Source: a bacterium (GTDB taxonomy: Bacteria > Patescibacteriota > Saccharimonadia > Saccharimonadales > UBA4665). From it: DNA of 64,000 nt. Positions 1 through 64,000 of the stretch are shown here, in pieces. Both the position numbers and the translations under genes were made by a program. The notes under the pieces are model-generated. The model did no database searches. It was not told the DNA's origin and saw nothing but the letters and a program-made list of their open reading frames with translations. The stretch covers positions 27,794 through 91,793 of the forward strand of contig JAJZMC010000007.1 in assembly GCA_021803105.1 (NCBI GenBank). Reading direction: 5' to 3'. How positions within the stretch are numbered: the stretch's first letter is position 1; each line of letters starts with the position of its first letter.

Positions 1-463
1 CACCTCCGGCAACGATTGAAGCCGAACCAGGTACAGTACCAACTAAAGTTCCATAAATCGAATGACGCTTAAAATATCCATAAACAAAAACGTAACAAAT
101 ATAAGCAATAATACCGATTAATAACGTGAGTGTATTTGTTAATAAAATTAATATTAAGCAAGCTATAATAAATAAAACCACCATAAAATATATTGCAAAT
201 TTTTTACTTATTTGCCCACTTGGTAATGGTCGATTTAAAGTACGATTCATAAGACTATCAATTGATATATCTAGGATATTATTAAAAACACATGCCGAAG
301 CAATCAAAAAAACGGTACCAGAAATAATACCAATAAACGAAGTAAAATCAATTCTTAAACCACTAACAAACAAATATCCAGCTACTGCTGTTAAGGTATT
401 AGCTATAACTATTCCTGGTTTAATTAGACTAACATAGAGTTTAATTGTATGGCTATTAATCAA
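1..463 (-). CDS. cyoE: protoheme IX farnesyltransferase (heme O synthase), N-terminal part; gene runs off the left edge
   Basis: Absent from the ORF track because it has no stop inside the window. Hand translation of the minus strand from ~463 gives (TTG)INSHTIKLYVSLIKPGIVIANTLTAVAGYLF...CVFNNILDISIDSLMNRTLNRPLPSGQIS...YGYFKRHSIYGTLVGTVPGSASIVAGG. These are CyoE/CtaB (UbiA-superfamily) signatures. The candidate TTG start overlaps the cyoD stop. It sits last in a cyoABCDE-ordered operon. Confidence 0.85.
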   Translation of the reverse strand, partial: MINSHTIKLYVSLIKPGIVIANTLTAVAGYLFVSGLRIDFTSFIGIISGTVFLIASACVFNNILDISIDSLMNRTLNRPLPSGQISKKFAIYFMVVLFIIACLILILLTNTLTLLIGIIAYICYVFVYGYFKRHSIYGTLVGTVPGSASIVAGG

Positions 464-840
464 AGTCCGCCACCCTGATTATTCATATACTGTATTTCGT
501 GAGATAAGCTAGTATCATAGTTTAAGTTAGTCATAATCCAAAGAGATCCACCAACCAAAATTAAAACAATACATATCATAAAAACAAAAACTAATAATCT
601 ATAACGAGGCTTAGAATCTTTAAACAAATGCAGAAAGAAAATTAATTGAATAAAAAACTGACTAATAGCAAAAACCGCTATTAACACTACTAACAAGTTA
701 CGAGATAACGAATGTTTAATTGTTAAAAAATAAGCACTAATAGTTAGAATTAAAGATAGAATAAAACCAATTAAGTAGCCATTAAAAGTACCTTCTGCTT
801 TAGTAGGAGCATTATAGACTCTTGAAATCATCTTATTCAT
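460..840 (-). CDS. cyoD: cytochrome o ubiquinol oxidase subunit IV
   Basis: A 126-aa protein with three hydrophobic helices. It overlaps cyoC by 4 nt and sits between cyoC and cyoE, as in the E. coli cyo operon. Confidence 0.8.
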   Translation of the reverse strand: MNKMISRVYNAPTKAEGTFNGYLIGFILSLILTISAYFLTIKHSLSRNLLVVLIAVFAISQFFIQLIFFLHLFKDSKPRYRLLVFVFMICIVLILVGGSLWIMTNLNYDTSLSHEIQYMNNQGGGL

Positions 841-1472
841 AGATTAAGAGCTCCATATAAATAAACAATACTAAAAATAAAAATCCAAATAATATCTAAA
901 AAATGCCAAAAAAGACTAAAAAGTGTTAATCTTCTAACTGATGCACGAGATAAACCACGTTTTAAAATACGAATAAACATTACTATCATCCAAATTAATC
1001 CAATCAATATATGTAAACCATGAGTAGAAACTAAAACAAAAAAACTAGATAAAAATCCACTACGACGCCAACTGTTACCAGTATTAATTAAATGTTTAAA
1101 TTCACTAAGCTCTAATATTAGAAATAAAGCACCTAATATAAAAGTAATCGCTAAGTATATTAAAACTTTGTGTTTATTACGATGTCTTAATGAAAGAATA
1201 GATAGACCACAAGTAAATGAACTGGTTAGTAAGAGTAGAGTTTCAGTTAGTACATTGTGCAAATTAAATAAAGTTGAGCCCGTTGGACCACCGGCTGTAT
1301 TATTATGTAATACCGCATAAACAGCGAATAAACCGCTAAATAACACGAAATCTGTCATTAGGTAAACAAAAAATCCAAAATTAGCTATATCATAAAAATG
1401 ATTAGATTCATCAAAACGTAATACTGCTAAAGATGAACGTTGTTCGTTAAAAGTTGTCGTTAAAACAGTCAT
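837..1472 (-). CDS. cyoC: cytochrome o ubiquinol oxidase subunit III
   Basis: Polytopic heme-copper oxidase subunit III-like sequence (FGFFVYLMTDFVLFSGLF, WHFLDIIWIFIF). The longest ORF reaches 1535 but would overlap cyoB by 62 nt. The ATG at 1472 (MTVLTTT...) gives ~211 aa, similar to E. coli CyoC, and lies 1 nt from the cyoB stop. Confidence 0.85.
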   Translation of the reverse strand: MTVLTTTFNEQRSSLAVLRFDESNHFYDIANFGFFVYLMTDFVLFSGLFAVYAVLHNNTAGGPTGSTLFNLHNVLTETLLLLTSSFTCGLSILSLRHRNKHKVLIYLAITFILGALFLILELSEFKHLINTGNSWRRSGFLSSFFVLVSTHGLHILIGLIWMIVMFIRILKRGLSRASVRRLTLFSLFWHFLDIIWIFIFSIVYLYGALNL

Positions 1473-1473
1473 T

Positions 1474-3447
1474 CTAAATATTTCCTTCATGTTCAATAAT
1501 TTTCTGGGCAGACAATAAATAATACGGGTTTTCATCAGATATACGTATCATTAGAACTATAAAAAAGATAACCAAACTAACGATAGACAACCACCAAATA
1601 TGCCAAATCATAGAAAATCCGAATAACATAGCACATATCCCAATATACACTGCAACTGGGGCATTAACCGGCATTAGAATATCTGTAATTTCTAATACTC
1701 TTTTCTTTTCTTTAGACTCATTTTTACTAACCCAAAATGCATCACGATCGTGAACAATTGGTATAGTAGCGAAATTATAATAAGGAGCGGGTGAAGGAAC
1801 TGACCATTCTAATGTTCGTCCATTCCAAGGATCACCGGTCAAATCTAATAATTGATGACGATTTCTGTATGAAACAATTTGCTGTAATATACTAACAGCA
1901 ACTGCACCAGCGATAATAACAACTCCAACACCAGCAATAATGAATAAAGGTTGCCATCCCAGCGAAGCACTATAATGATCAATCCGTCTAGTAGCACCAA
2001 GAAAACCTAGTATATATAATGGAATAAATGCTAATAAAAATCCTATAAACCACATATAAAAACTTACTCTACCTAATTTTTCGTCGAGCTTATAACCAAA
2101 AATTTTTGGAAACCAATAATGTATACCGGCAAAATAGCCAAACAGAACACCAGAAACTATCATAGTATGAAAATGAGCAACTAAAAACAAGCTGTTATGA
2201 AACTGAAAATCTGCGGGGGGTATAGCCATAATTACCCCAGCAACTCCACCGATAGTAAATAGGCCAACAAATCCTAAAAACCAATACATAGGTGCCGAAA
2301 AATGAATCTTACCGTGAAACATCGTAAATAACCAATTAAATATTTTAACTCCAGTTGGTATAGCAATAATCATTGTCATGATACCGAAAAAACCATTAAC
2401 ATCAGCTCCTGCTCCCATAGTGAAAAAATGATGCAACCAAACACTAAAAGATAATATAGTAATTAAAATTAACGCCCAAACCATTGTTCGATAACCAAAC
2501 AGTCTTTTTCGTGAAAATGTCGCAACCACTTCCGAAAATACCCCAAAGGCTGGTAAAATCAAAATATAGACCTCTGGATGTCCCCAAGCCCAAATTAAAT
2601 TGACATACATCATCATATTACCGCCGTGGCCAGCAGTAAAAAAATGCATTCCTAAAGTTCTATCTAAAAATAGTAAAGACAGAGTTACAGTTAATATAGG
2701 AAAAGCAAAAACAACCAATGTCATTGCACATAAAACACTCCAGCTAAACATAGGCATTTTCATAAATTTCATACCCGGAGCTCTTTTTTTTATAATAGTA
2801 GTTAAAAAATTAATACCGGACATTAGACTACCAATACCGGCGATCTGTAAACTCCAAATCCAATAATCAACACCAACCCCAGGACTATATTTTAATTCAG
2901 ACAACGGGGGGTATGCTAACCATCCAGCAGCTGAAAATTGTCCAATACCAAGTGATAAATTTATTAATATCATCCCAGCTACAAATAACCAAAAACTAGT
3001 TAGATTTAGAAAAGGAAAGGCGACATCCCTAGTACCAATTTGTAAAGGTAAAACTAAATTAATTATGCCGAACATTAATCCCATTGCAGCAAAAAAGATC
3101 ATAATAGTTCCATGAGCTGAAAAAACTTGCTGAAAAGTACTAGTAGCTAAAACGCCATGTGATGTACCAACAGATGTAGCCTGTTGGGCTCTCATCATCA
3201 AAGCATCAATACCCCCCCTAATCAGCATTAAAATAGCGACAATAATATACATAATGCCTATTTTTTTATGATCGACAGACGTAAACAACTCACGCCATAA
3301 ATAATGCCATTTTTTATAATAAGTAACCACGATAACAGTGACTACACCTCCAAAAAGAATTGATAGAGCAGCGCCTAAAGTAATTATATCAGTTGGAAAA
3401 ATATGGCTATTTAATCTTCCTAACCAAAAAGAAGCAACTATCATCAC
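1474..3447 (-). CDS. cyoB: cytochrome o ubiquinol oxidase subunit I (heme-copper oxidase catalytic subunit)
   Basis: A 657-aa protein with canonical subunit I motifs: WAWGHPEVYILILPAFG, WLHHFFTMG and VAHFHTMI (the heme and CuB histidine ligands). Confidence 0.95.
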   Translation of the reverse strand: MMIVASFWLGRLNSHIFPTDIITLGAALSILFGGVVTVIVVTYYKKWHYLWRELFTSVDHKKIGIMYIIVAILMLIRGGIDALMMRAQQATSVGTSHGVLATSTFQQVFSAHGTIMIFFAAMGLMFGIINLVLPLQIGTRDVAFPFLNLTSFWLFVAGMILINLSLGIGQFSAAGWLAYPPLSELKYSPGVGVDYWIWSLQIAGIGSLMSGINFLTTIIKKRAPGMKFMKMPMFSWSVLCAMTLVVFAFPILTVTLSLLFLDRTLGMHFFTAGHGGNMMMYVNLIWAWGHPEVYILILPAFGVFSEVVATFSRKRLFGYRTMVWALILITILSFSVWLHHFFTMGAGADVNGFFGIMTMIIAIPTGVKIFNWLFTMFHGKIHFSAPMYWFLGFVGLFTIGGVAGVIMAIPPADFQFHNSLFLVAHFHTMIVSGVLFGYFAGIHYWFPKIFGYKLDEKLGRVSFYMWFIGFLLAFIPLYILGFLGATRRIDHYSASLGWQPLFIIAGVGVVIIAGAVAVSILQQIVSYRNRHQLLDLTGDPWNGRTLEWSVPSPAPYYNFATIPIVHDRDAFWVSKNESKEKKRVLEITDILMPVNAPVAVYIGICAMLFGFSMIWHIWWLSIVSLVIFFIVLMIRISDENPYYLLSAQKIIEHEGNI

Positions 3448-4358
3448 ATACCCACCATATTAATATTATTTTTAGTAAATATCTTATGTTTTATCTCTGA
3501 CTTAGAACTCATAAAGTTATTAATAATTTTAACATACAGATTTGGATAGACACCATAATAATTAATAGTTTTACTACTTATAGTGGGATGAGCTAAAATA
3601 TTAAAATTTGAAAGCGACAACCTATTATTAGAAGTTCTAACGTATTTTAACCAATTACTAAACGCGGCGTTACTAACTGCATCAGCCGAAAAAGTCATAC
3701 CTGAAAACCCAACACCACTAAGATTAGCTGATAAACCCCGATAGTTCCCATAAGAACTAGCCATTAAGTGAAGTTCAGTAGACATTCCCGCCATAGCATA
3801 AATCTGACCACCTAACTGTGGAATCCAAAAAGAATTCATTGGTGCAGCTGAAGTAATATAAAAATCAACCGGTGTATTAATCGGAAATTTAAAATAATCA
3901 ACAGTCGCTATATTTGAATTAGGATAGATAAATAACCATCTCCAATCTAATGCTACAACTTGAATTACAACGGGTTTAACATTGGAATTAAGGCTTTTAT
4001 ATGGATTAAGCTGGTAAGAACTATTCCAAGTTACTACTGCTAAAATACCGATTAAAATTGAAGGAATAATCCACCACAACGATTCAAATACAAAACTTCG
4101 ATCCCAATCAGGGCGATATGTTGTGTTATTATTTGATTCACGATATTTATATGCGAAAAAAATCGTTAAGCTAAATACTGGAATAACAATCACTAGAGAG
4201 AGTAACAAAGCGAAATATATAAGATTACGTTCTTGAAGGGCAATTGGACCTTTAGAGTTTAAGACCTCAAAATTAAGTCCCGATAAATACCATACAAATA
4301 AAGAAATTAATCCGACGATTACTAATACTATAACAAATATTTTGATTCTTTTTTTCAC
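3444..4358 (-). CDS. cyoA: cytochrome o ubiquinol oxidase subunit II (quinol-oxidising type, no CuA ligands seen)
   Basis: It has N-terminal TM helices. The segment [54 protein letters not shown] closely parallels the E. coli CyoA region [22 protein letters not shown]...YSGPGFSGMKF (recalled from memory). There is a 4-nt overlap with cyoB. Confidence 0.9.
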   Translation of the reverse strand: [304 protein letters not shown]

Positions 4359-4407
4359 GATATATTACCGGTTGCTACTAACATAATATCATTTAAACAT
4401 AAATAGT

Positions 4408-5310
4408 TTAGGTTAAAAAATTTTCAAGTCTTTTAAGATATGTCTTAAGGTTATAATATGGCATCAATAAAATCATTAATCCAACCAAAATAATTAGTGG
4501 TCCGGAATTTAAATCAGTCATAAGACCGGAATAATAAAACCCTGCATTCTGATAAACTAGCCAAAAAATTAACATTAAAAAACATCCAGAATAAACTGCT
4601 AATAATCTCAATGCTTTTTGACCATATATAAATAAAGCAACGACTAATAAAAATAAAATTAAAACATTAACTAAACTAGGTCCCAAAATTATTAAAGCAG
4701 TTAGATACCAACGATCAAAAAAAGCTAACCAACTTGGTAATTGATTTAACTTTGGAGCCATAATCATTAAATTATTATAAGCACCTAAAGGAGATGTCAA
4801 CAAAAAACCCAATACACTAAGCCAAAAAATAGACCAAAAATAAAAAAGAATTTCAACAATCTGTTTTTTATACCGATAACTAATAATCAAAGTTAAAGCT
4901 ACTAAAACATAAACTAAAGCAGCACCCGGAGAACCCATCAAAGGATTATATTGATAAGTAAAAACACCTCCAAAATTTTCACCAAAAACCCAAATAAATA
5001 AACCCCAAAAAACTGACGAGTAAAGACCTAGCTGACGGAAACTTTTTTTTATAATTAACAGACCAATTAAAATCTGTAATAAACTAATAACACCACCAAC
5101 TAATAGAGTATTGCTTAAAAATATATTAGTAACATATTTTTCTAAAATTAGAAAAATACCATCTCGGTATGAATACATTGGATTAATAACCTGAGTTATA
5201 AATCTAAAAGATAGTAGCTTTACCTGCAATTGACATATACCGTCGAAAATCCAAGTTAATCCAAGAAAAATAATTAAAGCATTAAATTTATTTTTTGAAT
5301 TTAAAATCAT
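4408..5310 (-). CDS. polytopic integral membrane protein of unknown function, co-oriented just upstream of cyoA
   Basis: A 300-aa ORF, almost entirely hydrophobic with about 8 predicted helices. It is tightly spaced between the FAD oxidase gene and cyoA. I recognise no motif. Confidence 0.6.
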   Translation of the reverse strand: MILNSKNKFNALIIFLGLTWIFDGICQLQVKLLSFRFITQVINPMYSYRDGIFLILEKYVTNIFLSNTLLVGGVISLLQILIGLLIIKKSFRQLGLYSSVFWGLFIWVFGENFGGVFTYQYNPLMGSPGAALVYVLVALTLIISYRYKKQIVEILFYFWSIFWLSVLGFLLTSPLGAYNNLMIMAPKLNQLPSWLAFFDRWYLTALIILGPSLVNVLILFLLVVALFIYGQKALRLLAVYSGCFLMLIFWLVYQNAGFYYSGLMTDLNSGPLIILVGLMILLMPYYNLKTYLKRLENFLT

Positions 5311-5316
5311 TTAAAT

Positions 5317-6981
5317 TTAAAAATGATCCCTTATATGAGAAAAACTATAATCCCAATTTGCATCGGATTTTTTGTGAGGATTAAAGATATTATCAGGATC
5401 AAATATATGTTTAACTTCTTTAAATAAGTTTAAAATATCAACACCAAATTGTTTTTCTAACCAGGGTCCACGAACTAATCCATCATTATGTTCACCAGAT
5501 AATGATCCCCCAAATGATAACACTAACTCATTAACCTCCTTCATTGCTGGTAATAATTTTTCTCGTTCTTTAGGATCTTCTAACTTCATTAAAGGAATTA
5601 TATGAAAATTTCCATCACCTAAATGTCCAGCTATCGTAGCAAACAGTTTATATTTATTAATAATCTTTCTTAACTTTGGTAAGAATTCAGTCAAGTATTC
5701 CGGCCTGACAATTAAATCATCAATAAAAGGAGCGGTATGTTTATCTTTAACTTTAGATCGTAAAAGCTGAAAGCTTTGTCGTCTCATTATCCAAAATTTT
5801 TCAGAAGAACCCTCAGTTGGGTCTTCTTCAAAGCCATTAATTTCATAACGAGCCCGATATTTAGATAATGTTTTATGTAACAACTTTACTTTGTCTCTAA
5901 CATCTTGTTCGTTATCAGAATTAAATTCAATCATTAAGATTAATTTTGGAATACCACGTAATAGCTGAAATCCATCAGGGATTAAACTAACTAACAACTT
6001 TAAAAACTTTTTAAAACCTAACATTTTTAAAAAACTTGTCATAAATTTTAAAGACAAAATTAACGTTTGATCATCGAAACTTTCAAAAGTCGCCGGTTTA
6101 AATTCTAAAATTTTTGGGATTAATTCACCAAGATCATCAATATCTCTTAAAAACAAAACAAGTAATCCATTATGGGTTTTATGAGGAACTAATCTATAAG
6201 TAATATCAGTAACAAAACCCAAAGTACCTTCTGAGCCGGTGATTAATTTTGTTAAATCAAAAATTTGACTTTCTCGATCCCAAACCTCCCACAAAGTATA
6301 ACCCATTGAATTTTTACTAACTTTTGGAGCTGCACTTTTAATTAAATCGTAATGTTTATCACACAATTCAAAAATTTGACGGTAAATCTGACCTTCAAAA
6401 TTGTCCTGAGACATTTTGGCATCCAACTCAGATTTAGTCAATGGCCTTAAAATATATTCATTACCATCGGATAAAACAACAGAAAGCTGTTTAACAAAGT
6501 CCTTAGTTTTACCATATTCTAATGATTTCTCGCCTCCTGAATTATTAGCTACCATACCACCAATTGTTGCTAAATCCCTTGACGCTGGATAAGTTGGCAT
6601 TAAAGCATTATACTTCAAAGTTACTTTTTCAAAATCACGATAAAACACACCAGGTTCAGCTTCAGCCATATCGCTACTAACGTTTTTAATACCACGAAAA
6701 TGACGATTAAAATCAACAATAACGGAATCATTAATAGCACCGCCCGCCATATCAGTACCTGCCGATCGAGCAGTTAGAGACAAATCTGGGTTGTCTTTCT
6801 TATTATCTGCTACTAATTTAATTAATACTTTGACATCATTACTGTCTCTAGGAAAAACAACTACAGATGGCTGGATTTCAAATAACGAAGCATCGTGAGA
6901 ATAAGTCTGTAAAGTTTCAAAAGAATCATCAGATTCGCCCTTAAAACCATTTTTCTTTAATTCATTGATAAAATTATCCAT
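5317..6981 (-). CDS. FAD-linked oxidase/dehydrogenase (GlcD / D-lactate dehydrogenase family)
   Basis: It has an N-terminal PCMH-type FAD-binding domain pattern (VVFPRDSNDVKVLIKL...LTARSAGTDMAGGAI) and the C-terminal FAD-oxidase_C signature GGSLSGEHNDGLVRG. Confidence 0.8.
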   Translation of the reverse strand: MDNFINELKKNGFKGESDDSFETLQTYSHDASLFEIQPSVVVFPRDSNDVKVLIKLVADNKKDNPDLSLTARSAGTDMAGGAINDSVIVDFNRHFRGIKNVSSDMAEAEPGVFYRDFEKVTLKYNALMPTYPASRDLATIGGMVANNSGGEKSLEYGKTKDFVKQLSVVLSDGNEYILRPLTKSELDAKMSQDNFEGQIYRQIFELCDKHYDLIKSAAPKVSKNSMGYTLWEVWDRESQIFDLTKLITGSEGTLGFVTDITYRLVPHKTHNGLLVLFLRDIDDLGELIPKILEFKPATFESFDDQTLILSLKFMTSFLKMLGFKKFLKLLVSLIPDGFQLLRGIPKLILMIEFNSDNEQDVRDKVKLLHKTLSKYRARYEINGFEEDPTEGSSEKFWIMRRQSFQLLRSKVKDKHTAPFIDDLIVRPEYLTEFLPKLRKIINKYKLFATIAGHLGDGNFHIIPLMKLEDPKEREKLLPAMKEVNELVLSFGGSLSGEHNDGLVRGPWLEKQFGVDILNLFKEVKHIFDPDNIFNPHKKSDANWDYSFSHIRDHF

Positions 6982-7073
6982 ACTTAAGTTATTCTAGCAA
7001 AAAAAACATAACCAGAACATAGTCTTGTAGCCATTATATAAAACTCTAATTTATTGCTATAATATTTCTAACA

Positions 7074-8285
7074 ATGGTAGCACAGAATAAAAAAGAAAAT
7101 ATTTTAATTATCGGCGGTGGTTTTTCAGGAATAAAAGCTGCCCAAACATTAGCTAAATATTCAAAATATTTTAATATCACACTAGTTTCTGATTCCGATA
7201 ATTTTCGTTATTATCCAACCTTATTTCATTTAGCAACTGGTGGCGATAACAAATTTTCGTCAATACCGCTATCAGAAATTTTTAATAATACCTCTGTTAA
7301 AGTAATCATAGGCACAGCCGATATTCTAGATCGTAATAATAAATCAATTACTTTGACTGATAAAACAGTACTTGGCTATGATAAATTACTTTTAGGACTT
7401 GGGGTAATAACAAACTATTTTGATATTGAAGGCCTAGAACAGTATTCATATAGTATTAAAACAGAAGCACGTGCTAAAGAATTTAACAAATTTTTACATG
7501 ATTACATTAAAAATAATAAAGCACCTGATAGTAACTATGTTGTAGTTGGTGGAGGCCCAACTGGTATTGAATTAGCCGCTCAATTACCAAGTTATATAAG
7601 ACATTTATTACAAACTCATGATATTCATCATAAAGCAATTCATGTTGAACTTATTGAAGCTTTGCCTAAACTATTACCACGTCTTCCAAAAGATTATTCA
7701 AAAATAATTAGTCACAGATTAAATAACTTAGGTGTTAGTTTACGCTTAGCTAGCGCTGTAACCGCTCAAACCAACGACAGTATAATCATTAATAACGAAA
7801 CAGTCTTTAGTAAAACAGTTATATGGACTGCTGGTGTAACTAATCATCCATTCTATAATACTAATAATTTCTCAATGACCAAGCATAACAAAGTGTCGGT
7901 CGATATATATTTACAAGCCGAAGACAGCATTTATGTAATGGGAGATAATGCCAATACTCCTAACAGTGGCTTAGCTCAAACTGCTTTACATGACGGATAT
8001 TTTATTAGTAAAAATCTAATCAGAATAGCCAAAAATGAAACACCACTATCATATAAACCTAAAAAAATTATTACTATTATCCCAGTTGGTAAACATTGGG
8101 CAGCAGTTTTAGTAAATAAAATAAAACTCTACGGTTTAACGGGAGCGGCTCTACGACACATGGCAGATATTGAGGGCTATCATAGTGTTTTATCATGGCG
8201 ACAAACAATAAAACTACTTCTACCTAATTTTAAAAAAATGTCAGGAAAATGTCCTTATTGTGATGAAACTATTAATAACTCCTAA
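7074..8285 (+). CDS. ndh: type II NADH:quinone oxidoreductase (NDH-2)
   Basis: Two Rossmann dinucleotide motifs are present (ILIIGGGFSGIKAA and YVVVGGGPTGIELAA), plus GDNA near the C-terminal FAD site. Size is 403 aa. It ends with a CPYC pair. Confidence 0.85.
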   Translation: MVAQNKKENILIIGGGFSGIKAAQTLAKYSKYFNITLVSDSDNFRYYPTLFHLATGGDNKFSSIPLSEIFNNTSVKVIIGTADILDRNNKSITLTDKTVLGYDKLLLGLGVITNYFDIEGLEQYSYSIKTEARAKEFNKFLHDYIKNNKAPDSNYVVVGGGPTGIELAAQLPSYIRHLLQTHDIHHKAIHVELIEALPKLLPRLPKDYSKIISHRLNNLGVSLRLASAVTAQTNDSIIINNETVFSKTVIWTAGVTNHPFYNTNNFSMTKHNKVSVDIYLQAEDSIYVMGDNANTPNSGLAQTALHDGYFISKNLIRIAKNETPLSYKPKKIITIIPVGKHWAAVLVNKIKLYGLTGAALRHMADIEGYHSVLSWRQTIKLLLPNFKKMSGKCPYCDETINNS

Positions 8286-11200
8286 TGAACCAAGAGTACC
8301 TGCAAGCATACAATAAATTAAACAGCCAACAACAAAAAGCTGTTAGAACTATTGACGGTCCGGTGATGGTAATAGCTGGACCAGGTACGGGTAAAACACA
8401 ACTTCTATCAACTAGAGTGGCTTACATATTACAGAACACAGATACAACAGAGGAAAATATACTTTGTCTAACCTATACTGAAAGTGCGGTTGAAACAATG
8501 AAAAATAGATTACTCAATTTAATTGGTAGCAGTGCTTACAAAATAAACATCCTAACATATCATAGTTTTGGTACCCAACTTATTCAAAATTATCCATTTT
8601 ATTTTAAAAAATATTTAGCCTTTGAACCAGCATCAGATGTTAGTCTTCTATCATTAATAAGTAATATTCAATCTTCATTACCATATACCTCAACTCTTAA
8701 AAATAAAAAACAAACAATCAAAATTAAAGACTTCTTACTGTCTATAAAGAACAGTTCAATAACACCTGCTGATTTAGAAAATATTATTATGAAAGATCAA
8801 TTATATATCAAAAAAATAAATAACTTACTTAAAGAAAATACTGAATCTTTAAGACGAATCACAAAAAAATCAGCTGAAATACTCGGTAACTTAACTATCG
8901 AAGATGAGTCAAACCTAAAATTAAAAACTATATATTTTACATGTCTATCTGAATATTTATTAAATGATCTTTTACAAGCCCTAAACGAATTTAACTCAAC
9001 TAACAAAACTAAACCTCTAACAAATTTTAAAAATAAATGGCTAACAAAAGATTCTAAAGACAACTATGTTATTAAGTGGCAAAATCATTATCAACAACTT
9101 TTAGAACTTACTACATTTTATAAAAAATACTTAGACATTATGAAAGAAAATAAACTTCTAGATTATTCTGATATGATACTTGAAGTAACGAAATCATTAG
9201 AAAAAAACCCAGATTTCCTTTTTAGTTTACAAGAAAAATATCAATATATTATGATAGATGAATTTCAAGATTCTAATGAAACTCAAAATTATTTAATACA
9301 TCTACTTGGTAATAATAAGGTCAACGAAAATCGTCCTAATATTATGATAGTTGGTGATGATGATCAAGCTATTTTTGCTTTTCAAGGTGCTAATTATTCC
9401 CATATGCGACAATTTTATAAGGAGTATAATGAAGTTGAAGTAATATCTCTAAAAAAAAATTATCGTTCAACAAAAAAAATTATTGATTTTTCTCAACAAA
9501 TAGTTAAACAGATACCTAATCGAATTATAGACATCCTGCCGAATATAACAAAAGAACTAACTTCTACTGAGGATAAATCAAAAAATTCCGAGATTGTTAG
9601 ACTAAATTTTATCTCAGAAATTGATCAACTAGATTGGATAGGAAAATATTGTCTAAACCAAAAAAATACAAATAAAAAATTAAACGATATTGCAATAATT
9701 GCCCCAAAACACCGCTATCTTGAAGCATTGATACCATATTTTAATAAATACGATATACCAATAAATTATGAACGACGAAATAATGTATTGTCTGATCCAC
9801 TTATTAATCAAATTATTACTATATGTAAATTAATTATTAATTTATCTATAACAGGTGATAAAACACAAACAAATGCACTTTGGAGCGAAGTACTATCATC
9901 TTCGTTTTGGGAATTATCAACTATAAATTTATGGGATATATCTCAAAAATCTTATAAAGAGTCTACAGACTGGAGCGATATAGTCTTAAATAATAAAGAG
10001 ACTATGTATATAGGTCAATTTATTATCAGTCTATCGCAACAACTTAATAATTTTTCAGCGGAAGAAATTATTGATTTTATTATAGGACAAAAAACGTATC
10101 CATTACTAAATTATCGTTCACCATTTTTTGATTTTTACTTTAAAGATATAGCTAGTTTTAGTATCTACCAAGAACTACTTTCAAACTTAATTACTTTAAG
10201 ACAAAACTTTATCGATTTTCAAAAATCAGCTTATGAAACAATGAAACTAACTAGTTTTATAGAGTTTATAGAATTAAACCTAAATCTAAATCAAACTATT
10301 ATTAATAATAATCTACATTATGAATCTGACAACGCGGTAAGCTTATTAACGGTTCATAAAGCAAAAGGACAAGAATTTAAAACAATAATCATATATAACA
10401 CTAATGAAGAAACATGGGGAATGACAACTAAAAATGCTACAAACTTAAACTTTACTATGCCGCCAGACCTTGTTTTTATTAATTATCAAAATGCCGAGAC
10501 AGACGAACAAATACGTTCTTTTTTTGTAACAGTATCAAGAGCAAAAAAAAATTTAATTATGTTAAATTATCAAAATAAAACAGACACTAAAACAACATCT
10601 CCTTTATCATTTTTAAATGAAACAATATCAAATAATATAATGATTAGCCCTTATATATCACAAACTGAAGAAATTAAACTAATTACTGATCGTGCTAATA
10701 TTATTAACCTATCAAACATTAAAGAAGGTTGGCAAGATCGTCATTTAAGATCATTAGATAAAAAGACTTTTAAAAATTATTTAAAAAAACAACTAGAAAC
10801 ATTTCAACTAAGTCCAACTAACTTTAATGACTTTTTAGATATTGTATCATCAGGACCTAATCAATTTTTCATGAATCATATTCTACGTTTTCCGATTAGT
10901 AGTTCACCACAAATTGCCTACGGTGATGCCATACATAGTACAATTCAGTGGATAAACAATACAATGAAAACGGATAAATCATTCAATAACATAAAAAAAA
11001 TTAATAACGAATTTGAGCACAATCTTAAAAAACAAAGAATTCTCAGTAAAGATTTCAATTTATTGTTGGATAGAGGAAAAAAATCTTTAGAAATTTTCTT
11101 TCAGCAAAAAAAAGATCTTTTTTTAACAACTAATGTAGCTGAATATTCACTCAAAAATGATGGAGTATTTTTAAATAATGCTCATTTAACTGGAAGAATT

Positions 11201-11611
11201 GATAATATAATTATTAATGAAAAAAACAAATCACTTAAAATAATTGACTACAAAACGGCTCATCCGTTTAACAAGTGGAAAAATAATAATCTATCATACA
11301 ATTACCAAAAACAATTATGCTTTTACAAACTACTGCTGAACCACTCTTCGCGATTTAAACATTATAGAGTTGATGAATGCTCATTAATTTTCATCGATCC
11401 AAATGAAGAAGGAAATATAACAGAATTAAAATTAATTAATGATCAAGAAATATTTGAAAAAATAACTAGATTAATTCCCATAGTCTGGGATCTTATTAAT
11501 AATTTAACATTCCCAGATATAAATAAATATCCTAAAAATATATATGGCATTAAAACTTTTGAAAACGAATTAATTATGAATTTAAAAAATAATGCCGCTC
11601 CTAATTTATAG
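8285..11611 (+). CDS. UvrD/PcrA/AddA-like SF1 helicase fused to a C-terminal RecB-type PD-(D/E)xK nuclease
   Basis: Walker A is AGPGTGKTQ and Walker B/motif II is MIDEFQDSN. Further helicase motifs are VGDDDQAIFAFQGA, NYRST and VHKAKGQEF. The C-terminus has GRIDNII...IIDYKT...QKQLCFYKLL (the D / D-x-K / Q-x-x-x-Y nuclease pattern). The start ATG overlaps the ndh stop (TAATG). Confidence 0.85.
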   Translation: MNQEYLQAYNKLNSQQQKAVRTIDGPVMVIAGPGTGKTQLLSTRVAYILQNTDTTEENILCLTYTESAVETMKNRLLNLIGSSAYKINILTYHSFGTQLIQNYPFYFKKYLAFEPASDVSLLSLISNIQSSLPYTSTLKNKKQTIKIKDFLLSIKNSSITPADLENIIMKDQLYIKKINNLLKENTESLRRITKKSAEILGNLTIEDESNLKLKTIYFTCLSEYLLNDLLQALNEFNSTNKTKPLTNFKNKWLTKDSKDNYVIKWQNHYQQLLELTTFYKKYLDIMKENKLLDYSDMILEVTKSLEKNPDFLFSLQEKYQYIMIDEFQDSNETQNYLIHLLGNNKVNENRPNIMIVGDDDQAIFAFQGANYSHMRQFYKEYNEVEVISLKKNYRSTKKIIDFSQQIVKQIPNRIIDILPNITKELTSTEDKSKNSEIVRLNFISEIDQLDWIGKYCLNQKNTNKKLNDIAIIAPKHRYLEALIPYFNKYDIPINYERRNNVLSDPLINQIITICKLIINLSITGDKTQTNALWSEVLSSSFWELSTINLWDISQKSYKESTDWSDIVLNNKETMYIGQFIISLSQQLNNFSAEEIIDFIIGQKTYPLLNYRSPFFDFYFKDIASFSIYQELLSNLITLRQNFIDFQKSAYETMKLTSFIEFIELNLNLNQTIINNNLHYESDNAVSLLTVHKAKGQEFKTIIIYNTNEETWGMTTKNATNLNFTMPPDLVFINYQNAETDEQIRSFFVTVSRAKKNLIMLNYQNKTDTKTTSPLSFLNETISNNIMISPYISQTEEIKLITDRANIINLSNIKEGWQDRHLRSLDKKTFKNYLKKQLETFQLSPTNFNDFLDIVSSGPNQFFMNHILRFPISSSPQIAYGDAIHSTIQWINNTMKTDKSFNNIKKINNEFEHNLKKQRILSKDFNLLLDRGKKSLEIFFQQKKDLFLTTNVAEYSLKNDGVFLNNAHLTGRIDNIIINEKNKSLKIIDYKTAHPFNKWKNNNLSYNYQKQLCFYKLLLNHSSRFKHYRVDECSLIFIDPNEEGNITELKLINDQEIFEKITRLIPIVWDLINNLTFPDINKYPKNIYGIKTFENELIMNLKNNAAPNL

Positions 11612-11648
11612 AGCGGTATTATATACTATATTTTAATTTAATATATAG

Positions 11649-12416
11649 TTACTTTTTAGAAGTACTGCGTCTAGAAGCTGGCTTCTTTTTAGTAGTAGCC
11701 TTACTGCTAACTACTTTTTTATTACCACCAGAAAAACTAGCTGCTACATTAGCAAAACTTGTTTTCATGCTCTTCTGTCCCTTATTATCTACAAATAACA
11801 GGCTATAAATATTAACACCAATTACTGCACCTAATACTGGCCCTAGAACATATGTACCCCAAACCCAAGTTCTTACACCAAGAGCTACAGCCGGGTTAAT
11901 AATTCCCATAGTACTAATTGAACTAGCAAATGATGAAGCAACTATAATACCAATCATGAAACCTATACCTGCAATACTGGCTCTAATAGCGTTAGATTGC
12001 TTTTGAAACATAGCTGCAGCCCACACAAATGCAAAAATACCGGCGCCTAAGGCTTCAGCTACAAGAACTCGTTGATTATAATTTCCACCAACCGCTGGTA
12101 ATTTAGTATTTATTAAGTATGTAAATAAATAATATGCTACCCATCCTCCAAGTAACTGAGCTGCAATATAGAAAGCAGTTCGAGCGGTTGATGCTTTTCT
12201 AGCTGTCCATAGAGCTAATGTTAATGCTGGGTTAAAATTTGCACCCGACACATCAATTAAAGCAACCATCATTATAATAATGACCAGTCCTGCTACTGCC
12301 GCAATAAAAAAAGGCAGTGCTACACTTGAATATCGCACACTTAGTATTAACACAGTTAAGACTGCAGTCCCGAGAAACTCGGCTACTACCGCAGCTACAT
12401 TTTTTTTCCCAAACAT
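11649..12416 (-). CDS. MIP-family channel (aquaporin/glycerol facilitator) with a Lys/Ser-rich C-terminal tail
   Basis: Two NPA boxes are present (SGANFNPALTLA and GIINPAVALG) in a six-helix hydrophobic profile. The tail reads GGNKKVVSSKATTKKKPASRRSTSKK. Confidence 0.9.
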   Translation of the reverse strand: MFGKKNVAAVVAEFLGTAVLTVLILSVRYSSVALPFFIAAVAGLVIIIMMVALIDVSGANFNPALTLALWTARKASTARTAFYIAAQLLGGWVAYYLFTYLINTKLPAVGGNYNQRVLVAEALGAGIFAFVWAAAMFQKQSNAIRASIAGIGFMIGIIVASSFASSISTMGIINPAVALGVRTWVWGTYVLGPVLGAVIGVNIYSLLFVDNKGQKSMKTSFANVAASFSGGNKKVVSSKATTKKKPASRRSTSKK

Positions 12417-12483
12417 TTGGAACCTCCACTTAGTTTTATGATTATAAGATTACATCTAAGTTGACGATTTGTAAAGTGTTTGT

Positions 12484-13098
12484 TTAAAAATTCAAAAAAC
12501 GTTTAATAGCAAAACGGCCTAATGATGTCTTTAAGGCCTCAATTTGATCTTTATGTTCAGCCACAGATAAAATTGTAATAACACTTAAAAAATCATGTAC
12601 TCCTCGTCTAACTCTAGTTTCACTATCTGGTTTTAACATTACATGAGGTAAATCCGATGAACACTTCTTAATGTAAGCTGATACAGCCTCTTCTAACATT
12701 GGATAATTTTTTTTATCATAGCGAGTTAAACTTCTAATTGATTTGTTCTTGCTCTTTTTTAAATAATCATCAACTAAATTCTTTGTTTCTAAATTAAAAC
12801 TGCTGATTAATGGAACTTCTTCCTTATTTTGATTAAATATTAATATACTACTAAAGAGAACCCCTAAATCATACGCTGTTAAAGTTGCTTTAATACCCTC
12901 GGTATCAACCCGATTATCAAACAAATATTTTGTTGGATGTTCTTTAGGTAAATTATTATACGTTCTATAAGAAGTTTCCAAAAAATCAACAGACAAGACA
13001 CTAATCTGTTCCAAAACCTCATATAGTCCTGCTTCGTTAATATCAAAAAAAGGAGTTTGGGCTGTCTCTTTAACTAATTTTATACATAATTCTGACAT
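12484..13098 (-). CDS. hypothetical protein
   Basis: A 204-aa ORF with normal-looking composition and no overlapping competitor. No motif recognised. Confidence 0.5.
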   Translation of the reverse strand: MSELCIKLVKETAQTPFFDINEAGLYEVLEQISVLSVDFLETSYRTYNNLPKEHPTKYLFDNRVDTEGIKATLTAYDLGVLFSSILIFNQNKEEVPLISSFNLETKNLVDDYLKKSKNKSIRSLTRYDKKNYPMLEEAVSAYIKKCSSDLPHVMLKPDSETRVRRGVHDFLSVITILSVAEHKDQIEALKTSLGRFAIKRFLNF

Positions 13099-13202
13099 AT
13101 TATATAATAATTATACTAATTTATCGTGTTATTAGATAGCTTAAGCTATTATATAAGTGAGTTTAATCACTAAAAAGATAACAAATTACTGATTACGTGT
13201 GA

Positions 13203-13541
13203 TTGTTTATACCCGAATTGACTGTTTTAATTAAAGATTATGAACCTTATTTCAAAGACGTTAATTCTAACAGCTTAATTTACTGTAGTGATAAACGATT
13301 AGCTATTATTCTAACCAGAGGATTATATTCACATATTAGGAGGTGCTCCAAATATCCCTATAGTGCAGAAACTTATAATCTACTCTTTAACTATAGAAGA
13401 AATACTACATTTTTAGATTTAACTAAAGAATACATTCCTCTATTAATTAAATTCGGTTTTAATCCAGGTATTCACAGCGATAATCACAATGACCCTATCA
13501 GTGTGGTTTTGCTATTAATAATCCAGCAATCACTACAATAG
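13203..13541 (+). CDS. hypothetical protein (weak call, non-ATG start)
   Basis: A 112-aa ORF starting at TTG in an otherwise empty interval. No motif recognised. Confidence 0.3.
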   Translation: MFIPELTVLIKDYEPYFKDVNSNSLIYCSDKRLAIILTRGLYSHIRRCSKYPYSAETYNLLFNYRRNTTFLDLTKEYIPLLIKFGFNPGIHSDNHNDPISVVLLLIIQQSLQ

Positions 13542-13773
13542 GTTGCAACTATTTACAGAAAAAATAGGATATATAAAAATTAATTTATCAAAAACATGAT
13601 GAAATATATTAATCACTGGTAATCATCAGTCACAAGTAGTAATAATTAATTTAATTTTTAATACTTCCATCGATTCATCAACCGCTAATAAAGTAAGGAA
13701 CAAATAACCTAAATTTTCTAAATCTAAAATTAACCATAAAATAATATTTAAAACTACATAACATATAAAAAAA

Positions 13774-14196
13774 TTAATGGTGTCGACGTCGTAAATTTGC
13801 GACCTGTAAACGAACAGCATGTCGATCAATAAGTTTTTGAGCATTTTCTAAACTTATTTCATCTTCTGCTTCTTCTTTTAATTTTAGAGCTTTTTCATAG
13901 GCAGCTTGAGCTTCCGCCTCATTAATTGAATCAGCATGATCAGCTTCATCTACTAATACATTTAATTGATTATTACTAACTTCTATAACACCACCATTAG
14001 TAGCAAATAATTCCATTTTTTGATCACTATCACGCGGATTAACTCTAATTTTAATCACTCCATTACTAACGACGCTTACTAAAGGCATATGATCTTTTAG
14101 GACCCCTATTTGACCATCTAAAGTTGGTAGTATGATTTCATATGCATCATTATCAAATTTCACACCAGATTGACTTACAAGACGAAAATGTATCAC
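13774..14196 (-). CDS. atpC: F1 ATP synthase epsilon subunit
   Basis: It is 140 aa and the last gene of the atp operon. It shows the typical N-terminal beta-sandwich sequence (ILPTLDGQIGVLKDHMPLVS) and a C-terminal helical hairpin. Confidence 0.9.
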   Translation of the reverse strand: MIHFRLVSQSGVKFDNDAYEIILPTLDGQIGVLKDHMPLVSVVSNGVIKIRVNPRDSDQKMELFATNGGVIEVSNNQLNVLVDEADHADSINEAEAQAAYEKALKLKEEAEDEISLENAQKLIDRHAVRLQVANLRRRHH

Positions 14197-14202
14197 CTGA
14201 TT

Positions 14203-15609
<1,407 letters not shown>

Positions 15610-15618
15610 TTAACATTA

Positions 15619-16491
15619 TTATCCATTTAAAGCCTCAGCGCCACCGGTTATTTCTGCCAATTCCTGAGTAATACTTGCTTGCCTAGCAGTATTTAATTCC
15701 AAAGTATAATCATCAATTAAATCTTTGGCATTATCAGTTGCATTTTTCATAGCAATCATTCGCATTGAATGTTCTGAAGCTAAACTTTCAAGTAACGCTT
15801 GCCACAATTGAGCTTCGATTAATCTAGTGGTTATTTCATCAATAACTGTCTGAACATCCGGTTCAAAATTTGAATAAGTTGCTTGAGTTGGAGACATATT
15901 AGTTTCAATCATTTTAGCTGGTAATAACACAACTTGATCAACTTCTTGAGAAATATTAGATTTAAATTTTGTATAAATTAAAATCACTTCATCAACCTTG
16001 TGATCTTTAAAATTATCAATAATAGAATTTAGGATTGGTCGAATATCATTAGCCGTTGGATGATCAGAGAAATTATTATAAACAGCTAATAAATTAACTC
16101 CACCAAGTGATCGGCTAAGATGAGCTACCTTATTACCAATTGCAATAACGGATGATTTTTTATTATCTTTTTTATCTTGACTAACAGATTTTAAAAAAAC
16201 CCTTAAGACATTAGAGTTATAAGCTCCAGCCAAACCACTATTAGAAGTAATAACAACATATAGACGATTAGTTATTGTTCTGACCTTAAATAATTCATAA
16301 TTATCAAGCTCATTCATACCAGATAATTTAATCATCAATCTAGTTGCCAATTCACCATAGGCCCTAGAACGACTAGCATATTCTTGGGCTCTTCTCATTT
16401 TACTAGCCGCAACAAGCTGTAGAGCTTTAGTGATCTGTCTAGTACTCTTAATAGAAGTAATCTTTCTTTTTAGAACAACTGTACTAGGCAT
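15619..16491 (-). CDS. atpG: F1 ATP synthase gamma subunit
   Basis: The N-terminus ([23 protein letters not shown]) and C-terminus ([20 protein letters not shown]) match the gamma subunit signature. Confidence 0.95.
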
Positions 16492-18040
16492 TCTCTTTAG
16501 ATCCTTCTACTCTTGTCTGATAAGTCTTAGCGATGTCTTTAGCGATTATTAATACTGCTTCATTGTCTTTATCATCAGGTTTATCTCCGGTGTTTAAGCG
16601 ATTTATCAAATTAGCATTTTTACTTTCTAAAATTCTTAAGAATGTTTCTTCTGCAAGCTTAATTTTTTCAACTGGAATTTGATCAAATACACCAGAAGTT
16701 GCTGCCAGCAACACACTATACATTTGCCAAATAGAGTACGGTGAATATTGAGTTTGTTTTAGTAATTCTGTCAATCTTTGACCGCGTTCAATTATTTGTC
16801 GGGTATCAGCATCTAAATCCGTTGAAAACTGACTAAACGCGGCTAATTCACGAAATTGAGCTAAAGCCAATTTAAGACCTCCACCAACAGCTTTAATCGC
16901 TTTAGTTTGGGCATTACCACCAACTCGCGATACAGAAAGACCTACTGAAATAGCTGGTCTAATACCTTGATAAAATAAATTAGTCTCTAGGAAAATCTGA
17001 CCATCGGTAATTGATATAACATTTGTTGGTATATAAGCACTAATATCACCAGCTTGAGTTTCAATAATCGGCAGAGCAGTTAATGAACCACCGCCTAACT
17101 CATCATTCAATTTAGCAGCTCTTTCTAGTAAACGTGAATGTAAATAAAAAACATCACCTGGATAAGCTTCTCGTCCTGGTGGTCTTCTAAGCAATAAAGA
17201 CATCTGACGATAAGCTGCCGCATGTTTTGTTAAATCATCAAACACGATTAAAGCATGTTGTGAATTATCACGAAAATATTCACCAATTGTTGCACCAGTG
17301 TAGGGAGCAAGATACAACATTGCAGCCGGGTCAGCAGGACTTGTTGCGACAATGATAGTATTATCCATAACACCTTCTCGCCTTAATCTCTCTTCTAGTG
17401 CAGCGACTTTGGATAATTTTTGTCCTATAGCAACATAAATATTAATAACACCAGTTTTTTGTCTAGTTTGATTAACCATCGTATCAACTGCAATAGCAGT
17501 TTTACCAGTTTGTCGATCACCAATAATTAATTCTCGTTGACCACGACCAATTGGCACTATTGTATCAATAGCGATTAGCCCAGTCATCAAGGGTTCGAAA
17601 ACACTCTTACGATCTAAAACCGCAGGAGCGGTTCTTTCGACCCGTGAGGTTAACGTTGACTTTATTGGACCTTGACCATCCAATGGACGACCTAACGGAT
17701 CAACCACTCGACCGATTAATTCCGGTCCAACTGGAACTTCTAGTACCTTACCAGACAATCTTACTTCAGCACCGGCCTTAACTGGTGTATCATCAGATAA
17801 TAAGACGGCACCAATTTCATCAATAGCCAAATTAAAAGCAAAAGCCGTAATAGTGGTACCATCACTGCCTTTAATTTCTAACATTTCATTATAACCACAA
17901 TGAGACAAACCATAAATCCAAGCTATACCATCACCAACTCTGGTCACAATACCAACGTTTTCGATCTCTGGTCTGCTTTTTAAGGCTTCAATTGCCAAAC
18001 GAATATCTTCCGATAATTCTTGAATAGATGTATTAGCCAC
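16484..18040 (-). CDS. atpA: F1 ATP synthase alpha subunit
   Basis: Walker A is GDRQTGKTA. Conserved alpha segments include [21 protein letters not shown] and ITDGQIFLE. Confidence 0.98.
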
Positions 18041-18045
18041 GAATA

Positions 18046-18450
18046 TTATAACCTTTCTTTATTAGTTAAACGTATCAACCGGTCTAGTTTAGCCTTAACA
18101 GTCAAATCTAAACTTTGAGCAGGAAATTCCAACTTAACGCCACCGATAATATTTGTATCTATAATCGGCTCAATCACAATCGATTTAATCTTATCAAAAT
18201 ATTGATTAATTAATTCTCTAATATTTGACAAATTATCCGATGATAACTGATAAGCACTAATAACTTTTACATCAAGTATACCAACTTTGTAACGATACAT
18301 ACTAATATCTCTTAAGATTGAATCTAGTTGGGCAGTTAATTTATTATCTAACAAATATGCTGCAACTTCTTGTGATAACTGTGCAATTGATACATTAGGA
18401 ACGAGTGTTTTTTTTGCTATAATTTCAGCTAATTGTAATCTACCTATCAT
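18046..18450 (-). CDS. atpH: F1 ATP synthase delta (OSCP) subunit, unusually short at 134 aa
   Basis: It lies between atpF and atpA. The C-terminal part (IIGGVKLEF...[12 protein letters not shown]) resembles delta subunits. The ORF cannot extend upstream because the atpF stop abuts it. Confidence 0.75.
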
Positions 18451-18984
18451 CTATATAGCCTGCTGTTCTTTCAAAGATTCAGAAATTAACTTGTTATCTG
18501 TTTCTGAATCTAATTTTTTCTTTATAACAACTTCAGAAGTCTTAGTAATTAATTCAAAGATTTCCGACTCTACTTTTTGTTTCATTTGAGTAGCTTCTAA
18601 ATTAATTTTAGATTTTGCTTCATTTATTAATACATCAGATCTTTTACTAGCTGCTAATTCTGCTTCTCTGATAACTGATTGAGCTGAGGACCGTGCGTCC
18701 GCAATAATCTGATCAGCCTCAAGTCTAGCTTTATGTAATGACTCATCAATTCTTTTTTCAAGTTCATGTTCTTTTTTTTGCATCGTTTCACCCAATTTAA
18801 CTCCTTGTTCTATCTTTTCACGGCGTTCTTGTAGAACTTTTAATATAGGTTTAAAAGCATATCTACGTAAAACAATATAAGCTAAAATAAATGTAATTAA
18901 CTGAATTAAGAAAGCTGAGCCATTGATACCTAAAGCACCAATACCCGAAGCACTACTAGCAAATAAAAAGAAATCATTTATCAT
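18451..18984 (-). CDS. atpF: Fo ATP synthase subunit b
   Basis: One N-terminal TM helix is followed by a long charged coiled-coil (KPILKVLQERREKIEQG...). It occupies the expected operon position. Confidence 0.9.
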   Translation of the reverse strand: MINDFFLFASSASGIGALGINGSAFLIQLITFILAYIVLRRYAFKPILKVLQERREKIEQGVKLGETMQKKEHELEKRIDESLHKARLEADQIIADARSSAQSVIREAELAASKRSDVLINEAKSKINLEATQMKQKVESEIFELITKTSEVVIKKKLDSETDNKLISESLKEQQAI

Positions 18985-18995
18985 TAATTTATACC

Positions 18996-19223
18996 TTACT
19001 TAACAATAAATATTGAAGCAAACGCTAGTAAACCAAACAACTCAACAATAGCAACAAATATTAAGGCTTGTCCTAAAAATTTAGCTGCCTCAGGGTTCCT
19101 ACCAACTGCTTGAAGATAGTTGCCTCCAATTAAACCTATACCAATACCTGGACCAATAAAACCTCCACCAATCATCAAACCTTTAGCAATAATTGCAGTA
19201 TCAATAGTTGATGCAATAATCAT
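18996..19223 (-). CDS. atpE: Fo ATP synthase subunit c
   Basis: A 75-aa two-helix hairpin with a Gly-rich helix 1 (GGGFIGPGIGIGLIGG), an RNPE loop and the carboxylate in VAIVELFGLLAF. Confidence 0.95.
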   Translation of the reverse strand: MIIASTIDTAIIAKGLMIGGGFIGPGIGIGLIGGNYLQAVGRNPEAAKFLGQALIFVAIVELFGLLAFASIFIVK

Positions 19224-19282
19224 AATATTTTTTCTCCTTTATTTAATTCTTATTCTAACTTATTGTTTCAAAAATCATCTGA

Positions 19283-20080
19283 TCATTCAAGTGCCTCGAT
19301 TTCTTTTTCATCAGCATGATTAACAACAATAGCCAAATACATAACAGCAAGTATCGTAAAAATATAAGCCTGCAATGCTGTCATAAACAATTCTATTAAA
19401 GTAAACGGAAGAGCGGTAAGTGGAGCTAAAACATGACCGAGATATGAAAAAACGGCTATAACAATTTCACCAATAGCGATATTTAAAAAAAGTCGAAGAG
19501 ACAAGCTAAGAACTCTAGTAAAATCAGTTAGCATTTCAAGTAAACCAATTATTAAATAAAGTGGATTTAAAGGATTACCGACAAAAAAATGGCCTAAATA
19601 CTTTCTAATACCCCCCGACTCTCGAATAGAAGATAAATAAACATATATCATCGTAAAAGCAGCCATAGCAAATGTGGCATCTAGATCAGCTGTGAATGGA
19701 CGAAATAATGGTACACCTAAAGACTGAAATCCTTCACCAACTATCGGCAATAACCCTAGCCAATTGTTAAGCAGAATAAAAACAAATAAAGTAACAAAGT
19801 AGGGAATATATTTTTTAGCCTTTTGTTTATCATCAAAACTATTTTCAACTAAATTAATAACAAACTCACTGACGGCCTCAACGTATTGGATAATACCGCC
19901 TTTTGGGTTAATAGTTACTTTTCTAGCCACAGAGATTAACAAAACACAAATAATAACGATTGATACCCAACCATAAAGCATTGAATTTGTAATGGCTACA
20001 CCTCTAATATAAAAAATAACACCAGGAGCAATATGTACAACTGGACCACTTACTGAAAATATTTTAAAAAAATTTAACAT
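19283..20080 (-). CDS. atpB: Fo ATP synthase subunit a
   Basis: A polytopic protein with the essential-Arg helix LSLSLRLFLNIAIGE. It occupies the expected operon position. Confidence 0.93.
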   Translation of the reverse strand: MLNFFKIFSVSGPVVHIAPGVIFYIRGVAITNSMLYGWVSIVIICVLLISVARKVTINPKGGIIQYVEAVSEFVINLVENSFDDKQKAKKYIPYFVTLFVFILLNNWLGLLPIVGEGFQSLGVPLFRPFTADLDATFAMAAFTMIYVYLSSIRESGGIRKYLGHFFVGNPLNPLYLIIGLLEMLTDFTRVLSLSLRLFLNIAIGEIVIAVFSYLGHVLAPLTALPFTLIELFMTALQAYIFTILAVMYLAIVVNHADEKEIEALE

Positions 20081-20088
20081 TGATAAAA

Positions 20089-20409
20089 TTATTCATTTTT
20101 AATTTTTAAATTATTTTTACCTGCAACTTGATTAATATTCATCACAGCTTTCCAAACAACTATAATACCCATTAATATACCAACTAAAAGTCCAATTAAA
20201 GTCCATAAAGGACTAGTTTTAAAATGTTCATCAATAAAAACTCCTACGAATAAAGGCACTAGAACCGTAACAGCCAGTTGCCAACTCATAGAAATCGCAG
20301 ACGACATAAATAAACTTGAACTTAAATTACTTACATCTGTATTCTTTGAGATCTTTTTATTCTTCACACTTTGGCTAATTCTAACAAAAAAATCAATTAA
20401 AATCAACAA
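20089..20409 (-). CDS. AtpZ/AtpI-family small membrane protein (first gene of the atp operon)
   Basis: Two TM helices with the pattern LFVGVFIDEHFKTSPLWTLIGLLVGILMG, typical of AtpZ/AtpI proteins. It sits directly upstream of atpB. The true start may be an internal Met. Confidence 0.65.
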   Translation of the reverse strand: MLILIDFFVRISQSVKNKKISKNTDVSNLSSSLFMSSAISMSWQLAVTVLVPLFVGVFIDEHFKTSPLWTLIGLLVGILMGIIVVWKAVMNINQVAGKNNLKIKNE

Positions 20410-20476
20410 GCTATCTTTAAGATATGTCTTTGGTAATATAATTGATTTTACATCCTTGAATTGCTATGATGACAGT

Positions 20477-20734
20477 ATGGGTGATAACAAGGTAATAATT
20501 TACACTGCAGTCTGGTGTGGCTTCTGTCACGCTGCTAAGGATTACCTAACAAAACTAGCTGTTGATTTCGAAGATAGAGATGTTGAAAAAAATCCAAAAT
20601 TCGGCGAAGAAGCTGTCGAGAAGAGTAGCCAGAGAGGTATACCAGTAATTGACATCGCTGGGGATATTATTATTGGTTTTGACAGACCAAAAATTGATGC
20701 TGCATTAGCTAAACATCAATTAATAAAAACTTAA
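20477..20734 (+). CDS. glutaredoxin-like (NrdH/Grx-type) thiol-disulfide oxidoreductase
   Basis: It has a CGFC active site in the IIYTAVWCGFCHAAKDYL context and the cis-Pro region GIPVI. The ORF track starts at TTG 20456. I prefer the ATG at 20477 (MGDNKVIIY...). Confidence 0.85.
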   Translation: MGDNKVIIYTAVWCGFCHAAKDYLTKLAVDFEDRDVEKNPKFGEEAVEKSSQRGIPVIDIAGDIIIGFDRPKIDAALAKHQLIKT

Positions 20735-20740
20735 TGACTA

Positions 20741-21310
20741 ATGGCTTTTGAAGATTATAAAACTAAAAAATCTTTAGTATTGGTATACACCGGAGAAGGT
20801 AAAGGTAAGACTTCTGCCGCACTTGGACTACTTACTAGAGCCTTAGGCAATCGATGGAGGGTAGCGTTCATTCAATTTATTAAATATTGGGGAGTTGGTG
20901 AACATGTTTTTATTAGAGATATTCAATCAATTTATGGAAACGAGCTATATTTTTACAAAGGAGGCAAGGGTTTTTACCAGGCCGGAGAATTAAGCCCAAA
21001 ACATATAACCAATAAAGAGCACTTAGATGCAGCTCACCAAACATACTTAGAAGCCTTAAAAGCAGCTTCAAACGGAACATTTGATTTAGTAATCTGTGAT
21101 GAAATCAATAATGCTGTCCATGACAGTCTAATTAGTAAAAAAGAACTAGTAAAATTAATTGATACAAGAGCACCAAACACAAGTTTATGTTTAACTGGTC
21201 GAGATTTTCCCAATGAATTGTTACCAAAAACCGATATAGCAACAAATATGACCAAACTTAAACATCATTTCGATGAGAAATATCTAGCCAACAAAGGAAT
21301 TGATTTCTAA
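20741..21310 (+). CDS. cobO: cob(I)yrinic acid a,c-diamide / cob(I)alamin adenosyltransferase (CobA/CobO/BtuR family)
   Basis: It has the family-typical P-loop and downstream pattern YTGEGKGKTSAALGLLTRALGNRWRVAFIQFIK, then DLVICDEIN and LTGR. Confidence 0.75.
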   Translation: MAFEDYKTKKSLVLVYTGEGKGKTSAALGLLTRALGNRWRVAFIQFIKYWGVGEHVFIRDIQSIYGNELYFYKGGKGFYQAGELSPKHITNKEHLDAAHQTYLEALKAASNGTFDLVICDEINNAVHDSLISKKELVKLIDTRAPNTSLCLTGRDFPNELLPKTDIATNMTKLKHHFDEKYLANKGIDF

Positions 21311-21337
21311 TTATATTATTATATAATAAAGTATAAC

Positions 21338-22300
21338 ATGGCATTAGAGCAATCAAATTTATTTAATTCTCATGAACCAGAGCCATCTTTTTTTTCGATT
21401 CCTAAAAAAATCTATATTATCGGAAATCCTGATAGACCCGGTGTTAAAGAAGCTGTAGAAGACATAAAAAGAAAACTAAGTATTACAACAATCACAGAAA
21501 AACCAAATTCGTTTAAATTTGTTAAGTCAGCAAAATCGACTGATGAAATTTACAATAATTTAATTGAAGTAGGGATTAAAAATGAAGATGATAACGAACT
21601 TGTACTTGGACCGATTGGTGGAGATGGCCTCGATTCTACTATTTTTGAAATCGCTAGAAAAAATTTCAAAAATGCTACCTGTCTATTAACTAACCGAGTA
21701 GGCACGGCTAAAGATCTATACTGGAATGTATCCAAAAATAATAAAGGTCAAAAACCAACCGAACTTTATCCATTAGAAATTACTATTAATGACACAATTC
21801 ATGCTGCTTATAATATTGGTAGCATTGGAACATGGGCTGAAATGGCCGAAAAATTTAATGATTTACCTAGATCATCTTATTCATATATACAGTTAATAAA
21901 AAATGGCTTAATTGCGGTAAAAAAAATATCTAACTCGAAGACTTTTACAATAACTACAAACAATAAAACGATTGAAAACGTGACAGATTTGATATTAACA
22001 AATAGTCAACGATCTGGTGTAGTTTTTCATTCAAAACAAAACGACATACACGACAAAACAGCCGGTGAACATTTATTAACAAATAACAACCCAACATTTA
22101 TTGGTAAAGTTATTTTAAGTGCAATTGGACTATATAAATTTACACCAAATCAACACTTTAATTCAAATGATAACATAGAATACTATATAGAAGGAGAGGA
22201 GATGCGTTTTCAAAGAGACGGCGAAAGTATCGAAATTCCAAACAAAGCAAACGTATCAGTAAAAATAGCTAAAAAACCTGTCCGTGTTTTAACAATATAG
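21338..22300 (+). CDS. hypothetical protein with a diacylglycerol-kinase/NAD-kinase-like GGDG motif
   Basis: A short Rossmann-like start (IYIIGNP) is followed by LVLGPIGGDGLDSTIFE, which resembles the DAGK_cat/NAD-kinase GGDG(T) signature. The rest is unrecognised. Confidence 0.4.
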   Translation: MALEQSNLFNSHEPEPSFFSIPKKIYIIGNPDRPGVKEAVEDIKRKLSITTITEKPNSFKFVKSAKSTDEIYNNLIEVGIKNEDDNELVLGPIGGDGLDSTIFEIARKNFKNATCLLTNRVGTAKDLYWNVSKNNKGQKPTELYPLEITINDTIHAAYNIGSIGTWAEMAEKFNDLPRSSYSYIQLIKNGLIAVKKISNSKTFTITTNNKTIENVTDLILTNSQRSGVVFHSKQNDIHDKTAGEHLLTNNNPTFIGKVILSAIGLYKFTPNQHFNSNDNIEYYIEGEEMRFQRDGESIEIPNKANVSVKIAKKPVRVLTI

Positions 22301-22305
22301 CAAAG

Positions 22306-23130
22306 TTATTCAACAAATGTTGCTGGATTGACTCTATATTGATCAGAGATAACGTCTTTTGGCTTGCTATATTTTACTCGAGCATTCAACCTAATAACTC
22401 CGTAAAAAACTAAAACTAAAAAAATAATTGGATACATATAATATCTAGAGGTTTTATAATGCTTTTTATAAGTTAATGGACTGAGCATAGCATATTTAAA
22501 AATTTCAATTGGACCATCCTTAAATCGTCTAATTGAAATTGATGCTGACAAGTTATCATCAAATATAACTTTAAATTTATTCTCTTGTAAATGAAGTGCT
22601 AAATCAAAATCCTCATGGAGGTTAGATTTATAACACAAAGTATTTTTAACATCCTCCCAAGCACTTTTTCTAATTGCCATATTAGCACCTTGTAAAAACA
22701 TTTCATCAGTTTTCATTCTATGAGCTAACCATCGTCTAAAAAATATATCTAGGGATGAGGATAATTTTGGCCATATACATTCATGATAATAAAGTCGTCC
22801 TGAAACAGCAGCTATATTATCATTATCAAATATTCGCTCAATATGTAAAATCCAATCTTTTTTGAGAACAGTATCAGCATCTATTCGACCAATAACATCA
22901 CCACTAGCATAATCAAAACCGGTTGATCTAGCATGAACCACACCTTGTCTTTTCTCTTTAATAATAGTCACAAAATTAAAATCTTTTGCTACATTTAAAG
23001 TACTATCTGTAGAATTATTATCAACAACAATAACTTCAAAAGGAGTAATACTTTGTTGTTTAATGGATTCTAAACAAGCCCTTAAATGGGTCTGTTCGTT
23101 GTATACTGGAATAACAATGCTAATTTTCAT
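22306..23130 (-). CDS. family 2 glycosyltransferase
   Basis: GT2 signatures are present: ISIVIPVYNE, VVDNNSTDST and RIDADT (DxD). One C-terminal TM helix. The longest ORF begins at TTG 23154 but would overlap the divergent gene head to head, so I prefer the ATG at 23130. Confidence 0.85.
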   Translation of the reverse strand: MKISIVIPVYNEQTHLRACLESIKQQSITPFEVIVVDNNSTDSTLNVAKDFNFVTIIKEKRQGVVHARSTGFDYASGDVIGRIDADTVLKKDWILHIERIFDNDNIAAVSGRLYYHECIWPKLSSSLDIFFRRWLAHRMKTDEMFLQGANMAIRKSAWEDVKNTLCYKSNLHEDFDLALHLQENKFKVIFDDNLSASISIRRFKDGPIEIFKYAMLSPLTYKKHYKTSRYYMYPIIFLVLVFYGVIRLNARVKYSKPKDVISDQYRVNPATFVE

Positions 23131-23147
23131 GAATATTAATCTATTAT

Positions 23148-24236
23148 ATGACAAATAAACTAAAAAAGTATTTTTATTTACTCATAAACACAACTCATAA
23201 GTTATTTACTTATTACTGGCGATCTGGTATATGGCAAAAGTTCGTCGTCATTTTTATTATTGTTATTACAATTTTAAGTATCTTTATGTATTCAATCGGT
23301 GAATGGTATATCCAAAGTCAAAATAACATACCGTTACAACTTGGTGTTAGTTTTATACCAGACTATGCTACCTCATTAGGTCTTAACCCAAAAAAAACAA
23401 TGTCAGCCTTAATTAAAATTGGTGTTAAACATTTTAGATTAGTAAGTTACTGGTCAGATGGTGAACCGACAAAAGGTGTTTATAATTTTTCTCAACTAAA
23501 TTGGGAGTTCGCATTAGCTCAAAAAGCACATGCAACAATCACTCTTACTCTGGGTTTAAGACAACCCAGATGGCCAGAATGTCACGCTCCAACTTGGTCA
23601 TTATCCGAACCAACAAAAATATGGGAACCCCAACTTTATAATTACATCGCAAAAGTTGTAAATAAATATAAAAACTCTCCTAGTTTAAAAAATTATCAAC
23701 TAGAAAACGAATATTTTCTAAAAGGATTTGGTAATTGTACTAATTTCAGTCGTAATCGACTAATAACAGAATACAACTTGGTAAAAAAACTTGATCCAAA
23801 CCATCCCATTATAATTGGTAGAAGTAATAATGGGATAGGTATACCAATTGGTCAACCACAACCAGATATATTTAGTATATCTATATATCGCAGAGTTTGG
23901 GATGCTAATGTTACACATCGTTACCTTGAATATCCGTTTCCATCATGGTATTTTGCTTTTCTTGCCGGGATACAGAAAATCATTTTGCATAAAAATATGG
24001 TTATAGATGAAATGCAAGCTGAAGCTTGGCCACCACACGGACAGACCATACCACAAACTAGTCTAAAAGAACAAAATAAATCTATGAACGCCAAAGCACT
24101 ACTAGCAAGTTTTAACTTCGCGAAAAAAACTGGCATGAAAAGCATTGATATGTGGGGAGCTGAATACTGGTATTATAGACTAGTAAAACTACATGACCCA
24201 AGTTTATGGAATATAGCTAAAAAAGAATTTAAATAA
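23148..24236 (+). CDS. membrane-anchored protein, possible clan GH-A (TIM-barrel) glycoside hydrolase
   Basis: It has an N-terminal TM helix. YQLENEYF resembles the acid/base NE(Y/P) strand of clan GH-A enzymes, and a later DEMQAEAW could supply the nucleophile Glu. The assignment is tentative. Confidence 0.4.
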   Translation: MTNKLKKYFYLLINTTHKLFTYYWRSGIWQKFVVIFIIVITILSIFMYSIGEWYIQSQNNIPLQLGVSFIPDYATSLGLNPKKTMSALIKIGVKHFRLVSYWSDGEPTKGVYNFSQLNWEFALAQKAHATITLTLGLRQPRWPECHAPTWSLSEPTKIWEPQLYNYIAKVVNKYKNSPSLKNYQLENEYFLKGFGNCTNFSRNRLITEYNLVKKLDPNHPIIIGRSNNGIGIPIGQPQPDIFSISIYRRVWDANVTHRYLEYPFPSWYFAFLAGIQKIILHKNMVIDEMQAEAWPPHGQTIPQTSLKEQNKSMNAKALLASFNFAKKTGMKSIDMWGAEYWYYRLVKLHDPSLWNIAKKEFK

Positions 24237-24239
24237 AAG

Positions 24240-24713
24240 ATGCCAAAAAAAAGAAAGAAAATAACTAGTCATACAATTAGTAATCGTCGTGCCAGTCATC
24301 ACTATACTTTAAGTGATAATTTAATCGTAGGTATCAAGCTTATCGGCGCAGAAGTAAAAAGCCTCAGACTTGGACACGGTGATCTAAAAGGAGCTTATGT
24401 AACTCTAAAGAACAATGAACTATGGTTAATAAACGCTACCATTCATGGAACTAAGGGAATAATCATCACTGACAGCGATAAAACTAGAGCTCGTAAAATT
24501 TTAGCAAGAAGACAAGAAATAAATAAATTAATTGAAGCCAAACAAACAGGCAAAACAATTATACCTATTGAAATTTTAACTAAAGAAAAATTTATCAAAC
24601 TAAAAATTGCTCTTGGTAAGGGTAAAAAAAATTATGATAAACGCCAGTTATTAAAACGAAGAGACCAGATGAAATCAATTAACATAGAACTAAAAAGAAA
24701 AATACAAAACTAA
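24240..24713 (+). CDS. smpB: SsrA (tmRNA)-binding protein
   Basis: It is 157 aa. NRRASHHYTLSDNLIVGIKLIGAEVKSLR...AYV...ELWLINATI is the classic SmpB N-terminal pattern. The C-terminal tail is basic. Confidence 0.93.
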   Translation: MPKKRKKITSHTISNRRASHHYTLSDNLIVGIKLIGAEVKSLRLGHGDLKGAYVTLKNNELWLINATIHGTKGIIITDSDKTRARKILARRQEINKLIEAKQTGKTIIPIEILTKEKFIKLKIALGKGKKNYDKRQLLKRRDQMKSINIELKRKIQN

Positions 24714-24721
24714 TAAACACC

Positions 24722-24750
24722 TTGATTGTGTTGTTTAGATTAGTTATAAT
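24722..24750 (+). promoter_or_regulatory. near-consensus sigma70-type promoter for tRNA-Asn
   Basis: TTGATT (24722-24727), an exactly 17-nt spacer, then TATAAT (24745-24750). The tRNA 5' end lies 19 nt downstream. Confidence 0.55.
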
Positions 24751-24768
24751 TCAGCAAGCAATTTATAT

Positions 24769-24843
24769 TCCGGGGTAGCTCAGCGGTAGAGCGGGTGGCT
24801 GTTAACCACTAGGTCGCTGGTTCGAATCCAGTTCCCGGAGCCA
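24769..24843 (+). tRNA. tRNA-Asn (anticodon GTT), CCA encoded
   Basis: I folded the cloverleaf by hand. The acceptor pairs TCCGGGG with TCCCGGA. The D arm is GCTC/GAGC. The anticodon stem is GGTGG/CCACT with loop CTGTTAA. The T arm is GCTGG-TTCGAAT-CCAGT. The discriminator is G, followed by CCA. Confidence 0.93.
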
Positions 24844-24914
24844 AATAGAACGTAACTGACGATTTAGCCTGTCCTTACCTCTGTTATTTTGATCTTTTTT
24901 AGCGGTTATATTAG

Positions 24915-26417
24915 TCATTTTATGCCTCCTAGCAAATTATTAGTTTTAATAACATTTTGAGCAATAATTTTTGCAAAATTAGTATACTCAACAGATATAA
25001 ATTCTTGTTCATAGGTAATACGACTGAAAAGTTTGCTTATTATTAGTCGTTTTACTTCCGGTGGCTTATTTTGGTACAACTGAGCAGCTTTTTGAGATAA
25101 TTCTAATAAGAGTAGTTTCTGATCTAAGTCTTTACTAACTAATGTATCAACCTGGGCTAATTTCTGCTCAAATTCATTAATCTGATTAATTAAATTCTGG
25201 TGTTTATCTTTATATCTAGCCTGAGTTATCTCACCAGATAATTTATCATCATAAAGGCTTTCATCCATTCGATTTAGTCGATTAATCTGTGATTGAATTG
25301 AACTGATTAGCTGTGTACTGTTGTTAATGTTTTTAGCATAATGATCTTTCATAGATTCAGCTAACCAATCAATAATTTCAGCAGAAGGACATACTAACTG
25401 TTCCAGCATTTTCATAATTGCTTGCTCAACTTTATCTTCCCTAAGTAGTATTCGGCCCTTACAGACCTCTAAACTGCGCTGACAATAACCATAATATCGT
25501 TTCTTTTGAAGTTGCCAGGTAACAACACTGCCACAATACTTACAATAAATTAAATTTTTAAATACAGGATTATGTTTAGCACGTCTTAATGCCCGCTTAC
25601 CTTGTAATTTGTTTTGAACTTGTTCGAATAATTCTTTAGAAATAATCGGTACTTGAGCACCAGGATATTCCTTGCCGTCAAACCGAATAATGCCAATATA
25701 GTAAGGATTTCTTAAAATTCGATGAACTTGGCTCTTATGATACTCTCTGCCTTTATGATTTCTAATACCCATTATTTGAAGCTCCTTAGTAATCGATTGG
25801 ATAGATTGACTAGGATCAAGATAAAGTTTGAAAGCTCTCTCGATTAAAAACTTAGTTTCTTCATCTGGTTCATGAATTCGTTTACCGTTAACAATAACTG
25901 TTTTATAACCTGGAGGTGGTGGGGCAGGTACCCAACCCTGGGCTAATTTTTCAGCCCAACCTTTCATAGCTTCTTCGCGTAAATTATCGCTATATTTTTT
26001 AGCAACTGATAAATGAATATTCCACATAAACTTAACATCAGATTTAGCTTCTTTATGTAGTAATAAGTTTTCTTTAACGGCATGAAGTCGTCGATCAACG
26101 TCTTTTTCCAGCCAATCGTCAATTGCAATAGCATCACGAAAATTTCTAGTTAATCTATCAGTCTTTTCAACTGCCAGATGATAGATATTTTCTTTACTAA
26201 GATAGGTTAGTAGCTCATGAAAGACTTTTCGACTCTGTTCCTTAGAGGCAGTTTCGGCTATTTTAAATACTTTAATAACGTTAAAGTTTCTACTGTCACA
26301 ATAACTCTGCAAAAGCTTAAGCTGAGAATCAAGTGAATAGCCTTCATCTTCTTGAGCTTTAGAAGAAACCCTAGCTAAAATAACTGCACTAGAATGATCT
26401 TTGACTAGAGTTTTCAT
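24915..26417 (-). CDS. large serine recombinase (integrase)
   Basis: The N-terminal resolvase catalytic domain reads AVILARVSSKAQEDEGYSLDSQ, with the catalytic Ser in the RVSS context. It is followed by a recombinase domain, a Cys-rich zinc-ribbon region (CKYCGSVV...CQRSLEVC) and a C-terminal coiled coil. Size is 500 aa. Confidence 0.9.
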   Translation of the reverse strand: MKTLVKDHSSAVILARVSSKAQEDEGYSLDSQLKLLQSYCDSRNFNVIKVFKIAETASKEQSRKVFHELLTYLSKENIYHLAVEKTDRLTRNFRDAIAIDDWLEKDVDRRLHAVKENLLLHKEAKSDVKFMWNIHLSVAKKYSDNLREEAMKGWAEKLAQGWVPAPPPPGYKTVIVNGKRIHEPDEETKFLIERAFKLYLDPSQSIQSITKELQIMGIRNHKGREYHKSQVHRILRNPYYIGIIRFDGKEYPGAQVPIISKELFEQVQNKLQGKRALRRAKHNPVFKNLIYCKYCGSVVTWQLQKKRYYGYCQRSLEVCKGRILLREDKVEQAIMKMLEQLVCPSAEIIDWLAESMKDHYAKNINNSTQLISSIQSQINRLNRMDESLYDDKLSGEITQARYKDKHQNLINQINEFEQKLAQVDTLVSKDLDQKLLLLELSQKAAQLYQNKPPEVKRLIISKLFSRITYEQEFISVEYTNFAKIIAQNVIKTNNLLGGIK

Positions 26418-26589
26418 CTTGATTATTACTCCCTAAAGCATTAAAGAGGCTAATTAACGATTCACCAATCTCACTAGCTTCAGAAAAACTCAGTATTAAA
26501 TGATTCTGCTGCTCAATGATCTGTTGCAAAGATTGAGTTCTTGTTCTTATTTTAATGTCTTTTGTTAAAGTTATACTTTCTTGTTCCAT
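26389..26589 (-). CDS. small hypothetical protein upstream of the integrase (possible directionality/regulatory factor)
   Basis: A 66-aa ORF overlapping the integrase start by 29 nt, preceded by the palindromic operator. No motif recognised. Confidence 0.3.
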   Translation of the reverse strand: MEQESITLTKDIKIRTRTQSLQQIIEQQNHLILSFSEASEIGESLISLFNALGSNNQDENSSQRSF

Positions 26590-26629
26590 CTAGATACCCT
26601 CCTATTAACTATTCATACAAGTATAGTTT

Positions 26630-26649
26630 ACTATTCATACGTGAATAGT
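26630..26649. promoter_or_regulatory. palindromic operator-like site ACTATTCA-tacg-TGAATAGT, with an extra half-site at 26608-26615
   Basis: A perfect 8-bp inverted repeat with a 4-bp spacer, and a third direct copy of ACTATTCA 22 bp away. It lies between the XRE gene and the small ORF/integrase unit. Confidence 0.45.
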
Positions 26650-26692
26650 TCAAGTAGTTATACACAGGATTTTTATGTTATATAAAAACTTA

Positions 26693-26905
26693 CTAAAAAG
26701 GTAGAATATCTGATGATTTAATTTTTAGAGCCTTAGCTATCTTTTCGATCATTTCAAATTTTGGTTTTATTTCACCTCGTTCTAATCGGGCATAGTGATT
26801 AGGACTAATACCGGCTTTAGTGGCAACTTCAATTTGAGTTAAACCACTATTACTTCGAGCGGCTTTTAATTTTTGTCCAAAAAGCTTAATAGAACTATCA
26901 GCCAT
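26693..26905 (-). CDS. XRE-family helix-turn-helix transcriptional regulator
   Basis: It is 70 aa. LTQIEVATKAGISPNHYARLERGE is a canonical Cro/CI-type HTH. Confidence 0.9.
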   Translation of the reverse strand: MADSSIKLFGQKLKAARSNSGLTQIEVATKAGISPNHYARLERGEIKPKFEMIEKIAKALKIKSSDILPF

Positions 26906-26987
26906 ATACCGATATTTTACCAGATTTTACTATATTAAAATAATCACTCTTCTTGTATGATATTTTTTTTCAGCTATACTTCAAATA

Positions 26988-27368
26988 ATGGATTCAATAA
27001 TTGAAAATAACTTAATCAATCCCTATCATGTAATTAATTTTGCAGATTATTTATTTAAACCTCAAATTCAACCAATTGCTAAAGAAGATTATGTACTAGC
27101 AAACGCTAAATTAATAAAGACATTAGGGGCTTCCACTTGGCTAACAAAACTAATTGAAATTTTAAGCAGTGAAGTAGACGACAAAACTTATGCCGTTATA
27201 AACCCAATTGAATCTGTCCTGATATCTGCAAGACTCCAAGGACAACATAAAACTATTATTGATTTAAAAGATTGGCTAAGTGCCAACATTAAATTAATCA
27301 ACGAAATCGGGGCAGAGGAATGGCTTTATCTACTACTCAATATCCTCGAAACTGCTAGCAATAATTAA
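26988..27368 (+). CDS. hypothetical protein with an internal duplication
   Basis: It is 126 aa and divergent from the XRE gene. Two related segments are present: ANAKLIKTLGASTWLTKLIEILSSE and ANIKLINEIGAEEWLYLLLNILETA. Confidence 0.5.
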   Translation: MDSIIENNLINPYHVINFADYLFKPQIQPIAKEDYVLANAKLIKTLGASTWLTKLIEILSSEVDDKTYAVINPIESVLISARLQGQHKTIIDLKDWLSANIKLINEIGAEEWLYLLLNILETASNN

Positions 27369-27483
27369 GCCTAAATCATCTTTTTATCTACTGCTTAATA
27401 GATCGATCGATTTATCTATTTAGCCTTAATTTCTTCTCTGTTATTTGTATTTTTCCGTCTACCATTTTATTATATATATACAT

Positions 27484-28272
27484 ATGAACCCTATAACTAT
27501 TAAATCTTATAAGAAACTAAACAATAAACAAATAAAATTACTAAAGATCTTATATAAGTTTAGGTTTGGTACTAGTGAACTAATAGCACTATTTATGGAT
27601 CAATCAACAGTCTATACCAGAACCAGGCTTAATAGATTATTAGAACAAGGTTACATTGCTAAAAATTATGATAGCACTTATAAACTAAGAGGAATACCAG
27701 CGAATCACTACTTATTACCTAAAGCTATTAAATTACTTAAAGACAATGATGAACTAGATCATAAAGGACTTCATTTACTCTACTACAATAAACAAGCCTC
27801 AACTAGATTTATTAAACACTGGTTAGAGATATTTAAAATCTATCAAAAACTAAATGAATTGTATAAAAAGAAACTAGAATTCTTTACCTCTACCGAAGTA
27901 GCTGATCAAAATCAATTCCCTAAACCTGGTCTTGATAGTTATCTAAATATTAATGATTCTTATTACTTTCTAGACCTATTAGATAACTCAATGTCATATA
28001 CCCTACTTAAAAGAAAAGTTAATAAACATATTAAATGCTATGAATCAGAAAAACTAGAAGGTGATTACCCAACTATTCTACTTATTTGTTCTACTAAGGC
28101 AATCAAGACAATGATGACTAAATATTTAAACTCTGTTTTGAATAAAAAAGGAATTGATCAGTTAGAATTTCTAATAACCACGAAAGTGGAATTATTAACA
28201 CAAAAAGATAGTAAACAGGCTATTTGGAGGGAGGTAATGGAGAATGAGAACGAGGAGTTAGTTAGTCTTTAA
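27484..28272 (+). CDS. replication-relaxation family protein (winged-helix, plasmid/ICE-associated)
   Basis: The N-terminus LNNKQIKLLKILYKFRFGTSELIALFMDQSTVYTRTRLNRLLEQGYI matches the pattern I associate with the Replic_Relax family. I prefer the ATG at 27484 (MNPITIK...) to the track start at 27445. Confidence 0.55.
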   Translation: MNPITIKSYKKLNNKQIKLLKILYKFRFGTSELIALFMDQSTVYTRTRLNRLLEQGYIAKNYDSTYKLRGIPANHYLLPKAIKLLKDNDELDHKGLHLLYYNKQASTRFIKHWLEIFKIYQKLNELYKKKLEFFTSTEVADQNQFPKPGLDSYLNINDSYYFLDLLDNSMSYTLLKRKVNKHIKCYESEKLEGDYPTILLICSTKAIKTMMTKYLNSVLNKKGIDQLEFLITTKVELLTQKDSKQAIWREVMENENEELVSL

Positions 28273-28372
28273 GAGTAGTTTTAAGCCTTACTTAGCTGAG
28301 TTAGCATAAACATTGACAAAACAAATAAAAGTAGTATAATATATATCATAAACTAAACAAGGTAGATGAATT

Positions 28373-29011
28373 ATGTCAGAAATCAGTAATTACCCAGACT
28401 TTTATAAATCTACTGAGGGACAATCAAAGCTAGGTACGGAAGAACTAATTCAAACAAATCAAGCATTTAATGAACTATTCGATGATTTAATGTTAATAGA
28501 CATGGAAATTGTAAAAAGGTTTGAGAGTTTTAATGATCGTCCTGTTGCAAACTTACTAAAAAAGATAGTAGTAGATGGTCAAAAATATACCTTAAACTTA
28601 GAGGACAAAAGTCAAAGAGACCCGAAGAGTGAGACTCCCGATATAACTTGGAGAGATAGTGAAATAATAATTAGAGATATTAGTTTACAAAGATCTGATG
28701 GAGTATATGGACGAGAATATTGGAGCTATAGACTCGGTGCAGATGGTATTGTTAGACGCTGGGACGGCGGAGATATTACCGCTAAAACACGCAATGAACG
28801 AGAGCTTGGTATTAAAGAACCAAAAATACGTGGAAACGAAACACTAGATGAACTCGGAAAACTTGCACTTGCTGGCTTACAAAGAACTATCGACCAAATT
28901 CCTAATAGTAGACTAGAAGAAGATATGGGCTTAAATAACCAGCCTGTTACATTAGCCGAAATACAGGGCTTGCAAGACTTTTTGAATAGAGCTACAGATA
29001 TTCAACGATAA
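28373..29011 (+). CDS. hypothetical protein
   Basis: A 212-aa ORF in the island, preceded by a plausible RBS region. No motif recognised. Confidence 0.5.
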   Translation: MSEISNYPDFYKSTEGQSKLGTEELIQTNQAFNELFDDLMLIDMEIVKRFESFNDRPVANLLKKIVVDGQKYTLNLEDKSQRDPKSETPDITWRDSEIIIRDISLQRSDGVYGREYWSYRLGADGIVRRWDGGDITAKTRNERELGIKEPKIRGNETLDELGKLALAGLQRTIDQIPNSRLEEDMGLNNQPVTLAEIQGLQDFLNRATDIQR

Positions 29012-29190
29012 CGTGGTTACTTATCTTAACTGAAATCTCCTTCTAAACACTCTAGAGCCTTTTTAAGCCTTACTCAGGGCTATCGAACTTACTCTAAATT
29101 AGACTCGATAACTTCTAACCAATCTACTTTAGATAAACTAGTAGACAATAGATCACTAAATAGACTAGCTCCAAGATTAAGATCATACAT

Positions 29191-29361
29191 TTAACCTTCA
29201 ACTAATTCTTGAAGTCTTTCGGCTTTGTTACTATTTGATATATTTAATCCTAAAATATCAGTTAATAGTCGATGGTTATATTCATCATTATTTAGCCATA
29301 GACTAACTAACCATGTCTCTCGGTTACTCCAACCGTTATATGTTAATGTTAACTCACTCAT
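29191..29361 (-). CDS. small hypothetical protein (a motif I associate with mobile elements and phages)
   Basis: The ATG at 29361 is preceded by AGGAG with a 9-nt spacer. MSELTLTYNGWSNRETWLVSLWLNNDEY resembles a short motif I associate with phage/plasmid small proteins. This is from memory only, and no family name is claimed. Confidence 0.45.
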   Translation of the reverse strand: MSELTLTYNGWSNRETWLVSLWLNNDEYNHRLLTDILGLNISNSNKAERLQELVEG

Positions 29362-29571
29362 TTCTTTCTTCTCCTTTACTTTACGTAATAAGAGAAATAA
29401 GAACATCCTAAGGAGACGATAGTTACAAGGTGGAGACGAAGTACTACCTTGTAACTAGAGTTCAAGATGTAAAATGATGGATTTACGTAAAGAGAAGAAT
29501 ATTTAAGGATAAGAATATATGCTCTATTGCTATAATTAATGTACAATATTTATAATGATTAAGTATAAACA

Positions 29572-30417
29572 ATGTCTAGCAATACACTCATAGCTTTCAA
29601 AAATATCGTCGACCAACCTCTTACGTCAGTAAACCCCGCAATAATATCCAGTAACAGAATTAATAATGTCGGTGATGCGCTTGAAAGCTTTGTCAAAGAT
29701 GCATATACGGGCTTATTGAATTCCAAATTAAATCAGACACAAAAAGATGAAAAATATTCTGAGATTTTTTCTTGGCTCGGTAATTCCTCCAACCCGCCCG
29801 ATTCACTTCTAAGAGCCGGTGACGGTATAGAGGTAAAAAAAATAGAGTCTCTAACATCAGATATAGCACTTAATAGTTCCTTCCCAAAAAACAAACTACA
29901 TTCTGATGACTCGCGCGTAGCAGGTGGCGCTAAACGTGCAGAAAATTGGACAGAACGAGATATTGTATATATTATTGGTACTGTCTTTAGTCAAGAACTG
30001 AGTCGCTTATGGTTTATTTATGGGGATTGTTACGCCGCATCAAAAGAAACCTATGAACGCCTTATTGAAGTTATTGGTGATGGCGTAAGAACTATCCCGG
30101 ATATTGAATTTCATGAGACTAACGAACTAGCAAAAATAAAGAAAGTAGATCCTCTAGGTATAACCGATATGAGAGTACGGGGTATGTGGCATATTCAAAA
30201 TCCATCTCGTTTATATTCAAATCTTGTAACTTCGAGTCCACAAAGACAGTATTACTTACTTATGAGAGAAGAAAAATATCAAAGTTTTCCCGAAGCTGAT
30301 AGGAGCAGCTTAGATAAACTCCATGTAAATGGTTACAGTAATTCTATTATTAAAATTCGTAATCCAGATAATCCAGCACAACTAATGAAAGCACGGTTTA
30401 TTAAATATGAAATTTAA
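29572..30417 (+). CDS. type II restriction endonuclease (candidate NgoPII/HaeIII-isoschizomer, GGCC)
   Basis: A 281-aa ORF whose 3' end overlaps the start of the C5-methyltransferase gene by 11 nt, the classic R-M operon arrangement. The nuclease call rests on this context. The size is close to what I recall for R.NgoPII. Confidence 0.6.
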   Translation: MSSNTLIAFKNIVDQPLTSVNPAIISSNRINNVGDALESFVKDAYTGLLNSKLNQTQKDEKYSEIFSWLGNSSNPPDSLLRAGDGIEVKKIESLTSDIALNSSFPKNKLHSDDSRVAGGAKRAENWTERDIVYIIGTVFSQELSRLWFIYGDCYAASKETYERLIEVIGDGVRTIPDIEFHETNELAKIKKVDPLGITDMRVRGMWHIQNPSRLYSNLVTSSPQRQYYLLMREEKYQSFPEADRSSLDKLHVNGYSNSIIKIRNPDNPAQLMKARFIKYEI

Positions 30418-31474
30418 CATTACATCATTTTTTTCTGGAGCCGGTGGATTAGACACTGGTTTTCATAATCAAGGTTTTAATATTATCTGGGCAAATGAAT
30501 ATGACAAAACAATAACACCTACCCTTAGAAAAAATTTTCCATCAACAATTATTGACGACAGAAGTTTATTCAATATTCCATCTGAAGATATCCCTGATTC
30601 TCTTGGTATTATTGGTGGTCCGCCATGTCAAAGCTGGAGCGTTGCTGGAGCTGGTAAGGGTTTAAACGACGAAAGAGGTGGAGTATTTCTAGAATATATT
30701 CGAGTAATTAGAGACAAAAAACCTCTTTTTTTTCTAGCTGAGAATGTTGCTGGAATGTTATCCTCAAGACACCAAGATTCGTTAAAGTTAATTATTAGTG
30801 AATTCAATAAATTAGGTTATTATTTTACCTATAAACTACTAAATGTCAGGGATTATGGCGTTCCAGAGGATCGCAAAAGAGTCATATTTATTGGCTATAA
30901 TAAGAAATTAGGTAAATCTTTTACTTTTCCTAAACCTGTTTCAGATAATGATAAAAAAAATCTGAAAGACGCTATATGGGATTTAAAAGATAGTGCTAAA
31001 CCCGCAAAAGCTAAAAATAAGACTAATGGCAACAATTTAAAGGTTTTAAACCACGAATACATGACTGGAGGCTTTTCTACTATGTATATGTCTAGAAATA
31101 GAGTCAGAAACTGGGATGAACCATCTTTCACGATTCAAGCGGGTGGCAGACACGCCCCAATTCATCCTCAAGCACCAAAAATGATTAAGGTAGAGACCAA
31201 TGTTCAAAAGTTTGTTCCAGACAAAGAACATTTATATCGTCGACTATCAGTACGTGAAGTAGCAAGAATACAAACATTCCCAGACGATTTTGAGTTTATC
31301 TATACCGACGTAGCTGATGGATATAAAATGGTAGGTAATGCAGTACCGATAAAATTTGCTGAAGTTATTGCTAAACAAATCAAAAAAGATCTAGATGAAT
31401 ACTATAGTATAAAAGTTTCAAAGTTAGCTCCAAAAAAAATCATTAAAAAGTGTTACAAAACTGCTACTGTATAA
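30407..31474 (+). CDS. DNA (cytosine-5) methyltransferase, M.HaeIII/M.NgoPII-like
   Basis: All C5-MTase motifs are present: I FFSGAGGLDTGF, IV GGPPCQSWS, VI ENVAGML, VIII EDRKRVIFIGY, IX LSVREVARIQTFPDDF and X GNAVP. The variable region (IWDLKD...NKTNGN...NHEY...MSRNRVRNWDEPSFTIQAGGRHAPIHPQAPKM...KEHLYRRL) closely parallels M.HaeIII as I remember it. Confidence 0.92.
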   Translation: MKFNITSFFSGAGGLDTGFHNQGFNIIWANEYDKTITPTLRKNFPSTIIDDRSLFNIPSEDIPDSLGIIGGPPCQSWSVAGAGKGLNDERGGVFLEYIRVIRDKKPLFFLAENVAGMLSSRHQDSLKLIISEFNKLGYYFTYKLLNVRDYGVPEDRKRVIFIGYNKKLGKSFTFPKPVSDNDKKNLKDAIWDLKDSAKPAKAKNKTNGNNLKVLNHEYMTGGFSTMYMSRNRVRNWDEPSFTIQAGGRHAPIHPQAPKMIKVETNVQKFVPDKEHLYRRLSVREVARIQTFPDDFEFIYTDVADGYKMVGNAVPIKFAEVIAKQIKKDLDEYYSIKVSKLAPKKIIKKCYKTATV

Positions 31475-31757
31475 TAACTAAACATCCTAGTTTACTAAAA
31501 GTATACTCATATCCCGACTTCAACAATAAATACTACTTATTTAGGGTCTCTATAACTGAAGTTGGAGGTTATTTTACCAAATTATTATGCGGTATCTCGA
31601 TAATTACGTTAGTGTGCCGAAATTAAGCACATGCTATCTGTTAACAGCTCCAAAACAAGATCTTGTGGTCAAGTCAGGTAATTGTCTAACTACTATTGAT
31701 TAAGACAATTAATTAATCTAACATCTTAAACATTTCATTATAATGTAAAATGTATCT

Positions 31758-32216
31758 ATGGATAACAATGAAAAAACTGAACTTCTACTAAAAGCGGAAA
31801 ACTATGACAAATTTAAAGATGAAATCGGCAAAGAATATGTAAATAACATACGCTATTTAAAGACAGATCTCAGTTCATGGTTTAACGCATTAACGGCAGC
31901 TAGTTTTACAGTTGGTGCAATAGCAATCACAATAGGATCCGACAAGACTGTGAATTCTGGCATTTCTCATCCTGACTACTTTTGGTGGGGAACATTTTTA
32001 TTAATATTGGACGGAGTTCTGATATTCCTTCTTAAAAAACACGATATTGAAAACAATCTTAATGAAATGCCTCAATTAACCGAATCAAAAGCAGATTATT
32101 GGGAATTAAGAAACCTTACAATTGAAAAATCTAATGATAATAACATGAATAATAGTCGACTAGAAACTTTAGAAAAAAACGTAATTAGAGATTATGAAGA
32201 ACTTATTAAAAAATAG
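31758..32216 (+). CDS. hypothetical two-TM membrane protein
   Basis: It is 152 aa with two hydrophobic helices (FNALTAASFTVGAIAITIG and WWGTFLLILDGVLIFLL) and a charged C-terminus. A further ~59-codon hydrophobic ORF follows at ~32301-32480. Confidence 0.45.
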   Translation: MDNNEKTELLLKAENYDKFKDEIGKEYVNNIRYLKTDLSSWFNALTAASFTVGAIAITIGSDKTVNSGISHPDYFWWGTFLLILDGVLIFLLKKHDIENNLNEMPQLTESKADYWELRNLTIEKSNDNNMNNSRLETLEKNVIRDYEELIKK

Positions 32217-32558
32217 TCCTGGTATAAATGGATAAAAAAAGACAACCCAAGCGGCTACAACTGATATTGTTTTTGGCTTATTTTTATTCCCAATTATTCT
32301 TATGCTATCTCAAATAATACATAAACTACATATCTCAATGAATTTTTATACGCTAATATTACAGGCATTATTAATTCTCTATATAATTTATACTATCCGT
32401 GGTGGCATTATTGGAGTGAAAGCAATAAAAAAACAACAGGCAACTGAACAAAGAATAAAAAAACTAGTTATTAAAAAATAACAAATAATCTTATAAGTTA
32501 TTAATTAGATATTTAAAAAATTAATCATGATTTTTTGTTTGACAAAATTTTAACTCTT

Positions 32559-32987
32559 TTATTCTTTATCTATAAATTTCACAGTATAATTCTTCCTGGA
32601 ATTAACTTTCACTAAATCGGTCACATTCTTATTTCCATCATCCTCTAACAATAACGTTCTCCCAGACATTGGTTCTTGTGGTTCAATAGCGGTTATCCGT
32701 ATATAGAAGTTATAGCTTGGTAGATTAGTTATTTCTCCTTCTTCTAGGAATGGTTTAAATAAAGGAAGTATTAACTGTTCATCTAATGGACTCCCAGTTC
32801 TAAAGACCACTACTGTTCCAACATTAGCTAGAATTATATTAACCATTCTTTGTTCTTCTTGTTGAGAAGTAGATTGTTCAACCATAATTAGATATAACTT
32901 ATACTTTCTAGCCTCAGATAACATTTGCACAAATGAAGTAGTGGCAAAGTTCTGAAACTCATCAACATAGAGAAAGAAATAAAAATC
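32559..32987 (-). pseudogene. 3' remnant of a second VirD4/TraD-like ATPase gene (starts at the Walker B region)
   Basis: Hand translation from 32987 gives DFYFFLYVDEFQNFATTSFVQMLSEARKYKLYLIMVEQSTSQQEEQRMVNIILANVGTVVVFRTGSP...LLLEDDGN.... This is colinear with PFYLYVDEFQNFATISFVQLLSEARKYKLFLTMAEQSTAQQEEKRLVDIMLANVGTVICFRSGSP...VLLEDNGS of the 864-aa protein. No N-terminal two-thirds is present. Confidence 0.8.
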
Positions 32988-34838
32988 TTAATTAGTTAAT
33001 AAGAGCCTATTCATGAAATATTTTTCCAGTTCTTTGTCTTGAAAATAGACATAGCAACCCCTCATTCCCCTAGTCATTAAGACTTTATAGATGTTACGGA
33101 CTAGTCTATTCAACTCTTCGGGCTTATCTTTCATACCTTGTTTACCAGTTATATCTTTGTAATTGGTATAAGCGGTGCTAAATTGATTCTTATTTGGGTT
33201 AAAATTTAAATCATCCCCGATGATTACCCCAACATAGTCAAATTCCAATCCCTGTGATGTATGTATGCAACCAACTTGGTTAATACCTCGCTCATCAATC
33301 GCCCAGGTTGTGCCGACCTTACGCGAGTTCCAGGGCATCCTAAAATCGAATTCTGGTATGGTTATGTCTTCAACCTCGCCGTCTTGATTTCCACTGGAGG
33401 CCGATGTCCACATCCATGAATATCCAGCAAGCATACGGGCAGAGAAATTTTCAGATTTTTTATTTATCTCATCTCGCATGTCATTTGGATTGTTAAAAAT
33501 TCTAAAATCAAAGCTCTTTTTATCCCAACCATTGTAGTTCGCTGTTTCCTTTAATTGGAGAACATCATTAAGCCAATTAATATATCCTTCTGCTCCAGCA
33601 CATCTAAATTGTGCCGTTAGTTCCATTTCATATATTTTGGCGTTCTGATCCTCGGCAATTCTTTTAAGCTCTTTTATAGTGCCAATGTCTTCTGGTCTTA
33701 CTGCTTGATCATCGTCTATGAAAAAAATCGATGTTCTAGCCGCCTTAATTACATCCTCGACTTGGTTAGCACCTTTATACATGAATGCTCCCTTATTTTT
33801 GAGCCTATGCGCTTCATCAATAATCAGGGCATCAAATTCATCTTCTTTAGCATCATAAAATGAAGCTGATCCCTTGAATATATTGCGAATTCTCTGGGCT
33901 GAGTGTTCTTGAGTTAATCTTTTAACCAATGTATTTCTAAATGAAGAATTAGGAGCTACAAAAATTGCATTAAGATTATCTTTTAGCAAAGCGCTAATTA
34001 AATTTACTGAAACTACGGATTTACCAGTGCCAGGACCACCCTGAATAATGACGACTGATTTTTCTTTTTTATTGGCTATCAACCGAGCGGTCTCAAAGGC
34101 AACTTTTTGTTCATCTAATAATATATAATTCTGATTGCCCTTAAACATACTAGCGACATGATCAATGAGTTTTTTAGAAGGTCGAATCTTACCATTATTT
34201 ATTTCGTATAGGATATCCATTCCGTTGCCATATTTAACGTATTTGGCCAAAAAATCTTCGAGTTTTGATTGATCATCTCTGAAGTAAATTGGAGATTTAT
34301 CTATAACTGTTGTGTACTTATCTTCCAGTAATGGCTCGGGTTGTTTCTCTAGATAATTGTGTAAATAAGCACAGGAATAGGCACTTACGCTTCCGCTATA
34401 GATAGTCTCATTAAAATCAGACATAAAGTCTTTGTATCTCATCGCTTGATAACTGGGGTGAGTAACTACTCGTGGTGCACCCCCAGTATATGATTCTACA
34501 AGGCCATCACCATCAACCGAAGATGCTTTTTGCCACTGTTTTAACTCAACAATTACAAAGTTTTTATTGCCTTGATCATCATGTCCAGAGATTACAAAAT
34601 CTATTCTAAAATTAGTCAGAGGTATTTTGTATTCAATTAAAACCCCGCAGTCCTCAGCAACTTCAGATCGCTTTACTACCATTCCCATGCGTGGTAATGA
34701 ATTTTGATATGCGGTAACTTCACCAGGAGGTATGCTTCTTCCGAGTTTTTCTTGAAATGCCGTCTCGATCTGTGTCATGAGAGAGTTTGATTCAACATCC
34801 TCCATAAATCTTCTGGCGGTAGCTTCATAAACTATCAT
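32988..34838 (-). CDS. DUF2075/Schlafen-helicase-type P-loop NTPase with an N-terminal PD-(D/E)xK-like nuclease domain
   Basis: It is 616 aa. The N-terminal part has FRIDFVISGHDD...FVIVELKQW (a D...E-x-K pattern). Walker A is QGGPGTGKSV and Walker B is ALIIDEAHRL. The overall layout is what I associate with DUF2075 proteins. Its start overlaps the MazG-like stop (ATGA). Confidence 0.7.
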   Translation of the reverse strand: MIVYEATARRFMEDVESNSLMTQIETAFQEKLGRSIPPGEVTAYQNSLPRMGMVVKRSEVAEDCGVLIEYKIPLTNFRIDFVISGHDDQGNKNFVIVELKQWQKASSVDGDGLVESYTGGAPRVVTHPSYQAMRYKDFMSDFNETIYSGSVSAYSCAYLHNYLEKQPEPLLEDKYTTVIDKSPIYFRDDQSKLEDFLAKYVKYGNGMDILYEINNGKIRPSKKLIDHVASMFKGNQNYILLDEQKVAFETARLIANKKEKSVVIIQGGPGTGKSVVSVNLISALLKDNLNAIFVAPNSSFRNTLVKRLTQEHSAQRIRNIFKGSASFYDAKEDEFDALIIDEAHRLKNKGAFMYKGANQVEDVIKAARTSIFFIDDDQAVRPEDIGTIKELKRIAEDQNAKIYEMELTAQFRCAGAEGYINWLNDVLQLKETANYNGWDKKSFDFRIFNNPNDMRDEINKKSENFSARMLAGYSWMWTSASSGNQDGEVEDITIPEFDFRMPWNSRKVGTTWAIDERGINQVGCIHTSQGLEFDYVGVIIGDDLNFNPNKNQFSTAYTNYKDITGKQGMKDKPEELNRLVRNIYKVLMTRGMRGCYVYFQDKELEKYFMNRLLLTN

Positions 34839-35194
34839 TTGTTTTCAAGTTCCGTATATTTTAGGTGATTACCTTTAGCTTTATGGACCGGATATTTAAT
34901 TTCATTTTTAATCATTTTACTGTCTAATGCCTGCCTCAAATCTATGTCTAAGTCATTTGCTATTAATAATACCCAATACAAAACATCAGCCAGCTCATCC
35001 GCAATATCTTTTTTTTTGTTTTTTAAGTGTGCTTCTATCTCTTCATTATTCTTCCACTGAAAATGTTCTAAGAATTCAGTTGATTCTAATACGAGCGAGA
35101 TAGCCATATCTTTAGGATTATGGAATTGTTTCCAATTACGATCGTCTCGAAACTTAATTATTCTTTTAGCTAAATTTTCGAAATTGCTTTTCAT
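34835..35194 (-). CDS. MazG-like nucleoside triphosphate pyrophosphohydrolase (small all-alpha type)
   Basis: It is 119 aa. RDDRNWKQFHNPKDMAISLVLESTEFLEHFQW...ELADVLYWVLLIANDLDIDL matches the EExxE/D-bearing helices of the small MazG/YpjD/DCTPP1-like family. Confidence 0.75.
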   Translation of the reverse strand: MKSNFENLAKRIIKFRDDRNWKQFHNPKDMAISLVLESTEFLEHFQWKNNEEIEAHLKNKKKDIADELADVLYWVLLIANDLDIDLRQALDSKMIKNEIKYPVHKAKGNHLKYTELENK

Positions 35195-35448
35195 TGTTTT
35201 CCCTAAGTTGTATTTTATAAGTTTCCTGTCAATAATTATAATCCAAAATTAATATTTTTAATAAGTCTGGTCATCATTTTATTAAACTGAATTATTATCA
35301 GATAAACAAAAATATGTAACAAAATAGACGAGTATGGACTTATCAGACACACAAAATAAGCTAACTCGTCATCGTGATAACATTAATATATCAAAAAATA
35401 CTTGAAAATCAATAATTATATCAAACGTTACTTGTTTTTATCAACCGC

Positions 35449-38043
35449 TTACTTATTCTTGCTAAATTTACCCTTAGTTCTCTGATTATTTGATTTACGT
35501 TTTTTACTAGCTTGATAGTTTTTAATTGGTATATCACTAACAATTTTCTCTTCCGGCTGAACATATAATTTGGCATAACTATCTCTTGATGTCTCAACAA
35601 CTCTTCCAGCTACTTCTTCACTCCCATTATCTTCAAGTAAGACCGTCTCCCCAGACAAAGGTTCTAAGACACTAACAGCTCTCAGTCTCATATAAAAGCT
35701 ATAAGCTGGCAAGTTAGCTATATCACCTTGATCTAGTTGTGGTTTAAAGATAGGTAGTAATAGTTTTTCATCTTGTGGACTACCTGATCTAAAACAAATA
35801 ACTGTCCCAACGTTAGCTAGCATAATATCAACTAGTCTTTTTTCTTCTTGTTGAGCAGTCGATTGTTCTGCCATAGTAAGAAATAACTTATACTTTCTAG
35901 CTTCACTAAGTAATTGAACGAAACTAATTGTTGCAAAGTTTTGAAATTCATCAACATAAAGATAAAAAGGAGTCCTGCTGTCTTCTCCTAGTCTAGCTCG
36001 TCTAAGGGCAGATAACTGCAACTTAGCTAGAACACTAATACCAAGTAGAGTAGAGGTATCTTCTCCAATATGACCCTTAGCAAAGTTACAGATAAGTATC
36101 TTACTATCCTGAATAATATCATCAAAGTTAATAGTAGATTTAGCTTGTTCTAGTATTCTTCTACTAACAACTGATCTTTGGAATCTACCAAGCTTAGCAT
36201 TAACACCACTACTCATCTTTATTTTCTGGTAATCACCAGCACTATTAAATTCACCAGCCCAGAAGTCTTTTAAATCTTCATCAGTTAGTTTATCTACTAC
36301 TGATCTTCTAAACTTACTATTAGTGAGTAGCTTATAGACAGTAAATAAAGTAGCATCAGGAACAGTAAAAGCTGTATGAATAGTATTTCGAAGGAAATGT
36401 TCAATTCGATGACCACCATGATCATCCTCAGAAAATATTTTTCGAAAAACCGATATAACAGCTTCCGTGATAAAATCTTGTTCTAGTAGTAGTTCATCTT
36501 CACTTAAACCTTTTGGTTGTTCAAGCAAATTAAGTCCAATCGGATGAGCTATATCTCTTGGATTAAAGTAAATAACGTCTTTTATTCTACTCTCTGGAAT
36601 ATACTTTAGGATTGACTCGGCTAGATCACCATGAGGATCAATTACAGCCACACCTTTACCAGCTTTAATATCTGAAATAATTGCTGATTTAATCATAGTT
36701 GTTTTACCGTTACCACTACCACCTAAGATATAGACATGACGCTGTCTTTCTTCTTCTGTTAGTCCAACTAGATTATCATGATCATGGTAGTGATTTATCC
36801 CGTAGATAACATCAAAACTATCACTAGTTGATCTATTTTTAATAGCCAGTGGAACAGGTAAGACCTTAGATAATGATTTAACTACTTCATTACTATTACT
36901 ACCAAGACTTGGGAAGTGATAAATACTAGCTAACTCTTGGCTAGATAATATAGAAGAACTACTAGTTAAAATTGATGGTAATCGTCCACTATAAACATCC
37001 AGTTTATATTTCCAGGCAAAAGACTGACTAGTATTTTTTCTAATTATTATTTCCTGATAACCAGGAACATTAAATAAAGACAGAGCACTACTTAAACCTT
37101 TGATTCTTTGTTTGTAATTATCTCCAATAGCTAGGATTCTAATATCGACATAAAATAAGGGTTGATCTAATTTATCATAGATTGAAGTAATAACGTGTTT
37201 GGTAGTTGATGACAAACTTGGTGTTTTACTTGTTTTTAAGTATTTAGAATCTTTAAATATAAAGTGCAGAATAATATCTACTAATGTCACACTACTTACA
37301 AAAAGTAGTCTAATTAATCTAAATAGCCAGAAACCTTTACGTCGGTTAATACTACCGTCTTTACCAGCAAGTAGTTTTTTTCGGATCTTACTACTAGTCG
37401 AAACATCAACTGGTGAAGTAACTAGTTGCAGAGCAATGATCTCATCATCAGCTGGTGAAACCATTGATCCAGTAATAAAAGATAAGACATCATTAGTCTT
37501 AGTAGCTAGGGGATAAGCGTAGTGAGCTGACTGACAAAACTCAACTATTTGACAGTTAGAACTAGTTAAATCTCTAGGTAGATAATCTGGTATTTCTTTT
37601 ATCTGAATCTCTGGCATAAAAGATTCAAGTAACTGTTTAAACAAGAAAGAGTAGTCCTCATTTAGTCCAGCAATGAATCTAATACCATCACGTTTAGTTG
37701 ATACTAGTTCTAGTGATATAATCTTTCTTCGTCTTAGTAACTTATCTTTTAGCGAAACTTTATTAGTTAGTCCATAAATACTATTAAAAAACTTAGCTAC
37801 TTCATTAGTAGTTTTATTGTTACTATAAGGCGTCGTTAATTCTAAAAATATAACTGAGCCTTTTTTAAGATGAATGTAGTCTAGAGTATCTAATATTTTA
37901 TTAATGATACTAGCTAGTATTAATCTATATAAAATAATAAAAACAATAACAATAAAGGCAAAATTAATAAAAAAAGTCAAAAGAGAAGTACCAAAGATTT
38001 GCTGAAACAGATTGTAATGAATAACTGCTATAACTTCTAGCAT
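35449..38043 (-). CDS. VirD4/TraD(TrwB)-like type IV secretion coupling-protein-like P-loop ATPase
   Basis: It is 864 aa with N-terminal TM helices. Walker A is GGSGNGKTT, followed by AVIDPHGD, and Walker B is YLYVDEFQNF. It is colinear with the 1005-aa protein at 51812-54829. Confidence 0.7.
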   Translation of the reverse strand: MLEVIAVIHYNLFQQIFGTSLLTFFINFAFIVIVFIILYRLILASIINKILDTLDYIHLKKGSVIFLELTTPYSNNKTTNEVAKFFNSIYGLTNKVSLKDKLLRRRKIISLELVSTKRDGIRFIAGLNEDYSFLFKQLLESFMPEIQIKEIPDYLPRDLTSSNCQIVEFCQSAHYAYPLATKTNDVLSFITGSMVSPADDEIIALQLVTSPVDVSTSSKIRKKLLAGKDGSINRRKGFWLFRLIRLLFVSSVTLVDIILHFIFKDSKYLKTSKTPSLSSTTKHVITSIYDKLDQPLFYVDIRILAIGDNYKQRIKGLSSALSLFNVPGYQEIIIRKNTSQSFAWKYKLDVYSGRLPSILTSSSSILSSQELASIYHFPSLGSNSNEVVKSLSKVLPVPLAIKNRSTSDSFDVIYGINHYHDHDNLVGLTEEERQRHVYILGGSGNGKTTMIKSAIISDIKAGKGVAVIDPHGDLAESILKYIPESRIKDVIYFNPRDIAHPIGLNLLEQPKGLSEDELLLEQDFITEAVISVFRKIFSEDDHGGHRIEHFLRNTIHTAFTVPDATLFTVYKLLTNSKFRRSVVDKLTDEDLKDFWAGEFNSAGDYQKIKMSSGVNAKLGRFQRSVVSRRILEQAKSTINFDDIIQDSKILICNFAKGHIGEDTSTLLGISVLAKLQLSALRRARLGEDSRTPFYLYVDEFQNFATISFVQLLSEARKYKLFLTMAEQSTAQQEEKRLVDIMLANVGTVICFRSGSPQDEKLLLPIFKPQLDQGDIANLPAYSFYMRLRAVSVLEPLSGETVLLEDNGSEEVAGRVVETSRDSYAKLYVQPEEKIVSDIPIKNYQASKKRKSNNQRTKGKFSKNK

Positions 38044-38946
38044 GATTCCTCTTATTTCACCACTGTTTGGACGGTATTGTAACTGATTAGATTTATATTA
38101 GCAAATATATTTTAATAATTACTTATTTTTCAGTGTTACGAATGTATAATAATATTAGAAATAAAGTAAAATTATCTTACGAAATAAAATTTAAAGTACA
38201 TGAGCACTAAGCATTCTATCGCAGGAGTTAAAAGATAATGGGGCGCACTAAAGGATCAACGAATAAAGAGCGTCCGGTACCATGGCCTATGAATTTATCT
38301 AGGAAAGATCGGCTGGAGTTAATAGCTAATATTATAGTCGATAAGATCATTGAGATCAGAGAAACGGAGGCCCATTGCTAAAAAAAATTGAAGCTCAACA
38401 AAAAATATCAAAAAAGTCAGATTATAAATAACCATTAAACCATCTGTATAAATTAACATATAGGGTTTCTATTTTCTCACATACCTAAAAGACTCAGGTG
38501 TATATGAAACTTTCAAAGCATTCTAAAGTGCTACAATATACTTATGAATCAAAAAATATCTAAACCTAAACACCTTAGTAAACAGCAGGAAGAGCTTATC
38601 GATCAAATAACAAAAATATCAAAGATCCTGTGCGGTCAGTCAACGCTAAAGGAATGATAAGAGAAGCAATGAGTGGGAATAAAGAGCTAGCGGATATTAT
38701 ACATAGGATGATTGTCTCAGCGCTGAATGAACAAAAACAAACTATTTCGTAAAATTATTTACAGTAGATCAAACTATAGAATCAAAAGATAAACAATAGT
38801 TGTATAAATGTAGTCTAAACAAAGATTATAAGAACCTTTAAATAAATTTAATATTTTATTGATAACATAACAAAATTATAAATTAACGAATACTATACTT
38901 TATAAATAGTACAAATTACCTAAATAATCAAGACTTTTATGGCAAT

Positions 38947-40408
38947 TGTTGCTCGCCAATAGAAATGTCCGGATTTGCGTTCAATAGAAATGTCCAGTTT
39001 TTTGGTATGATCCTATTTAAAAAATAGGAGGATTTAATGCCAGAAATAATAAGGTTATCTCAAAAAGAACTGAACCAAGTTAGTGTCATAAAACAAGTAG
39101 CTGAAGGTAAACTCAAGCAAATAGAAGCAGCTGAAAGTTTAGATATAACAGACAGACAAATAAGAAGGCTACTCAATAAATATAGAGATGAAGGTAATAA
39201 AAGTTTTGCTAATAAATTAAGAGGCAGACCTAGTAATCACCAACTGGATAAGGGTTTTAAAGATAAAGTAATTAAGTTAGTTAAAAACAAATACCCAGAC
39301 TTTGGTCCAACCTTTGCAGCCGAAAAACTTAAGGAATTGGACGGTATTAGTATATCTGTATCTACTTTAAGACGCATAATGGTAAATAATGACGTTTGGA
39401 GAGAAAAAAGGCGTAAGAAACCTATTCACAGAACCAGGAGGCCTAGGCGTTCATGCTACGGAGATATGGAACAATTTGACGGCTCAAGCCATGACTGGTT
39501 TGAGGGTAGATATAACCATGGTGAATATACTACATTACTAGCTAGTATTGACGATGCTACGTCTATAGTTAATGCTTGGTTTAGTGACTATGAAGGGACT
39601 GTGCCTGTCATGAAGTTTTGGTGGGGGTATTTTGAGAAATATGGTAAACCTCACAGTATTTATCTAGATCGTCACAGCACATACAAAGTTAACTCTAAAA
39701 ATGCACTAGATAATGACAGCATCGTATCTGAATTTACTAGAGCCATGAAAGAATTAGGCGTACAGGTTATTAATGCAAATAGTCCTCAGGCTAAAGGTAG
39801 AATAGAAAGATTATTTGGAACCCTGCAAGACAGATTAGTAAAAGAGCTCCGCCTCGCAGGTATTAATAATCCTAATGATGCCAATAAATTTTTGCAAGCT
39901 TATTTACCTAGGTTTAATGCCAGGTTTAACGTTGAGGCTACCAGTAGCACAGATACTCACGTTATGTTATCTAAGCAGTACGATCTTAACTCAATCCTGT
40001 CTGTTCAGTCTGTACGCATTGTTAGTCGTGACTTTGTGGTTAGCTTTAAGAACCATTGGTATCAACTATCTAAAGATCAGCCTACTACAGTTTATCCTAA
40101 TAGTAAGGTAATCATTGAAGAGAGGTTAAATGGTAATTTATTGATACGTCTCAATAGCAAGTATCTAAACTACACTAAGCTAGACATTAAACCACGGAAA
40201 CCTAAAGTACTAGCCCCAGTTTTAGCCCCTAATCCTACTAAAAGACCTTATAAGCCATCAGCTACTCATCCGTGGAGAAGTATTAGGTTATTACCCTACA
40301 ATATTAGTAATAGACCGAATCAAACACCACCATCAAAGAAAATTACTTAAAAACGAATCCGGACATTTCTAAAAGTTTAAATCCGGACATTTCTACTGAA
40401 TTTCAACA
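38947..40408 (+). mobile_element. insertion sequence (rve/DDE transposase, TGT termini; IS481-like or ISNCY-like), copy 1
   Basis: The imperfect terminal inverted repeats both start with TGTTG. Each end carries two copies of the subterminal motif (A/T)AGAAATGTCC(G/A)G. These sit at 38959-38975 and 38984-38998 on the left, with the mirrored copies at 40357-40372 and 40381-40396. It has a single transposase ORF. No target-site duplication is visible. Confidence 0.8.
39037..40350 (+). CDS. IS transposase (N-terminal HTH + integrase-core DDE domain)
   Basis: It is 437 aa and preceded by AGGAGG. The HTH reads ITDRQIRRLLNKYR. Catalytic-core-like segments are MEQFDGSSHDW, IYLDRHSTYK and ANSPQAKGRIERLFGTLQDRLVKELR. 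By eye it is about 65-70% identical to the ORF at 45312-46637. Confidence 0.9.
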   Translation: MPEIIRLSQKELNQVSVIKQVAEGKLKQIEAAESLDITDRQIRRLLNKYRDEGNKSFANKLRGRPSNHQLDKGFKDKVIKLVKNKYPDFGPTFAAEKLKELDGISISVSTLRRIMVNNDVWREKRRKKPIHRTRRPRRSCYGDMEQFDGSSHDWFEGRYNHGEYTTLLASIDDATSIVNAWFSDYEGTVPVMKFWWGYFEKYGKPHSIYLDRHSTYKVNSKNALDNDSIVSEFTRAMKELGVQVINANSPQAKGRIERLFGTLQDRLVKELRLAGINNPNDANKFLQAYLPRFNARFNVEATSSTDTHVMLSKQYDLNSILSVQSVRIVSRDFVVSFKNHWYQLSKDQPTTVYPNSKVIIEERLNGNLLIRLNSKYLNYTKLDIKPRKPKVLAPVLAPNPTKRPYKPSATHPWRSIRLLPYNISNRPNQTPPSKKIT

Positions 40409-40494
40409 GGTTAGGGGTTATATTTAGGGGTTATATTTATTCTAATTAATTGAATTATCCCAAAAAGTAAGTTATTATTTAATAATATTTTTGC

Positions 40495-40571
40495 GGGCGG
40501 TTAGCTCATTTGGCTAGAGCGCTTCCTTGACGTGGAAGAGGTGACAGGTTCGAATCCTGTATCGCCCACCA
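40495..40571 (+). tRNA. tRNA-Val (anticodon GAC), CCA encoded
   Basis: Hand-folded cloverleaf. The acceptor pairs GGGCGGT with ATCGCCC. The D arm is GCTC/GAGC. The anticodon stem is CTTCC/GGAAG with loop TTGACGT. The T arm is ACAGG-TTCGAAT-CCTGT. It ends in ACCA. A possible promoter is TTGAAT (40450), 17 nt, then TATTAT (40473). Confidence 0.92.
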
Positions 40572-40830
40572 AAGATGTTATTTAATATTTTACGACGTAA
40601 TACTTTTAAGTTTAAATAGGATAAATTATATAGCTTATTTGAATATTGTTTATAATGATAGGTTAATTATTGTATATTTAAGATAATTATGCCTTTTATG
40701 ATATAATTAGCTTTGGAGTTATCCACATTAGTAAATGTAACAATTACAGCATAAATATGCTAGCCATATATTACTAACCGTGTTAATATTAATTTGAGGC
40801 GAGGTTTTGACGAGAATGTTTTCTCTTAAA

Positions 40831-40875
40831 TAACAGTTGAGTAAAATGCGAGATTACTCAACTGTTTTTATTTTT
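40831..40875 (+). terminator. intrinsic terminator between tRNA-Val and thrS
   Basis: A perfect 13-bp stem, AACAGTTGAGTAA (40831-40843) pairing with TTACTCAACTGTT (40853-40865), has a 9-nt loop and is followed by TTTTATTTTTAT. Confidence 0.7.
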
Positions 40876-40942
40876 ATGCAGATACTGTTTTATGTTGATA
40901 TAATAGTATCATCTTGTTATAACTTATAAAGAAGGTTTAATT

Positions 40943-42796
40943 TTGAATAAGCAAAATGATTTAGATATTGTTTCTTTAAGACATAGTACAGCTCATGTTC
41001 TAGCTACTGCTATTTATCATTTATGGCCTAATACTAAGTTTGGGATTGGTCCTGTAATTGATGACGGTTTTTATTATGATGTTGACATCGAAGATTATAC
41101 GATATCTGAAACCGATTTTTCTCGAATAGAAAATGAGATGAGGGCTATTATTAAATCTAATAATTCTTTTGATCAGTATGATTTATCTATAGAGGATGCT
41201 CTATCTTGGGCAAAATCTAATAATCAGCCATATAAGTATGAATTAATTAATGATTTAAAAAGGGAAGGCACAACAGTTTTTAAAAACCTAGATAAATCTC
41301 AAATTGGTTTATTTTTCGATGGTAGTTCTGCAGTTGACGGAGTATCTTTTTTTAAGAATGGTGATTTTATTGATTTATGTCGTGGACCTCATTTAAAATC
41401 TACTGGCGAAATCAAGGCATTTAAAATATTAAAAATTTCTGGCGCATACTGGAGAGGAGATCAAAAAAAATCCCAGATGCAAAGAATTTATGGTACTTCA
41501 TTTTATACAAAAGAAGAATTAACTGACTATCTAAATTATATAGAAGAAGCGAAAAAAAGAGATCATCGTAAATTAGGTAATGATTTAGATCTTTTTGTTT
41601 TTTCAGATTTAGTTGGTTCAGGTTTACCGTTATTTACACCTAGAGGTACTAATATAAGGGATCAATTAATTAAATTTTCAAATGAGTTAAGAGAAAAAAA
41701 TGGTTTTGAAAAAGTTTTTGTACCTCATATTACTAAAACTGAGTTATATAAAAAATCTGGACATTGGGCAAAATTTGGTGATGAGTTATTTTTAGTAAAA
41801 AGCCAAGAAACGGCTGATGAGTTAGTACTTAAACCAATGAATTGTCCTCACCATACTAGGATTTATGCCGGCAAACAAAGGAGCTATAGAGATTTACCCA
41901 TTCGGTATCTAGAAACTGCAACTGTTTATCGTGATGAAAAAACAGGGGAATTAGGAGGATTAAATCGAGTAAGATCAATTACTCAAGATGATAGTCATAT
42001 TTTTTGTCGTACTGATCAAATTGAATCTGAAATAAGTTCTTTATTATATGCCGCCCAAGAACTTTATAATACAGTAGATATGAAACTTAAAGTGAGATTA
42101 AGTTACAGAGATGAATCTGATAATTATTTGGGCGATAAAATGATATGGCAGAACGCTCAAGATCAATTAAAAAAAGCAGTGTTAAATACTAAGCTTGATT
42201 TTTATGAACAAACAGGTGAAGCAGCTTTTTATGGTCCAAAAATTGATTTTATGGCAACTGATGTTTTAAATAGAGAACATCAAGTTGCTACTATTCAATT
42301 AGATTTTGTCCAGCCTAAAAGATTTAGTCTTGAATATACTGATCAAAATGGTAAAAAAGCAGAACCAGTAATGATTCATTGTGCTTTACTGGGTTCAATT
42401 GAAAGATTTTTAGCAGTTTATATTGAACATACAGCTGGTAGATTTCCGGTTTGGAATACGCCAGAACAAATAAGATTGATTAGTCTTAATCAACAAGAAG
42501 AAATTCTAAATTTTATTAATAAAATTAAAGAAGAAGCCTTTTTAATGAATCTTAGATTGACAATAGATATTAGTCCAGAATCAATTTCTAAAAAAATTAG
42601 AAATGCTGAGATAATGAAAATTCCTTATGTAGTTGTTATCGGTAACCAAGAATTAAATAATAGTTTATTAAAACCGAGAATTAGATCTGATTTATTAGAG
42701 AATGATAAAAAAGAAGTTTCTTTGACAGTTGAAAATTTTTTGAAATCTGTTAAGTATGAATCTGATATGAGAACTTCTAAAACAACATTGGTTTAA
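40943..42796 (+). CDS. thrS: threonyl-tRNA synthetase (lacks the N-terminal TGS domain)
   Basis: The TTG start follows AAGAAGG. LRHSTAHVLATAIYHLWPNTKFGIGPVIDDGFYYD aligns to E. coli ThrRS at about residue 66. Class II motifs and zinc-site residues are present (KPMNCPHH, RVRSITQDDSHIFC, MIHCALLGSIERF). Confidence 0.95.
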   Translation: MNKQNDLDIVSLRHSTAHVLATAIYHLWPNTKFGIGPVIDDGFYYDVDIEDYTISETDFSRIENEMRAIIKSNNSFDQYDLSIEDALSWAKSNNQPYKYELINDLKREGTTVFKNLDKSQIGLFFDGSSAVDGVSFFKNGDFIDLCRGPHLKSTGEIKAFKILKISGAYWRGDQKKSQMQRIYGTSFYTKEELTDYLNYIEEAKKRDHRKLGNDLDLFVFSDLVGSGLPLFTPRGTNIRDQLIKFSNELREKNGFEKVFVPHITKTELYKKSGHWAKFGDELFLVKSQETADELVLKPMNCPHHTRIYAGKQRSYRDLPIRYLETATVYRDEKTGELGGLNRVRSITQDDSHIFCRTDQIESEISSLLYAAQELYNTVDMKLKVRLSYRDESDNYLGDKMIWQNAQDQLKKAVLNTKLDFYEQTGEAAFYGPKIDFMATDVLNREHQVATIQLDFVQPKRFSLEYTDQNGKKAEPVMIHCALLGSIERFLAVYIEHTAGRFPVWNTPEQIRLISLNQQEEILNFINKIKEEAFLMNLRLTIDISPESISKKIRNAEIMKIPYVVVIGNQELNNSLLKPRIRSDLLENDKKEVSLTVENFLKSVKYESDMRTSKTTLV

Positions 42797-42829
42797 TTAT
42801 AGATTAAACCAATTAGTGAGAATAATAGT

Positions 42830-43702
42830 ATGTCCTTAGTGGTAATAGTTGGTGAAACAGTTTCAGGTAAAAGTAATTTAGCATTTAAACTTGCTCGAAA
42901 AATAAACGGCGAAATTATCTGTGCAGATTCTACTACTGTTAGAAAAAACCTTAACATCGGTACAGCTAAGCCTACCACAGAAGAAAGAGAAAAAATTAAA
43001 CATCATTTAATAGATTTAATAGAACCAACAGAACATTTTACGGTAGTAGATTTTCAAAAATTGGCTATTCAGACTATTGATGATGTATCTTTAAAAAATA
43101 AAGTACCTATTTTAGTAGGTGGTAGCGGACTTTATATTAATTCAGTAATTTATAATTACAATTTTGATAATAATTATAATGAGGTTTTTCATAAAAAATT
43201 AATTGGTAGTAGTTTAGAAACATTACAAAAATTAGCAATTCAACGAAAGCTAGATATTACAAAGATAGATTTTTTGAATAGTAGACGATTAATTACTTTT
43301 ATTGAAAATAATGGTAATTTTTCGAATAAATCTTCATTACTGCCCAATACAATTGTAATTGGTATAAAAATTAATCGAGAAGAATTAATTAAAAGAGTAA
43401 TTAAAAGAATTGATAAGATGTTAAGTGATGGGTTAGAAAAGGAAGTTAAATATTTAAAATTTTGTCTAGGTGATGATTTTAATAAAATTAATATTATTGG
43501 TTATAAAGAGTGGCAAGAATATTTGGTAAGCAAAGAGAATATAAAAACCGTAAGGTCAAAGATTATCAGTCATACATTACAGTTAGCAAAAAAACAAAGA
43601 ACTTGGTTTCATCAAAATAAGGACATTATTTGGTTAGATAACAATGTTAGTTTGGATAAAGTTGTTGATTTAATAACTACAACATTGAATAATAAAATTT
43701 AA
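42830..43702 (+). CDS. miaA: tRNA dimethylallyltransferase
   Basis: The P-loop is GETVSGKSNLA. ADSTTVRKNLNIGTAKPTTEE...HHLIDLIEP and VGGSGLYINS match MiaA. Confidence 0.88.
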   Translation: MSLVVIVGETVSGKSNLAFKLARKINGEIICADSTTVRKNLNIGTAKPTTEEREKIKHHLIDLIEPTEHFTVVDFQKLAIQTIDDVSLKNKVPILVGGSGLYINSVIYNYNFDNNYNEVFHKKLIGSSLETLQKLAIQRKLDITKIDFLNSRRLITFIENNGNFSNKSSLLPNTIVIGIKINREELIKRVIKRIDKMLSDGLEKEVKYLKFCLGDDFNKINIIGYKEWQEYLVSKENIKTVRSKIISHTLQLAKKQRTWFHQNKDIIWLDNNVSLDKVVDLITTTLNNKI

Positions 43703-43733
43703 TAAATGTTAAAAATGCTGTTAAACTTAATAT

Positions 43734-44339
43734 ATGATTGATCAATTGTTTGGATCTAAGACCAGAGTAAAGTTATTGAACCTATTTTTTAGTAGTCCTA
43801 ATAGGTCATTTTATGTTAGAGAAATAACACGGAAAATAGATGAACAAATAAATTCTGTGAGAAGGGAATTATCTAATTTATTAAGTATCGGTATAATACA
43901 TTCTGAAAATACTAATAATAGGGTATATTACGAAGTTAATCAGAAGTATGTTTATTATCAGCCTCTTAAGGAAATTTTTGGACAAAAGACTCCTTCAGAT
44001 AATCAGATTATAAGTAACGAAAAAAATAGTGAAACACCTGTAATAGATTTAAAGTCTATTGGCCATATCGAATTAGCGGTTTTAACTGGACAATTTACTA
44101 GGGATGAAGTAACTGGGATTGATTTCTTTATTATCGGTGATGTTAATATGAATGCTTTACTTAAATTTATAGACGAACTAGAAAAAAAAGAGAATAAAAT
44201 TATTCGATACACTGTTATGAAATTAGATGATTTTAATTATCGTCAAAAAATAAGAGATAGGTTTGTTGTTTCTTTGATGCAATCTAAAAAACAGGTTTTA
44301 GTCGATGTTTATAATTTATTGTTGGAAAATAAGGAGTAA
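43734..44339 (+). CDS. winged-helix DNA-binding protein (ArsR/MarR-like N-terminal domain)
   Basis: LFGSKTRVKLLNLFFSSPNRSFYVREITRKIDEQINSVRRELSNLLSIGII is a typical wHTH pattern. The C-terminal domain is unassigned. Confidence 0.55.
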   Translation: MIDQLFGSKTRVKLLNLFFSSPNRSFYVREITRKIDEQINSVRRELSNLLSIGIIHSENTNNRVYYEVNQKYVYYQPLKEIFGQKTPSDNQIISNEKNSETPVIDLKSIGHIELAVLTGQFTRDEVTGIDFFIIGDVNMNALLKFIDELEKKENKIIRYTVMKLDDFNYRQKIRDRFVVSLMQSKKQVLVDVYNLLLENKE

Positions 44340-44341
44340 TA

Positions 44342-44965
44342 ATGGATTTTCAATTTTATGGGGCTAATACTATAGTAATTAATTTTAAAAACAATAGGTT
44401 TGTTTTTGATGATTATTTAAGTGATTTTGGTCTTAATTCGATTACAAAATCAAACGATGTAGCTCTTTTTACCGATGATCATAATGATTCTATAGCTCGT
44501 TTAGTTTTTGATAGTGCTGGAGAATTTGAAGTTTCAGAATTATCGATAATTGGTTTGCCGGCTGAAAGATATACTAATACACCAGAAAACAATAATATTT
44601 GTACCATGTTTAAAATAATGTCAAACGATCTAACAGTTTTAATTAGTGGCAATATTAGACCTAATATCACGGAGAACTTGTTAGAACAAATTGGATATGT
44701 TGATGTTCTTATTATGCCGGTTGGTGGATTAGGTTTATCTTTAGATCCTAACGAAGCTTTACAAGTAATTAAAGCTATAGAACCAAAAATCTTTATCCCA
44801 ACTAATTATCAGACTGCAACTTTAAAATATAAACAACCTCATTTAGATCTTGAAGAAATTATTAAACAATTAGGTATGGAAGTTAAATCAAGAGAGACCA
44901 AATTAAAGATTAAACCAAGTGAATTAACAGATAAAACTCAACTTGTTATATTAGAACAGGTTTAA
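44342..44965 (+). CDS. hypothetical protein, possibly a degenerate MBL-fold hydrolase
   Basis: It is 207 aa. The size and beta-rich pattern resemble UPF0173/MBL-fold proteins, but no intact HxHxDH motif is seen (only FTDDHND). Confidence 0.35.
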   Translation: MDFQFYGANTIVINFKNNRFVFDDYLSDFGLNSITKSNDVALFTDDHNDSIARLVFDSAGEFEVSELSIIGLPAERYTNTPENNNICTMFKIMSNDLTVLISGNIRPNITENLLEQIGYVDVLIMPVGGLGLSLDPNEALQVIKAIEPKIFIPTNYQTATLKYKQPHLDLEEIIKQLGMEVKSRETKLKIKPSELTDKTQLVILEQV

Positions 44966-45168
44966 GTTTGTTGATTTGTTGTAATGAAGCCTTTTTTCTT
45001 TAGTGTTCTGATAGCTTGAGTACTAATTTTTAAAGTCATTTTTTTACCGTCAACTATAATCGTTTTAGTTTGAAGGTTTGGTTTCCAGACCTTTTTAGTA
45101 TGTCTTTGAGAGAAGCTAACATTATTACCGAACTGTTTACCTTTACCAGTAATCATACATTTTTGCAT
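44962..45168 (-). CDS. rpmB: 50S ribosomal protein L28
   Basis: It is 68 aa. CMITGKGKQFGNNVSFSQRHTKKVWKPNLQ is the L28 signature. Confidence 0.93.
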   Translation of the reverse strand: MQKCMITGKGKQFGNNVSFSQRHTKKVWKPNLQTKTIIVDGKKMTLKISTQAIRTLKKKGFITTNQQT

Positions 45169-45249
45169 AGATATCCTTAGAATGTCTAGTTTATTAAAAG
45201 TATATTCTAATATATTTAATGGTCAATAGTCAATAAAAAACTGATGTGG

Positions 45250-46727
45250 TGTCACCGCAAAGTTAAAATGTCCGCTTTTCTGCACAATAGAAATGTCCGC
45301 TTTTAGTTTATTTAAGTTATTTTTTTAGATAATGGTTTATGTTTAGGATTACTAGAAATATTATATGGAAGTAGAGTGAATTTACGCCATGGATGATTAG
45401 AACTTGGTGTAGTGTAGGTTCGTGGTTTTTTTAGGTTAGGATTACTTGTTAAGGCAATTGGTGGTTTTTCAGTTATAACAGGTTTAGTAGTTAACTTAAC
45501 ATAGGTTAAGTAATAGTTACTTAGTCTTATATAAATTGTATTATCTAATCGTTCTTCGATTGTTACTTGAGCTTTTGGTAATACTAATGTTGGTTGTACT
45601 TTTGTTAGTTGTAGCCACTGATTCTTAAAACGGATAGTGAAATCTTCATTGATGTATCGTTTTGTTTGAACTGATAAAATAGCTATTAAATTGTCCCTGG
45701 TAGTGACTGGACGATGAATGTCAATATCAGATCGTGGAGTTACAGAAAATCGAATATTAAAAGCTGGTAGAAATTTATCCTGGAGAAATATATTGGCTTC
45801 TTTTACATCATTAATATTAGCTAATCTTAACTCTTTAACTAAACGATCTTGTAAGGTACCAAATAGATTCTCTATTCTTCCTTTAGCCTGAGGGCTATTG
45901 GCATGAATAACTTCAACATTAACCTCTTTCATAGCTCGTTCAAATTGAGTAATCATAGCATCGTCATCAAGAGCATTTTTATCATTAACTTTATAGGTAC
46001 TATGACGATCTAAATAGATAGTGATTGGTTTACCATAAATCTTAAAGTAATCTCGCCAGAAGATCATAACTGGTTTAGTTCCTTCATAGTCTAAGAACCT
46101 AGCATAAATAATATTATTAGCATCATCTCTACTAGCCAGTAGTGTTGCCCAGGCTCTATTAGGTAATCTACCTTCAAACCAATCATGATGACATCCATCA
46201 AATTGTTCCATGTCTCCATAACAAGCTCTCCGTTCTCGACGCATACGATGAATTGGTTTACGTTTTTTATGTTGCCAGATACCTTCTTTAATCATTAGAT
46301 TACGGAGTGTTTCATGGTTAATATTAAGGTTATCTCTTTCAGCTAATTTCTCAGCAGCAAAAGTTGGCCCAAAATCTGGATATTTGGTTTTAACCAATTC
46401 AATTACTTGGTCTTTAATTGTTTGTGATAAACGATTATGACTAGGATTACCTCTTGCTTTATGAGCTAGTCTAGCGGTACCTTCAGCTCTGTATTTAACT
46501 AACATACGTCGGACTTGACGATCAGTTAAACCTAGACTTAAAGCGGCATCTTTTTGAGTTATTGTTTTATTAATAATTCGTTGCAACATGGTTGCTCGAT
46601 TAAGTTCTTTGGAACTTATTGTATGTATATGGTTCACTTAGATTGTCCTATCTTTTAGTTGTTTCTGTAACTAAGGATAGGACATTTTAACTTTGCGCAA
46701 ACCGGACATTTTAACTTTGCTTTCACA
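45250..46727 (-). mobile_element. insertion sequence, copy 2 (same type as copy 1, diverged), flanked by a perfect 16-bp direct repeat
   Basis: The ends are TGTCACCGCAAAGTTAAAATGTCCG... (45250->) and the reverse complement TGTGAAAGCAAAGTTAAAATGTCCGG... (46727<-). Each end has two AAATGTCC subterminal motifs. TAAAAAACTGATGTGG occurs at 45234-45249 and again at 46728-46743. Confidence 0.88.
45312..46637 (-). CDS. IS transposase (HTH + integrase-core DDE domain)
   Basis: It is 441 aa and colinear with the 437-aa transposase (MEQFDGCHHDW, IYLDRHSTYK, ANSPQAKGRIENLFGTLQDRLVKELR). Confidence 0.9.
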   Translation of the reverse strand: MNHIHTISSKELNRATMLQRIINKTITQKDAALSLGLTDRQVRRMLVKYRAEGTARLAHKARGNPSHNRLSQTIKDQVIELVKTKYPDFGPTFAAEKLAERDNLNINHETLRNLMIKEGIWQHKKRKPIHRMRRERRACYGDMEQFDGCHHDWFEGRLPNRAWATLLASRDDANNIIYARFLDYEGTKPVMIFWRDYFKIYGKPITIYLDRHSTYKVNDKNALDDDAMITQFERAMKEVNVEVIHANSPQAKGRIENLFGTLQDRLVKELRLANINDVKEANIFLQDKFLPAFNIRFSVTPRSDIDIHRPVTTRDNLIAILSVQTKRYINEDFTIRFKNQWLQLTKVQPTLVLPKAQVTIEERLDNTIYIRLSNYYLTYVKLTTKPVITEKPPIALTSNPNLKKPRTYTTPSSNHPWRKFTLLPYNISSNPKHKPLSKKIT

Positions 46728-46800
46728 TAAAAAACTGATGTGGACTGATGTAAGCCAATATAAAATTTACGAATTATCATAAATTTATTGGTATAATTTA

Positions 46801-47436
46801 ATGATGTTTGGAAATTTAACTGGCTTAGATATATTAATTGTACTTGTTTCATTAATAATTTCGTTGACTATTCATGAAGCTATGCATGGTTATATGGCTC
46901 ATTGGTTAGGTGATAGTACGGCCTCTGATATGGGTCGTTTAACGCTAAATCCTTTGAAACATATTAATATGTCAACTACCATCTTATTGCCTTTAGTATT
47001 AATTCTTTTAGGTCAACAGCCTTTCTTTGTTGCTAAACCTGTTCCTTTTGATTCTAACAGAGTTAAGTATGGAGATTATGGTACCGCTTTAGTGGGTTTA
47101 ATTGGTCCATTAACTAATTTGGTATTAGCAATTGTTGGTGCGTTTATTATACGAGTATTTTATCTTAATCTAGATCAAAGTTTTTTTAACGCTATTATTA
47201 TATTCATACAAGTTAATGTAGGTTTTTTTATTTTTAATATGATTCCTTTTCCACCACTTGATGGGTCTAGATTATTATATGCTTTTGCACCAGAATATAT
47301 TCAAAGAGTAATGAGACAGATTGAGTCAATTGGTTTTATTGGTATAGTGATATTTATGGTATTAATTTTTCAATATGTCGCCGGTCCAATTGTTAATATA
47401 GAAAATAGTTTATTAAGATTTTTGATAGGAATTTAA
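46801..47436 (+). CDS. site-2 protease family (M50) zinc metalloprotease
   Basis: A polytopic protein with HEAMHG (HExxH) in the first helix and the second motif NMIPFPPLDGSRLL. Confidence 0.85.
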   Translation: MMFGNLTGLDILIVLVSLIISLTIHEAMHGYMAHWLGDSTASDMGRLTLNPLKHINMSTTILLPLVLILLGQQPFFVAKPVPFDSNRVKYGDYGTALVGLIGPLTNLVLAIVGAFIIRVFYLNLDQSFFNAIIIFIQVNVGFFIFNMIPFPPLDGSRLLYAFAPEYIQRVMRQIESIGFIGIVIFMVLIFQYVAGPIVNIENSLLRFLIGI

Positions 47437-47457
47437 TTATTAAGTATAATTAATATA

Positions 47458-47602
47458 GGATCGGGTAACATTAATTTGTTTTTCGAGAAAATGATTATCT
47501 GAATACTAATCATTAGGGAGATTAATATTTGTAATAATCGTGGTTATTACGTGAGATTTCCCACCTGGGTGTTTCTCAGGTGATCTTACTCGAACCCGAT
47601 TC
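47458..47602 (+). ncRNA. candidate structured RNA of unknown family
   Basis: The region is non-coding and closed by a 9-bp stem, GGATCGGGT (47458-47466) pairing with ACCCGATTC (47594-47602). That stem encloses three hairpins. The first is AATGATTA/TAATCATT. The second is GGGAGATT/AGATTTCC with a nested GTAATAA/TTATTAC. The third is CACCTG/CAGGTG. The G-U pairs only work on the plus strand. Confidence 0.3.
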
Positions 47603-47748
47603 TATATTAAGAATTAATAGTCTATTTATTGCTAATTAACAAAGAAAAAATGGCTTAAAACCTACATGAAATTATTGATTAGTTTATATTATCAATATCT
47701 TGAATTGTTATTTTATGGTATTAAATACAGTAAAAGGGGTATATAAAA

Positions 47749-47825
47749 TGGTCGGGATGACAGGACTTGAACCTGCGACCTCACGGCCCCCAGCCGTACG
47801 CGCTAGCCAACTGCGCCACACCCCG
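47749..47825 (-). tRNA. tRNA-Pro (anticodon GGG), CCA encoded
   Basis: The reverse complement reads CGGGGTGTGGCGCAGTTGGCTAGCGCGTACGGCTGGGGGCCGTGAGGTCGCAGGTTCAAGTCCTGTCATCCCGACCA. The acceptor pairs CGGGGTG with CATCCCG. The anticodon loop is CTGGGGG. The T arm is GCAGG-TTCAAGT-CCTGT. Confidence 0.9.
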
Positions 47826-47977
47826 TTTAATTATTGTAACAGATTATAAAAATCCTAAATAATATTTATGGTAGCTTTGGTTATTAAAAATTATATAGTA
47901 CTGATTTATTGTTTATTGAATAGTTTAGTGAAATTAAATAGCTGAATCATAAGAGTATATGATAAGATAAAATAATA

Positions 47978-48679
47978 ATGTGGCAAAAAACAAAACATGG
48001 TTTATATCGTCAATTTAATTTTAAAGATTTTAATAGTGCTTTAGATTTTATTAATCAATTAGGCATTATAGCTAATAAGTTTAATCATTATCCTAGGTTT
48101 GAAAATGAATGGAACGTTGTACAGGTTTGGTTAATTACACACGAAGAAAAAAATAATATTAGTCAGATTGATGAAGATATAGCTAAAGCAATCGATTTAA
48201 TTGTCGAAAACAAGAAACAAGATCTAAATATTAAAGCAGATATTACTATTAAAGACCATAATATTAATAAAGAGGTTAAATTATTTGCTGATGGTGGATC
48301 AAGGGGTAATCCAGGACCTTCTGCGAGTGGATTCGTTATCTTAAAAAATGATAGCGAAGAAGTGATAGTAGATAAAGGTGTTTATTTAGGTATAACAACT
48401 AATAATCAAGCTGAATATACCGCTTTAAAACTTGGTCTAGAAGAGTGTTATAAACTTCAATGTCAAACTGTGCATGTTTTTATGGATAGTTTACTTGTTA
48501 TCAATCAGATGAAAGGAATATATAAAATTAAAAATCGTGATTTATGGCCGATTCATAATGCTATTTTAGGGCTAGTTAATAAATTTAATCATGTTTACTT
48601 TCAGCATGTTCCTAGAGAGTTTAATAAATTAGCAGATGCAGCAGTTAATAGAGCATTGGACGAGAACATAAATCATTAA
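47978..48679 (+). CDS. fusion protein: pterin-4a-carbinolamine dehydratase (PCD/DCoH)-like domain + RNase H (type 1) domain
   Basis: The N-terminal ~90 aa read FNFKDFNSALDFINQLGIIANKFNHYPRFENEWNVVQVWLITHE, the PCD pattern with HYP in place of HHP. The C-terminal ~135 aa read LFADGGSRGNPGPSASGFVI...TNNQAEYTALKLGLEE...VFMDSLLVINQ...REFNKLADAAVN, which carries the RNase H D-E-D-D catalytic pattern. Confidence 0.75.
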   Translation: MWQKTKHGLYRQFNFKDFNSALDFINQLGIIANKFNHYPRFENEWNVVQVWLITHEEKNNISQIDEDIAKAIDLIVENKKQDLNIKADITIKDHNINKEVKLFADGGSRGNPGPSASGFVILKNDSEEVIVDKGVYLGITTNNQAEYTALKLGLEECYKLQCQTVHVFMDSLLVINQMKGIYKIKNRDLWPIHNAILGLVNKFNHVYFQHVPREFNKLADAAVNRALDENINH

Positions 48680-48707
48680 ATTAAGAAAGTATTGTATAAT
48701 AAACATT

Positions 48708-49064
48708 GCCAGATTATTGACCGATCGCGTACTTTTAAATACGAGGAAAGTCCGGGCAGCAAAGAGAGTGATAGTCGTTAACGACGACCAGATGTGAATC
48801 TAGGGAAAGTGCCACAGAGACAATACTATCGTTATTTTGACGGTAAAGGTGAAAAGAGCGGTGTAAAAGACCGTAGTTTATATTGGTGACATTATAAAGA
48901 GGTAAACCCTATCAGCTGCAAGGAGATAAGTTTTAAGTTTTTACTTTAGTTTCTCGCTAAACTTATCGATTTATCCGCTTGAATTTATGAGTAATTATAA
49001 ATCTAGATAGATGATCGGTAATCTTATTTTAAGATTACAGAACCCGGCTTATAGATAATCTGGC
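48708..49064 (+). ncRNA. rnpB: RNase P RNA (bacterial type A)
   Basis: The universally conserved P4 strands GAGGAAAGTCCGGGC (~48744) and ACAGAACCCGGCTTA (~49038) are present. The terminal P1 pairs GCCAGATTAT (48708-48717) with ATAATCTGGC (49055-49064). AGGGAAAGTGCCACAGA is also conserved. Confidence 0.92.
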
Positions 49065-49069
49065 TATTA

Positions 49070-49417
49070 TTATTTTTGTTTTGCAGAATTAACAATAGCT
49101 GTAAATGCTTTTGGTTCATTAACGGCTAATTCAGCAAGTATTTTTCTATCTAAGATAATATTTGATGATTTAAGATTAGCAATCAATTTTGAATAAGTCG
49201 TAGCATTTAATCTTGCTGCAGCATTAATTCGTGTATTCCAAAGTTGTCTAAATGTTCTTTTACGATTTTTTCTATCTCTAGTTGCAAATTGTAATCCTTT
49301 TGTTACTGCTTGTCTTCCACGTTTAATACTAGCACGATTAGAATGAGTCATACCTTTTGTGGCTTTTCTTATTTTTGTGTGCCTTTTATGGCTTGTGACA
49401 CCTCGTTTTACTCTCAT
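49070..49417 (-). CDS. rplT: 50S ribosomal protein L20
   Basis: It is 115 aa. MRVKRGVTSHKRHTKI...RDRKNRKRTFRQLWNTRINAAAR is the L20 signature. Confidence 0.96.
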   Translation of the reverse strand: MRVKRGVTSHKRHTKIRKATKGMTHSNRASIKRGRQAVTKGLQFATRDRKNRKRTFRQLWNTRINAAARLNATTYSKLIANLKSSNIILDRKILAELAVNEPKAFTAIVNSAKQK

Positions 49418-49441
49418 TTTATTGTCTCCTTAATGATAGAT

Positions 49442-49636
49442 TTATATAGCTAATTTTTTTCTAATAGTTTTAGCGGTTTTTCCTTTATATGTTTTAAGAC
49501 CTGTCAATGATCTTTTTCTTGAACCAGATTTTTTTTGTAAAAAATGATTTAAATTTGGATGACCAATTCTTATCTTACCATTTTTAGATACTCTGACCCT
49601 ATCTTTAGTGCCACTGTGAGTTTTTAGTTTTGGCAT
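49442..49636 (-). CDS. rpmI: 50S ribosomal protein L35
   Basis: It is 64 aa. MPKLKTHSGTKDRVRVSKNGKI matches L35, and it sits between infC and rplT. Confidence 0.93.
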   Translation of the reverse strand: MPKLKTHSGTKDRVRVSKNGKIRIGHPNLNHFLQKKSGSRKRSLTGLKTYKGKTAKTIRKKLAI

Positions 49637-49651
49637 AATAATCTCCTCATA

Positions 49652-50188
49652 TTATTTTTCAATTTGTTCAATAGGTTTAATGTTACTAGCTCTAATAACG
49701 AAGTTCAATTGCTTACCAGTTAGTTGTGGTTGTTGATCAATAATTATTTTATCAGACAATATAGTAATTATTTTATTTGCTAGCTGGAAACCGATGTCTT
49801 TATGAGCTTGTTCTCTACCTTTATATACTAAAGTGATTTTAACTTTATGACCGATATTTAAAAACTTTTCAACTTTTTTAAGTTTTATCATTAGATCATT
49901 ATCACTAATTTTTAAGCCGAGCCTCATTTGTTTTATATCTAGTGTTTTTGTATTTTTACGATTTTTTTGTTGAGTTTTTGTTTTTTGATAATTAAACTTA
50001 CCCCAATTAATAATTTTAGCAACTGGTGGTTTAGCATCCGGAGAAATCTCAACTAAATCTAGCTCTTTTTGCCTTGCAATGTTAAGTGCTTCTTCTTTAG
50101 AAAGGATTCCTAATTGATGACCATCTTCATCTATTACTCGCAACTGAGATGCTCGAATTTCTTGATTCAAGCGGTTGTATTTAGCTAT
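49652..50188 (-). CDS. infC: translation initiation factor IF-3, probably starting at a non-canonical ATA codon
   Basis: NQEIRASQLRVIDEDGHQLGI...ELDLVEISPDAKPPVAKIINWGKFNYQ is the IF-3 pattern. The track start is TTG at 50170, which has no RBS. An in-frame ATA at 50188-50186 lies 8 nt after GGAG, with an in-frame TAA just upstream. Use of a rare start codon is a known infC feature (AUU in E. coli). Confidence 0.9.
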   Translation of the reverse strand: MAKYNRLNQEIRASQLRVIDEDGHQLGILSKEEALNIARQKELDLVEISPDAKPPVAKIINWGKFNYQKTKTQQKNRKNTKTLDIKQMRLGLKISDNDLMIKLKKVEKFLNIGHKVKITLVYKGREQAHKDIGFQLANKIITILSDKIIIDQQPQLTGKQLNFVIRASNIKPIEQIEK

Positions 50189-50524
50189 TTCAAGGTCTCC
50201 TTAATAATTATCTTTCAGATAACATTTTAACAGGTTAACTTTAATTTTACAACAGGGTTTTTAGTTTTTAGTTTAATAATTAAAATCAAAATTATTTTGA
50301 TAACTTAGATAGTTTTGTCTGAAGCTTTTATTTAAAAATGTCCTGATTTTATTATCAGGACATTTTAAGTTTTAAGTTTGATGGTTTATTTTAGTTTCTT
50401 TTTAGTTTTTCTTCTTGGAACAACGGCTTGCGAGAAGCCGTTGTTTTAACTGTCTTTTTGTTTTTGAGTACTTAATTTATTCAAGTACTATCTTCATCTT
50501 ATAAAATACTAAAAAGGTCGTCAA
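50189..50524 (-). promoter_or_regulatory. infC-rpmI-rplT promoter plus a ~300-nt hairpin-rich leader (candidate L20-type attenuator)
   Basis: On the minus strand: TTGACG (50524-50519), 17 nt, then TAAGAT (50501-50496). Three hairpins follow. The first is AGTACTT/AAGTACT (50467-50489). The second is an 11-bp stem, AACAACGGCTT/AAGCCGTTGTT (50419-50445). The third is a perfect 13-bp stem, AAAATGTCCTGAT/ATCAGGACATTTT (50335-50366), followed on the minus strand by TTTTTAAAT, which makes it terminator-like. Confidence 0.4.
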
Positions 50525-50764
50525 TAACAATTATGGTTATTTTATAAAAAAGCTGTGCATAACTCATGTATATTTTTTTACTATCTTGTTTTTTTACTGC
50601 AATGTTTTAGATATTTTAACAATAAAATAAATATATACAGACCATAAGGATGATACTCAATTACAAAGTACTTTATAGATAATAGTAATATTATTATGCT
50701 AGTTATATTTTTTTATTTTTGAGGTTGTTATTTATGATTAATAGTGCGATAGTATCAGTCAGTC

Positions 50765-50793
50765 TTGACTATTTTAAGGTTAGGTGCTATATT
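50765..50793 (+). promoter_or_regulatory. near-consensus sigma70-type promoter for the 51009-54829 operon
   Basis: TTGACT (50765-50770), an exactly 17-nt spacer, then TATATT (50788-50793). It lies about 215 nt upstream of the first start codon. Confidence 0.5.
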
Positions 50794-50914
50794 AGAAAAG
50801 TAAGTTCAAAAACAAAAATATTAATTTAAAAAAACTTACTCTATGCATAATTTGTGATATGCAAATGTCGCTCTGAGGATGCCTTACAGTATTTTTAGAG
50901 CGGTCAGTCAGTCG

Positions 50915-50974
50915 AGGACGATAAGCGCTGTTTATTTTATATTTTGAGCGGATTTATCGTCCCGATTTTATTTT
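50915..50974 (+). terminator. terminator-like hairpin inside the 5' leader of the 51009 operon (possible attenuator or riboswitch expression platform)
   Basis: GGACGATAA (50915-50923) pairs with TTATCGTCC (50953-50961), extended by CGCT/AGCG. CGATTTTATTTT follows. An upstream CGCTCT...AGAGCG helix (50868-50901) shares sequence with the terminator arms, which allows alternative pairing. Confidence 0.4.
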
Positions 50975-51008
50975 AAGTTAGGATATCGGTTATACTTCAA
51001 AGTGGATT

Positions 51009-51398
51009 ATGTTTGAGGTTAAAAAATATATAAAAAAATATCGTTTAATTAAGTTTCTGTTATTAGTAATATCAGAAATTATTTTTTTTAGTACCATTAA
51101 TCCATATAGTAGTCAAACAATCGTATTAGTGATTGGCGTAGCATTTGTTGTAGTGGATTATTATTTGCTTGTTAATTATATTGTGAGCTATTTAGCTAAA
51201 ATTTATAAAGTTATTTTTAATCAAAAAAAGAGAATAGTTTTATTTTTAACCGTAATAGGGAGTTTATTTATCATTTTAAAATCGTTGGGACAGTTGAGTA
51301 TTAATGATGTTTTAGTAATTATTTTATTATCAATAATAGGGTACAGTTATAGTTGGTATGCCTCTGATCAAAAAAAGAGAATAAAAAAGAATTTTTAA
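51009..51398 (+). CDS. small polytopic membrane protein (4 predicted TM helices)
   Basis: It is 129 aa, almost entirely hydrophobic, with a basic C-terminus (QKKRIKKNF). It is the first gene of the operon. Confidence 0.6.
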   Translation: MFEVKKYIKKYRLIKFLLLVISEIIFFSTINPYSSQTIVLVIGVAFVVVDYYLLVNYIVSYLAKIYKVIFNQKKRIVLFLTVIGSLFIILKSLGQLSINDVLVIILLSIIGYSYSWYASDQKKRIKKNF

Positions 51399-51428
51399 CT
51401 ATAGTTTTTTAAAGATATAATTATATTT

Positions 51429-51809
51429 ATGGATAATCAGCAAATACTTAAAGATGATCTAACGTTACCAACACCTCAAAGTAACGATATGATGGTTGAT
51501 GATAATAATACTTCTTCTCCAACAAAAGTTGTTAACTCAGCATCAGAGCAAGATAATAGTTCACAAGTTAATAGATCTAATTCTAATGACGTAATTTCTG
51601 ATAGTCCTATTTCTGTTAATCAAGATCAATCTATTGTTAACCAAATTTCAATAGAAGATAATGATTTAATAGACAAAGAATGGATTAATAGAGTAAAAAA
51701 TATTATTGAAGCTACTAGAGGTAATCCTTATAAACAATCGCAAGAAATAAATGCTTTAAAGGCAGAATTTATACTAAAGAAGTATAATAAAGTTATTAAG
51801 GTAGAATAA
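51429..51809 (+). CDS. hypothetical protein (polar low-complexity N-terminal half, helical C-terminal half)
   Basis: It is 126 aa. Its stop lies 2 nt before the ATPase start, which implies co-translation. Confidence 0.5.
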   Translation: MDNQQILKDDLTLPTPQSNDMMVDDNNTSSPTKVVNSASEQDNSSQVNRSNSNDVISDSPISVNQDQSIVNQISIEDNDLIDKEWINRVKNIIEATRGNPYKQSQEINALKAEFILKKYNKVIKVE

Positions 51810-51811
51810 TT

Positions 51812-54800
51812 ATGCAAGTAGCTATGTATGTTATTGGTGTTTTGCTAGTGATAGTGGTTATAGCTGGTTTTATAATATTTTTACAATCAAGAAAAATATT
51901 TAGAGAACAAAAAAATCTTGAAAGAGGTCTTAAGACTATTTCATTATATATTCATTTACCACCTCCGAGTGATGATATAGAGGTTAATGGTAGAGATATA
52001 AGAGACGTAACTCAAGAAACTATTTCTAAGGCTGAAATAATTTATAGTATATTGGCAAGTACCGTAAAAAAGGGTTTCAAAACAAATTATTACGGTCAAC
52101 GCCATTTTTCTTTTGAAATTGTTGGAACTAAAGGATATGTTTATTTTTATGCCAGTGTCCCAATCTCACTAATCGAGGTGGTAAAGCAAGCAATAAGTAG
52201 TGCTTATCCGACGGCTCGCTTGGAAGAAATTTCTGACCATAACATATTTAGTCAGATAGGTAAGTCTACCGGTACTTTAGGTGGTGAACTTGAACTTAAG
52301 GAATCTTTTGCTTTCCCAATAGCAACTTATCAGGAACTTAAACGTGATTCAATGTCATCTTTACTTAATGCTTTATCAACTTTAAATAAAGAAGATGGTG
52401 CTTCTATTCAGTTTTTAATTCGTCCAGCTAATAGTTCTTGGACAAAAACTGCTCATAGTTTATCTAGTAAAAAAAGAAAGGGAACTGATAAAAAAACTGG
52501 TTTTACTGATTATTTAAAATTAATAATACTAGCTTTTTCTAAATCACCAACAGAACAAAAAAATAATGCTGATGATAAACCTAATCTATCTAGCCTAGAT
52601 CAATCGATAGTTGATGCTATTGATGATAAAACTAAAAATCCAGGGTTTGAAACTTTAATTAGGATAGTGGTATCAAGTAATGTTTCTCAACGATCACAGG
52701 AGATATTGAACAATATAATAGCTACTTTTTCGCTATATAATGCTCCATCAAAGAATGGTTTTAAGTATTTACCGGCCAATGATATTGAAACTTTGATTAC
52801 TAGTTATATTTTGAGACTATTTCCTCAAGCTAAAAATAAAATGATTTTAAATTCAGTTGAGCTGGCAACCTTATTTCATTTTCCTGATCAAAGAAGTATT
52901 CCTACTTCACAATTAACAAGACAAACTTCACGACAAGTAGATGGACCACCGAATGTACCGGACAATGGTTTATTGCTTGGCTATAATGAGTTTAGAGGAG
53001 TTAAAAAACCCATCAGATTAGAACTTTCAGATAGACAGAGACATCTGTATGCTGTTGGACAAACTGGTGTTGGTAAATCTACTTTTTTAGAAAATTTAGC
53101 TTTGCAGGATATGATTAACGGAGATGGTTTCGCTTTTGTTGATCCTCATGGTGATACAGTAGAAAAATTATTAGCAATGACACCAGCTGAACGAGCTGAG
53201 GATATTATTTACTTTTCTCCGGCTGATATGGACTATCCTATGGGTTTGAATTTGTTTGAGTACAGTAATCCTGATCAAAAAGATTTTTTGATTCAAGAAG
53301 CCTTAAATATGCTTTATAAGCTATATGATCCTAATCACACTGGAATTATGGGACCTCGTTATGAAAATTTATTTAGAATGGCTGCTTTAACTATTATGGC
53401 TGATCCTGCTGGTGGTACTTTTGTTGATATACCTAAACTTTTTAGAGATCCTAAATTCGTTGAACAAAAACTTCAATACGTAACTGACACTAATGTACTT
53501 GATTTTTGGCGAAAAGAAATGCCAGCTTCTCAGAGGTCGAATGATTTTGGTGAAGTTGTTGCTTGGTTTGTTAGTAAATTCGGTGCATTTTTAAGTAATG
53601 ATATGATGCGAAATATTATTGGACAAACCAAGAGTTCTTTTAATATGCGTGAGATTATGGATAATAAAAAGATTTTATTAGTTAATTTAAGCAAAGGTCG
53701 TTTAGGGGATTTAAATTCAAAGTTACTTGGTATGATTTTTGTTATGAAGTTTCAGGTAGCTGCTATGAGTAGGACAGATATCCCAGAAAAAGAAAGAACA
53801 GATTTTTGTTTATTTGTTGATGAGTTTCAAAATTTTTCTACGGATAGTTTTGCTACTATTATGTCTGAAGCTAGAAAATTTCATTTAAATTTGATCGTAG
53901 CCAATCAGTTTACAACACAGTTAACAGAAGAAATTAGGGATGCAGTTTTCGGTAATATTGGAACGATTGTAGCTTTTAGAATCGGTCAGAACGACGTTGA
54001 AATACTTACAAGATATTTTCAGCCAATATTTAATGGAGATGATCTATTAAGGATACCAAATTATAATACAATAGTTAGGACACTTATTAATGGTGTTCCT
54101 ACTCAACCCTTTAGTATGGCTGCTTTACCGACTTTAGGTACACCCAATGAACGCTTAGCAGAGGCGTTAAAACAATTATCTGCAATAAAATACGGTAGAG
54201 TACGTAATATTGTTGAAAAAGAGATTGTAAAGAGAATGAGCGTGTCACAACCACCTGTTATGTCATCAACTAGACAGACTATAGGTAATGATTTTTCTGA
54301 TATTGCTAAACAATGGGGTCAAAATAGTGGGTTATCTGATAATCAATTACAACAACAGTTATCTGGTAATAATGAACCTGTTTCACCACCAGCTATCGGT
54401 CAAGTAAAATCATCATTTATAGATGATTGGTTAGCTAAGAGGAAAAAGTCCATGTTAAATTCTAATACTAACCCAATGGTTAATAGTGTTACTCCGATGT
54501 CATCACCATTTGATTTAGAAGATAAAAATATGATGGATATGAATTTTAATAAATCACAAGATATACCACAAACGAATCATACTAATCAGGAAAATGAGTT
54601 TAAGATTAAAAGAGATAATAATTTGACTTCTACTCAAAATATTTCTAGTGATGAATTACAAAAAGTTGAAATTGATCAAATAGCTTCAGTTTTAAAGGAA
54701 GATTTAAATATTAATAAAAATGATACATCTGTTGATAATGTATCAACAAACGTAGATAGCGAGATAAAAGATGATAACAGTGAGATTAGCATAGACCAGA

Positions 54801-54829
54801 ATGGTAATTTAGTGGTTAAGGATAAATAA
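51812..54829 (+). CDS. VirD4/TraD(TrwB)-like coupling-protein-like P-loop ATPase with a long polar C-terminal extension
   Basis: It is 1005 aa with one N-terminal TM helix. Walker A is GQTGVGKST, followed by AFVDPHGD, and Walker B is CLFVDEFQNF, followed by MSEARKFHLNLIVANQ and GNIGTIVAFRIG. The last ~230 aa are N/Q/S/D-rich. Confidence 0.72.
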   Translation: MQVAMYVIGVLLVIVVIAGFIIFLQSRKIFREQKNLERGLKTISLYIHLPPPSDDIEVNGRDIRDVTQETISKAEIIYSILASTVKKGFKTNYYGQRHFSFEIVGTKGYVYFYASVPISLIEVVKQAISSAYPTARLEEISDHNIFSQIGKSTGTLGGELELKESFAFPIATYQELKRDSMSSLLNALSTLNKEDGASIQFLIRPANSSWTKTAHSLSSKKRKGTDKKTGFTDYLKLIILAFSKSPTEQKNNADDKPNLSSLDQSIVDAIDDKTKNPGFETLIRIVVSSNVSQRSQEILNNIIATFSLYNAPSKNGFKYLPANDIETLITSYILRLFPQAKNKMILNSVELATLFHFPDQRSIPTSQLTRQTSRQVDGPPNVPDNGLLLGYNEFRGVKKPIRLELSDRQRHLYAVGQTGVGKSTFLENLALQDMINGDGFAFVDPHGDTVEKLLAMTPAERAEDIIYFSPADMDYPMGLNLFEYSNPDQKDFLIQEALNMLYKLYDPNHTGIMGPRYENLFRMAALTIMADPAGGTFVDIPKLFRDPKFVEQKLQYVTDTNVLDFWRKEMPASQRSNDFGEVVAWFVSKFGAFLSNDMMRNIIGQTKSSFNMREIMDNKKILLVNLSKGRLGDLNSKLLGMIFVMKFQVAAMSRTDIPEKERTDFCLFVDEFQNFSTDSFATIMSEARKFHLNLIVANQFTTQLTEEIRDAVFGNIGTIVAFRIGQNDVEILTRYFQPIFNGDDLLRIPNYNTIVRTLINGVPTQPFSMAALPTLGTPNERLAEALKQLSAIKYGRVRNIVEKEIVKRMSVSQPPVMSSTRQTIGNDFSDIAKQWGQNSGLSDNQLQQQLSGNNEPVSPPAIGQVKSSFIDDWLAKRKKSMLNSNTNPMVNSVTPMSSPFDLEDKNMMDMNFNKSQDIPQTNHTNQENEFKIKRDNNLTSTQNISSDELQKVEIDQIASVLKEDLNINKNDTSVDNVSTNVDSEIKDDNSEISIDQNGNLVVKDK

Positions 54830-54832
54830 TAG

Positions 54833-55411
54833 TTAAATTTTTTTGAATAATCTAATTATTAGTTCAATTAGTAGTCCAAGAATAAAACCACCTATAAAGA
54901 AAATGAAAAACCAAATAAAATTGTATGTGATACCAACATACTTTACAAATATTAGATAACTTAAACTACCAATAAATGCTAAGATTGCTCCTCCTAGTAC
55001 ACCGGATGGTCTAGCTATTGTTGTGCTTGTTTTATCACTGACCTGATCTATTATTGGTTGATGTATGATTTTACTAAGATTTCTATCAACTATTGGTAAA
55101 CGGTGTCTGATATTATTAAATATTTGTTTAGTTGATATATTAACTAGGTTTTGATCTACATAACGATTTTCTTGTAGTTTTTCTTGTTTAAAAGCATCGA
55201 GTTCATTCTCATTATTGTTAGTTTCTTCTTTAATAATTTCACGAGTTTCTTCTAGCTTTTCATTTTCTAGATTAGTTTCGTTAGATAGATTAGCAGTTTC
55301 ATTTTCTAGCGCATGTGTTTTTTCTATTTGTTCAGAGGTTGGTAAAAGTAATTCTTTTTCTCCTTCTGGTAATTTAAGTTCTTCTGGTATATTTAATTGT
55401 TCTGCTGACAT
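54833..55411 (-). CDS. hypothetical protein: acidic coiled-coil N-terminus with two C-terminal TM helices
   Basis: It is 192 aa with an E/N/L-rich N-terminal half. The C-terminus reads GGAILAFIGSLSYLIFV...FIWFFIFFIGGFILGLLIELII. It is convergent with the ATPase gene, with only 3 nt between the stops. Confidence 0.5.
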   Translation of the reverse strand: MSAEQLNIPEELKLPEGEKELLLPTSEQIEKTHALENETANLSNETNLENEKLEETREIIKEETNNNENELDAFKQEKLQENRYVDQNLVNISTKQIFNNIRHRLPIVDRNLSKIIHQPIIDQVSDKTSTTIARPSGVLGGAILAFIGSLSYLIFVKYVGITYNFIWFFIFFIGGFILGLLIELIIRLFKKI

Positions 55412-55428
55412 TTTATTATTTCTCTTTT

Positions 55429-57087
55429 TTAGATTATGTTATTTTGAAGCGCTAAGTCAGATTCTTTGGCGAGTAATCTAGATCGAGCAAAGAAGTAACC
55501 GATAACTGTTACTATTAATGCGGCAATGAAGATATCGTTTCCTGGACCAGTATTAACAAGTGTTGTTGAAGTTGTGGTCGTCTCAATTGTTTTAATAATT
55601 GTAGCAGGTAAATGTATGATTATAGTGTTACCGTATACATTAGTCATTTCGAGGTTGTAATAGCCTGGATCTGAAGATGAAGTAGGAGTTTGAGGAATTG
55701 GGCTCATCACTTTAACGGCTACTTTTTCGGTTGCTGTGGAGTTAGGAGCAATATTAATAGCTGGCCATGTTATTTGATTAGAACTATTAATTGTTCCACC
55801 GTATTTATTTACGATCGTTGAGTAATCAAGAACATCACTTAGATTATCACTAAAAACGTAGTTTTTAATTGGTGCTAGACCGGTGTTATCAGCATAAAGA
55901 GTATAAATAATTTCATTATTAGGTTGAGCAGTTGTTCCATTAGCATTAGCGATGTTTTGAGTAATATTAGCAGCGGTTTTATATACTTTAATACAAGCTA
56001 TACTGTCTTGACTATTAATACTGGCTTGGCAGGGCTTACAATTAGGACTTGAAGCGGTTAAGCTAGCATTATACTTACAGGTTGGCGGTGTAGGTGGTGG
56101 TGAATAAGGTGTAGTCGGTGGTTGACTTGGTGTGGCAACTGTCATACAAACTTGGTTACTGTTTAGAGGTGTTGTTTCGTTAGAGCTTATAGTTGCTATA
56201 TTACAGATTTGAGTACCAGGAGTGACGTTAGGGTTAATTTTAACTCTTAGGTCTATATAATAATTAGTGGCTCCAGCGGGTAAAGTGTTATATACCCATT
56301 GTGCTTGATTAGTTTGAAAATTATTTGGTACAACATTAGCTCCTCCAGTTCCAAACCAAGTGTATGTTGTATTATTTGGTAATGGATCAGATATAACTAC
56401 GTTTTTAGCTTCACCACCAGTATTCGAAAAAATTAAACGATAGGATAAAGTTTCGTTTGGACTAACAATACTACCATTAACTGGAAAGCCTGGAGAGGTG
56501 GTTTTACTGATTGTTAAATTTGGTGCTTGAGGTAAACCAATCGATACTAAGTTACCACAAGTGTAGAGTAAAAAGTATGTTGTGCCATTAGAGGCTGTTA
56601 ATTTAATTGCTTGATAATTTGATGAACCAGCTGTATCCCAGGCCCATAAATATCTAAAATAATAAATGGTTCCAGCTACAATAACAGGTGTTTCTCCGGT
56701 TAGATTATAAGGTAATCTTCCCATTGAAAATAGTTGCTTATTGTATGAGTCAGAGTTAAGAGTTATCGTTGAACCTGAGGCTATATCTTGACAGGTAATG
56801 TTATAGTTAGCCAGAATTGTACCGTAATTTTCAATGTTATTGTTACAAAGATTAACAGCTTGTGAGATAGAAGAAAAGCCTCCATTTATTAAATCATTTG
56901 GTGAAGCTGCTATTGTTGGTTGAGGAGGACTTATAAAGGCAAAGAATTGAACAAAAAAAGCTAATATAATAAAAATAAAACTAATTCGTCTAATACTGGA
57001 CTCTTGTCTCATTCGTTTACTGTAAAATGATATCTGACTGGTGATGTTTGGATTATATGGTAGTAGTGATAGTAATTTTTTTAACAT
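55429..57087 (-). CDS. secreted or cell-surface protein with DUF11-type repeats, a Pro-rich/Cys-rich linker and an LVNTG + TM + basic C-terminal sorting-like signal
   Basis: An N-terminal signal-anchor is present (ISFIFIILAFFVQFFAFI). Two segments resemble the conserved repeat domain (LSYRLIFSNTGGEAKNVVISDPLPNNTTY and IIYTLYADNTGLAPIKNYVFSDNLSD). The linker reads PSQPPTTPYSPPPTPPTC. The C-terminus reads TTLVNTGPGNDIFIAALIVTVIGYFFARSR. Confidence 0.65.
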   Translation of the reverse strand: MLKKLLSLLPYNPNITSQISFYSKRMRQESSIRRISFIFIILAFFVQFFAFISPPQPTIAASPNDLINGGFSSISQAVNLCNNNIENYGTILANYNITCQDIASGSTITLNSDSYNKQLFSMGRLPYNLTGETPVIVAGTIYYFRYLWAWDTAGSSNYQAIKLTASNGTTYFLLYTCGNLVSIGLPQAPNLTISKTTSPGFPVNGSIVSPNETLSYRLIFSNTGGEAKNVVISDPLPNNTTYTWFGTGGANVVPNNFQTNQAQWVYNTLPAGATNYYIDLRVKINPNVTPGTQICNIATISSNETTPLNSNQVCMTVATPSQPPTTPYSPPPTPPTCKYNASLTASSPNCKPCQASINSQDSIACIKVYKTAANITQNIANANGTTAQPNNEIIYTLYADNTGLAPIKNYVFSDNLSDVLDYSTIVNKYGGTINSSNQITWPAINIAPNSTATEKVAVKVMSPIPQTPTSSSDPGYYNLEMTNVYGNTIIIHLPATIIKTIETTTTSTTLVNTGPGNDIFIAALIVTVIGYFFARSRLLAKESDLALQNNII

Positions 57088-57797
57088 AATTTTATGTGTT
57101 TCTTTAAATTTAATGTTTATTCATTAGTTTAATGTAAACATAAAGTTACTATTTATACAATAGAGGTTAATGGTATTAAGATTTAAATTACTATTTTATG
57201 TTTATGGTTAAGATGTTAGTTGTTTATAATAGTATATAGTAAAAATAACAGCAGATGAATAATTAAAAACAGGCGAGGCATTTTATTAAGAACATAAGTT
57301 TATATGATTGAATACACTAATATGTTGTAAATTAAGACAGTATTTTTAATCAATAAGTGTTGTTATATTGTCTATATATTAATATTTTTATGATTTTTTG
57401 ATAAAACTGGAGCTATTTTTTCCCAAAATCGTAGTATTATTCACACCTGTGTATAACTGTTATTAATAACATTTAATTAATTATTTAATGTTAATTAAAT
57501 AAAATATTAATTAATAATTTAAGTTATTTCTACAATGAAGTAATTTATTACTTCTTATGTAGTAATAAATAATATAAATTAGTTAATCTAATATTGAATA
57601 AATAATAAGTTATTTAAGTTAATATTGTTGTTCTAATATAAACAAACATTAGCTTTATTAATTTATTTAATTAAACTGACTAATTTATTAAGTCTTTTTA
57701 TCTTGTTAAAAGGGTAGTAATAATACTAAAATGGATTAAGTTATTATTCACTTAAAGTTAATAAATTAATAAATACTAAAATATAAACAATAAACAA

Positions 57798-60700
57798 ATG
57801 CCACCTAACAACGATTACTCTGGTCTTAAAACTCTAGAAGACTCTCCTAATATCTCTTCACTTAATCCCATAACTAATTCTAACTACACTAAACCTAAAT
57901 GGTACTCACTAGCCTATAGCTCTCATAAGAAACTATTAATATCTCTAATAGTAATATTAGTTATATTTCTATTATCTGGTTCTTATGCCATCTACAGACT
58001 AACAGCTAATACTAAAGCTAATACACCAGTATCTATTAAAAACAATATTAATCCTACACTACCTCAATCTACTAATGGACTACTACCACCTAAACAACAA
58101 GTCTTAGTAGTTAACTCTAACTTAAAGGTTAATGCTAATACTGCTCTTCAAGGTACTCTAAATGTTACAGGACTAGTTACCTTACAAGGTAATGTAACCA
58201 TTACTGGTACTCTAAATGTTTTAAAGAATGGTACCTTTAAAGGTAACAATACTTTCTCAGGTACTAATACCTTTACTAATAACTCTACCTTTTCTGGACC
58301 AACTAACTTTACTAATACTAACAATACTTTCTCAGGACTAACTATCTCCAACAATGGACTAGTAGGCGGTATATTAAAAGTAGCTAGTGGTAGTCTAGTA
58401 CTAGGTAATCCAGGAACTACTCTAGGTTCCTTATCTTTTTCTCAAACTAACTCAACTAATTTATCTAGCTTAACTATTTCTAATCCTTTATCTCTTGGTA
58501 AAGTAAACTATGTCTTACCATCAATCAGTGGTAATTCTTCTGATACTATTTGTTTAGCTAATCTAAGAAACTGTTCAGCTGTTGGTACTTCAGGTGGTGA
58601 TTTAACAGGCAACTACCCAAGTCCAACTATCGCTAAACTCCAAGGAACTACTCTAACTCTATCTACTCCATCAACTGGACAAGTTCTAGCCTACAATGGT
58701 ACTGCCTATATTAATACATTAATTACTAACACTAACCTAACAGCTGGTAGTTATACTAACATCACTGGAGTAGGAGTCTTATCTTCTGGTTCTATTGCTT
58801 CTGGCTTTGGTCCTATCTCTACTACTAACAACATATCTACTACTGCTACTATTAATGCTGGAACACTTAGTGTTAGTGGTAACTCCACACTCTCAGGAAC
58901 ATTAACTGTTAGTGGTAACTCACTACTAAGTAGTAACTTAAACGTTAATGGTACCTCCACTCTTTCTGGTCCACTAATAGCTAACTCTACTACATTATTT
59001 AAAGACTTAACTAACTCTACTACTGCCTTTCAAATACAGAATGCTAATTCAGCTAACATACTAACTGCTGATACTACAACTAATACTATTAACCTAAACG
59101 GTAACCTAAACCTTAACCAAGTATCGGCTCCTACTACTGCTCCAACAGTTGCTATTAATACTACTGCTGGTAACCTTAACTCTACTTATTACTATGTCTA
59201 TGCTTATATAACACCAAGTGGTATTACTAATTATTCTCCAGTCTCTTCTGGTGTAGCTCCAGTCTCTCAACAAGTTAATGTTACAGTCTCTGCTTCATCT
59301 AACAACCTAGTAACTGGTATTAATATCTATCGGACTATAGCTGGAGCTACTAACTCTGGACCATTCTATTTAGTTAACTCCACTCCACTATCTAACGTAA
59401 GCCAAACATATGTAGACAATATAGCTGATAGTTCATTAGGAATAGCTAGTAGTGATATTAATAATAGTGCTAACTTTAAAGTTAATGGTAGCTCAGTTCT
59501 AATTATTGATCCTAACAACTACAATACTGGAGTAGGACTTAATGTGTTAAAGAGTAATAGTACGGGCTTATCTAACTCAGCTTTTGGCTTTAATGCTCTT
59601 GAATCTAACATTACCGGTTCTGACAATACTGCTATAGGAGCTTTAGCTCTTCAGTCTAATACTACCGGTTATTCAAACACCGCTATCGGACTTAACGCCT
59701 TACAACTTAACACCACTGGCTACCAAAACACTGCTGTTGGCTTTCAATCTCTTCAGGACAATACCACTGGTGTTAATAATGCTAGCTTAGGCTATCAGGC
59801 TCTTCAAGCCAATACTACCGGTTATTCAAACACCGCTATCGGACTTAACGCCTTACAACTTAACACCACTGGCTACCAAAACACTGCTGTTGGCTTTCAA
59901 TCTCTTCAGGACAATACTACTGGTTATTCAAACACCGCTGTCGGACTTAATACCTTACAACTTAACACCACTGGCTATCTAAATACAGCTCTAGGTTTAG
60001 GTGCTTTACAGTCTAATACTACCGGTACTTATAACACGGCTTTAGGAGCAGGTGCTCTTCAATATAATACAACTAGTGGCAGTAATACTGCCTTTGGAGC
60101 TCAAGCTCTTCAAGAAAATACCACCGGTTATAATAACACTAGTGTTGGTATGAATGCCTTACAACTTAACACCACAGGTTATCTAAACACATCTCTAGGT
60201 CTTGCTTCGTTACAATCTAACACCACTGGCTATACTAACACGGCTTCTGGAGCTTTAGCTCTTCAAGGCAATACCACTGGTTACCAGAATACCGCTCTAG
60301 GCTATAGTGCTTTATATTCTAATACCACTGGTGGAACAAACACTGCTCTTGGTCAAAATGCTCTCTATGCTAATACTTCTGGTAACTCAAACATAGCTAT
60401 TGGTTTTGGAGCAGGTTATACCAACACTGGAGCTAATGCCAATACCACAGGTTCTAATAACACATTCCTAGGATATTATTCAGGACCAGGAACTACTACT
60501 CAACTTAACAATGCTACAGCTATTGGTTCTAATGCAGTTGTAGATACTTCTAATTCTCTAGTTCTAGGATCAATAAGTGGAGTTAATGGAGCTACTGCTA
60601 GTACTAATGTTGGTATAGGAACAACTTCACCGAACGCTGCACTAGAAGTTACTACTGGTGGAGGTGGTGTAAATAATAATGGGATTTATGTTTATGATAG

Positions 60701-63700
60701 TCCAAATGTCGGTTATTCTACTTTGAGTGTCTATAATAATTGGCTTGATGGTCACGGTGGCAATAATTTTCAAATTCAAAATGCATCAGGTTCATTATTT
60801 ACGGTTAATAATAATGGTTATGTTGGTATAGGAACAGCTAGTCCACAAGATAATTTAAGTATATTTGGAGTACAAAATTATAATAGTGGTTTAGAGTTAA
60901 ATGGTAATAGTAGTGGTGGTGTAGGTATGTCAATTGAAAATACATCTTCTGGGGGTCATAGTTATGCAATTTTATCCGGAGGCGCTGCTAATGGAGTTGG
61001 TGTAGGTGCGTTTGGTATATATGATGAAACTACAGGTGCTTATCGTCTGACAATAAATCCTAGTGGTAATGTTGGTATAGGAACAACTAGTCCAACTCAA
61101 ACTTTAGATGTAGTAGGAAACACTCTACTTCAATCAGCTACTAACTCTACTACTGCCTTTCAAGTACAGAATGCTAGTGGAGCTACTATATTAAATACTG
61201 ACTCTAATCCACTAACTGCTAATAATGTTGGTAGTACTAATTGGACTACTACTTCTTCATTACCAAAAGCTTTATATGATGGTAACTCTATTACATATAA
61301 CGGCTATATATATGAAATAGCAGGATTTAATAGTTCTTCCGTTTATTATGCTCCAATTAACCTAGACGGTTCAGTTAGCTCTTGGACTACTACTACCTCA
61401 TTACCTCAACCACTAGAAGGAGCTAGAGTAGTTACTTACAATGGTTATGTCTATGTGATGGGTGGATATAACGATAGTTCAGGAACTGTTCAGTCCACTG
61501 TCTACTATGCTCAAATCAATCTAGACGGTTCAATAGGTACTTGGTTATCTGCTACTAACTTACCACAAGCCTTATGGCAACCAACTGCTGTTGTTTACAA
61601 TAACTATATATATGTTATAGGTGGTAATAACACTACTGCTTCTACTACTGATCAATCCACTGTCTACTATGCCCCAATTAACTCTGATGGCTCTGTCGGC
61701 ACTTGGACTACTACCACCGCACTACCACAGACATTATACGGTGCTACTTCTGTTATCTATAATGGTTACATTTATGAAATAGGCGGTACAAATAGTACGG
61801 TTGTTCAATCCACTGTCTACTATGCTCCCATTAACTCTGATGGCTCCGTTGGTACTTGGACTTCTACTACTGCCTTACCTCAAGCACTTCAAGCTGATAA
61901 CTCCGTTGTCTATGATGGTTATATTTATGAACTTGGTGGTTACAACGGTTCTTATCAGTCTTCTATTATCTATTACGCTTTAATAAATTCTAATGGTTCA
62001 ATTGGTAATTGGAGCACTAGTCCTATTACTCTTCCACAAGCTTTATATGCTGCATCAGCTTCCGTCTATAATGGCTATGTCTATGAAATGACTGGTTTAA
62101 ATAGTAGTGGTGTTAGTCAATCTGCTGTTTACTACACTCAACTACTGAATGGTAGCTCATCAATAGAGCAGGGTAGTCTTACTCTTAATGCTGGTACTAC
62201 TATAACTGGACCAACAACTCTACAGAATACTACTAACTCTAATACGGCCTTACAAGTTAACAACAGCAATGGTGGTTCTATATTAAATGTTAATTCTAAC
62301 CCTCAAACATATACTAATGCTGGGATAACGAATTGGAATAGTACGAGTGGATTACCACAAGGAATAAATAGTTCTACCTCTGTGTCGTATAACGGCTATA
62401 TATATGAATTAGGAGGATACACTAATAGTTTGGGTTATCAATCCACTGTCTACTACGCCCCTCTAAACTCCAATGGCTCCGTGGGCACCGGGATCTACAC
62501 CACCGCCTTACCCCAGGCATTAGATGGTACAGCCTCAGATGTATATAATGGATATGTATATATATTGGGAGGTCAAAATTCATCTAATACTATTCAATCC
62601 ACTGTCTACTACGCCCCTCTAAACTCCAATGGCTCCGTCGGCACCTGGATCTCCACCACCGCCTTACCCCAGGCATTAAGTAGGTCTACATCCTTGGTAT
62701 ATAACGGCTATATATATGAATTTGGAGGTGATAATAGTGCTTATCAATCCACTGTCTACTACGCCCCCTTAAATTCCAATGGCTCCGTCGGCACCTGGAT
62801 CTCCACCACCGCCTTACCGCAATCTATAGACTTTATTTCTTCAGATGTATATAATGGATATGTATATATATTGGGAGGTCAAAATTCAAGTGGTGCTTAT
62901 CAATCCACTGTCTACTACGCCCCTCTAAACTCCAATGGCTCCGTCGGCACCTGGATCTCCACCACCGCTTTACCTCAAACACTTAGGGGGGCGACGTCGA
63001 GTATTTATAATGGTTTTATCTATGAAGTTGGTGGAGATAACGGATATACTTACAATTCCACCGTCTACTACGCCCCTCTAAAATCCAATGGTTCAGTCGG
63101 CACTTGGAATAGCACTGTCTACTTACCTGAAACAGTATCTTATGCAGCGTCGAGTATTTATAACGGATATATATATGAGCTAGGAGGAGGCTTATCTAAC
63201 GGATCAATAGTTCCTAATGTCTATTACGCTCAATTTTTAACAGGTAATTCAACTCTGCAGGGTAGTCTAACTTTTAATGCTAGTCTAAATGTATCAGGAC
63301 CAACAGTCTTACAAAATGCTATTGATTCAGTTAATGCCTTTCAAATAAACAATAGCACTGGTGGTTCTATTTTGTCTGTTAACTCTACACCAGTAACGAC
63401 TACTACTGCCGGAACAACGGCTTGGAATACAACAACTAACTTACCACAAGCGTTAAATAGCCCCACTTCAGTAACATACAACGGTTATATATATGAATTA
63501 GGCGGACAGGAGACATCTGGAACTATAATCAGTACAGTTGAATATGCTCCTCTAAATTCCAACGGCTCAGTTGGTGCCTGGACCTCCACCACCGCTCTAC
63601 CCCAAGCATTGTGGCGCGCTACTTCTGTTGTCTACAACGGTTATATTTATGAAATAGGAGGGGATGATGCTGGTATTTATCAATCCACCGTCTACTACGC

Positions 63701-64000
63701 TCCCTTAAACTCCAACGGCTCAGTCGGTACCTGGACCTCCACCACCGCCTTACCCCAAGCATTAGGTATTGCTACCTCCGTAGTCTACAACGGCTATGTT
63801 TATGAAATAGGAGGATATAACGGTACTGCTATTCAATCCACCGTCTACTACGCCCCCTTAAACTCCAACGGCTCAGTCGGTACCTGGACCTCCACCACCG
63901 CGTTGCCGCAGATTACATTTGTTGCCACTTCAGTAGTATATAATGATTATGTCTATGAGATAGGGGGTAGCAACGGTAGTGTTAATTATTCATCGGTCTA
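57798..64000 (+). CDS. giant membrane-anchored surface protein (>2,067 aa, 3' end outside the window): beta-helix/tail-fibre-like stalk plus at least 3 tandem six-bladed Kelch-type propellers
   Basis: It is absent from the ORF track because there is no stop in the window. Hand translation from ATG 57798 gives MPPNNDYSGLKTLED...KKLLISLIVILVIFLLSGSYAIY (the TM helix). This continues as NTALQGTLNVTGLVTLQGNVTITGTLNV... and then DLTGNYPSPTIAKLQGTTLTL.... I checked the same frame at 62400 (IYELGGYTNSLGYQSTVYYA) and at 63951 (VYEIGGSNGSVNYSSV). The only ORFs listed in this 6.2 kb are three short ones, either out of frame or antisense. Confidence 0.85.
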   Translation, partial: MPPNNDYSGLKTLEDSPNISSLNPITNSNYTKPKWYSLAYSSHKKLLISLIVILVIFLLSGSYAIYRLTANTKANTPVSIKNNINPTLPQSTNGLLPPKQQVLVVNSNLKVNANTALQGTLNVTGLVTLQGNVTITGTLNVLKNGTFKGNNTFSGTNTFTNNSTFSGPTNFTNTNNTFSGLTISNNGLVGGILKVASGSLVLGNPGTTLGSLSFSQTNSTNLSSLTISNPLSLGKVNYVLPSISGNSSDTICLANLRNCSAVGTSGGDLTGNYPSPTIAKLQGTTLTLSTPSTGQVLAYNGTAYINTLITNTNLTAGSYTNITGVGVLSSGSIASGFGPISTTNNISTTATINAGTLSVSGNSTLSGTLTVSGNSLLSSNLNVNGTSTLSGPLIANSTTLFKDLTNSTTAFQIQNANSANILTADTTTNTINLNGNLNLNQVSAPTTAPTVAINTTAGNLNSTYYYVYAYITPSGITNYSPVSSGVAPVSQQVNVTVSASSNNLVTGINIYRTIAGATNSGPFYLVNSTPLSNVSQTYVDNIADSSLGIASSDINNSANFKVNGSSVLIIDPNNYNTGVGLNVLKSNSTGLSNSAFGFNALESNITGSDNTAIGALALQSNTTGYSNTAIGLNALQLNTTGYQNTAVGFQSLQDNTTGVNNASLGYQALQANTTGYSNTAIGLNALQLNTTGYQNTAVGFQSLQDNTTGYSNTAVGLNTLQLNTTGYLNTALGLGALQSNTTGTYNTALGAGALQYNTTSGSNTAFGAQALQENTTGYNNTSVGMNALQLNTTGYLNTSLGLASLQSNTTGYTNTASGALALQGNTTGYQNTALGYSALYSNTTGGTNTALGQNALYANTSGNSNIAIGFGAGYTNTGANANTTGSNNTFLGYYSGPGTTTQLNNATAIGSNAVVDTSNSLVLGSISGVNGATASTNVGIGTTSPNAALEVTTGGGGVNNNGIYVYDSPNVGYSTLSVYNNWLDGHGGNNFQIQNASGSLFTVNNNGYVGIGTASPQDNLSIFGVQNYNSGLELNGNSSGGVGMSIENTSSGGHSYAILSGGAANGVGVGAFGIYDETTGAYRLTINPSGNVGIGTTSPTQTLDVVGNTLLQSATNSTTAFQVQNASGATILNTDSNPLTANNVGSTNWTTTSSLPKALYDGNSITYNGYIYEIAGFNSSSVYYAPINLDGSVSSWTTTTSLPQPLEGARVVTYNGYVYVMGGYNDSSGTVQSTVYYAQINLDGSIGTWLSATNLPQALWQPTAVVYNNYIYVIGGNNTTASTTDQSTVYYAPINSDGSVGTWTTTTALPQTLYGATSVIYNGYIYEIGGTNSTVVQSTVYYAPINSDGSVGTWTSTTALPQALQADNSVVYDGYIYELGGYNGSYQSSIIYYALINSNGSIGNWSTSPITLPQALYAASASVYNGYVYEMTGLNSSGVSQSAVYYTQLLNGSSSIEQGSLTLNAGTTITGPTTLQNTTNSNTALQVNNSNGGSILNVNSNPQTYTNAGITNWNSTSGLPQGINSSTSVSYNGYIYELGGYTNSLGYQSTVYYAPLNSNGSVGTGIYTTALPQALDGTASDVYNGYVYILGGQNSSNTIQSTVYYAPLNSNGSVGTWISTTALPQALSRSTSLVYNGYIYEFGGDNSAYQSTVYYAPLNSNGSVGTWISTTALPQSIDFISSDVYNGYVYILGGQNSSGAYQSTVYYAPLNSNGSVGTWISTTALPQTLRGATSSIYNGFIYEVGGDNGYTYNSTVYYAPLKSNGSVGTWNSTVYLPETVSYAASSIYNGYIYELGGGLSNGSIVPNVYYAQFLTGNSTLQGSLTFNASLNVSGPTVLQNAIDSVNAFQINNSTGGSILSVNSTPVTTTTAGTTAWNTTTNLPQALNSPTSVTYNGYIYELGGQETSGTIISTVEYAPLNSNGSVGAWTSTTALPQALWRATSVVYNGYIYEIGGDDAGIYQSTVYYAPLNSNGSVGTWTSTTALPQALGIATSVVYNGYVYEIGGYNGTAIQSTVYYAPLNSNGSVGTWTSTTALPQITFVATSVVYNDYVYEIGGSNGSVNYSSV
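59571..60480 (+). repeat. in-frame 51-nt (17-aa) tandem repeats, about 17 units, consensus (Y)xNTA(I/L)GxxALQxNTTG
   Basis: Example units: SDNTAIGALALQSNTTG, YSNTAIGLNALQLNTTG, YQNTAVGFQSLQDNTTG, VNNASLGYQALQANTTG and so on. The array contains a perfect 107-bp duplication (59658-59764 = 59811-59917), offset by 153 bp, which is 3 units. Confidence 0.9.
61240..64000 (+). repeat. in-frame ~150-156-nt Kelch-like blade repeats arranged as six-blade modules (61240-62150, 62331-63235, 63421->64000)
   Basis: The blade consensus is W(T/I)(S/T)TTALPQAL...S(V)VYNGY(I/V)YE(I/L)GG.N....QSTVYYAP(L/I)NS(N/D)GSVGT. The modules are separated by a linker motif, (T/V)LQN....S..A(L/F)Q(V/I)NNS.GGSIL.VNS, which also appears at ~59020 and ~61140. 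Confidence 0.88.

Follow-up and report, generated by a model that had tools for sequence, protein, structure and literature searches.

A probable decayed integrative element with defence cargo beside a tRNA-Asn gene in a Saccharibacteria genome

In streptococcal IMEs, MobC goes together with a serine integrase and a coupling protein of the VirD4 type (Coluzzi et al. 2017, PMC5357655). PF13814 (Replic_Relax) belongs to the MobC relaxase superfamily (PMC5357655) and has been placed in the PD-(D/E)XK superfamily (PMC3424549). For Patescibacteria, the T4SS is described as a chromosomal system, poor in relaxases, that epibiosis requires and that is unlikely to be conjugative (Wang et al. 2023; Quinonero-Coronel et al. 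2025, PMC12102498); each genome has roughly two T4CPs, most of them distant from virB4, and 58 MOBC relaxases were counted, with 39 relaxases close to t4cp (PMC12102498). Among the MPF-FATA systems of monoderm bacteria, that study lists the ICEs and plasmids pGO1, pCF10, CTn2 and ICESaNEM316 as prototypes, and it makes no mention of a recombinase, an integrase or a tRNA. A large serine recombinase is found in a minority of tycheposons, 27/937 (bioRxiv 10.1101/2020.12.28.424599).

We analyzed a 64,000-nt stretch of DNA (the window) in which a ~14-kb block lies beside tRNA-Asn. This block is a truncated mosaic that is related to conjugative elements and carries anti-phage genes. The island (24851-38946) is likely a decayed IME/ICE derivative with defence cargo, within a Saccharibacteria-specific ICE/IME family. 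An earlier note had proposed an integrative mobilisable or conjugative element of a CPR bacterium that had picked up genes for defence. Its core idea is borne out by a backbone that recurs beside tRNAs, a conspecific contig without the island and a relative with a full T4SS, and every gene that it listed was found at or near the expected place. The island was contiguous in at least three independent assemblies. In the GC and k-mer comparison with the flanks that the note had proposed, GC content was 0.323 vs. 0.312 and 0.299 in the flanks, and tetranucleotide distance was modestly raised (p=0.004). Composition is barely distinct overall.

tRNA-Asn(GTT), with encoded CCA, was located at 24769-24843 (+) by ARAGORN, Rfam and junction alignment; smpB, the left-flank housekeeping gene, and thrS, on the right flank, were both confirmed. 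The exact left border is 24850|24851, 7 nt past tRNA-Asn. The island start, earlier placed at 24844, was corrected to 24851 because the 7 nt after CCA are common to the alternative site: GAGCCA and AATAGAA occur in both the window and the alternative/empty site, and divergence begins at 24851, from which CGTAACTGACG... is the P-arm of the element. A conspecific contig (L003) showed 99.94% identity up to 24850 and was unrelated beyond; L002 stopped at 24850, and L012 overlapped the junction by one 141-mer. The attL-type junction (24838-24870) was defined by contig comparison and by the motif (T/A)ATAGAACG, which is kept after CCA across 61 junctions. The assembly graph branches at this junction, where the population is heterogeneous. 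The proposed search for sites without the island yielded a conspecific contig lacking it at exactly the tRNA-Asn junction. An empty site with the predicted order smpB-tRNA-Asn-tRNA-Val-thrS did not turn up; a gene for an AAA_14 ATPase follows tRNA-Asn at the alternative site. L003 covers no more than 2.5 kb, and its site may be a different island instead of an empty attB, which counts against the reading as an IME/ICE derivative. The 3′ end of tRNA-Asn (TGGC...TTCGAAC, other strand) would be the chromosomal half-site adjoining the element.

A large serine recombinase of 500 aa is encoded at 24915-26417 (−), its stop codon 64 nt from the left junction (Pfam Resolvase, Recombinase and Zn_ribbon_recom; NCBIfam XisF/CcrB-like). 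Invariant residues were examined across homologues, and the catalytic Ser is probably within ARVSS (aa 15-19). The recombinase had more than 1000 homologues; among the 120 matches listed, identity was 60-94%, and those with names were Saccharibacteria/Saccharimonadales. The recombinase start is overlapped by a 66-aa ORF (26389-26589, −), a candidate regulator or directionality factor; in ~30 loci, a member of its small family, c3, lies upstream of the recombinase. Upstream of both genes are two tandem palindromic 22-nt operator-like sites (ACTATTCATAC..GTATAGT) in 26605-26650 (sites at 26605-26648), and a third, related copy occurs at 26946-26960, in the divergent region between the XRE gene and o126. 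The XRE-family HTH repressor-like protein (70 aa; 26693-26905, −; Pfam HTH_3), found in 19 of 80 related loci, would control the small-ORF/recombinase operon through these operators.

We surveyed 81 recombinase copies from 80 Saccharibacteria genomes. In 61 of the 81 copies, the recombinase was followed within ~60-130 nt (mostly 67-87) by the 3′ end of an oppositely oriented tRNA; the targets were tRNA-Gln (35), tRNA-Trp (24) and tRNA-Asn (2), and nine further copies run off contig ends. The note was right to call a serine recombinase next to a tRNA atypical; throughout this element family, the arrangement proves to be the rule. A relaxase orthologue was present in 60 of 80 loci, divergent from the recombinase and always in the same relative position, and a coupling-protein orthologue was found 4-10 kb upstream on the recombinase strand in 16 loci. 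The recombinase-relaxase backbone recurs beside tRNA genes in dozens of genomes with differing cargo. TTCGAAC was at +18 from TGGC in 58/58 tRNA junctions scored, and at +23 in four or five junctions without a tRNA, including those of the tandem elements L020 and L028. A full T4SS adjoins the coupling-protein orthologue in L105 and L106, and the relatives include at least one complete ICE (pilin, VirB6, PrgI, VirB4, CHAP and coupling protein); VirB4-like and CHAP-like ORFs were present in L057, L060, L065, L088 and L090.

The recombinase would place the element immediately behind a tRNA gene's encoded CCA, in this case that of tRNA-Asn; the tRNA 3′ end (TGGC...TTCGAAC, complementary strand) would be one attB half-site, with crossover presumably within or next to CCA. 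Complete members encoding a monoderm-type T4SS (pilin, VirB6/TrbL, PrgI, TraC-like, VirB4 and CHAP) would be ICEs. Members without a T4SS may be mobilised in trans, for example by a co-resident ICE or, more speculatively, by the chromosomal T4SS that Saccharibacteria carry. We found no description in the literature of a CPR element family with these features; the family, combining a serine recombinase with tRNA 3′-end insertion, is widespread and apparently undescribed.

Its conserved backbone consists of the large serine recombinase, the small ORF, XRE, a Replic_Relax/MobC-type relaxase and DUF7249. The putative relaxase (Replic_Relax, PF13814; 27445-28272, +) has an N-terminal winged helix; gene callers place its start at 27484 (262 aa). 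PF13814 was matched by 40 of 45 orthologues, and the window copy scored 24.6 bits, just under the Pfam cut-off of 25.3, which counts against the reading as an IME/ICE derivative. A tblastn search with this protein gave no match in 72,556 plasmids. As a MobC-type, PD-(D/E)XK protein, it would serve as the relaxase. DUF7249 is shortened in the window (29191-29406, −; 71 aa vs. 88-120 aa in relatives). A 126-aa conserved element protein (family o126/c13; 26988-27368, +) had no match in domain-family searches and has orthologues at the same position in 10 related loci. An orphan 212-aa ORF (28373-29011, +), cargo or unknown, is bracketed by 24-nt direct repeats (28272-28295 and 29054-29077) and had no homologue in the 80 related loci.

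The island bears one and a fraction coupling-protein genes. The full-length VirD4/TraD-like ATPase (864 aa; 35449-38043, −) has an N-terminal TM and DUF8128, Walker A GGSGNGKT (aa 441) and Walker B YVDEFQNF (aa 696), and would be the coupling protein; its orthologue in L105 adjoins VirB4 and CHAP. Close relatives (59-89% identity) stand alone, without recombinase or T4SS. This counts against the reading as an IME/ICE derivative, as it raises the possibility that the gene serves something other than conjugation, which has been proposed for Patescibacteria T4CPs (PMC12102498). A 142-codon 3′ stump of a different coupling-protein gene (32559-32987, −) begins at the Walker B motif LYVDEFQNF and abuts the DUF2075 stop codon. 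The stump shares 57% aa and 75% nt identity with the resident full gene vs. 92-93% with the C-termini of P0024 and P0026, of another coupling-protein lineage; it is a pseudogene marking the join of two elements. One element would have contributed the segment from recombinase through relaxase and GGCC-type R-M to the stump, and the other the full coupling-protein gene, MazG and DUF2075. The two may have fused by a deletion or recombination ending exactly at the DUF2075 stop codon, an order of events inferred from the arrangement.

The cargo bay would be the space between the coupling-protein and relaxase genes. It holds a Type II R-M system (29572-31474, +), in which an NgoPII-family REase gene (29572-30417; 310 bits) overlaps a C5 cytosine MTase gene (30407-31474; 304 bits); these genes are not conserved in related loci. 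GGCC occurred 36 times vs. 60 expected. Orphan ORFs of 152 aa (membrane-like) and 59 aa, cargo or unknown, follow at 31758-32481 (+). A DUF2075/SLFN-group-3 SF1 helicase (616 aa) and a MazG-like pyrophosphatase (119 aa), identified by Pfam and overlapping by 4 nt (32988-35194, −), are a candidate defence pair with partial AbiO/Nhi matches (1e-15 to 1e-17). The window's cargo genes, including this pair, were absent from all 80 related loci.

Upstream of the coupling-protein gene, an AT-rich 0.9-kb region (38044-38946) with a conserved small ORF (38238-38381, +) is 77% identical (nt) to the region upstream of the P0008 homologue; it contained no T4SS remnants or att-like sequence. An ISNCY-family IS follows (38947-40408, +; transposase 39037-40350, 395 bits), with terminal TGTTG...CAACA and internal inverted repeats, and then tRNA-Val (40495-40571, ARAGORN). 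The IS is present in multiple copies. In conspecific L006, the order is rplJ, IS, tRNA-Val, with TTAGG(G) on both sides of the IS resembling a target duplication; the window copy, unlike this rplJ-side copy, has none. The IS lies outside the ancestral element and marks a rearrangement or assembly breakpoint; therefore, tRNA-Val/thrS is not a demonstrated natural right border. The earlier description of an island flanked by tRNA genes does not fit the element borders. Nothing but a repeated IS connects the island with thrS/tRNA-Val. The IS-to-thrS link may be genuine in the strain, and the contig was assembled in several samples; this counts against the reading as an IME/ICE derivative with a lost distal end. 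The search for att sites suggested earlier revealed no attR-type repeat or second tRNA-like site in the window. VirB4, CHAP, PrgI and TraC homologues were likewise absent from the window, leaving the island without mating-pore genes. The distal end, with any such genes and the second att, would have been lost, and recombination between ISNCY copies (or an assembly join through ISNCY) would have put the IS in its place. The island would therefore act today chiefly as a fixed or semi-fixed defence island, though with a recombinase, a relaxase and a coupling protein that are apparently still intact. This copy has probably lost the ability to transfer itself and perhaps also to be excised. Neither an excised circle nor a second junction was observed for the element, and no nicking motif or oriT was identified; both results also count against a derivative of an IME/ICE.

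An intact, currently mobile IME without a T4SS, arranged as (regulator)-coupling protein-cargo-relaxase-recombinase, with its distal end in 38044-38946 and the IS landed beside it, is a less likely explanation. Layouts of XRE, T4CP, cargo, Replic_Relax and recombinase beside a tRNA recur without T4SS (L027, L089 and L109), and the branching left junction is consistent with mobility. The recombinase, relaxase and coupling protein each have a full-length ORF. However, no tRNA-like or P′-type half-site or junction repeat was present throughout 24851-38946, the stump records at least one internal deletion or fusion, and the island side of the IS lacks the target duplication.

A non-mobile hotspot of defence genes at a tRNA locus, with recombinase, relaxase and coupling genes domesticated or unrelated and coupling-protein paralogues serving an epibiotic T4SS, not DNA transfer, is an improbable reading. 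Solo coupling-protein genes do lie beside defence genes or IS without a recombinase (L014, L017 and L107), co-option of Patescibacteria T4SS/T4CP for other functions is a published view (PMC12102498), and island composition is nearly native. Such a hotspot fits poorly with a recombinase-relaxase module that is linked to tRNA genes of three kinds and shows differing cargo between ends that are conserved, the tandem copies in L020 and L028, the complete block of T4SS, T4CP, relaxase and recombinase beside tRNA-Gln, or the conspecific site without the island. That the locus is a prophage or a phage satellite brought in by a serine integrase is very improbable, even though temperate phages typically use large serine recombinases, the nearest phage integrases are 25-31% identical to the recombinase, and the coupling protein matches phrog_5156 (function unknown) and one IMG/VR contig. 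None of 10 island proteins (orphans, relaxase, coupling protein, MazG and DUF2075) had capsid, portal, tail or lysis matches in PHROGs; the sole structural-category match was a weak, partial one to a terminase large subunit, on the coupling protein P-loop. A recombinase scan of viral contigs gave no relative, and relatives of the island bear conjugation genes instead.

The decayed IME/ICE derivative resembles several known systems in part. Tycheposons of Prochlorococcus are likewise tRNA-associated integrative islands with cargo and defence genes, but they are replicative or PICI-like, lack relaxase, coupling protein and T4SS, mostly use tyrosine recombinases and reside in an unrelated phylum. 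Phage-type large serine integrases (phiC31, Bxb1 and A118/LI) share the catalytic, recombinase and zinc-ribbon domains and also insert without long flanking direct repeats. From structural work on LI integrase, attP and attB half-sites are known to differ by a 5-nt offset; here, the distal motif of junctions without a tRNA is displaced outward by exactly 5 nt relative to tRNA half-sites. In contrast to these integrases, the recombinase is at most 31% identical to any of them, its element is conjugative or mobilisable rather than viral, and it targets tRNA genes at their 3′ ends, normally tyrosine-integrase territory.

The chromosomal Patescibacteria T4SSs share the host group and the VirB4, VirB6, PrgI, pilin and VirD4-like T4CP families, and a separate chromosomal T4CP paralogue (28% identity) is also in the window; unlike theirs, the T4CP here (and the full T4SS in relatives) comes together with a recombinase and a relaxase at an insertion site beside a tRNA. 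The L105 block matches MPF-FATA elements in its PrgI, VirB6/TrbL-like protein, VirB4, CHAP hydrolase and VirD4-like coupling protein with relaxase and integrase. It differs in that complete relatives are compact (~10-17 kb), with a VirB2-like pilin gene and a divergent MobC-type relaxase, and the window copy lacks the entire mating-pore block. Streptococcal class 8 IMEs, like the island, combine a serine integrase/recombinase, a MobC/PF13814 relaxase and a VirD4 coupling protein, lack a mating pore and carry cargo. Their hosts are Firmicutes, not CPR/Saccharibacteria, and the proteins are very distant (coupling protein vs. plasmid homologues, 21-33% identity). In streptococcal IMEs, the serine integrases are known to insert into protein-coding genes, whereas the recombinase here sits at tRNA 3′ ends. 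The DUF8128 region at the N-terminus of the coupling protein is a further difference. The element type is already known from Firmicutes; what is new here is the lineage and the targeting of tRNA ends.

Three tRNA genes were found in the window by ARAGORN, with Rfam in agreement: tRNA-Asn (24769-24843, + strand), tRNA-Val (40495-40571, +) and tRNA-Pro (47749-47825, -). Domain and profile matches recovered all the genes that the earlier note had listed between smpB (end 24713) and thrS (start 40943), the flanking housekeeping genes. The 500-aa product of 24915-26417 (-) is a large serine recombinase (LSR). It has a resolvase catalytic domain with the conserved Ser and Arg residues (PF00239, 69.5 bits), a recombinase domain (PF07508, 66.2 bits) and a zinc ribbon (PF13408, 26.9 bits), all scoring above cut-off, and its length lies within the range of about 450-600 aa adopted for this class; R16, S18 and S19 are unchanged across 36 homologues. 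Of the XRE helix-turn-helix regulator with an operator, also claimed earlier, the regulator was confirmed by an XRE domain match in the same interval. The operator corresponds to two tandem 22-nt palindromic, operator-like sites (26605-26648), to which a third stretch, 26946-26960, is related.

The island encodes a type II R-M system in which the genes of an NgoPII-family REase (PF09521, 310.7 bits) and a C5 MTase (PF00145, 303.8 bits) are adjacent and overlap by 11 nt; PADLOC labelled them REase_II and MTase_II. Family membership suggests GGCC specificity. The whole window contains 36 GGCC sites versus 60 expected from trinucleotide frequencies, a modest depletion that would fit exposure to an R-M system specific for GGCC; counts of CCGG, GCGC and CGCG were close to expectation. 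A DUF2075/SLFN-group-3 helicase gene overlaps a MazG-like gene, whose product had no PADLOC match. The DUF2075 protein does not match the models of Nhi/AbiO-type helicase-nuclease defence over their full length: in PADLOC the similarity is confined to its helicase core (aa 235-465), with E = 5e-17 and 4e-15 and about 200 of the 470 profile positions aligned. An orphan 212-aa gene is framed by 24-nt direct repeats, 83% identical, at 28272-28295 (AGAGTAGTTTTAAGCCTTACTTAG) and 29054-29077 (AGAGCCTTTTTAAGCCTTACTCAG); these may be marks of a small insertion or repeated terminators. The compositional contrast proposed as a check on foreign origin was small: island GC is almost native (0.323 vs. 0.312 and 0.299 in the flanks), and tetranucleotide distance is slightly elevated (p=0.004). 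Such a contrast is a weak sign of foreignness and speaks neither for nor against it.

The putative relaxase scored 24.6 bits against Replic_Relax (PF13814), just short of the cut-off of 25.3. The family was matched by 40 of 45 aligned orthologues (best E = 8e-14), and the orthologue in L106, a relative with a complete T4SS, carries a precomputed PF13814 match. Compared with PDB, the relaxase profile matched only at an N-terminal, MarR-like winged helix; plasmids gave no match to the relaxase. PF13814 corresponds to the MobC relaxase superfamily (PMC5357655), and Replic_Relax has been placed in the PD-(D/E)XK superfamily (PMC3424549). That the window copy falls just below the Pfam cut-off suggests that CPR relaxases are missed by profile thresholds.

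The full coupling protein (35449-38043) is a VirD4/TraD-like ATPase of 864 aa with a hydrophobic N-terminus as membrane anchor, Walker A at aa 441 and Walker B at aa 696. It is a P-loop ATPase and has matches above cut-off to the T4CP profiles TrwB_AAD_bind (25.8; cut-off 20.5), TraG-D_C (25.5; 22) and T4SS-DNA_transf (22.5; 20.1); NCBIfam TraD-family matches were far below their cut-offs, and identity to plasmid T4CPs was 21-33%. Its orthologue adjoins CHAP and VirB4 genes in L105, another relative with a complete T4SS, and orthologues are linked to relaxase and recombinase genes in 16 loci. Some close homologues (59-89% identical) are solitary, located beside defence genes or an IS, and decay to a coupling protein plus cargo is therefore common. 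A small ORF upstream of the gene (38238-38381, +, 47 aa) has a counterpart of 64 aa in related contigs (L017/L018, 8599-8776), with 77% nucleotide identity across otherwise different contexts. In PHROGs the coupling protein aligns along its entire length with phrog_5156 (unknown function; E = 1.5e-61), and in IMG/VR it has a 40%-identical relative on a single contig, L013; such elements may carry a viral label in these collections by mistake. Elsewhere in the window, 51812-54829 (+) encodes a VirD4/DUF8128-like ATPase of 1005 aa that shares 28% identity with the island T4CP across 776 aa. It lies among housekeeping genes with no VirB4 nearby, is accompanied by small ORFs at 51009-51398 and 51429-51809, and is probably a chromosomal T4CP paralogue.

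The "half" ATPase gene comprises 142 codons from the Walker B motif onward and follows the stop codon of DUF2075 immediately and in frame. It is 57% identical to the resident full gene and 92-93% identical to the C-termini of two homologues of a different lineage (P0024 and P0026), indicating that the island joins two elements. Element A comprises LSR, relaxase, R-M and the coupling-protein 3' end, and element B the full coupling protein, MazG and DUF2075. We infer tandem insertion and then deletion as the likely order of events, with recombination as the alternative. Tandem copies occur in two related loci, L020 and L028, each with two recombinase copies.

To define the left border, conspecific contigs were retrieved by exact SmpB protein look-ups and aligned to the window. 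Contig L003 (GCA_027427355.1) is 99.94% identical to 23124-24850; beyond ...GAGCCAAATAGAA it turns unrelated and reads TATTCAGTATTAAC..., giving a junction of the form tRNA-Asn|TATTCAGT. Past this junction L003 encodes an AAA_14 ATPase that is absent from the entire window. A 51-kb housekeeping contig from sample ERZ27237454, L002, ends exactly at 24850, and the same sample carries the island on a separate contig of 14,430 bp, L012, which places a fork of the assembly graph at 24850|24851. By arithmetic from the stated length and the aligned part, the two contigs should overlap by about one 141-mer. These findings amount to insertion polymorphism or heterogeneity at a point defined to the single nucleotide, 7 nt past the encoded CCA. 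A longer version of the alternative site was not recovered, as the 196-aa AAA_14 fragment of L003 had no near-identical full-length homologue; its best homologues were 65-70% identical and mostly on short contigs. An exact 29-nt query (tRNA-Asn 3' end plus spacer) gave 0 matches in JGI metagenomes, and this species is evidently not in that collection.

The right side of the island did not hold up as a tRNA border. Contig L006 (GCA_027447005.1, 85.7 kb), found by ThrS look-up and alignment, is 99.96% identical to 38947-52796, and to the left of 38947 it has rplJ-rplL-dnaX-dnaB-recR in place of the island. tRNA-Val, earlier taken as the right flank, is not an att site. The IS (38947-40408) has inverted repeats, the ends TGTTG...CAACA and an ISNCY transposase (NF033594, 395 bits; NCBIfam cut-off 250). 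Contigs terminate within it at 39384 (L011) and 39139 (L012) or begin within it at 40223 (L007) and 40283 (L009), and the IS is therefore repeated. The L006 copy is flanked on each side by TTAGG(G), while the window copy has no flanking duplication, its left flank ..ATGGCAAT being unrelated to its right flank GGTTAGGGG.., so the insertion seems to have occurred originally in the form rplJ|IS|tRNA-Val. The junction between the island and the left end of the IS is present in at least three assemblies; it arose either by recombination between IS copies or because the assembly ran through the repeat. How the IS continues into tRNA-Val/thrS is less secure.

A second ISNCY-like transposase gene (45312-46637, -; 441 aa, HTH_32) is ~66-71% identical at the nucleotide level to parts of this IS and is likewise present in the conspecific contigs L006 and L007. 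Near the island/IS boundary, at about 37000-40500, GC skew changes sign with a cumulative minimum, and gene orientation shifts from mostly minus to mostly plus; this switch could mark an origin, a terminus or an inversion endpoint. Further along the window are a bacterial class A RNase P RNA (48709-49067, +, 247.6 bits) and an ORF of >2073 codons (57780-63998, +) that runs off the window end. The latter has a higher GC content (0.35-0.42), contains no rRNA by Rfam, and probably encodes a giant surface protein.

The search for attL/attR proposed earlier showed that the window contains no attR. Within the island, neither the 31-nt tRNA end (allowing up to 3 mismatches) nor the 13-nt core (allowing up to 2) occurs a second time. 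No direct or inverted P-arm match in the window or L105 exceeded the shuffled background, and 38 relatives had no direct repeat of at least 11 nt except isolated AT-rich chance matches of 11-12 nt (L022, L089 and L097). The island encodes an integrase, a putative relaxase and a T4CP, three components of an ICE, and its left border is defined; neither a right border nor an oriT was found. It has no T4SS. tblastn (1e-3) found no VirB4-like, CHAP, PrgI-like or TraC-like homologue in the 64-kb window, and neither tblastn nor tblastx found T4SS gene remnants in 38044-38946; L105 and L106 possess a mating pore of their own. A prophage reading was rejected on the PHROGs result: the ten island proteins scanned had no match to capsid, portal, tail or lysis families. 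Scanning viral contigs with the recombinase gave no relative, and scanning with the coupling protein gave one match (40%).

The LSR has >1000 homologues; the best 120 are 60-94% identical, and those named among them belong to Saccharibacteria/Saccharimonadales, with one Chromulinivoraceae. An alignment-based scan with one genome per species yielded 80 loci, nearly all titled Saccharibacteria or Saccharimonadales, which were annotated by tblastn, ARAGORN and ORF clustering. An oppositely oriented tRNA gene lies ~60-130 nt (mostly 67-87) past the LSR stop codon in 61 of 81 copies (tRNA-Gln 35, tRNA-Trp 24, tRNA-Asn 2); 9 of the 81 run off a contig end. Target tRNA type tracks LSR clades only partly, and the clade of the window copy includes Gln, Trp and Asn users. 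A Replic_Relax orthologue is divergently oriented 1-2.5 kb upstream of the LSR in 60 of 80 loci. DUF7249, XRE, the 126-aa protein and an ORF of roughly 70 aa that overlaps the start of the LSR are also recurrent. In 16 loci an orthologue of the coupling protein is encoded 4-10 kb upstream of the LSR and on its strand, a count limited by the 10-kb flank. The R-M, MazG, DUF2075, 212-aa and 152-aa genes of the window were in none of the 80 loci; they are cargo.

One relative, identified by look-up of coupling protein P0061, is complete on a 445-kb contig; one such complete relative is the 445-kb JGI contig Ga0376075_0000016. It reads pilin (T4SS_pilin/TrbC)-TrbL_3/VirB6-PrgI-TraC-like-VirB4-like ATPase-CHAP-coupling protein, followed by cargo-Replic_Relax-XRE-67 aa-LSR | tRNA-Gln, and is a full ICE. 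ORF calls revealed the T4SS block in L057, L060, L065, L088 and L090 as well, within about 10.5 kb in L060. Two loci without a mating pore (L027 and L089) have the order XRE-T4CP-cargo-RepRelax-LSR; L109 has XRE-T4CP-cargo, with no T4SS upstream and neither RepRelax nor LSR in its 10-kb flank. A sister species has a 94%-identical LSR at the same smpB-tRNA-Asn site. Sister-species contig L101 (ERZ27237466 k141_335598, 2620-5399) carries an LSR 100% identical in protein sequence to homologue P0121; after it come, in order, a degenerate tRNA-like piece, DUF2164, a 32-nt tRNA-Asn 3' fragment, Fic and HicAB. This arrangement replaces tRNA-Asn and smpB and suggests island accretion (stacked islands) at the locus or an alternative att context. 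In L051 (about 1620-1680), the last 44 nt (3' end) of a tRNA-Asn-like sequence come after the LSR, beside smpB; there was no ARAGORN call, and the tRNA-Asn gene there may be disrupted or unusual.

Alignment of 61 junctions on the tRNA 3' end gave ...GCCA + (T/A)A(T/C)AG(A/G)ACG.A..., then a less conserved T-rich segment, and insertion was always at tRNA CCA + (T/A)ATAGAACG. On the opposite strand, the T-loop sequence TTCGAAC starts 18 nt from TGGC in all 58 real tRNA junctions scored. Junctions without a full tRNA also begin with TGGC. Among these, L052, L093 and L101 have the T-loop motif at +18 and are tRNA 3' fragments, and L020, L028, L032, L072 and, more weakly, L084 have it at +23, displaced by exactly +5 nt. 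The +23 sequences are situated about 70-110 nt past each recombinase stop codon. Serine integrases have attP half-sites that differ from attB half-sites in that the distal motif lies 5 bp further out. The +23 class, showing such a shift, can be read as candidate P' half-sites in tandem or attP-type junctions; no attP/attB pair was recovered for one element. The crossover would then lie in or next to CCA. A crossover in the T-loop, with the element carrying a copy of the tRNA 3' end in the manner of tyrosine integrases, was set aside because no displaced tRNA fragment occurs at far ends, because the non-tRNA junctions include the T-loop-like class displaced by exactly 5 nt, and because L003 shares only the 7-nt proximal motif. 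With the crossover placed at CCA, L003, which shares AATAGAA and then diverges, would carry the B half-site of an empty attB.

Taken together, we consider it quite probable that the window holds a member of an apparently undescribed lineage of a known IME/ICE type, its own copy being a decayed, IS-bounded mosaic that mainly holds defence cargo. A broader reading is tentative. It proposes a large, apparently undescribed ICE/IME family of Saccharibacteria whose LSR would read the universal tRNA 3' end (encoded CCA plus T-loop) as an attB half-site and would have switched target repeatedly among tRNA-Gln, tRNA-Trp and tRNA-Asn. The divergent MobC/Replic_Relax proteins of the family would account for the "missing relaxases" of Patescibacteria, and the many extra VirD4-like genes in CPR genomes would then encode coupling proteins of such elements. 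Conjugation would be a real function of at least some CPR T4SSs, and members without a T4SS, like the ancestors of the island, might ride the host T4SS, which has been shown to be essential in one species.

DNA exchange among CPR/Patescibacteria is thought to occur mainly by natural competence. The recombinase-relaxase-T4CP backbone at tRNA genes, sometimes with a full mating pore, represents a concrete, testable route by which these ultra-small epibionts could exchange genes horizontally and pass on defence systems. Because its target, the tRNA 3' end, is compact and predictable, the serine integrase could also be of use for genetic work on Saccharibacteria, a group that is just becoming tractable. 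The window's own copy is in one sense ordinary, a decayed, IS-scrambled defence island.

In a systematic study of Patescibacteria T4SSs (PMC12102498), VirB4 was present in most genomes and 5,713 T4CPs were found, mostly far from virB4. Element coupling proteins would explain some of these surplus T4CP paralogues. That study found only 109 relaxases (58 MOBC; 39 relaxases near t4cp), took the near-universal CPR T4SS as non-conjugative because relaxases are rarely found, and did not mention recombinases, integrases or tRNA sites (PMC12102498); a 2025 review restates the non-conjugative view (PMC12857230). The island and its relatives point against this view for one lineage. Tycheposons provide a minor precedent for an LSR at tRNA sites, and identity between the LSR and phage integrases is at most 31%. 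The searchable literature appears to contain no description of this lineage in Saccharibacteria, of the systematic way in which it targets tRNA 3' ends, or of a link between it and CPR T4SS genes. The element type itself, an IME/ICE with serine integrase, MobC relaxase and VirD4, is known: in streptococcal IMEs of class 8, a serine integrase occurs together with MobC and a coupling protein of the VirD4 kind (PMC5357655).

Follow-up and report, generated by a model that had tools for sequence, protein, structure and literature searches.

Within the 64,000-nucleotide stretch of DNA analysed here (the window), the gene for a small MazG-like protein overlaps the gene for a large nuclease-helicase. 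Do the two genes form one functional unit and, if so, is this unit an anti-phage defence system, as a first-pass annotation had suggested?

The cassette and its carrier element

Both open reading frames, of 119 and 616 codons, and the ATGA overlap by which the annotation had considered them to be coupled were confirmed (Table 1). The ATG of the large gene shares letters with the TGA of the MazG-like gene, and in layout the two genes are co-transcribed, with overlapping coding sequences. The best promoter candidate for the cassette matches the sigma-70 consensus at 11 of 12 positions, has an extended -10 TG and is located in the 254-bp gap that separates the VirD4-like gene from the MazG-like gene; promoter-like sites in the region are overall no more numerous than in shuffled sequence. 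No terminator-like sites were found on the coding strand of the cassette, and an Rfam search of the cassette matched no RNA element.

Table 1. Positions of the cassette, its parts and its flanking features in the window
Feature	Position	Strand	Remarks
MazG-like gene	34835..35194	-	119 aa; DCTPP1/RS21-C6-type, predicted single-domain all-alpha NTP pyrophosphohydrolase
Nuclease-helicase gene	32988..34838	-	616 aa; predicted N-terminal nuclease and DUF2075/SLFN helicase
ATGA start/stop overlap of both genes	34835..34838	-	Read from sequence
N-terminal nuclease domain	34134..34838	-	Residues 1-235; putative PD-(D/E)xK type, NERD-like; invariant motifs
Linker and DUF2075/SLFN-group-3 SF1B helicase	32988..34133	-	Residues 236-616 and stop codon; PF09848
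Sigma-70-like promoter candidate, best for the cassette	35415..35444	-	TTGATA-18-TATAAT; consensus match only
Truncated VirD4/TraG-like coupling-ATPase 3' remnant	32559..32984	-	141 codons; context, outside the system
Intact VirD4-like ATPase gene	35449-38043		Cassette directly downstream of this gene

The annotation had placed the pair in an accessory island next to a restriction-modification (R-M) system, with a truncated gene adjoining its 3' end, and this description holds. The island extends over ~24.85-40.45 kb, is flanked by SmpB/tRNA-Asn on one side and tRNA-Val/ThrRS on the other, and contains an NgoPII-type endonuclease with a C5 methylase at 29572-31474. The cassette is cargo of this 15.6-kb integrated element, which recurs in several samples. 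A search for attachment-site repeats at the island gave none that were convincing and found only tRNA-to-tRNA similarity. The truncated gene is a VirD4-like remnant that corresponds to residues 693-831 of the intact VirD4-like ATPase (61% identity in amino acids, 75% in nucleotides). Its homology starts right behind the large gene's stop codon and in the same reading frame, and the remnant lies at the downstream junction of the cassette.

Predicted activities of the two proteins

The assignment of the large protein to the DUF2075/Schlafen group was borne out by Pfam, where it scores 326.2 bits (gathering cut-off 24) against PF09848 (SLFN-g3_helicase/DUF2075), with model positions 1-354 of 354 aligned to residues 260-601. 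All motifs that had been read from the sequence are present, including IDFVI...VIVELKQW, the Walker A motif GGPGTGKS (residues 267-274) and IIDEAH, whose DEAH occupies residues 341-344. Residue conservation was counted in 64 pairs of the two proteins. GGPGTGKS, DEAH, Q410/R412, T527-Q529-G530 and R590 are kept in 62-64 of the 64 relatives, Walker A and DEAH without exception. The top Foldseek matches of the 616-aa protein are SLFN11 (E 6e-11), RecD, Dna2, RecD2 and Dda, those to RecD, RecD2, Dda, Dna2 and Upf1 having a probability of 1.00. By its motifs and predicted fold, the C-terminal part of the large protein is an SF1B helicase.

The N-terminal domain had been called PD-(D/E)xK-like, and three observations point that way. 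None of the 64 relatives departs from the putative nuclease motifs E69, D80, E98-x-K100 and Q131xxxY135, and the core of the domain, modelled with a pLDDT of 89, has the predicted alpha-beta-beta-beta topology expected for this fold. Its weak matches are consistent, as all of them (NERD, Endonuc_Holl, PDDEXK_13, HSDR_N_2, Cap4, EcoT38I, EndoMS and Can2) are to PD-(D/E)xK families or structures; the Pfam NERD match, found in 4 of 25 members, reaches 6e-4 at best. The structural comparison gave no significant match: a PDB fold search with the domain alone put PD-(D/E)xK nucleases on top with a best E of 0.14, the same search of BFVD returned nothing significant, and a profile search of the PDB sequences returned 0 matches. 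When the whole large protein was used for the fold search, the helicase dominated the matches.

The small protein scores 62.7 bits against PF12643 (MazG-like; gathering cut-off 27) and only weakly, 27.6 bits, against PF03819. Among solved structures in the PDB it comes closest to mouse RS21-C6 and human DCTPP1 (E 9e-20). A classical MazG of the E. coli type, which is linked to ppGpp and MazEF and has tandem domains, ~260 residues and closest similarity to PF03819, is ruled out by the single 119-residue domain, the PF12643 assignment and the similarity to DCTPP1. The B. thuringiensis pKK1 pyrophosphohydrolase was considered as an ortholog and rejected; it is an analogous member of the same superfamily.

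The metal-binding residues E37, E40, E67 and D70 are kept in 63-64 of the 64 partners. In DCTPP1, the substrate pocket is formed by H38, W47, E63, E66, W73, E95, D98 and Y102, and the preferred substrates are dCTP and 5-methyl- or 5-halo-dCTP (PMC4491611). Six of these eight residues are identical in the 119-aa protein and one is conservatively replaced. Y102 is a Trp in the window protein and a Tyr in 51 of the 64 partners. His38, the predicted cytosine binder, is replaced here by Ile, Leu or Val, and the specificity for cytosine is therefore uncertain. The annotation had proposed that the enzyme alters the (d)NTP or the alarmone pool. The alarmone (ppGpp) half of this proposal was set aside, as the protein resembles DCTPP1 and not the classical MazG; judging by its sequence, a role in dCTP or modified-dCTP metabolism is more likely. 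Both proteins of the cassette keep complete predicted active sites, namely those of the nuclease, the SF1B helicase and the EExxE/ExxD pyrophosphohydrolase.

Distribution and neighbourhood of the pair

A scan of the genome collection with the single large protein gave one close relative. We then relied on 80 relatives from metagenomes, 39-90% identical to the large protein, which were collected by a scan with an alignment query and picked by similarity to this protein alone, their neighbours being ignored; 76 of the 80 loci could be evaluated. Of these 76, 66 have a MazG-like ORF, far more than chance would give, and in 53 the ORF immediately precedes the large gene on the same strand. The two genes overlap in 17 loci, mostly by the same 4 nt, and are separated by a gap of no more than 50 nt in 36. 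No locus has a second MazG-like ORF. The two genes also co-evolve, the identity matrices being correlated with a Mantel r of 0.49, a value reached in 0 of 999 permutations.

The dependence between the two genes is one-sided. Close homologs of the MazG-like protein also stand alone in housekeeping contexts, which means that the enzyme is not specific to defence. The large protein is found without a MazG-like gene in 10 of the evaluable loci (~13%), and its relatives on a Methanosphaera plasmid and a Hymenobacter plasmid also lack one.

Members of the CPR bacteria, Bacillota and Gammaproteobacteria carry the pair, as do a haloarchaeon and a few viral contigs. Annotated copies lie on one plasmid each of Priestia and Halalkalicoccus, and others were found in a replicon of Halomonas, in a Microcystis phage record and on two contigs of IMG/VR. 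Many copies sit on chromosomes where no genes of a mobile element can be recognised nearby. Among the CPR bacteria sequence identity is 58-84%, which is high for a defence gene. With 2,277 representatives among 1.84 billion, the family is of modest size, and by this measure most genomes lack the pair. At 50% identity the N-terminal domain alone defines ~2,300 sequence clusters. Phages often have MazG-type genes, which make up a PHROG pyrophosphatase family. That the pair itself is typically phage-borne was rejected: full-length relatives number three among the 2.9 million viral contigs of IMG/VR and one among the GenBank phage records, and in the PHROG comparison the large protein matches no specific family.

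The annotation had named chance co-occurrence and a lack of enrichment near defence genes as grounds for refutation, and both checks come out in its favour. In raw counts, defence genes dominate the neighbourhood in a census of 150 flanking proteins with 158 Pfam families. The commonest families are SauUSI-like type IV restriction enzymes, AriA/AAA_15/21 ATPases, Fic/SoFic proteins, PbeA, R-M methylases and nucleases, AbiL and WYL proteins. In some relatives a Fic, HEPN_AbiU2, HNH or S24 gene sits between the two partners. The Priestia pair is flanked by an ABC-3C system, a restriction endonuclease and a type I R-M system, and a McrB-N+HNH gene overlaps the start of its MazG gene. DNA-repair genes encoding an AddA-like helicase-nuclease, HhH-GPD glycosylase, MutT, NucS and RadC adjoin the pair at some loci. 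The genomic contexts are variable, with no fixed position beside core repair genes, and there is no fixed third gene among the 150 neighbours, the commonest Pfam family being found in only five proteins.

About a quarter of the relatives have a LexA-like S24 domain, either as a fusion with the nuclease-helicase or as the product of an adjacent gene. A Peptidase_S24 domain was found in 10/10 long variants tested, with the LexA-like AAG/ACG, GxSM and Lys motifs (Ala-Gly site and Ser/Lys dyad), and relative L025 has it as a separate gene. A Pfam search of the 616-aa window protein found no S24 module. In the relatives that have it, the module suggests that RecA-ssDNA filaments, formed upon DNA damage or phage replication, may license the effector via self-cleavage. 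The LexA-like fusions thus offer a testable idea of how such effectors could sense infection, namely through RecA-ssDNA filaments.

Function of the pair and its relation to known systems

What, then, does the pair do? On balance we consider it probable that it is one horizontally mobile functional unit, most likely an Nhi-type defence operon directed against phages or other mobile genetic elements. Its recurrence across bacteria and archaea, mostly in defence islands, makes it a well-supported candidate immune system, a role to which the genomic context and remote homology point. If it acts as Nhi and Nhi-like do, the large protein would be the effector: its SF1B motor would load on foreign or aberrant replication intermediates, and the N-terminal nuclease would degrade the intermediates so bound. 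The small protein would hydrolyse dCTP-type nucleotides, probably base-modified ones, to the monophosphate, which we infer from its relationship to DCTPP1 and from the recurrent linkage of the pair to modified-cytosine readers and restriction enzymes. As a result, phages that build modified DNA might be starved of nucleotides, or the nucleotides released from degraded foreign DNA might be kept out of host DNA. A more ambitious version of the same idea, to which we give only tentative credence, is a hitherto unrecognised immune module of bacteria and archaea that would tie control over the nucleotide pool to the destruction of DNA and in which the DCTPP1-like enzyme would clear modified dCTP, either phage-made or derived from degraded phage DNA, and the SLFN-type nuclease-helicase would destroy replicating foreign DNA, being licensed in many lineages when a fused LexA-like domain cleaves itself upon stimulation by RecA. 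If true, prokaryotes would have a counterpart of their own, with relatives of two human genome guardians, DCTPP1 and the SLFN11 helicase, acting together as one operon.

Several other explanations have to be weighed against a defence operon. The pair might serve the response to DNA damage or replication stress, the pyrophosphatase cleaning damaged or modified dNTPs, the nuclease-helicase processing stalled forks or damaged DNA and the S24 module tying both to SOS. Human DCTPP1 and SLFN11 act in genome maintenance, and the LexA/UmuD-like S24 domains, the repair-type neighbours, the stand-alone MazG-like homologs in housekeeping contexts and the strong purifying selection would all fit such a role. 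A repair function is nevertheless difficult to reconcile with a patchy distribution that spans bacteria and archaea and leaves out most genomes, with the presence of the pair on plasmids, an integrated element and a few viral contigs, and with variable contexts in which restriction and Abi-type genes are the commonest neighbours and no core-repair position is fixed. We therefore consider it unlikely, though worth keeping in mind. Less plausible again is an arrangement resembling a toxin-antitoxin system, in which the MazG-like protein would inhibit a lethal nuclease-helicase, by binding it or by destroying an activator nucleotide, until a phage releases the effector and the infection is aborted. 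The gene order, with MazG nearly always upstream and overlapping or closely spaced, the rarity of the nuclease-helicase without MazG when MazG-like genes do occur alone, and the toxicity of one Staphylococcus Nhi homolog on expression are what one would expect of such a system. The conservation of the MazG catalytic residues is not, as it indicates that enzyme activity, and not binding alone, is under selection; the loci that have the nuclease-helicase without MazG and the function of the verified Nhi-like system as a single gene also speak against it.

A selfish function, in which the pair aids the replication or establishment of its carrier (an ICE, plasmid or phage) or excludes rivals without protecting the host from phages, is very unlikely in our judgement. 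The cassette does lie directly downstream of the VirD4-like gene of a recurring element, and the pair is found on plasmids and in the Microcystis phage record, MazG-type genes being common in phages. The scarcity of full-length relatives in viral contigs, the lack of a specific PHROG family for the large protein and the many chromosomal copies without recognisable element genes argue the other way, and the exclusion of rival elements would in practice also be defence. Finally, a coincidental adjacency of two unrelated genes, for which nothing speaks except that MazG-like genes also occur alone, is refuted by the co-occurrence data: the two genes co-evolve and are kept together in 66 of 76 independent loci from bacteria and archaea, down to 39% identity of the large protein.

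If the pair is indeed an immune system, it would add a widespread two-gene member to the Nhi-type nuclease-helicase defences, and the many DCTPP1-like genes that are annotated as 'nucleotide pyrophosphohydrolase' in bacteria and archaea would for the first time have a biological role. As the human relatives of both proteins protect the genome, its mechanism could inform the biology of SLFN11 and DCTPP1. In CPR/Patescibacteria, about whose phages little is known, few defence candidates can be recognised, and the cassette is one of them.

Among the possible relatives outside the Nhi group, DCTPP1/RS21-C6 shares with the small protein a single-domain all-alpha architecture, the metal-binding Glu/Asp residues and two identical pocket Trp residues, but it is longer (170 versus 119 residues), and the window protein is operon-linked to a nuclease-helicase. 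SLFN11 and the other group-3 Schlafens belong to the same helicase Pfam family as the large protein, SLFN11 being its top structural match. SLFN11 reacts to ssDNA when forks are stressed, a parallel to the LexA-like S24 modules of the relatives. Schlafens have a tRNase core at the N-terminus, however, in place of which the window protein has a putative PD-(D/E)xK DNase-type domain, and it is the RNase core that the 2025-26 publications on bacterial Schlafen defence systems deal with. Dna2/RecD-type enzymes have a PD-(D/E)xK nuclease with QxxxY N-terminal to an SF1B helicase, as the window protein is predicted to have. The likeness is at the fold level only (10-14% identity), the Dna2-type Fe-S cluster cysteine motif is missing from the window protein, and the window gene is accessory and mobile, outside the core genes of replication and repair. 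The PADLOC entry PDC-S41 is a single-gene phage-defence candidate with no MazG component, and its model gives weak partial matches that cover the C-terminal lobe and the N-terminal region (3e-21 for L039, an S24-fused relative from the human gut, and 2e-14 for the window protein).

The annotation knew of no described system built from this pair. PADLOC 2.0.0 has no model for the pair or for the MazG partner and gives weak partial matches for the large protein, and our literature search found no paper that names both families together. The large protein itself is less of a novelty. PF09848 figures in the classical list of Abi Pfam families, and Nhi (SERP2475 of Staphylococcus epidermidis) and lactococcal AbiO also combine a nuclease and an SF1B/DUF2075 helicase on one polypeptide. 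Both activities of Nhi are required for immunity, and phage DNA accumulation is blocked (Bari et al. 2022). The PADLOC Nhi/AbiO models PDLC02372 and PDLC02350 match the window protein with E-values of 4e-15 and 5e-17, but only in the first helicase lobe (model positions ~174-375 of ~470 on residues 235-465), the nuclease domain and the C-terminal lobe remaining unmatched; more distant relatives show the same partial match. Unlike the window cassette, Nhi carries an additional Glyas_Bleomycin-R domain at its C-terminus and is not partnered by a MazG gene.

The closest parallel is Nhi-like, an experimentally verified single-gene system represented by a Bacillus cereus FSL H8-0482 protein (Millman et al. 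2022). It has the same layout, with a PD-(D/E)xK nuclease at the N-terminus and a DUF2075 (PF09848) helicase behind it in ~610 residues, and is likewise found in defence islands. An hhalign comparison with the first 399 of its 611 residues gave a probability of 86% and an E-value of 4.8e-6 over 264 colinear columns, from the E...D...ExK...QxxxY nuclease motifs to Walker B, whereas BLASTP against the same 399 residues detects the Walker region only (E 0.001). As pairwise similarity is confined to this region, the window protein forms a family separate from Nhi-like, but the profile alignment suggests that it is a remote colinear relative and not an orphan. Nhi-like was cloned and is functional as one gene, whereas the window family is linked to MazG at most loci. 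In summary, because the large protein shares the Nhi/Nhi-like layout and remote Nhi-like homology, what is new here would be a two-gene variant of Nhi-type defence, not a new kind of system.

A coupled gene pair carried by an integrated element

The two reading frames described in the first-pass annotation, of 119 and 616 aa, could be read in the sequence exactly as stated, the TGA of the former overlapping the ATG of the latter in the ATGA at 34835-34838, and all the motifs quoted for them are present. We found no terminator-like site between the two genes and no Rfam match in the cassette, and the best promoter-like site of the region falls within the 254-bp gap upstream of it.

The cassette is cargo of an integrated mobile element, which is bounded by the core genes SmpB and tRNA-Asn on one side and tRNA-Val and ThrRS on the other. 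Its placement in an island beside a restriction-modification (R-M) system, here the NgoPII endonuclease with a C5 methylase, was thus correct, as was the claim that its 3' end abuts a truncated gene. No attachment-site repeats of the island were found. An identical element with the same gene order is present in several metagenome samples (loci L093-L098).

The truncated gene is a VirD4-like remnant, and it starts right behind the large gene's stop codon. Since it matches residues 693-831 of the intact VirD4/TraG-like ATPase gene and abuts this stop, the sequence suggests that the cassette came in by recombination inside a coupling-ATPase gene. The junction at 32985-32990 is exact, as the nuclease-helicase stop codon is in frame with the remnant, one stop codon standing between the two reading frames, and homology to the intact gene begins within ~3 codons of it.

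Several other features of the region were recorded. The IS element beside tRNA-Val contains a transposase gene of the HTH_32/rve family, of which a second member lies outside the island. The cumulative GC skew has its minimum at ~36000-39000, where the prevailing gene strand flips from minus to plus, so that the island could be close to a replication origin. Further on, one ORF combines Pterin_4a and RNase H/RVT_3 domains, an unusual fusion; the gene immediately downstream is that of the bacterial RNase P RNA.

Features of the cassette, its island and the adjacent region (window coordinates)
Feature	Position	Strand	Remarks
SmpB and tRNA-Asn (core genome)	tRNA at 24769-24843		
Integrated mobile element	24844-40494		~15.6 kb
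Large serine recombinase	24915-26417		
Replic_Relax protein	27445-28272		
NgoPII endonuclease and C5 methylase	29572-31474		
Truncated VirD4-like remnant	32559-32984	-	61% identity to intact gene
Cassette	32988-35194	-	
Nuclease-helicase ORF	32988-34838	-	616 aa
MazG-like ORF	34835-35194	-	119 aa
Promoter-like site	35444-35415	-	TTGATA-18-TATAAT, extended -10
Intact VirD4/TraG-like ATPase	35449-38043		
IS element	38957-40398		20-nt terminal inverted repeats 38957-38976 and 40379-40398
Transposase within IS element	39037-40350		HTH_32/rve
tRNA-Val, then ThrRS (core genome)	tRNA from 40495		
Second transposase	45312-46637	-	HTH_32/rve
Pterin_4a and RNase H/RVT_3 ORF	47978-48679		
RNase P RNA gene	48709-49067		

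Predicted activities of the two proteins

The small protein belongs to the MazG-like family, as had been proposed (PF12643, 62.7 bits against a cut-off of 27). Among solved structures, mouse RS21-C6 and human DCTPP1, the mammalian dCTP pyrophosphatase, come closest to it (E 9e-20), followed by an archaeal 118-aa pyrophosphatase, and the resemblance to classical MazG or YpjD-type proteins is far weaker. All four metal-binding acidic residues are present (E37, E40, E67, D70), and six of the eight substrate-pocket residues given for DCTPP1 (PMC4491611) are identical. DCTPP1 Tyr102 is replaced by Trp, the residue being Tyr in 51 of 64 partner proteins, and His38 by Ile, Leu or Val. Because its structural relatives and its metal and pocket residues match DCTPP1, we predict a single-domain, DCTPP1-like house-cleaning pyrophosphatase. 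DCTPP1 favours dCTP and 5-methyl- or 5-halo-dCTP over other nucleotides (PMC4491611); cytosine specificity of the small protein is plausible but not assured. The alarmone role that the first-pass annotation had considered for it found no support.

In the large protein, the DUF2075-type NTPase noticed earlier is matched by the entire PF09848 (SLFN-g3_helicase/DUF2075) model at residues 260-601 with 326 bits. An AlphaFold model built on 35 homologs (pLDDT 84, pTM 0.84) has its best structural matches in SLFN11, RecD, Dna2, RecD2, Dda and Upf1, which place the protein among the SF1B helicases. Walker A, DEAH and the helicase motifs that follow them are invariant among relatives.

Residues 1-235 match no Pfam family. 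When modelled alone (pLDDT 89), the N-terminal domain displays an alpha-beta-beta-beta core bearing E69, D80 and E98-x-K100, followed by Q131xxxY135, all of which are invariant in 64 of 64 diverse relatives. A fold search gave no significant match, its top weak ones being the PD-(D/E)xK nucleases Cap4, EcoT38I, EndoMS and Can2. The weak Pfam matches of diverse members, to NERD (4 of 25, best 6e-4), Endonuc_Holl, PDDEXK_13 and HSDR_N_2, also all fall in PD-(D/E)xK families. The PD-(D/E)xK nuclease assigned to this domain at first sight is likely but not proven: the invariant motifs and the direction of the weak matches speak for it, whereas the structural match falls short of significance. An exhaustive profile search found 2,277 representatives of the domain among 1.84 billion (313 at E <= 1e-30), always at the N-terminus, with full-length matches of either ~620-650 or ~780-815 aa.

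Long relatives of 700-880 aa account for about a quarter of the loci (21 of 86). A C-terminal Peptidase_S24 domain was present in all 10 long variants tested, and locus L025 has a free-standing S24 gene between MazG and nuclease-helicase. These modules retain a LexA cleavage-site-like AAG/ACG motif, the GxSM serine and a downstream lysine, a LexA-like set that points to RecA-ssDNA-stimulated self-cleavage as a putative control step in S24-bearing lineages. The window's 616-aa protein lacks the module.

Conservation and surroundings of the pair

The co-occurrence of the two families was checked in the best 80 metagenome relatives of the large protein (full length, 39-90% identity), picked blind to their neighbours, by searching every ORF of these loci with a MazG profile. 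A MazG-like gene lies directly upstream on the same strand in 17 loci with an overlap, mostly of the same 4 nt, and in 36 with a gap of <= 50 nt. It is upstream at 51-804 nt, usually with an inserted gene, in 8 and downstream of the nuclease-helicase in 5. Ten loci with sufficient upstream sequence have none, and in 4 the upstream sequence is insufficient to judge, so that the gene accompanies the nuclease-helicase in 66 of 76 evaluable loci. No second MazG-like ORF was found in any locus. Genes inserted between the two encode Fic, HEPN_AbiU2, HNH and S24. The pairwise identity matrix of one protein correlates with that of the other (Mantel r 0.49, a value that 0 of 999 permutations attained), and the catalytic residues of both are kept in 63-64 of 64 pairs. 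In the reverse direction the association is weaker: among six MazG-like homologs (64-100% identical) inspected on long contigs, 4 are paired and 2 lie alone among housekeeping genes. Given these proportions, the nuclease-helicase seems to require the pyrophosphatase, but not the other way round. The data show that both genes belong to a single functional unit, conserved and mobile, in which three catalytic centres are intact.

Close homologs were found in CPR bacteria (Paceibacteria, Saccharibacteria, Gottesmanbacteria). The pair also resides on plasmids of Priestia aryabhattai (51.6% identity) and the archaeon Halalkalicoccus jeotgali, in a Halomonas replicon, a Microcystis phage record and two IMG/VR contigs; nuclease-helicase copies on Methanosphaera and Hymenobacter plasmids have no MazG-like gene beside them. 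In Priestia, the operon neighbours an ABC-3C system, a restriction endonuclease, MutT and a type I R-M system, and a gene overlapping the MazG start encodes McrB-N (a modified-cytosine reader) and an HNH nuclease. A census of 150 flanking proteins revealed no fixed third gene. Represented most often were type IV methyl-directed restriction enzymes of the SauUSI-like kind (ResIII-DUF3427-PLDc), AriA and AAA_15/21 ATPases, Fic/SoFic, PbeA, R-M methylases and nucleases, AbiL, WYL and RadC. Qualitatively, defence genes appear enriched around the pair. An earlier NEB study found DUF2075 NTPases adjoining DUF3427-DUF3883 modification-dependent enzymes, and PF09848 is included in a standard list of Abi Pfam families.

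Individual loci vary in layout. In a Saccharibacteria locus (L002 9852-13679), an AddA-like UvrD/PD-(D/E)xK helicase-nuclease precedes the pair, and AAA_15/AAA_23 ATPase, DUF2130 and HNH genes follow without a gap, so that the pair may be part of a larger, composite locus for defence or repair. The Hymenobacter canadensis plasmid NZ_CP114769 (L114 6001-9987) carries two tandem DUF2075 paralogs without a MazG-like gene; immediately upstream of them lie genes for a BPTD_3080-family restriction endonuclease, a DNA methyltransferase and a DUF4747 protein. On the Streptomyces plasmid NZ_CP109577 (L092 4734-7812), DUF3883 (NOV_C) lies directly upstream of a DUF2075 relative (32% identity) with no MazG, in agreement with the linkage of DUF3883 to DUF2075 that Lutz et al. 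2019 had noted. Two near-identical contigs from related samples (L108 3854-5601 and L109 3854-5707) differ in the nuclease-helicase gene, which one of them carries whole (617 aa) and the other in two pieces of 534 + 48 aa, owing either to a natural inactivating mutation or to an assembly error.

Proposed function and relation to known systems

We regard it as moderately probable that the cassette defends its host against phages or other mobile DNA. With lower confidence, the large protein might attack replication intermediates in an Nhi-type manner, and the pyrophosphatase would remove dCTP-type, probably modified, nucleotides, which could starve the phage or block their re-incorporation into host DNA. 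The main rival explanation, a DNA-damage or replication-stress module, is supported by the S24 domains of relatives and the repair genes among some neighbours, but it sits poorly with a patchy, mobile spread over bacteria and archaea and with neighbourhoods rich in restriction and Abi genes. Possibly, MazG is a toxin-antitoxin-like safety catch, although such a role has to accommodate its strictly conserved active site. The observation made in the first-pass annotation is confirmed, and its defence interpretation is borne out in part only.

Defence by a single gene that joins a PD-(D/E)xK nuclease to DUF2075 is known from Nhi (Bari 2022) and Nhi-like (Millman 2022), and the large protein shares this domain layout. 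Of the window protein, the PADLOC models of Nhi and AbiO cover only the first helicase lobe; some relatives are matched in the N-terminal region by the candidate model PDC-S41, and the MazG partner matches no PADLOC model. In a comparison with residues 1-399 of the verified Nhi-like protein from B. cereus, BLASTP detected the Walker region only; hhalign with the family profile gave a probability of 86% (E 5e-6) and a colinear alignment from the nuclease motifs to Walker B.

A distant relative (~25% identity) on Bacillus thuringiensis pKK1 (L091 4202-7794) is preceded by genes for an NTP pyrophosphohydrolase and an HNH endonuclease. This pyrophosphohydrolase was rejected as an ortholog of the MazG-like protein, and the arrangement hints that the link to a nucleotide hydrolase recurs at the superfamily level. 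Proteins akin to the pKK1 relative ('DNA/RNA helicase domain') occur on 67 Bacillus plasmid records.

The searchable literature holds no joint mention of DUF2075 or Nhi with MazG or 'nucleotide pyrophosphohydrolase'. The initial impression that no system of this pair had been described thus stands for the combination, but not for the large protein, whose layout is that of Nhi and Nhi-like. In summary, the cassette, uncatalogued in PADLOC 2.0.0 and the searchable literature, is a candidate two-gene form of nuclease-helicase immunity.

Follow-up and report, generated by a model that had tools for sequence, protein, structure and literature searches.

The 64,000-nucleotide stretch of Saccharimonadales DNA analysed here (the window) encodes a VirD4/TrwB-type ATPase that is followed by genes of surface proteins. 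The question raised by this locus is what such a motor moves, and with which partners. A first-pass annotation, made from the letters alone, had linked it to the surface proteins as a possible host-contact system. The reading preferred here, tentatively, is that the ATPase, with two small partners, serves the essential type IV secretion system (T4SS) of Patescibacteria as its coupling motor, encoded at a separate locus.

The operon, its promoter and its leader RNA

Three plus-strand genes form one operon. The first (51009-51398) encodes a 129-aa protein with four hydrophobic or transmembrane (TM) segments; the second (51429-51809), a 126-aa soluble protein devoid of TM segment; the third (51812-54829), the 1005-aa membrane-anchored ATPase. 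The tight packing described in the first-pass annotation was confirmed (gaps of 30 and 2 nt), as were, by TM scan, its 4-TM and small proteins. The annotation had also considered that this gene order might not be conserved in relatives. It is kept: both small genes are found upstream of the ATPase gene, on the same strand, in 76/76 Saccharimonadia loci with enough upstream flank. The motif LQSIGQLxxRD of the 129-aa protein is kept across orthologues. In the 126-aa protein, the N-terminal half is variable and of low complexity and the C-terminal ~50 aa are conserved (DLIEKEWVxKAKxIVxxTRxDPYxQSxEL...KADYMKKRYNKxIK). Pfam and PDB searches retrieved no relative of either protein.

A sigma-70-type promoter (50765-50793, plus strand; TTGACT-17-TATATT with an upstream TG) precedes the operon. 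Promoter-like sites in general are no more frequent in the region than expected by chance (46 found versus 48.4 expected). This one, the top-ranked, is taken as real because the same site is kept in position across related loci: in an alignment of 43 Saccharimonadia loci, most have TTGACA-17-TGnTAnnnT there. The strong promoter announced by the annotation therefore stands, and so does its structured leader (50800-51008, plus strand), detected by folding (z = -4.6), covariation and a covariance model. The 5′ end of the leader carries a conserved element, GUAAGU..CAAAAACAAAAA. Its conserved 110-nt core (50866-50975) includes a helix (CGCUCU/AGAGCG), an invariant GGUCAGUC and then a long imperfect hairpin. 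Compensatory pairs are 11/21 with RNAalifold and 14/24 in a MAFFT alignment of 35 species, where 95.5% of cells are paired in the helices; none of 500 shuffles reached as high and slid controls pair only 32-49%. The covariance model matches 77/82 Saccharimonadia sources, once each and always on the plus strand; all matches whose positions were compared are upstream of the first small gene. An Rfam search with the leader gave no match at E ≤ 1. The promoter and the 110-nt leader RNA, with its strong covariation and its absence from Rfam, are new here. Transcription would start at the conserved promoter and run through the structured leader, which probably sets the expression of the operon.

The ATPase and its accessory paralogue

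The ATPase has a single TM segment (residues 6-24) followed, approximately, by an alpha/beta DUF8128 domain (~40-380; Pfam PF26449, precomputed assignment) and a P-loop motor with a helical insertion (~385-810). Residues 811-1005 form a disordered N/Q/S/D-rich tail carrying short conserved motifs (N+Q+S: 34%, versus 18% elsewhere in the protein), in agreement with the tail noted in the annotation. The Walker A (GQTGVGKS) and Walker B (LFVDEFQ) regions were placed by TrwB alignments. Of the PDB sequence matches obtained with phmmer and with profiles, only those to TrwB (E 1e-6) and DotL were meaningful. With hhalign, TrwB was matched at 95% probability (44% identity over 59 columns, Walker A region) and the VirB4 protein TrwK at 4%. 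Foldseek aligned the AF2 model (pLDDT 82) with TrwB over ~440 columns (TM 0.60-0.63); Cag-beta and DotL were also found. The best Foldseek E-values (6e-14) are those of full-length TrwK, with TM-scores of only ~0.3 and an rmsd of ~15 Å. VirB4 shares the two-domain layout of the ATPase, an alpha/beta N-terminal domain then a RecA-like C-terminal motor, and given these E-values the N-terminal domain of the ATPase may hint at another ancestry. The genuine VirB4 of Saccharibacteria is a separate protein, encoded in their T4SS cluster (SEML1_0008 in Southlakia epibionticum). The VirD4/TraD-like assignment of the annotation is upheld by these TrwB matches: the ATPase is of the VirD4/TrwB type, has a single membrane helix and carries DUF8128 as a lineage-specific N-terminal domain.

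With coupling proteins (T4CPs: VirD4, TrwB, TraD, DotL), the ATPase shares the P-loop motor of the FtsK/HerA/VirD4 superfamily, the helical insertion between Walker A and Walker B, and an N-terminal membrane anchor. Its long C-terminal tail resembles the adaptor-binding tails of TraD and DotL, and, like many T4CP genes, its gene is not linked to virB4. It differs from them in having one TM helix and a ~350-aa DUF8128 (canonical T4CPs: two-helix anchor), an RNA leader and two small genes dedicated to it as partners, and in lacking relaxase and T4SS genes as neighbours. Its gene is chromosomal and core and, judging by its Southlakia counterpart, essential, rather than carried on a plasmid or ICE. 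It stays under the curated cut-off of every T4CP model, the best NCBIfam matches being weak ones to TraD models. The type IV coupling complex of Legionella (DotL with DotM, DotN, IcmS/W and others) is comparable in principle: its coupling ATPase works in a complex with a small membrane protein and with small adaptors that bind close to the C-terminal tail. This is an analogy only: its partners and the small proteins of the operon have no sequence or detectable structural relationship.

The recurrence of the family in the window, pointed out in the annotation, is genuine. An 864-aa paralogue with DUF8128 and motor (35449-38043, minus strand; 28% identity over 776 aa, E 6e-72) is accompanied by the C-terminal remnant of a further copy (32556-32978, minus strand; 61% identity to paralogue residues 693-833 by tblastn). 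The paralogue has the same TM, DUF8128 and motor architecture as the core ATPase. Unlike it, the paralogue passes the Pfam thresholds of TrwB_AAD_bind, T4SS-DNA_transf and TraG-D_C, has neither the two upstream partner genes nor the leader, and is part of an integrated island that also carries a serine recombinase gene and one with a weak Replic_Relax-like match. This setting is as would be expected for a coupling protein docking a mobile element to the resident T4SS. Since the TM-plus-DUF8128 N-terminus is shared, this module could be the T4SS-docking part. SEML1_0293, which has the same Pfam domains and is non-essential, appears to be the Southlakia counterpart of the paralogue.

Two possible roles: coupling motor or independent translocase

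The ATPase operon is not part of the island; it was found in a conserved stretch of chromosomal backbone whose gene order (ThrRS, MiaA, M50, RNase H, L20/L35/IF3) matches that of other Saccharimonadia. The order IF3 / (ComM) / operon / gyrBA is common to Saccharimonadia, whose ATPases are 61-83% identical. In a 50%-identity library, 6,124 clusters match the ATPase at E ≤ 1e-30. The likely orthologues in other Patescibacteria are among housekeeping genes (neighbours scanned: ribonucleotide reductase, cobalamin adenosyltransferase, AspRS, pyruvate kinase). The operon thus belongs to the core genes that Saccharibacteria, and probably Patescibacteria as a whole, conserve. VirB4, VirB6, relaxase and pilin genes were absent from the window ORFs scanned against Pfam, a scan that left out several ORFs at ~13-24 kb, and T4SS genes were found beside the ATPase in none of ~160 related loci, those of other Patescibacteria included. 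The absence of a classical conjugation cluster, stated in the annotation, thus extends to relatives, and the full T4SS that it had envisaged beside the ATPase elsewhere was not encountered in these loci.

The essentiality of the genes was taken from the published Tn-seq table of Southlakia epibionticum (PMC10633639, Table S1), in which SEML1_0142 was matched to the ATPase by synteny, length and annotation. This gene is essential (ES/ES/ES). The syntenic 126-aa gene, SEML1_0141, is essential (GD/ES/ES, 0 insertions recovered) and the syntenic 129-aa gene, SEML1_0140, shows a growth defect. The syntenic 192-aa and DUF11 genes, SEML1_0143 and SEML1_0144, are non-essential. The T4SS of Southlakia is essential too, and its cluster lacks a recognisable coupling protein. 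The essential ATPase subfamily with two partner genes and a leader RNA had not been described before.

The operon would encode a membrane-bound translocation complex. Its motor, the VirD4/TrwB-type P-loop ATPase, would be hexameric by analogy with TrwB; the single N-terminal helix would anchor it in the membrane, with a cytoplasmic DUF8128 domain and a disordered C-terminal tail. The 4-TM protein may supply the rest of the membrane part and the small helical protein may act as adaptor or regulator. The complex would be the substrate receptor and motor (coupling protein) acting in trans with the chromosomal T4SS encoded elsewhere in the genome. That this complex is the unlinked coupling motor is the explanation retained, although with less than even confidence. 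T4CP genes frequently lie at a distance from virB4 (PMC12102498). Unlinked T4CP homologues were reported in 2,918/3,035 Patescibacteria genomes, and their exaptation was suggested, with VirB4 in fewer (2,417/3,035) (PMC12102498); a T4SS may thus be missing from many genomes that retain such an ATPase. The statement of the annotation that its proposed functions, export or assembly of a surface apparatus or movement of DNA or protein to and from a host, would be new was hence too strong.

Several observations are at odds with the coupling motor: the ~160 loci all lack an adjacent T4SS gene, the ATPase has one TM helix and a 350-aa N-terminal domain rather than a two-helix anchor, it fails the curated T4CP family thresholds, T4CP homologues are more widespread than VirB4, and the best Foldseek E-values belong to full-length VirB4.

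The main rival, rather unlikely, is that the three products of the operon make up a self-contained, T4SS-independent translocase for DNA, protein or another polymer, across or along the membrane. Its motor, of coupling type, would have been exapted for housekeeping, perhaps for DNA handling given the near-constant gyrB-gyrA neighbourhood. Housekeeping neighbours in every lineage sampled without adjacent T4SS genes, T4CP homologues more widespread than VirB4 and already suggested to be exapted (PMC12102498), and a dedicated membrane partner gene in all 76 loci are consistent with it. However, no channel-forming component is identifiable and the small proteins have no recognisable relatives. The gene gyrB is within 5 kb of the ATPase gene in 47/50 Saccharimonadia loci and directly after it, on the same strand, in 22 (gaps mostly 60-190 nt); but gene order is generally kept in Saccharimonadia, so this adjacency may be functionally meaningless, and gyrBA is not adjacent in this window. 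SEML1_0142 is already ES at T0, like primase, RpoD and gyrB, whereas most T4SS genes are GD; the same split separates ribosomal proteins and DnaA from primase and is not diagnostic. In Southlakia, chromosome segregation and DNA uptake are already served by canonical FtsK and ComEC.

Surface-protein genes and remaining readings

Two minus-strand genes are convergent with the operon, one of them encoding a 2-TM protein, as annotated. The first (54833-55411) encodes a 192-aa protein whose N-terminal half is acidic and helical and whose C-terminal part has two TM segments; its stop codon and that of the ATPase gene are 3 nt apart. The second (55429-57087) encodes a 552-aa DUF11-repeat surface protein (Pfam DUF11/DUF7619/DUF7927) with an N-terminal signal/TM segment. 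The sortase-like LVNTG signal reported for it is real: LVNTGPG, a TM segment and a basic stretch end the protein, and most orthologues have LPNTGPG, then a TM segment and YFxRxRLLAxES. The giant Kelch-repeat ORF (start ~57798, plus strand; >2067 aa in the window, which it runs off) is present next to these genes as annotated, though in divergent orientation relative to the DUF11 gene; it occupies the place of gyrB-gyrA in relatives.

That the ATPase exports or assembles the DUF11, 192-aa and giant Kelch proteins as a host-contact system, as first proposed, is improbable. In favour of this model, the DUF11 protein genuinely belongs to the sortase-type surface proteins, its family is marked core and Patescibacteria-enriched in Southlakia, and the two convergent genes, always together, adjoin the ATPase gene in 43/66 Saccharimonadia loci with enough flank. 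However, the pair is absent from the other 23, where the ATPase is kept and gyrB-gyrA follows it directly in 22, and it was not found at the likely orthologous loci of other Patescibacteria. It is also convergent with the ATPase gene, not co-transcribed, and dispensable in Southlakia where the ATPase is essential. Proteins with an N-terminal signal-like segment and a sortase signal are expected to use Sec and sortase, and the DUF11 protein, with its hydrophobic N-terminus, has both features. The giant gene is a neighbour of the ATPase locus only in this genome. The proposed ties of the ATPase to the surface genes and to the giant fibre gene are therefore not supported. The link between the operon and the neighbouring surface-protein genes is weak; the convergent pair of 192-aa and DUF11 genes forms a variable cassette that separates the operon from gyrB-gyrA and is not counted as part of the machine.

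An ordinary conjugative TraD/VirD4, remnant or part of a mobile element, is very improbable: the ATPase weakly matches TraD models and its paralogue in the same window sits in an integrated element, but it occupies the same backbone position in ~80 species with 61-83% identity among Saccharimonadia, recombinase, relaxase and T4SS genes are all missing near it, its Southlakia counterpart is essential, and its nearest plasmid relatives are at most 38% identical. Among the plasmid relatives, 216/267 are on plasmids typed non-mobilizable. Synteny and essentiality already contradict the reading of the ATPase as an ordinary conjugative protein.

Equally implausible is a functional FtsK/SpoIIIE acting in chromosome segregation at division, for which speak the gyrase genes adjoining the ATPase gene in most relatives and the structure-based annotation of Wang et al., which puts the SEML1_0142 P-loop on FtsK's ECOD template e2iutB2: the ATPase has no FtsK_SpoIIIE Pfam match, its sequence and fold matches are TrwB, DotL and VirB4, and Southlakia already has a canonical FtsK, SEML1_0096, which has 4TM, alpha, motor and gamma domains and is essential.

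The three-gene operon and its ATPase

The operon comprises, on the + strand, the genes of a 129-aa protein with four hydrophobic segments (51009-51398), a 126-aa protein with zero hydrophobic segments (51429-51809) and a 1005-aa ATPase with a single N-terminal TM segment (51812-54829; the core ATPase). Convergent with the ATPase gene, on the - strand, are the genes of a 192-aa protein with two C-terminal TM segments (54833-55411) and of a 552-aa protein with DUF11-type repeats (55429-57087); these two genes are referred to as the surface pair. ORF and TM scans confirmed the five ORFs of the first-pass annotation, and the N/Q/S-rich ATPase tail that it had described was found by composition count (N+Q+S 34% in residues 811-1005 vs 18% in the remainder). 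Some core-ATPase members of the representative library (P0244-P0254), 50-56% identical across residues 1-815, are extended C-terminally to 1,400-2,000 aa, so the tail tolerates great expansion.

The 552-aa protein, for which a sortase-like LVNTG signal had been proposed, has the features of a sortase-anchored protein of the LPXTG type: surface-type repeats, a C-terminal sorting motif (LVNTGPG), a hydrophobic TM segment and a basic stretch. The motif is LPNTGPG in most of the 43 orthologues; a TM segment and then YFxRxRLLAxES come after it. Domain scans gave DUF11 and isopeptide-domain matches. The giant Kelch gene is likewise found where it was placed, beyond a 700-bp AT-rich spacer: this Kelch-repeat ORF is divergent from the DUF11 gene, starts at ~57798 (+) and extends over >2067 aa inside the window. 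The HHpred-type check suggested for the small proteins was run as profile searches of the PDB with the 129-aa and 126-aa families, from which no credible relative emerged. Per-member Pfam scans of the 126-aa family gave no credible match, and a homologue search with the 126-aa protein returned the self match alone; its orthologues were gathered instead from the surveyed loci.

Gene order was surveyed in one genome per species, giving 418 ATPase relatives; the best 80 of the 418 loci were analysed, and neighbouring genes were counted by iterated HMM searches of their ORFs. Both small genes are found upstream of the ATPase gene, on the same strand and in the same order, in 76/76 loci with enough flank. 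The convergent 192-aa and DUF11 genes are always together (43/66 loci), and gyrB-gyrA lie immediately downstream of the ATPase gene in 22 of the 23 loci without the surface pair. Close to the operon are IF3 (50/50), gyrB (47/50) and ComM (39/50, between IF3 and the operon). Conservation of gene order, proposed as a check of the link between the ATPase and the surface genes, thus holds for the three-gene unit and not for the surface pair: the operon is the constant unit, and the pair is a cassette that some loci have and others lack, placed between the operon and the gyrase genes. ComM is absent from the window (50171-51008 compared with the loci of the relatives L001, L002 and others), and the position occupied by gyrBA in 47/50 relatives is taken by the AT-rich spacer and the giant Kelch gene.

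The genes between 40.9 and 57 kb (ThrRS, MiaA, beta-lactamase-fold protein, M50 protease, RNase H fusion, RNase P RNA, L20/L35/IF3) follow the same order as in the backbone of other Saccharimonadia; the operon therefore belongs to the backbone, not to the island. The RNase P RNA is of the bacterial class A (48709-49067, +; 247.6 bits) and lies between the RNase H fusion gene and rplT. As previously annotated, the ATPase gene lies outside any conjugation cluster: no VirB4, VirB6, pilin or clear relaxase was found among the Pfam-scanned ORFs of the window (several ORFs at ~13-24 kb lie outside the scan), and no T4SS or relaxase linkage was found in the window or in ~160 related loci.

The ATPase had been described as VirD4/TraD-like; the description stands for its motor and fails for its anchor. 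The P-loop is that of the FtsK/HerA/VirD4 superfamily, and its Walker A and B regions can be aligned with those of known T4CPs. TrwB (E 1.2e-6 to 1.8e-6) and DotL are its sole meaningful PDB sequence matches, and hhalign gives a probability of 95% vs TrwB and of 4% vs the VirB4 protein TrwK. The usable AF2 model (pLDDT 82, pTM 0.61) came from a mixed alignment of the core ATPase and its paralogue; a first model of the full-length protein, built from 50 close homologues, had a pLDDT of 49 and was unusable. Foldseek aligned ~440 columns of the usable model to TrwB (structure without its first 70 residues; TM 0.60-0.63), and Cag-beta, DotL and HerA were also matched. The best Foldseek E-values correspond to full-length VirB4 alignments, yet with a low TM (~0.3), and the protein is not assigned to VirB4. 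In the model, an alpha/beta domain of ~350 aa is predicted after the TM segment and a run of helices (residues 489-603) between Walker A and B. Sequence matches, hhalign and Foldseek together argue for a T4CP-like motor.

The protein is filed as T4CP-like rather than as a canonical T4CP because it stays below the curated thresholds and has one TM helix instead of two (a single hydrophobic segment, residues 6-24). It reaches no curated T4CP threshold (Pfam TrwB_AAD_bind, T4SS-DNA_transf and TraG-D_C; NCBIfam TraD models): the Pfam scan gave AAA_22 alone (25 bits vs a cut-off of 27), and NCBIfam TIGR03743 gave 39.5 bits (cut-off 366). No Pfam match to an FtsK_SpoIIIE motor, to alpha/gamma domains or to a 4TM N-terminus was found. 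Unlike the core ATPase, the 864-aa paralogue carried by the island passes the three Pfam thresholds; the two proteins are 28% identical over 776 aa. DUF8128 (PF26449) is assigned from precomputed Pfam hits, the local Pfam scan giving no PF26449 match; these hits include the window ATPase, its best 120 homologues and, weakly, the paralogue. The homologue search with the ATPase returned >5,800 proteins; each of the best 120 shares 61-81% identity with it, and the closest carry Saccharimonadales or Saccharibacteria annotations. Conservation is equal in the N-terminal domain and in the motor (50-sequence alignment). The nearest plasmid-borne relatives are <=38% identical, 216/267 being on plasmids typed non-mobilizable; the genomic contexts of the nearest ones (Sulfitobacter, Rhodococcus) are uninformative.

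A profile search of a 50%-identity library gave 22,258 clusters (E <= 1e-3), of which 6,124 reach E <= 1e-30. Proteins of ~780-860 aa form a large group; they share 35-41% identity with the core ATPase over the full length and are far closer to it than to the paralogue. The 80 metagenome loci fetched with an alignment of this group fall into two classes. In class 1 loci (Saccharimonadia-type) the ATPase is long, both small genes are there, and the surface pair, gyrB or both occur as well. Class 2 loci have ATPases of ~780-860 aa; in those scanned with Pfam, the neighbours are housekeeping genes, namely ribonucleotide reductase, cobalamin adenosyltransferase, AspRS, pyruvate kinase and NUDIX. 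A tightly coupled small ORF precedes the ATPase gene in 37 class 2 loci. These ORFs are heterogeneous; one of them (locus L093) has the DLIEKxW...DPY motif of the 126-aa family, and hhalign of this family against the class 2 upstream ORFs was negative. TrwK (VirB4) found no match by phmmer across the 80 loci. The loci have no taxonomic labels; sequence distance and context suggest that those of class 2 belong to other Patescibacteria. Orthologues are thus likely beyond Saccharibacteria, in housekeeping contexts outside Saccharimonadia.

Promoters and leader RNAs

The intergenic region 50171-51008 includes two blocks with 74-84% nucleotide identity, in genomes with ~63% protein identity. Block B consists of a promoter (TTGACA-17-TGnTAnnnT) followed by the leader RNA of the operon (~50800-51008). 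A strong promoter and a structured leader had been proposed from the sequence, in agreement with the conservation of the promoter block and the covariation of the leader helices. At the 5' end of the leader is a conserved element (GUAAGU..CAAAAACAAAAA), followed by a variable region and by a 110-nt core (50866-50975, +). The core has a helix CGCUCU/AGAGCG, the invariant GGUCAGUC and a long hairpin, imperfectly paired, with GCC/GGC as its closing helix. The leader is placed on the + strand because of G-U pairs. In a MAFFT alignment of 35 species, 95.5% of the cells of the helices are paired and 14/24 pairs are compensatory; 0/500 shuffles equal the observed values, and slid controls are 32-49% paired. 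RNAalifold, independently, found compensatory changes in 11/21 pairs. The last hairpin is followed by a U-rich sequence in the window, but not in every species.

A covariance model of the leader matched 77/82 Saccharimonadia sources (one match per source, always on the + strand); the matches that were compared precede the first small gene. Seven metagenome loci, all of Saccharimonadia type, were matched as well, and 0 class 2 loci. Rfam 15 gave zero matches at E <= 1 on 50150-51050, and none at gathering score there; SRP, 6S or another known RNA was rejected as the identity of the leader on this lack of an Rfam match. The leader is a candidate new cis-regulatory RNA, for which attenuation and a translational mechanism are the candidate modes of control. 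To our knowledge, very few regulatory RNAs are known in Patescibacteria, to which this one would be a new addition.

Block A (~50400-50565) appears to include a divergent minus-strand promoter (TTGACG-17-TAAGAT, 50524-50496), whose hexamers are invariant in 70 genomes (block identity 74-84%). Downstream of it, two putative leader hairpins point to ComM or infC (infC-rpmI-rplT side); one has an invariant loop UUCUCGCAA on the minus strand. CAAAAACAAAAA is found near the 5' ends of both divergent leaders, on the transcribed strand in block A. An invariant DnaA-box-like TTATRCACA lies upstream of the promoter (TTATGCACA at 50554-50562). A reading of block A as oriC was dropped because this is a single box and no DnaA-box cluster is found anywhere in the window. 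The divergent promoter and leader of the infC operon are a better reading of block A, which might act as an autoregulatory leader of the L20 or IF3 type. The cumulative GC skew has its minimum at ~38000-40000, where its sign turns from negative to positive, and a replication origin may lie near this position; a perfect TTATCCACA is found at 40719-40727, with no DnaA-box cluster.

Published genetics and possible roles of the operon

Patescibacteria represent a large share of bacterial diversity, and their lifestyle on hosts is largely unknown. The same gene block occurs in Southlakia epibionticum ML1 (PMC10633639, Tables S1 and S2); SEML1_0140-0144 are assigned as orthologues of the window genes on the basis of identical order, orientation, lengths and flanking genes. 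Tn-seq calls (ES, essential; GD, growth defect; NE, non-essential) are NE/GD/GD for SEML1_0140 (354 bp), GD/ES/ES for SEML1_0141 (420 bp; 0 insertions recovered), ES/ES/ES for SEML1_0142 (3060 bp, "TraM recognition domain-containing protein"; 11/114 input insertions recovered) and NE for SEML1_0143 (582 bp) and SEML1_0144 (DUF11) (PMC10633639). The flanking genes are SEML1_0135-0137 (L20, L35, IF3; GD/ES/ES), SEML1_0138 (ComM; NE) and SEML1_0145-0146 (gyrB, gyrA; ES/ES/ES and GD/ES/ES, respectively) (PMC10633639). SEML1_0141, 0142 and 0144 are absent from the main text of this article, the sole Tn-seq study available. It describes an unusual essential T4SS (SEML1_0006-0019), stated to be without recognisable coupling or relaxase proteins; the essential "TraM recognition domain" ATPase, encoded elsewhere in the genome, is listed uncommented, and a second T4CP-like gene (SEML1_0293; TrwB_AAD_bind, TraG-D_C, DUF87) is non-essential (PMC10633639). 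A later survey found 5,713 VirD4-type homologues in 2,918/3,035 Patescibacteria genomes, just 148 of them near virB4, and VirB4 in 2,417 of the surveyed genomes; its authors, citing a non-essential copy, consider the T4CP possibly exapted (PMC12102498).

The three operon proteins would form one membrane complex, which would serve the essential T4SS in trans as its coupling machinery. The link is drawn by parsimony: the essential T4SS has no coupling protein, and the coupling-type ATPase, also essential, has no T4SS. The TM-plus-DUF8128 N-terminus is shared by the island paralogue, and docking to the resident T4SS is therefore suggested for this module. Against this coupling role, which is preferred tentatively, at somewhat below an even chance, stand the zero linkage in ~160 loci and the fact that T4CP homologues are more widely distributed than VirB4. 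That the ATPase is instead a translocase independent of the T4SS would accord with both observations; it is considered rather unlikely. More doubtful still is a minimal Patescibacteria-specific machine of this kind (ATPase, 4-TM partner and small adaptor), essential to the epibiotic cell and switched by a riboswitch-like leader. If true, it would be a new secretion or uptake system derived from an exapted conjugation motor.

The first-pass annotation had linked the ATPase to the adjacent surface genes, as a system for surface assembly. This link is not supported: the pair is patchy in relatives (43/66), the syntenic pair is dispensable in S. epibionticum and the Kelch gene replaces gyrBA. There is evidence that the surface genes are bystanders, and surface assembly is improbable. 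An ordinary conjugative leftover is very improbable for a backbone gene whose syntenic counterpart is called essential in S. epibionticum; equally so is a substitute for FtsK, a protein of the same superfamily, rejected because S. epibionticum already has a canonical essential FtsK (SEML1_0096; PMC10633639).

The unlinked T4CP homologues of Patescibacteria, the DUF8128 domain and the Tn-seq calls are already recorded. The literature searched includes no description of an essential core subfamily set apart from accessory T4CPs, of the two invariant partner genes, promoter and leader RNA of the core ATPase, of likely orthologues in housekeeping contexts outside Saccharimonadia, or of evidence for surface genes as bystanders. 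What is added on the ATPase is a conserved two-partner operon, a distinctive N-terminal domain, a covarying leader and likely wider orthologues. The missing motor of the essential T4SS now has a concrete candidate in this operon, which might otherwise represent a new stand-alone translocase, and SEML1_0140 to SEML1_0142 with the leader are a defined, genetically testable set of parts.

The island and other features of the window

The island (~24.8-40.5 kb, about 24769-40568) has tRNA genes at its bounds and is separate from the operon. It encodes a serine recombinase (24915-26417), an HTH protein, a weak Replic_Relax-like protein (27445-28272), an NgoPII restriction-modification pair (29572-31474), MazG and a Schlafen-type helicase (32988-35194), and a transposase-like protein (39037-40350, +). 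The T4CP paralogue (35449-38043, -) and its remnant (32556-32978) were both found, as annotated earlier. The island looks like an integrative mobilizable element. The exact sequences of the core ATPase and of the paralogue recur in public assemblies, the paralogue on a 65.9-kb contig (GCA_027426635.1). The transposase-like gene of the island and another one at 45312-46637 (-) are a related pair (HTH_32/HTH_29); the latter splits the backbone between the beta-lactamase-fold and M50 protease genes.

Cytochrome oxidase subunits I and III (COX1, E 5e-143), an FAD-linked oxidase and a pyridine-nucleotide oxidoreductase are encoded at 837-3447 (-) and 14203-20080 (-). Such respiratory components are unusual in Patescibacteria. 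Beside them is an ATP synthase subunit-a gene (19283-20080, -), and the lengths of the ORFs at 14203-18040 suggest the remainder of an F-type ATP synthase.
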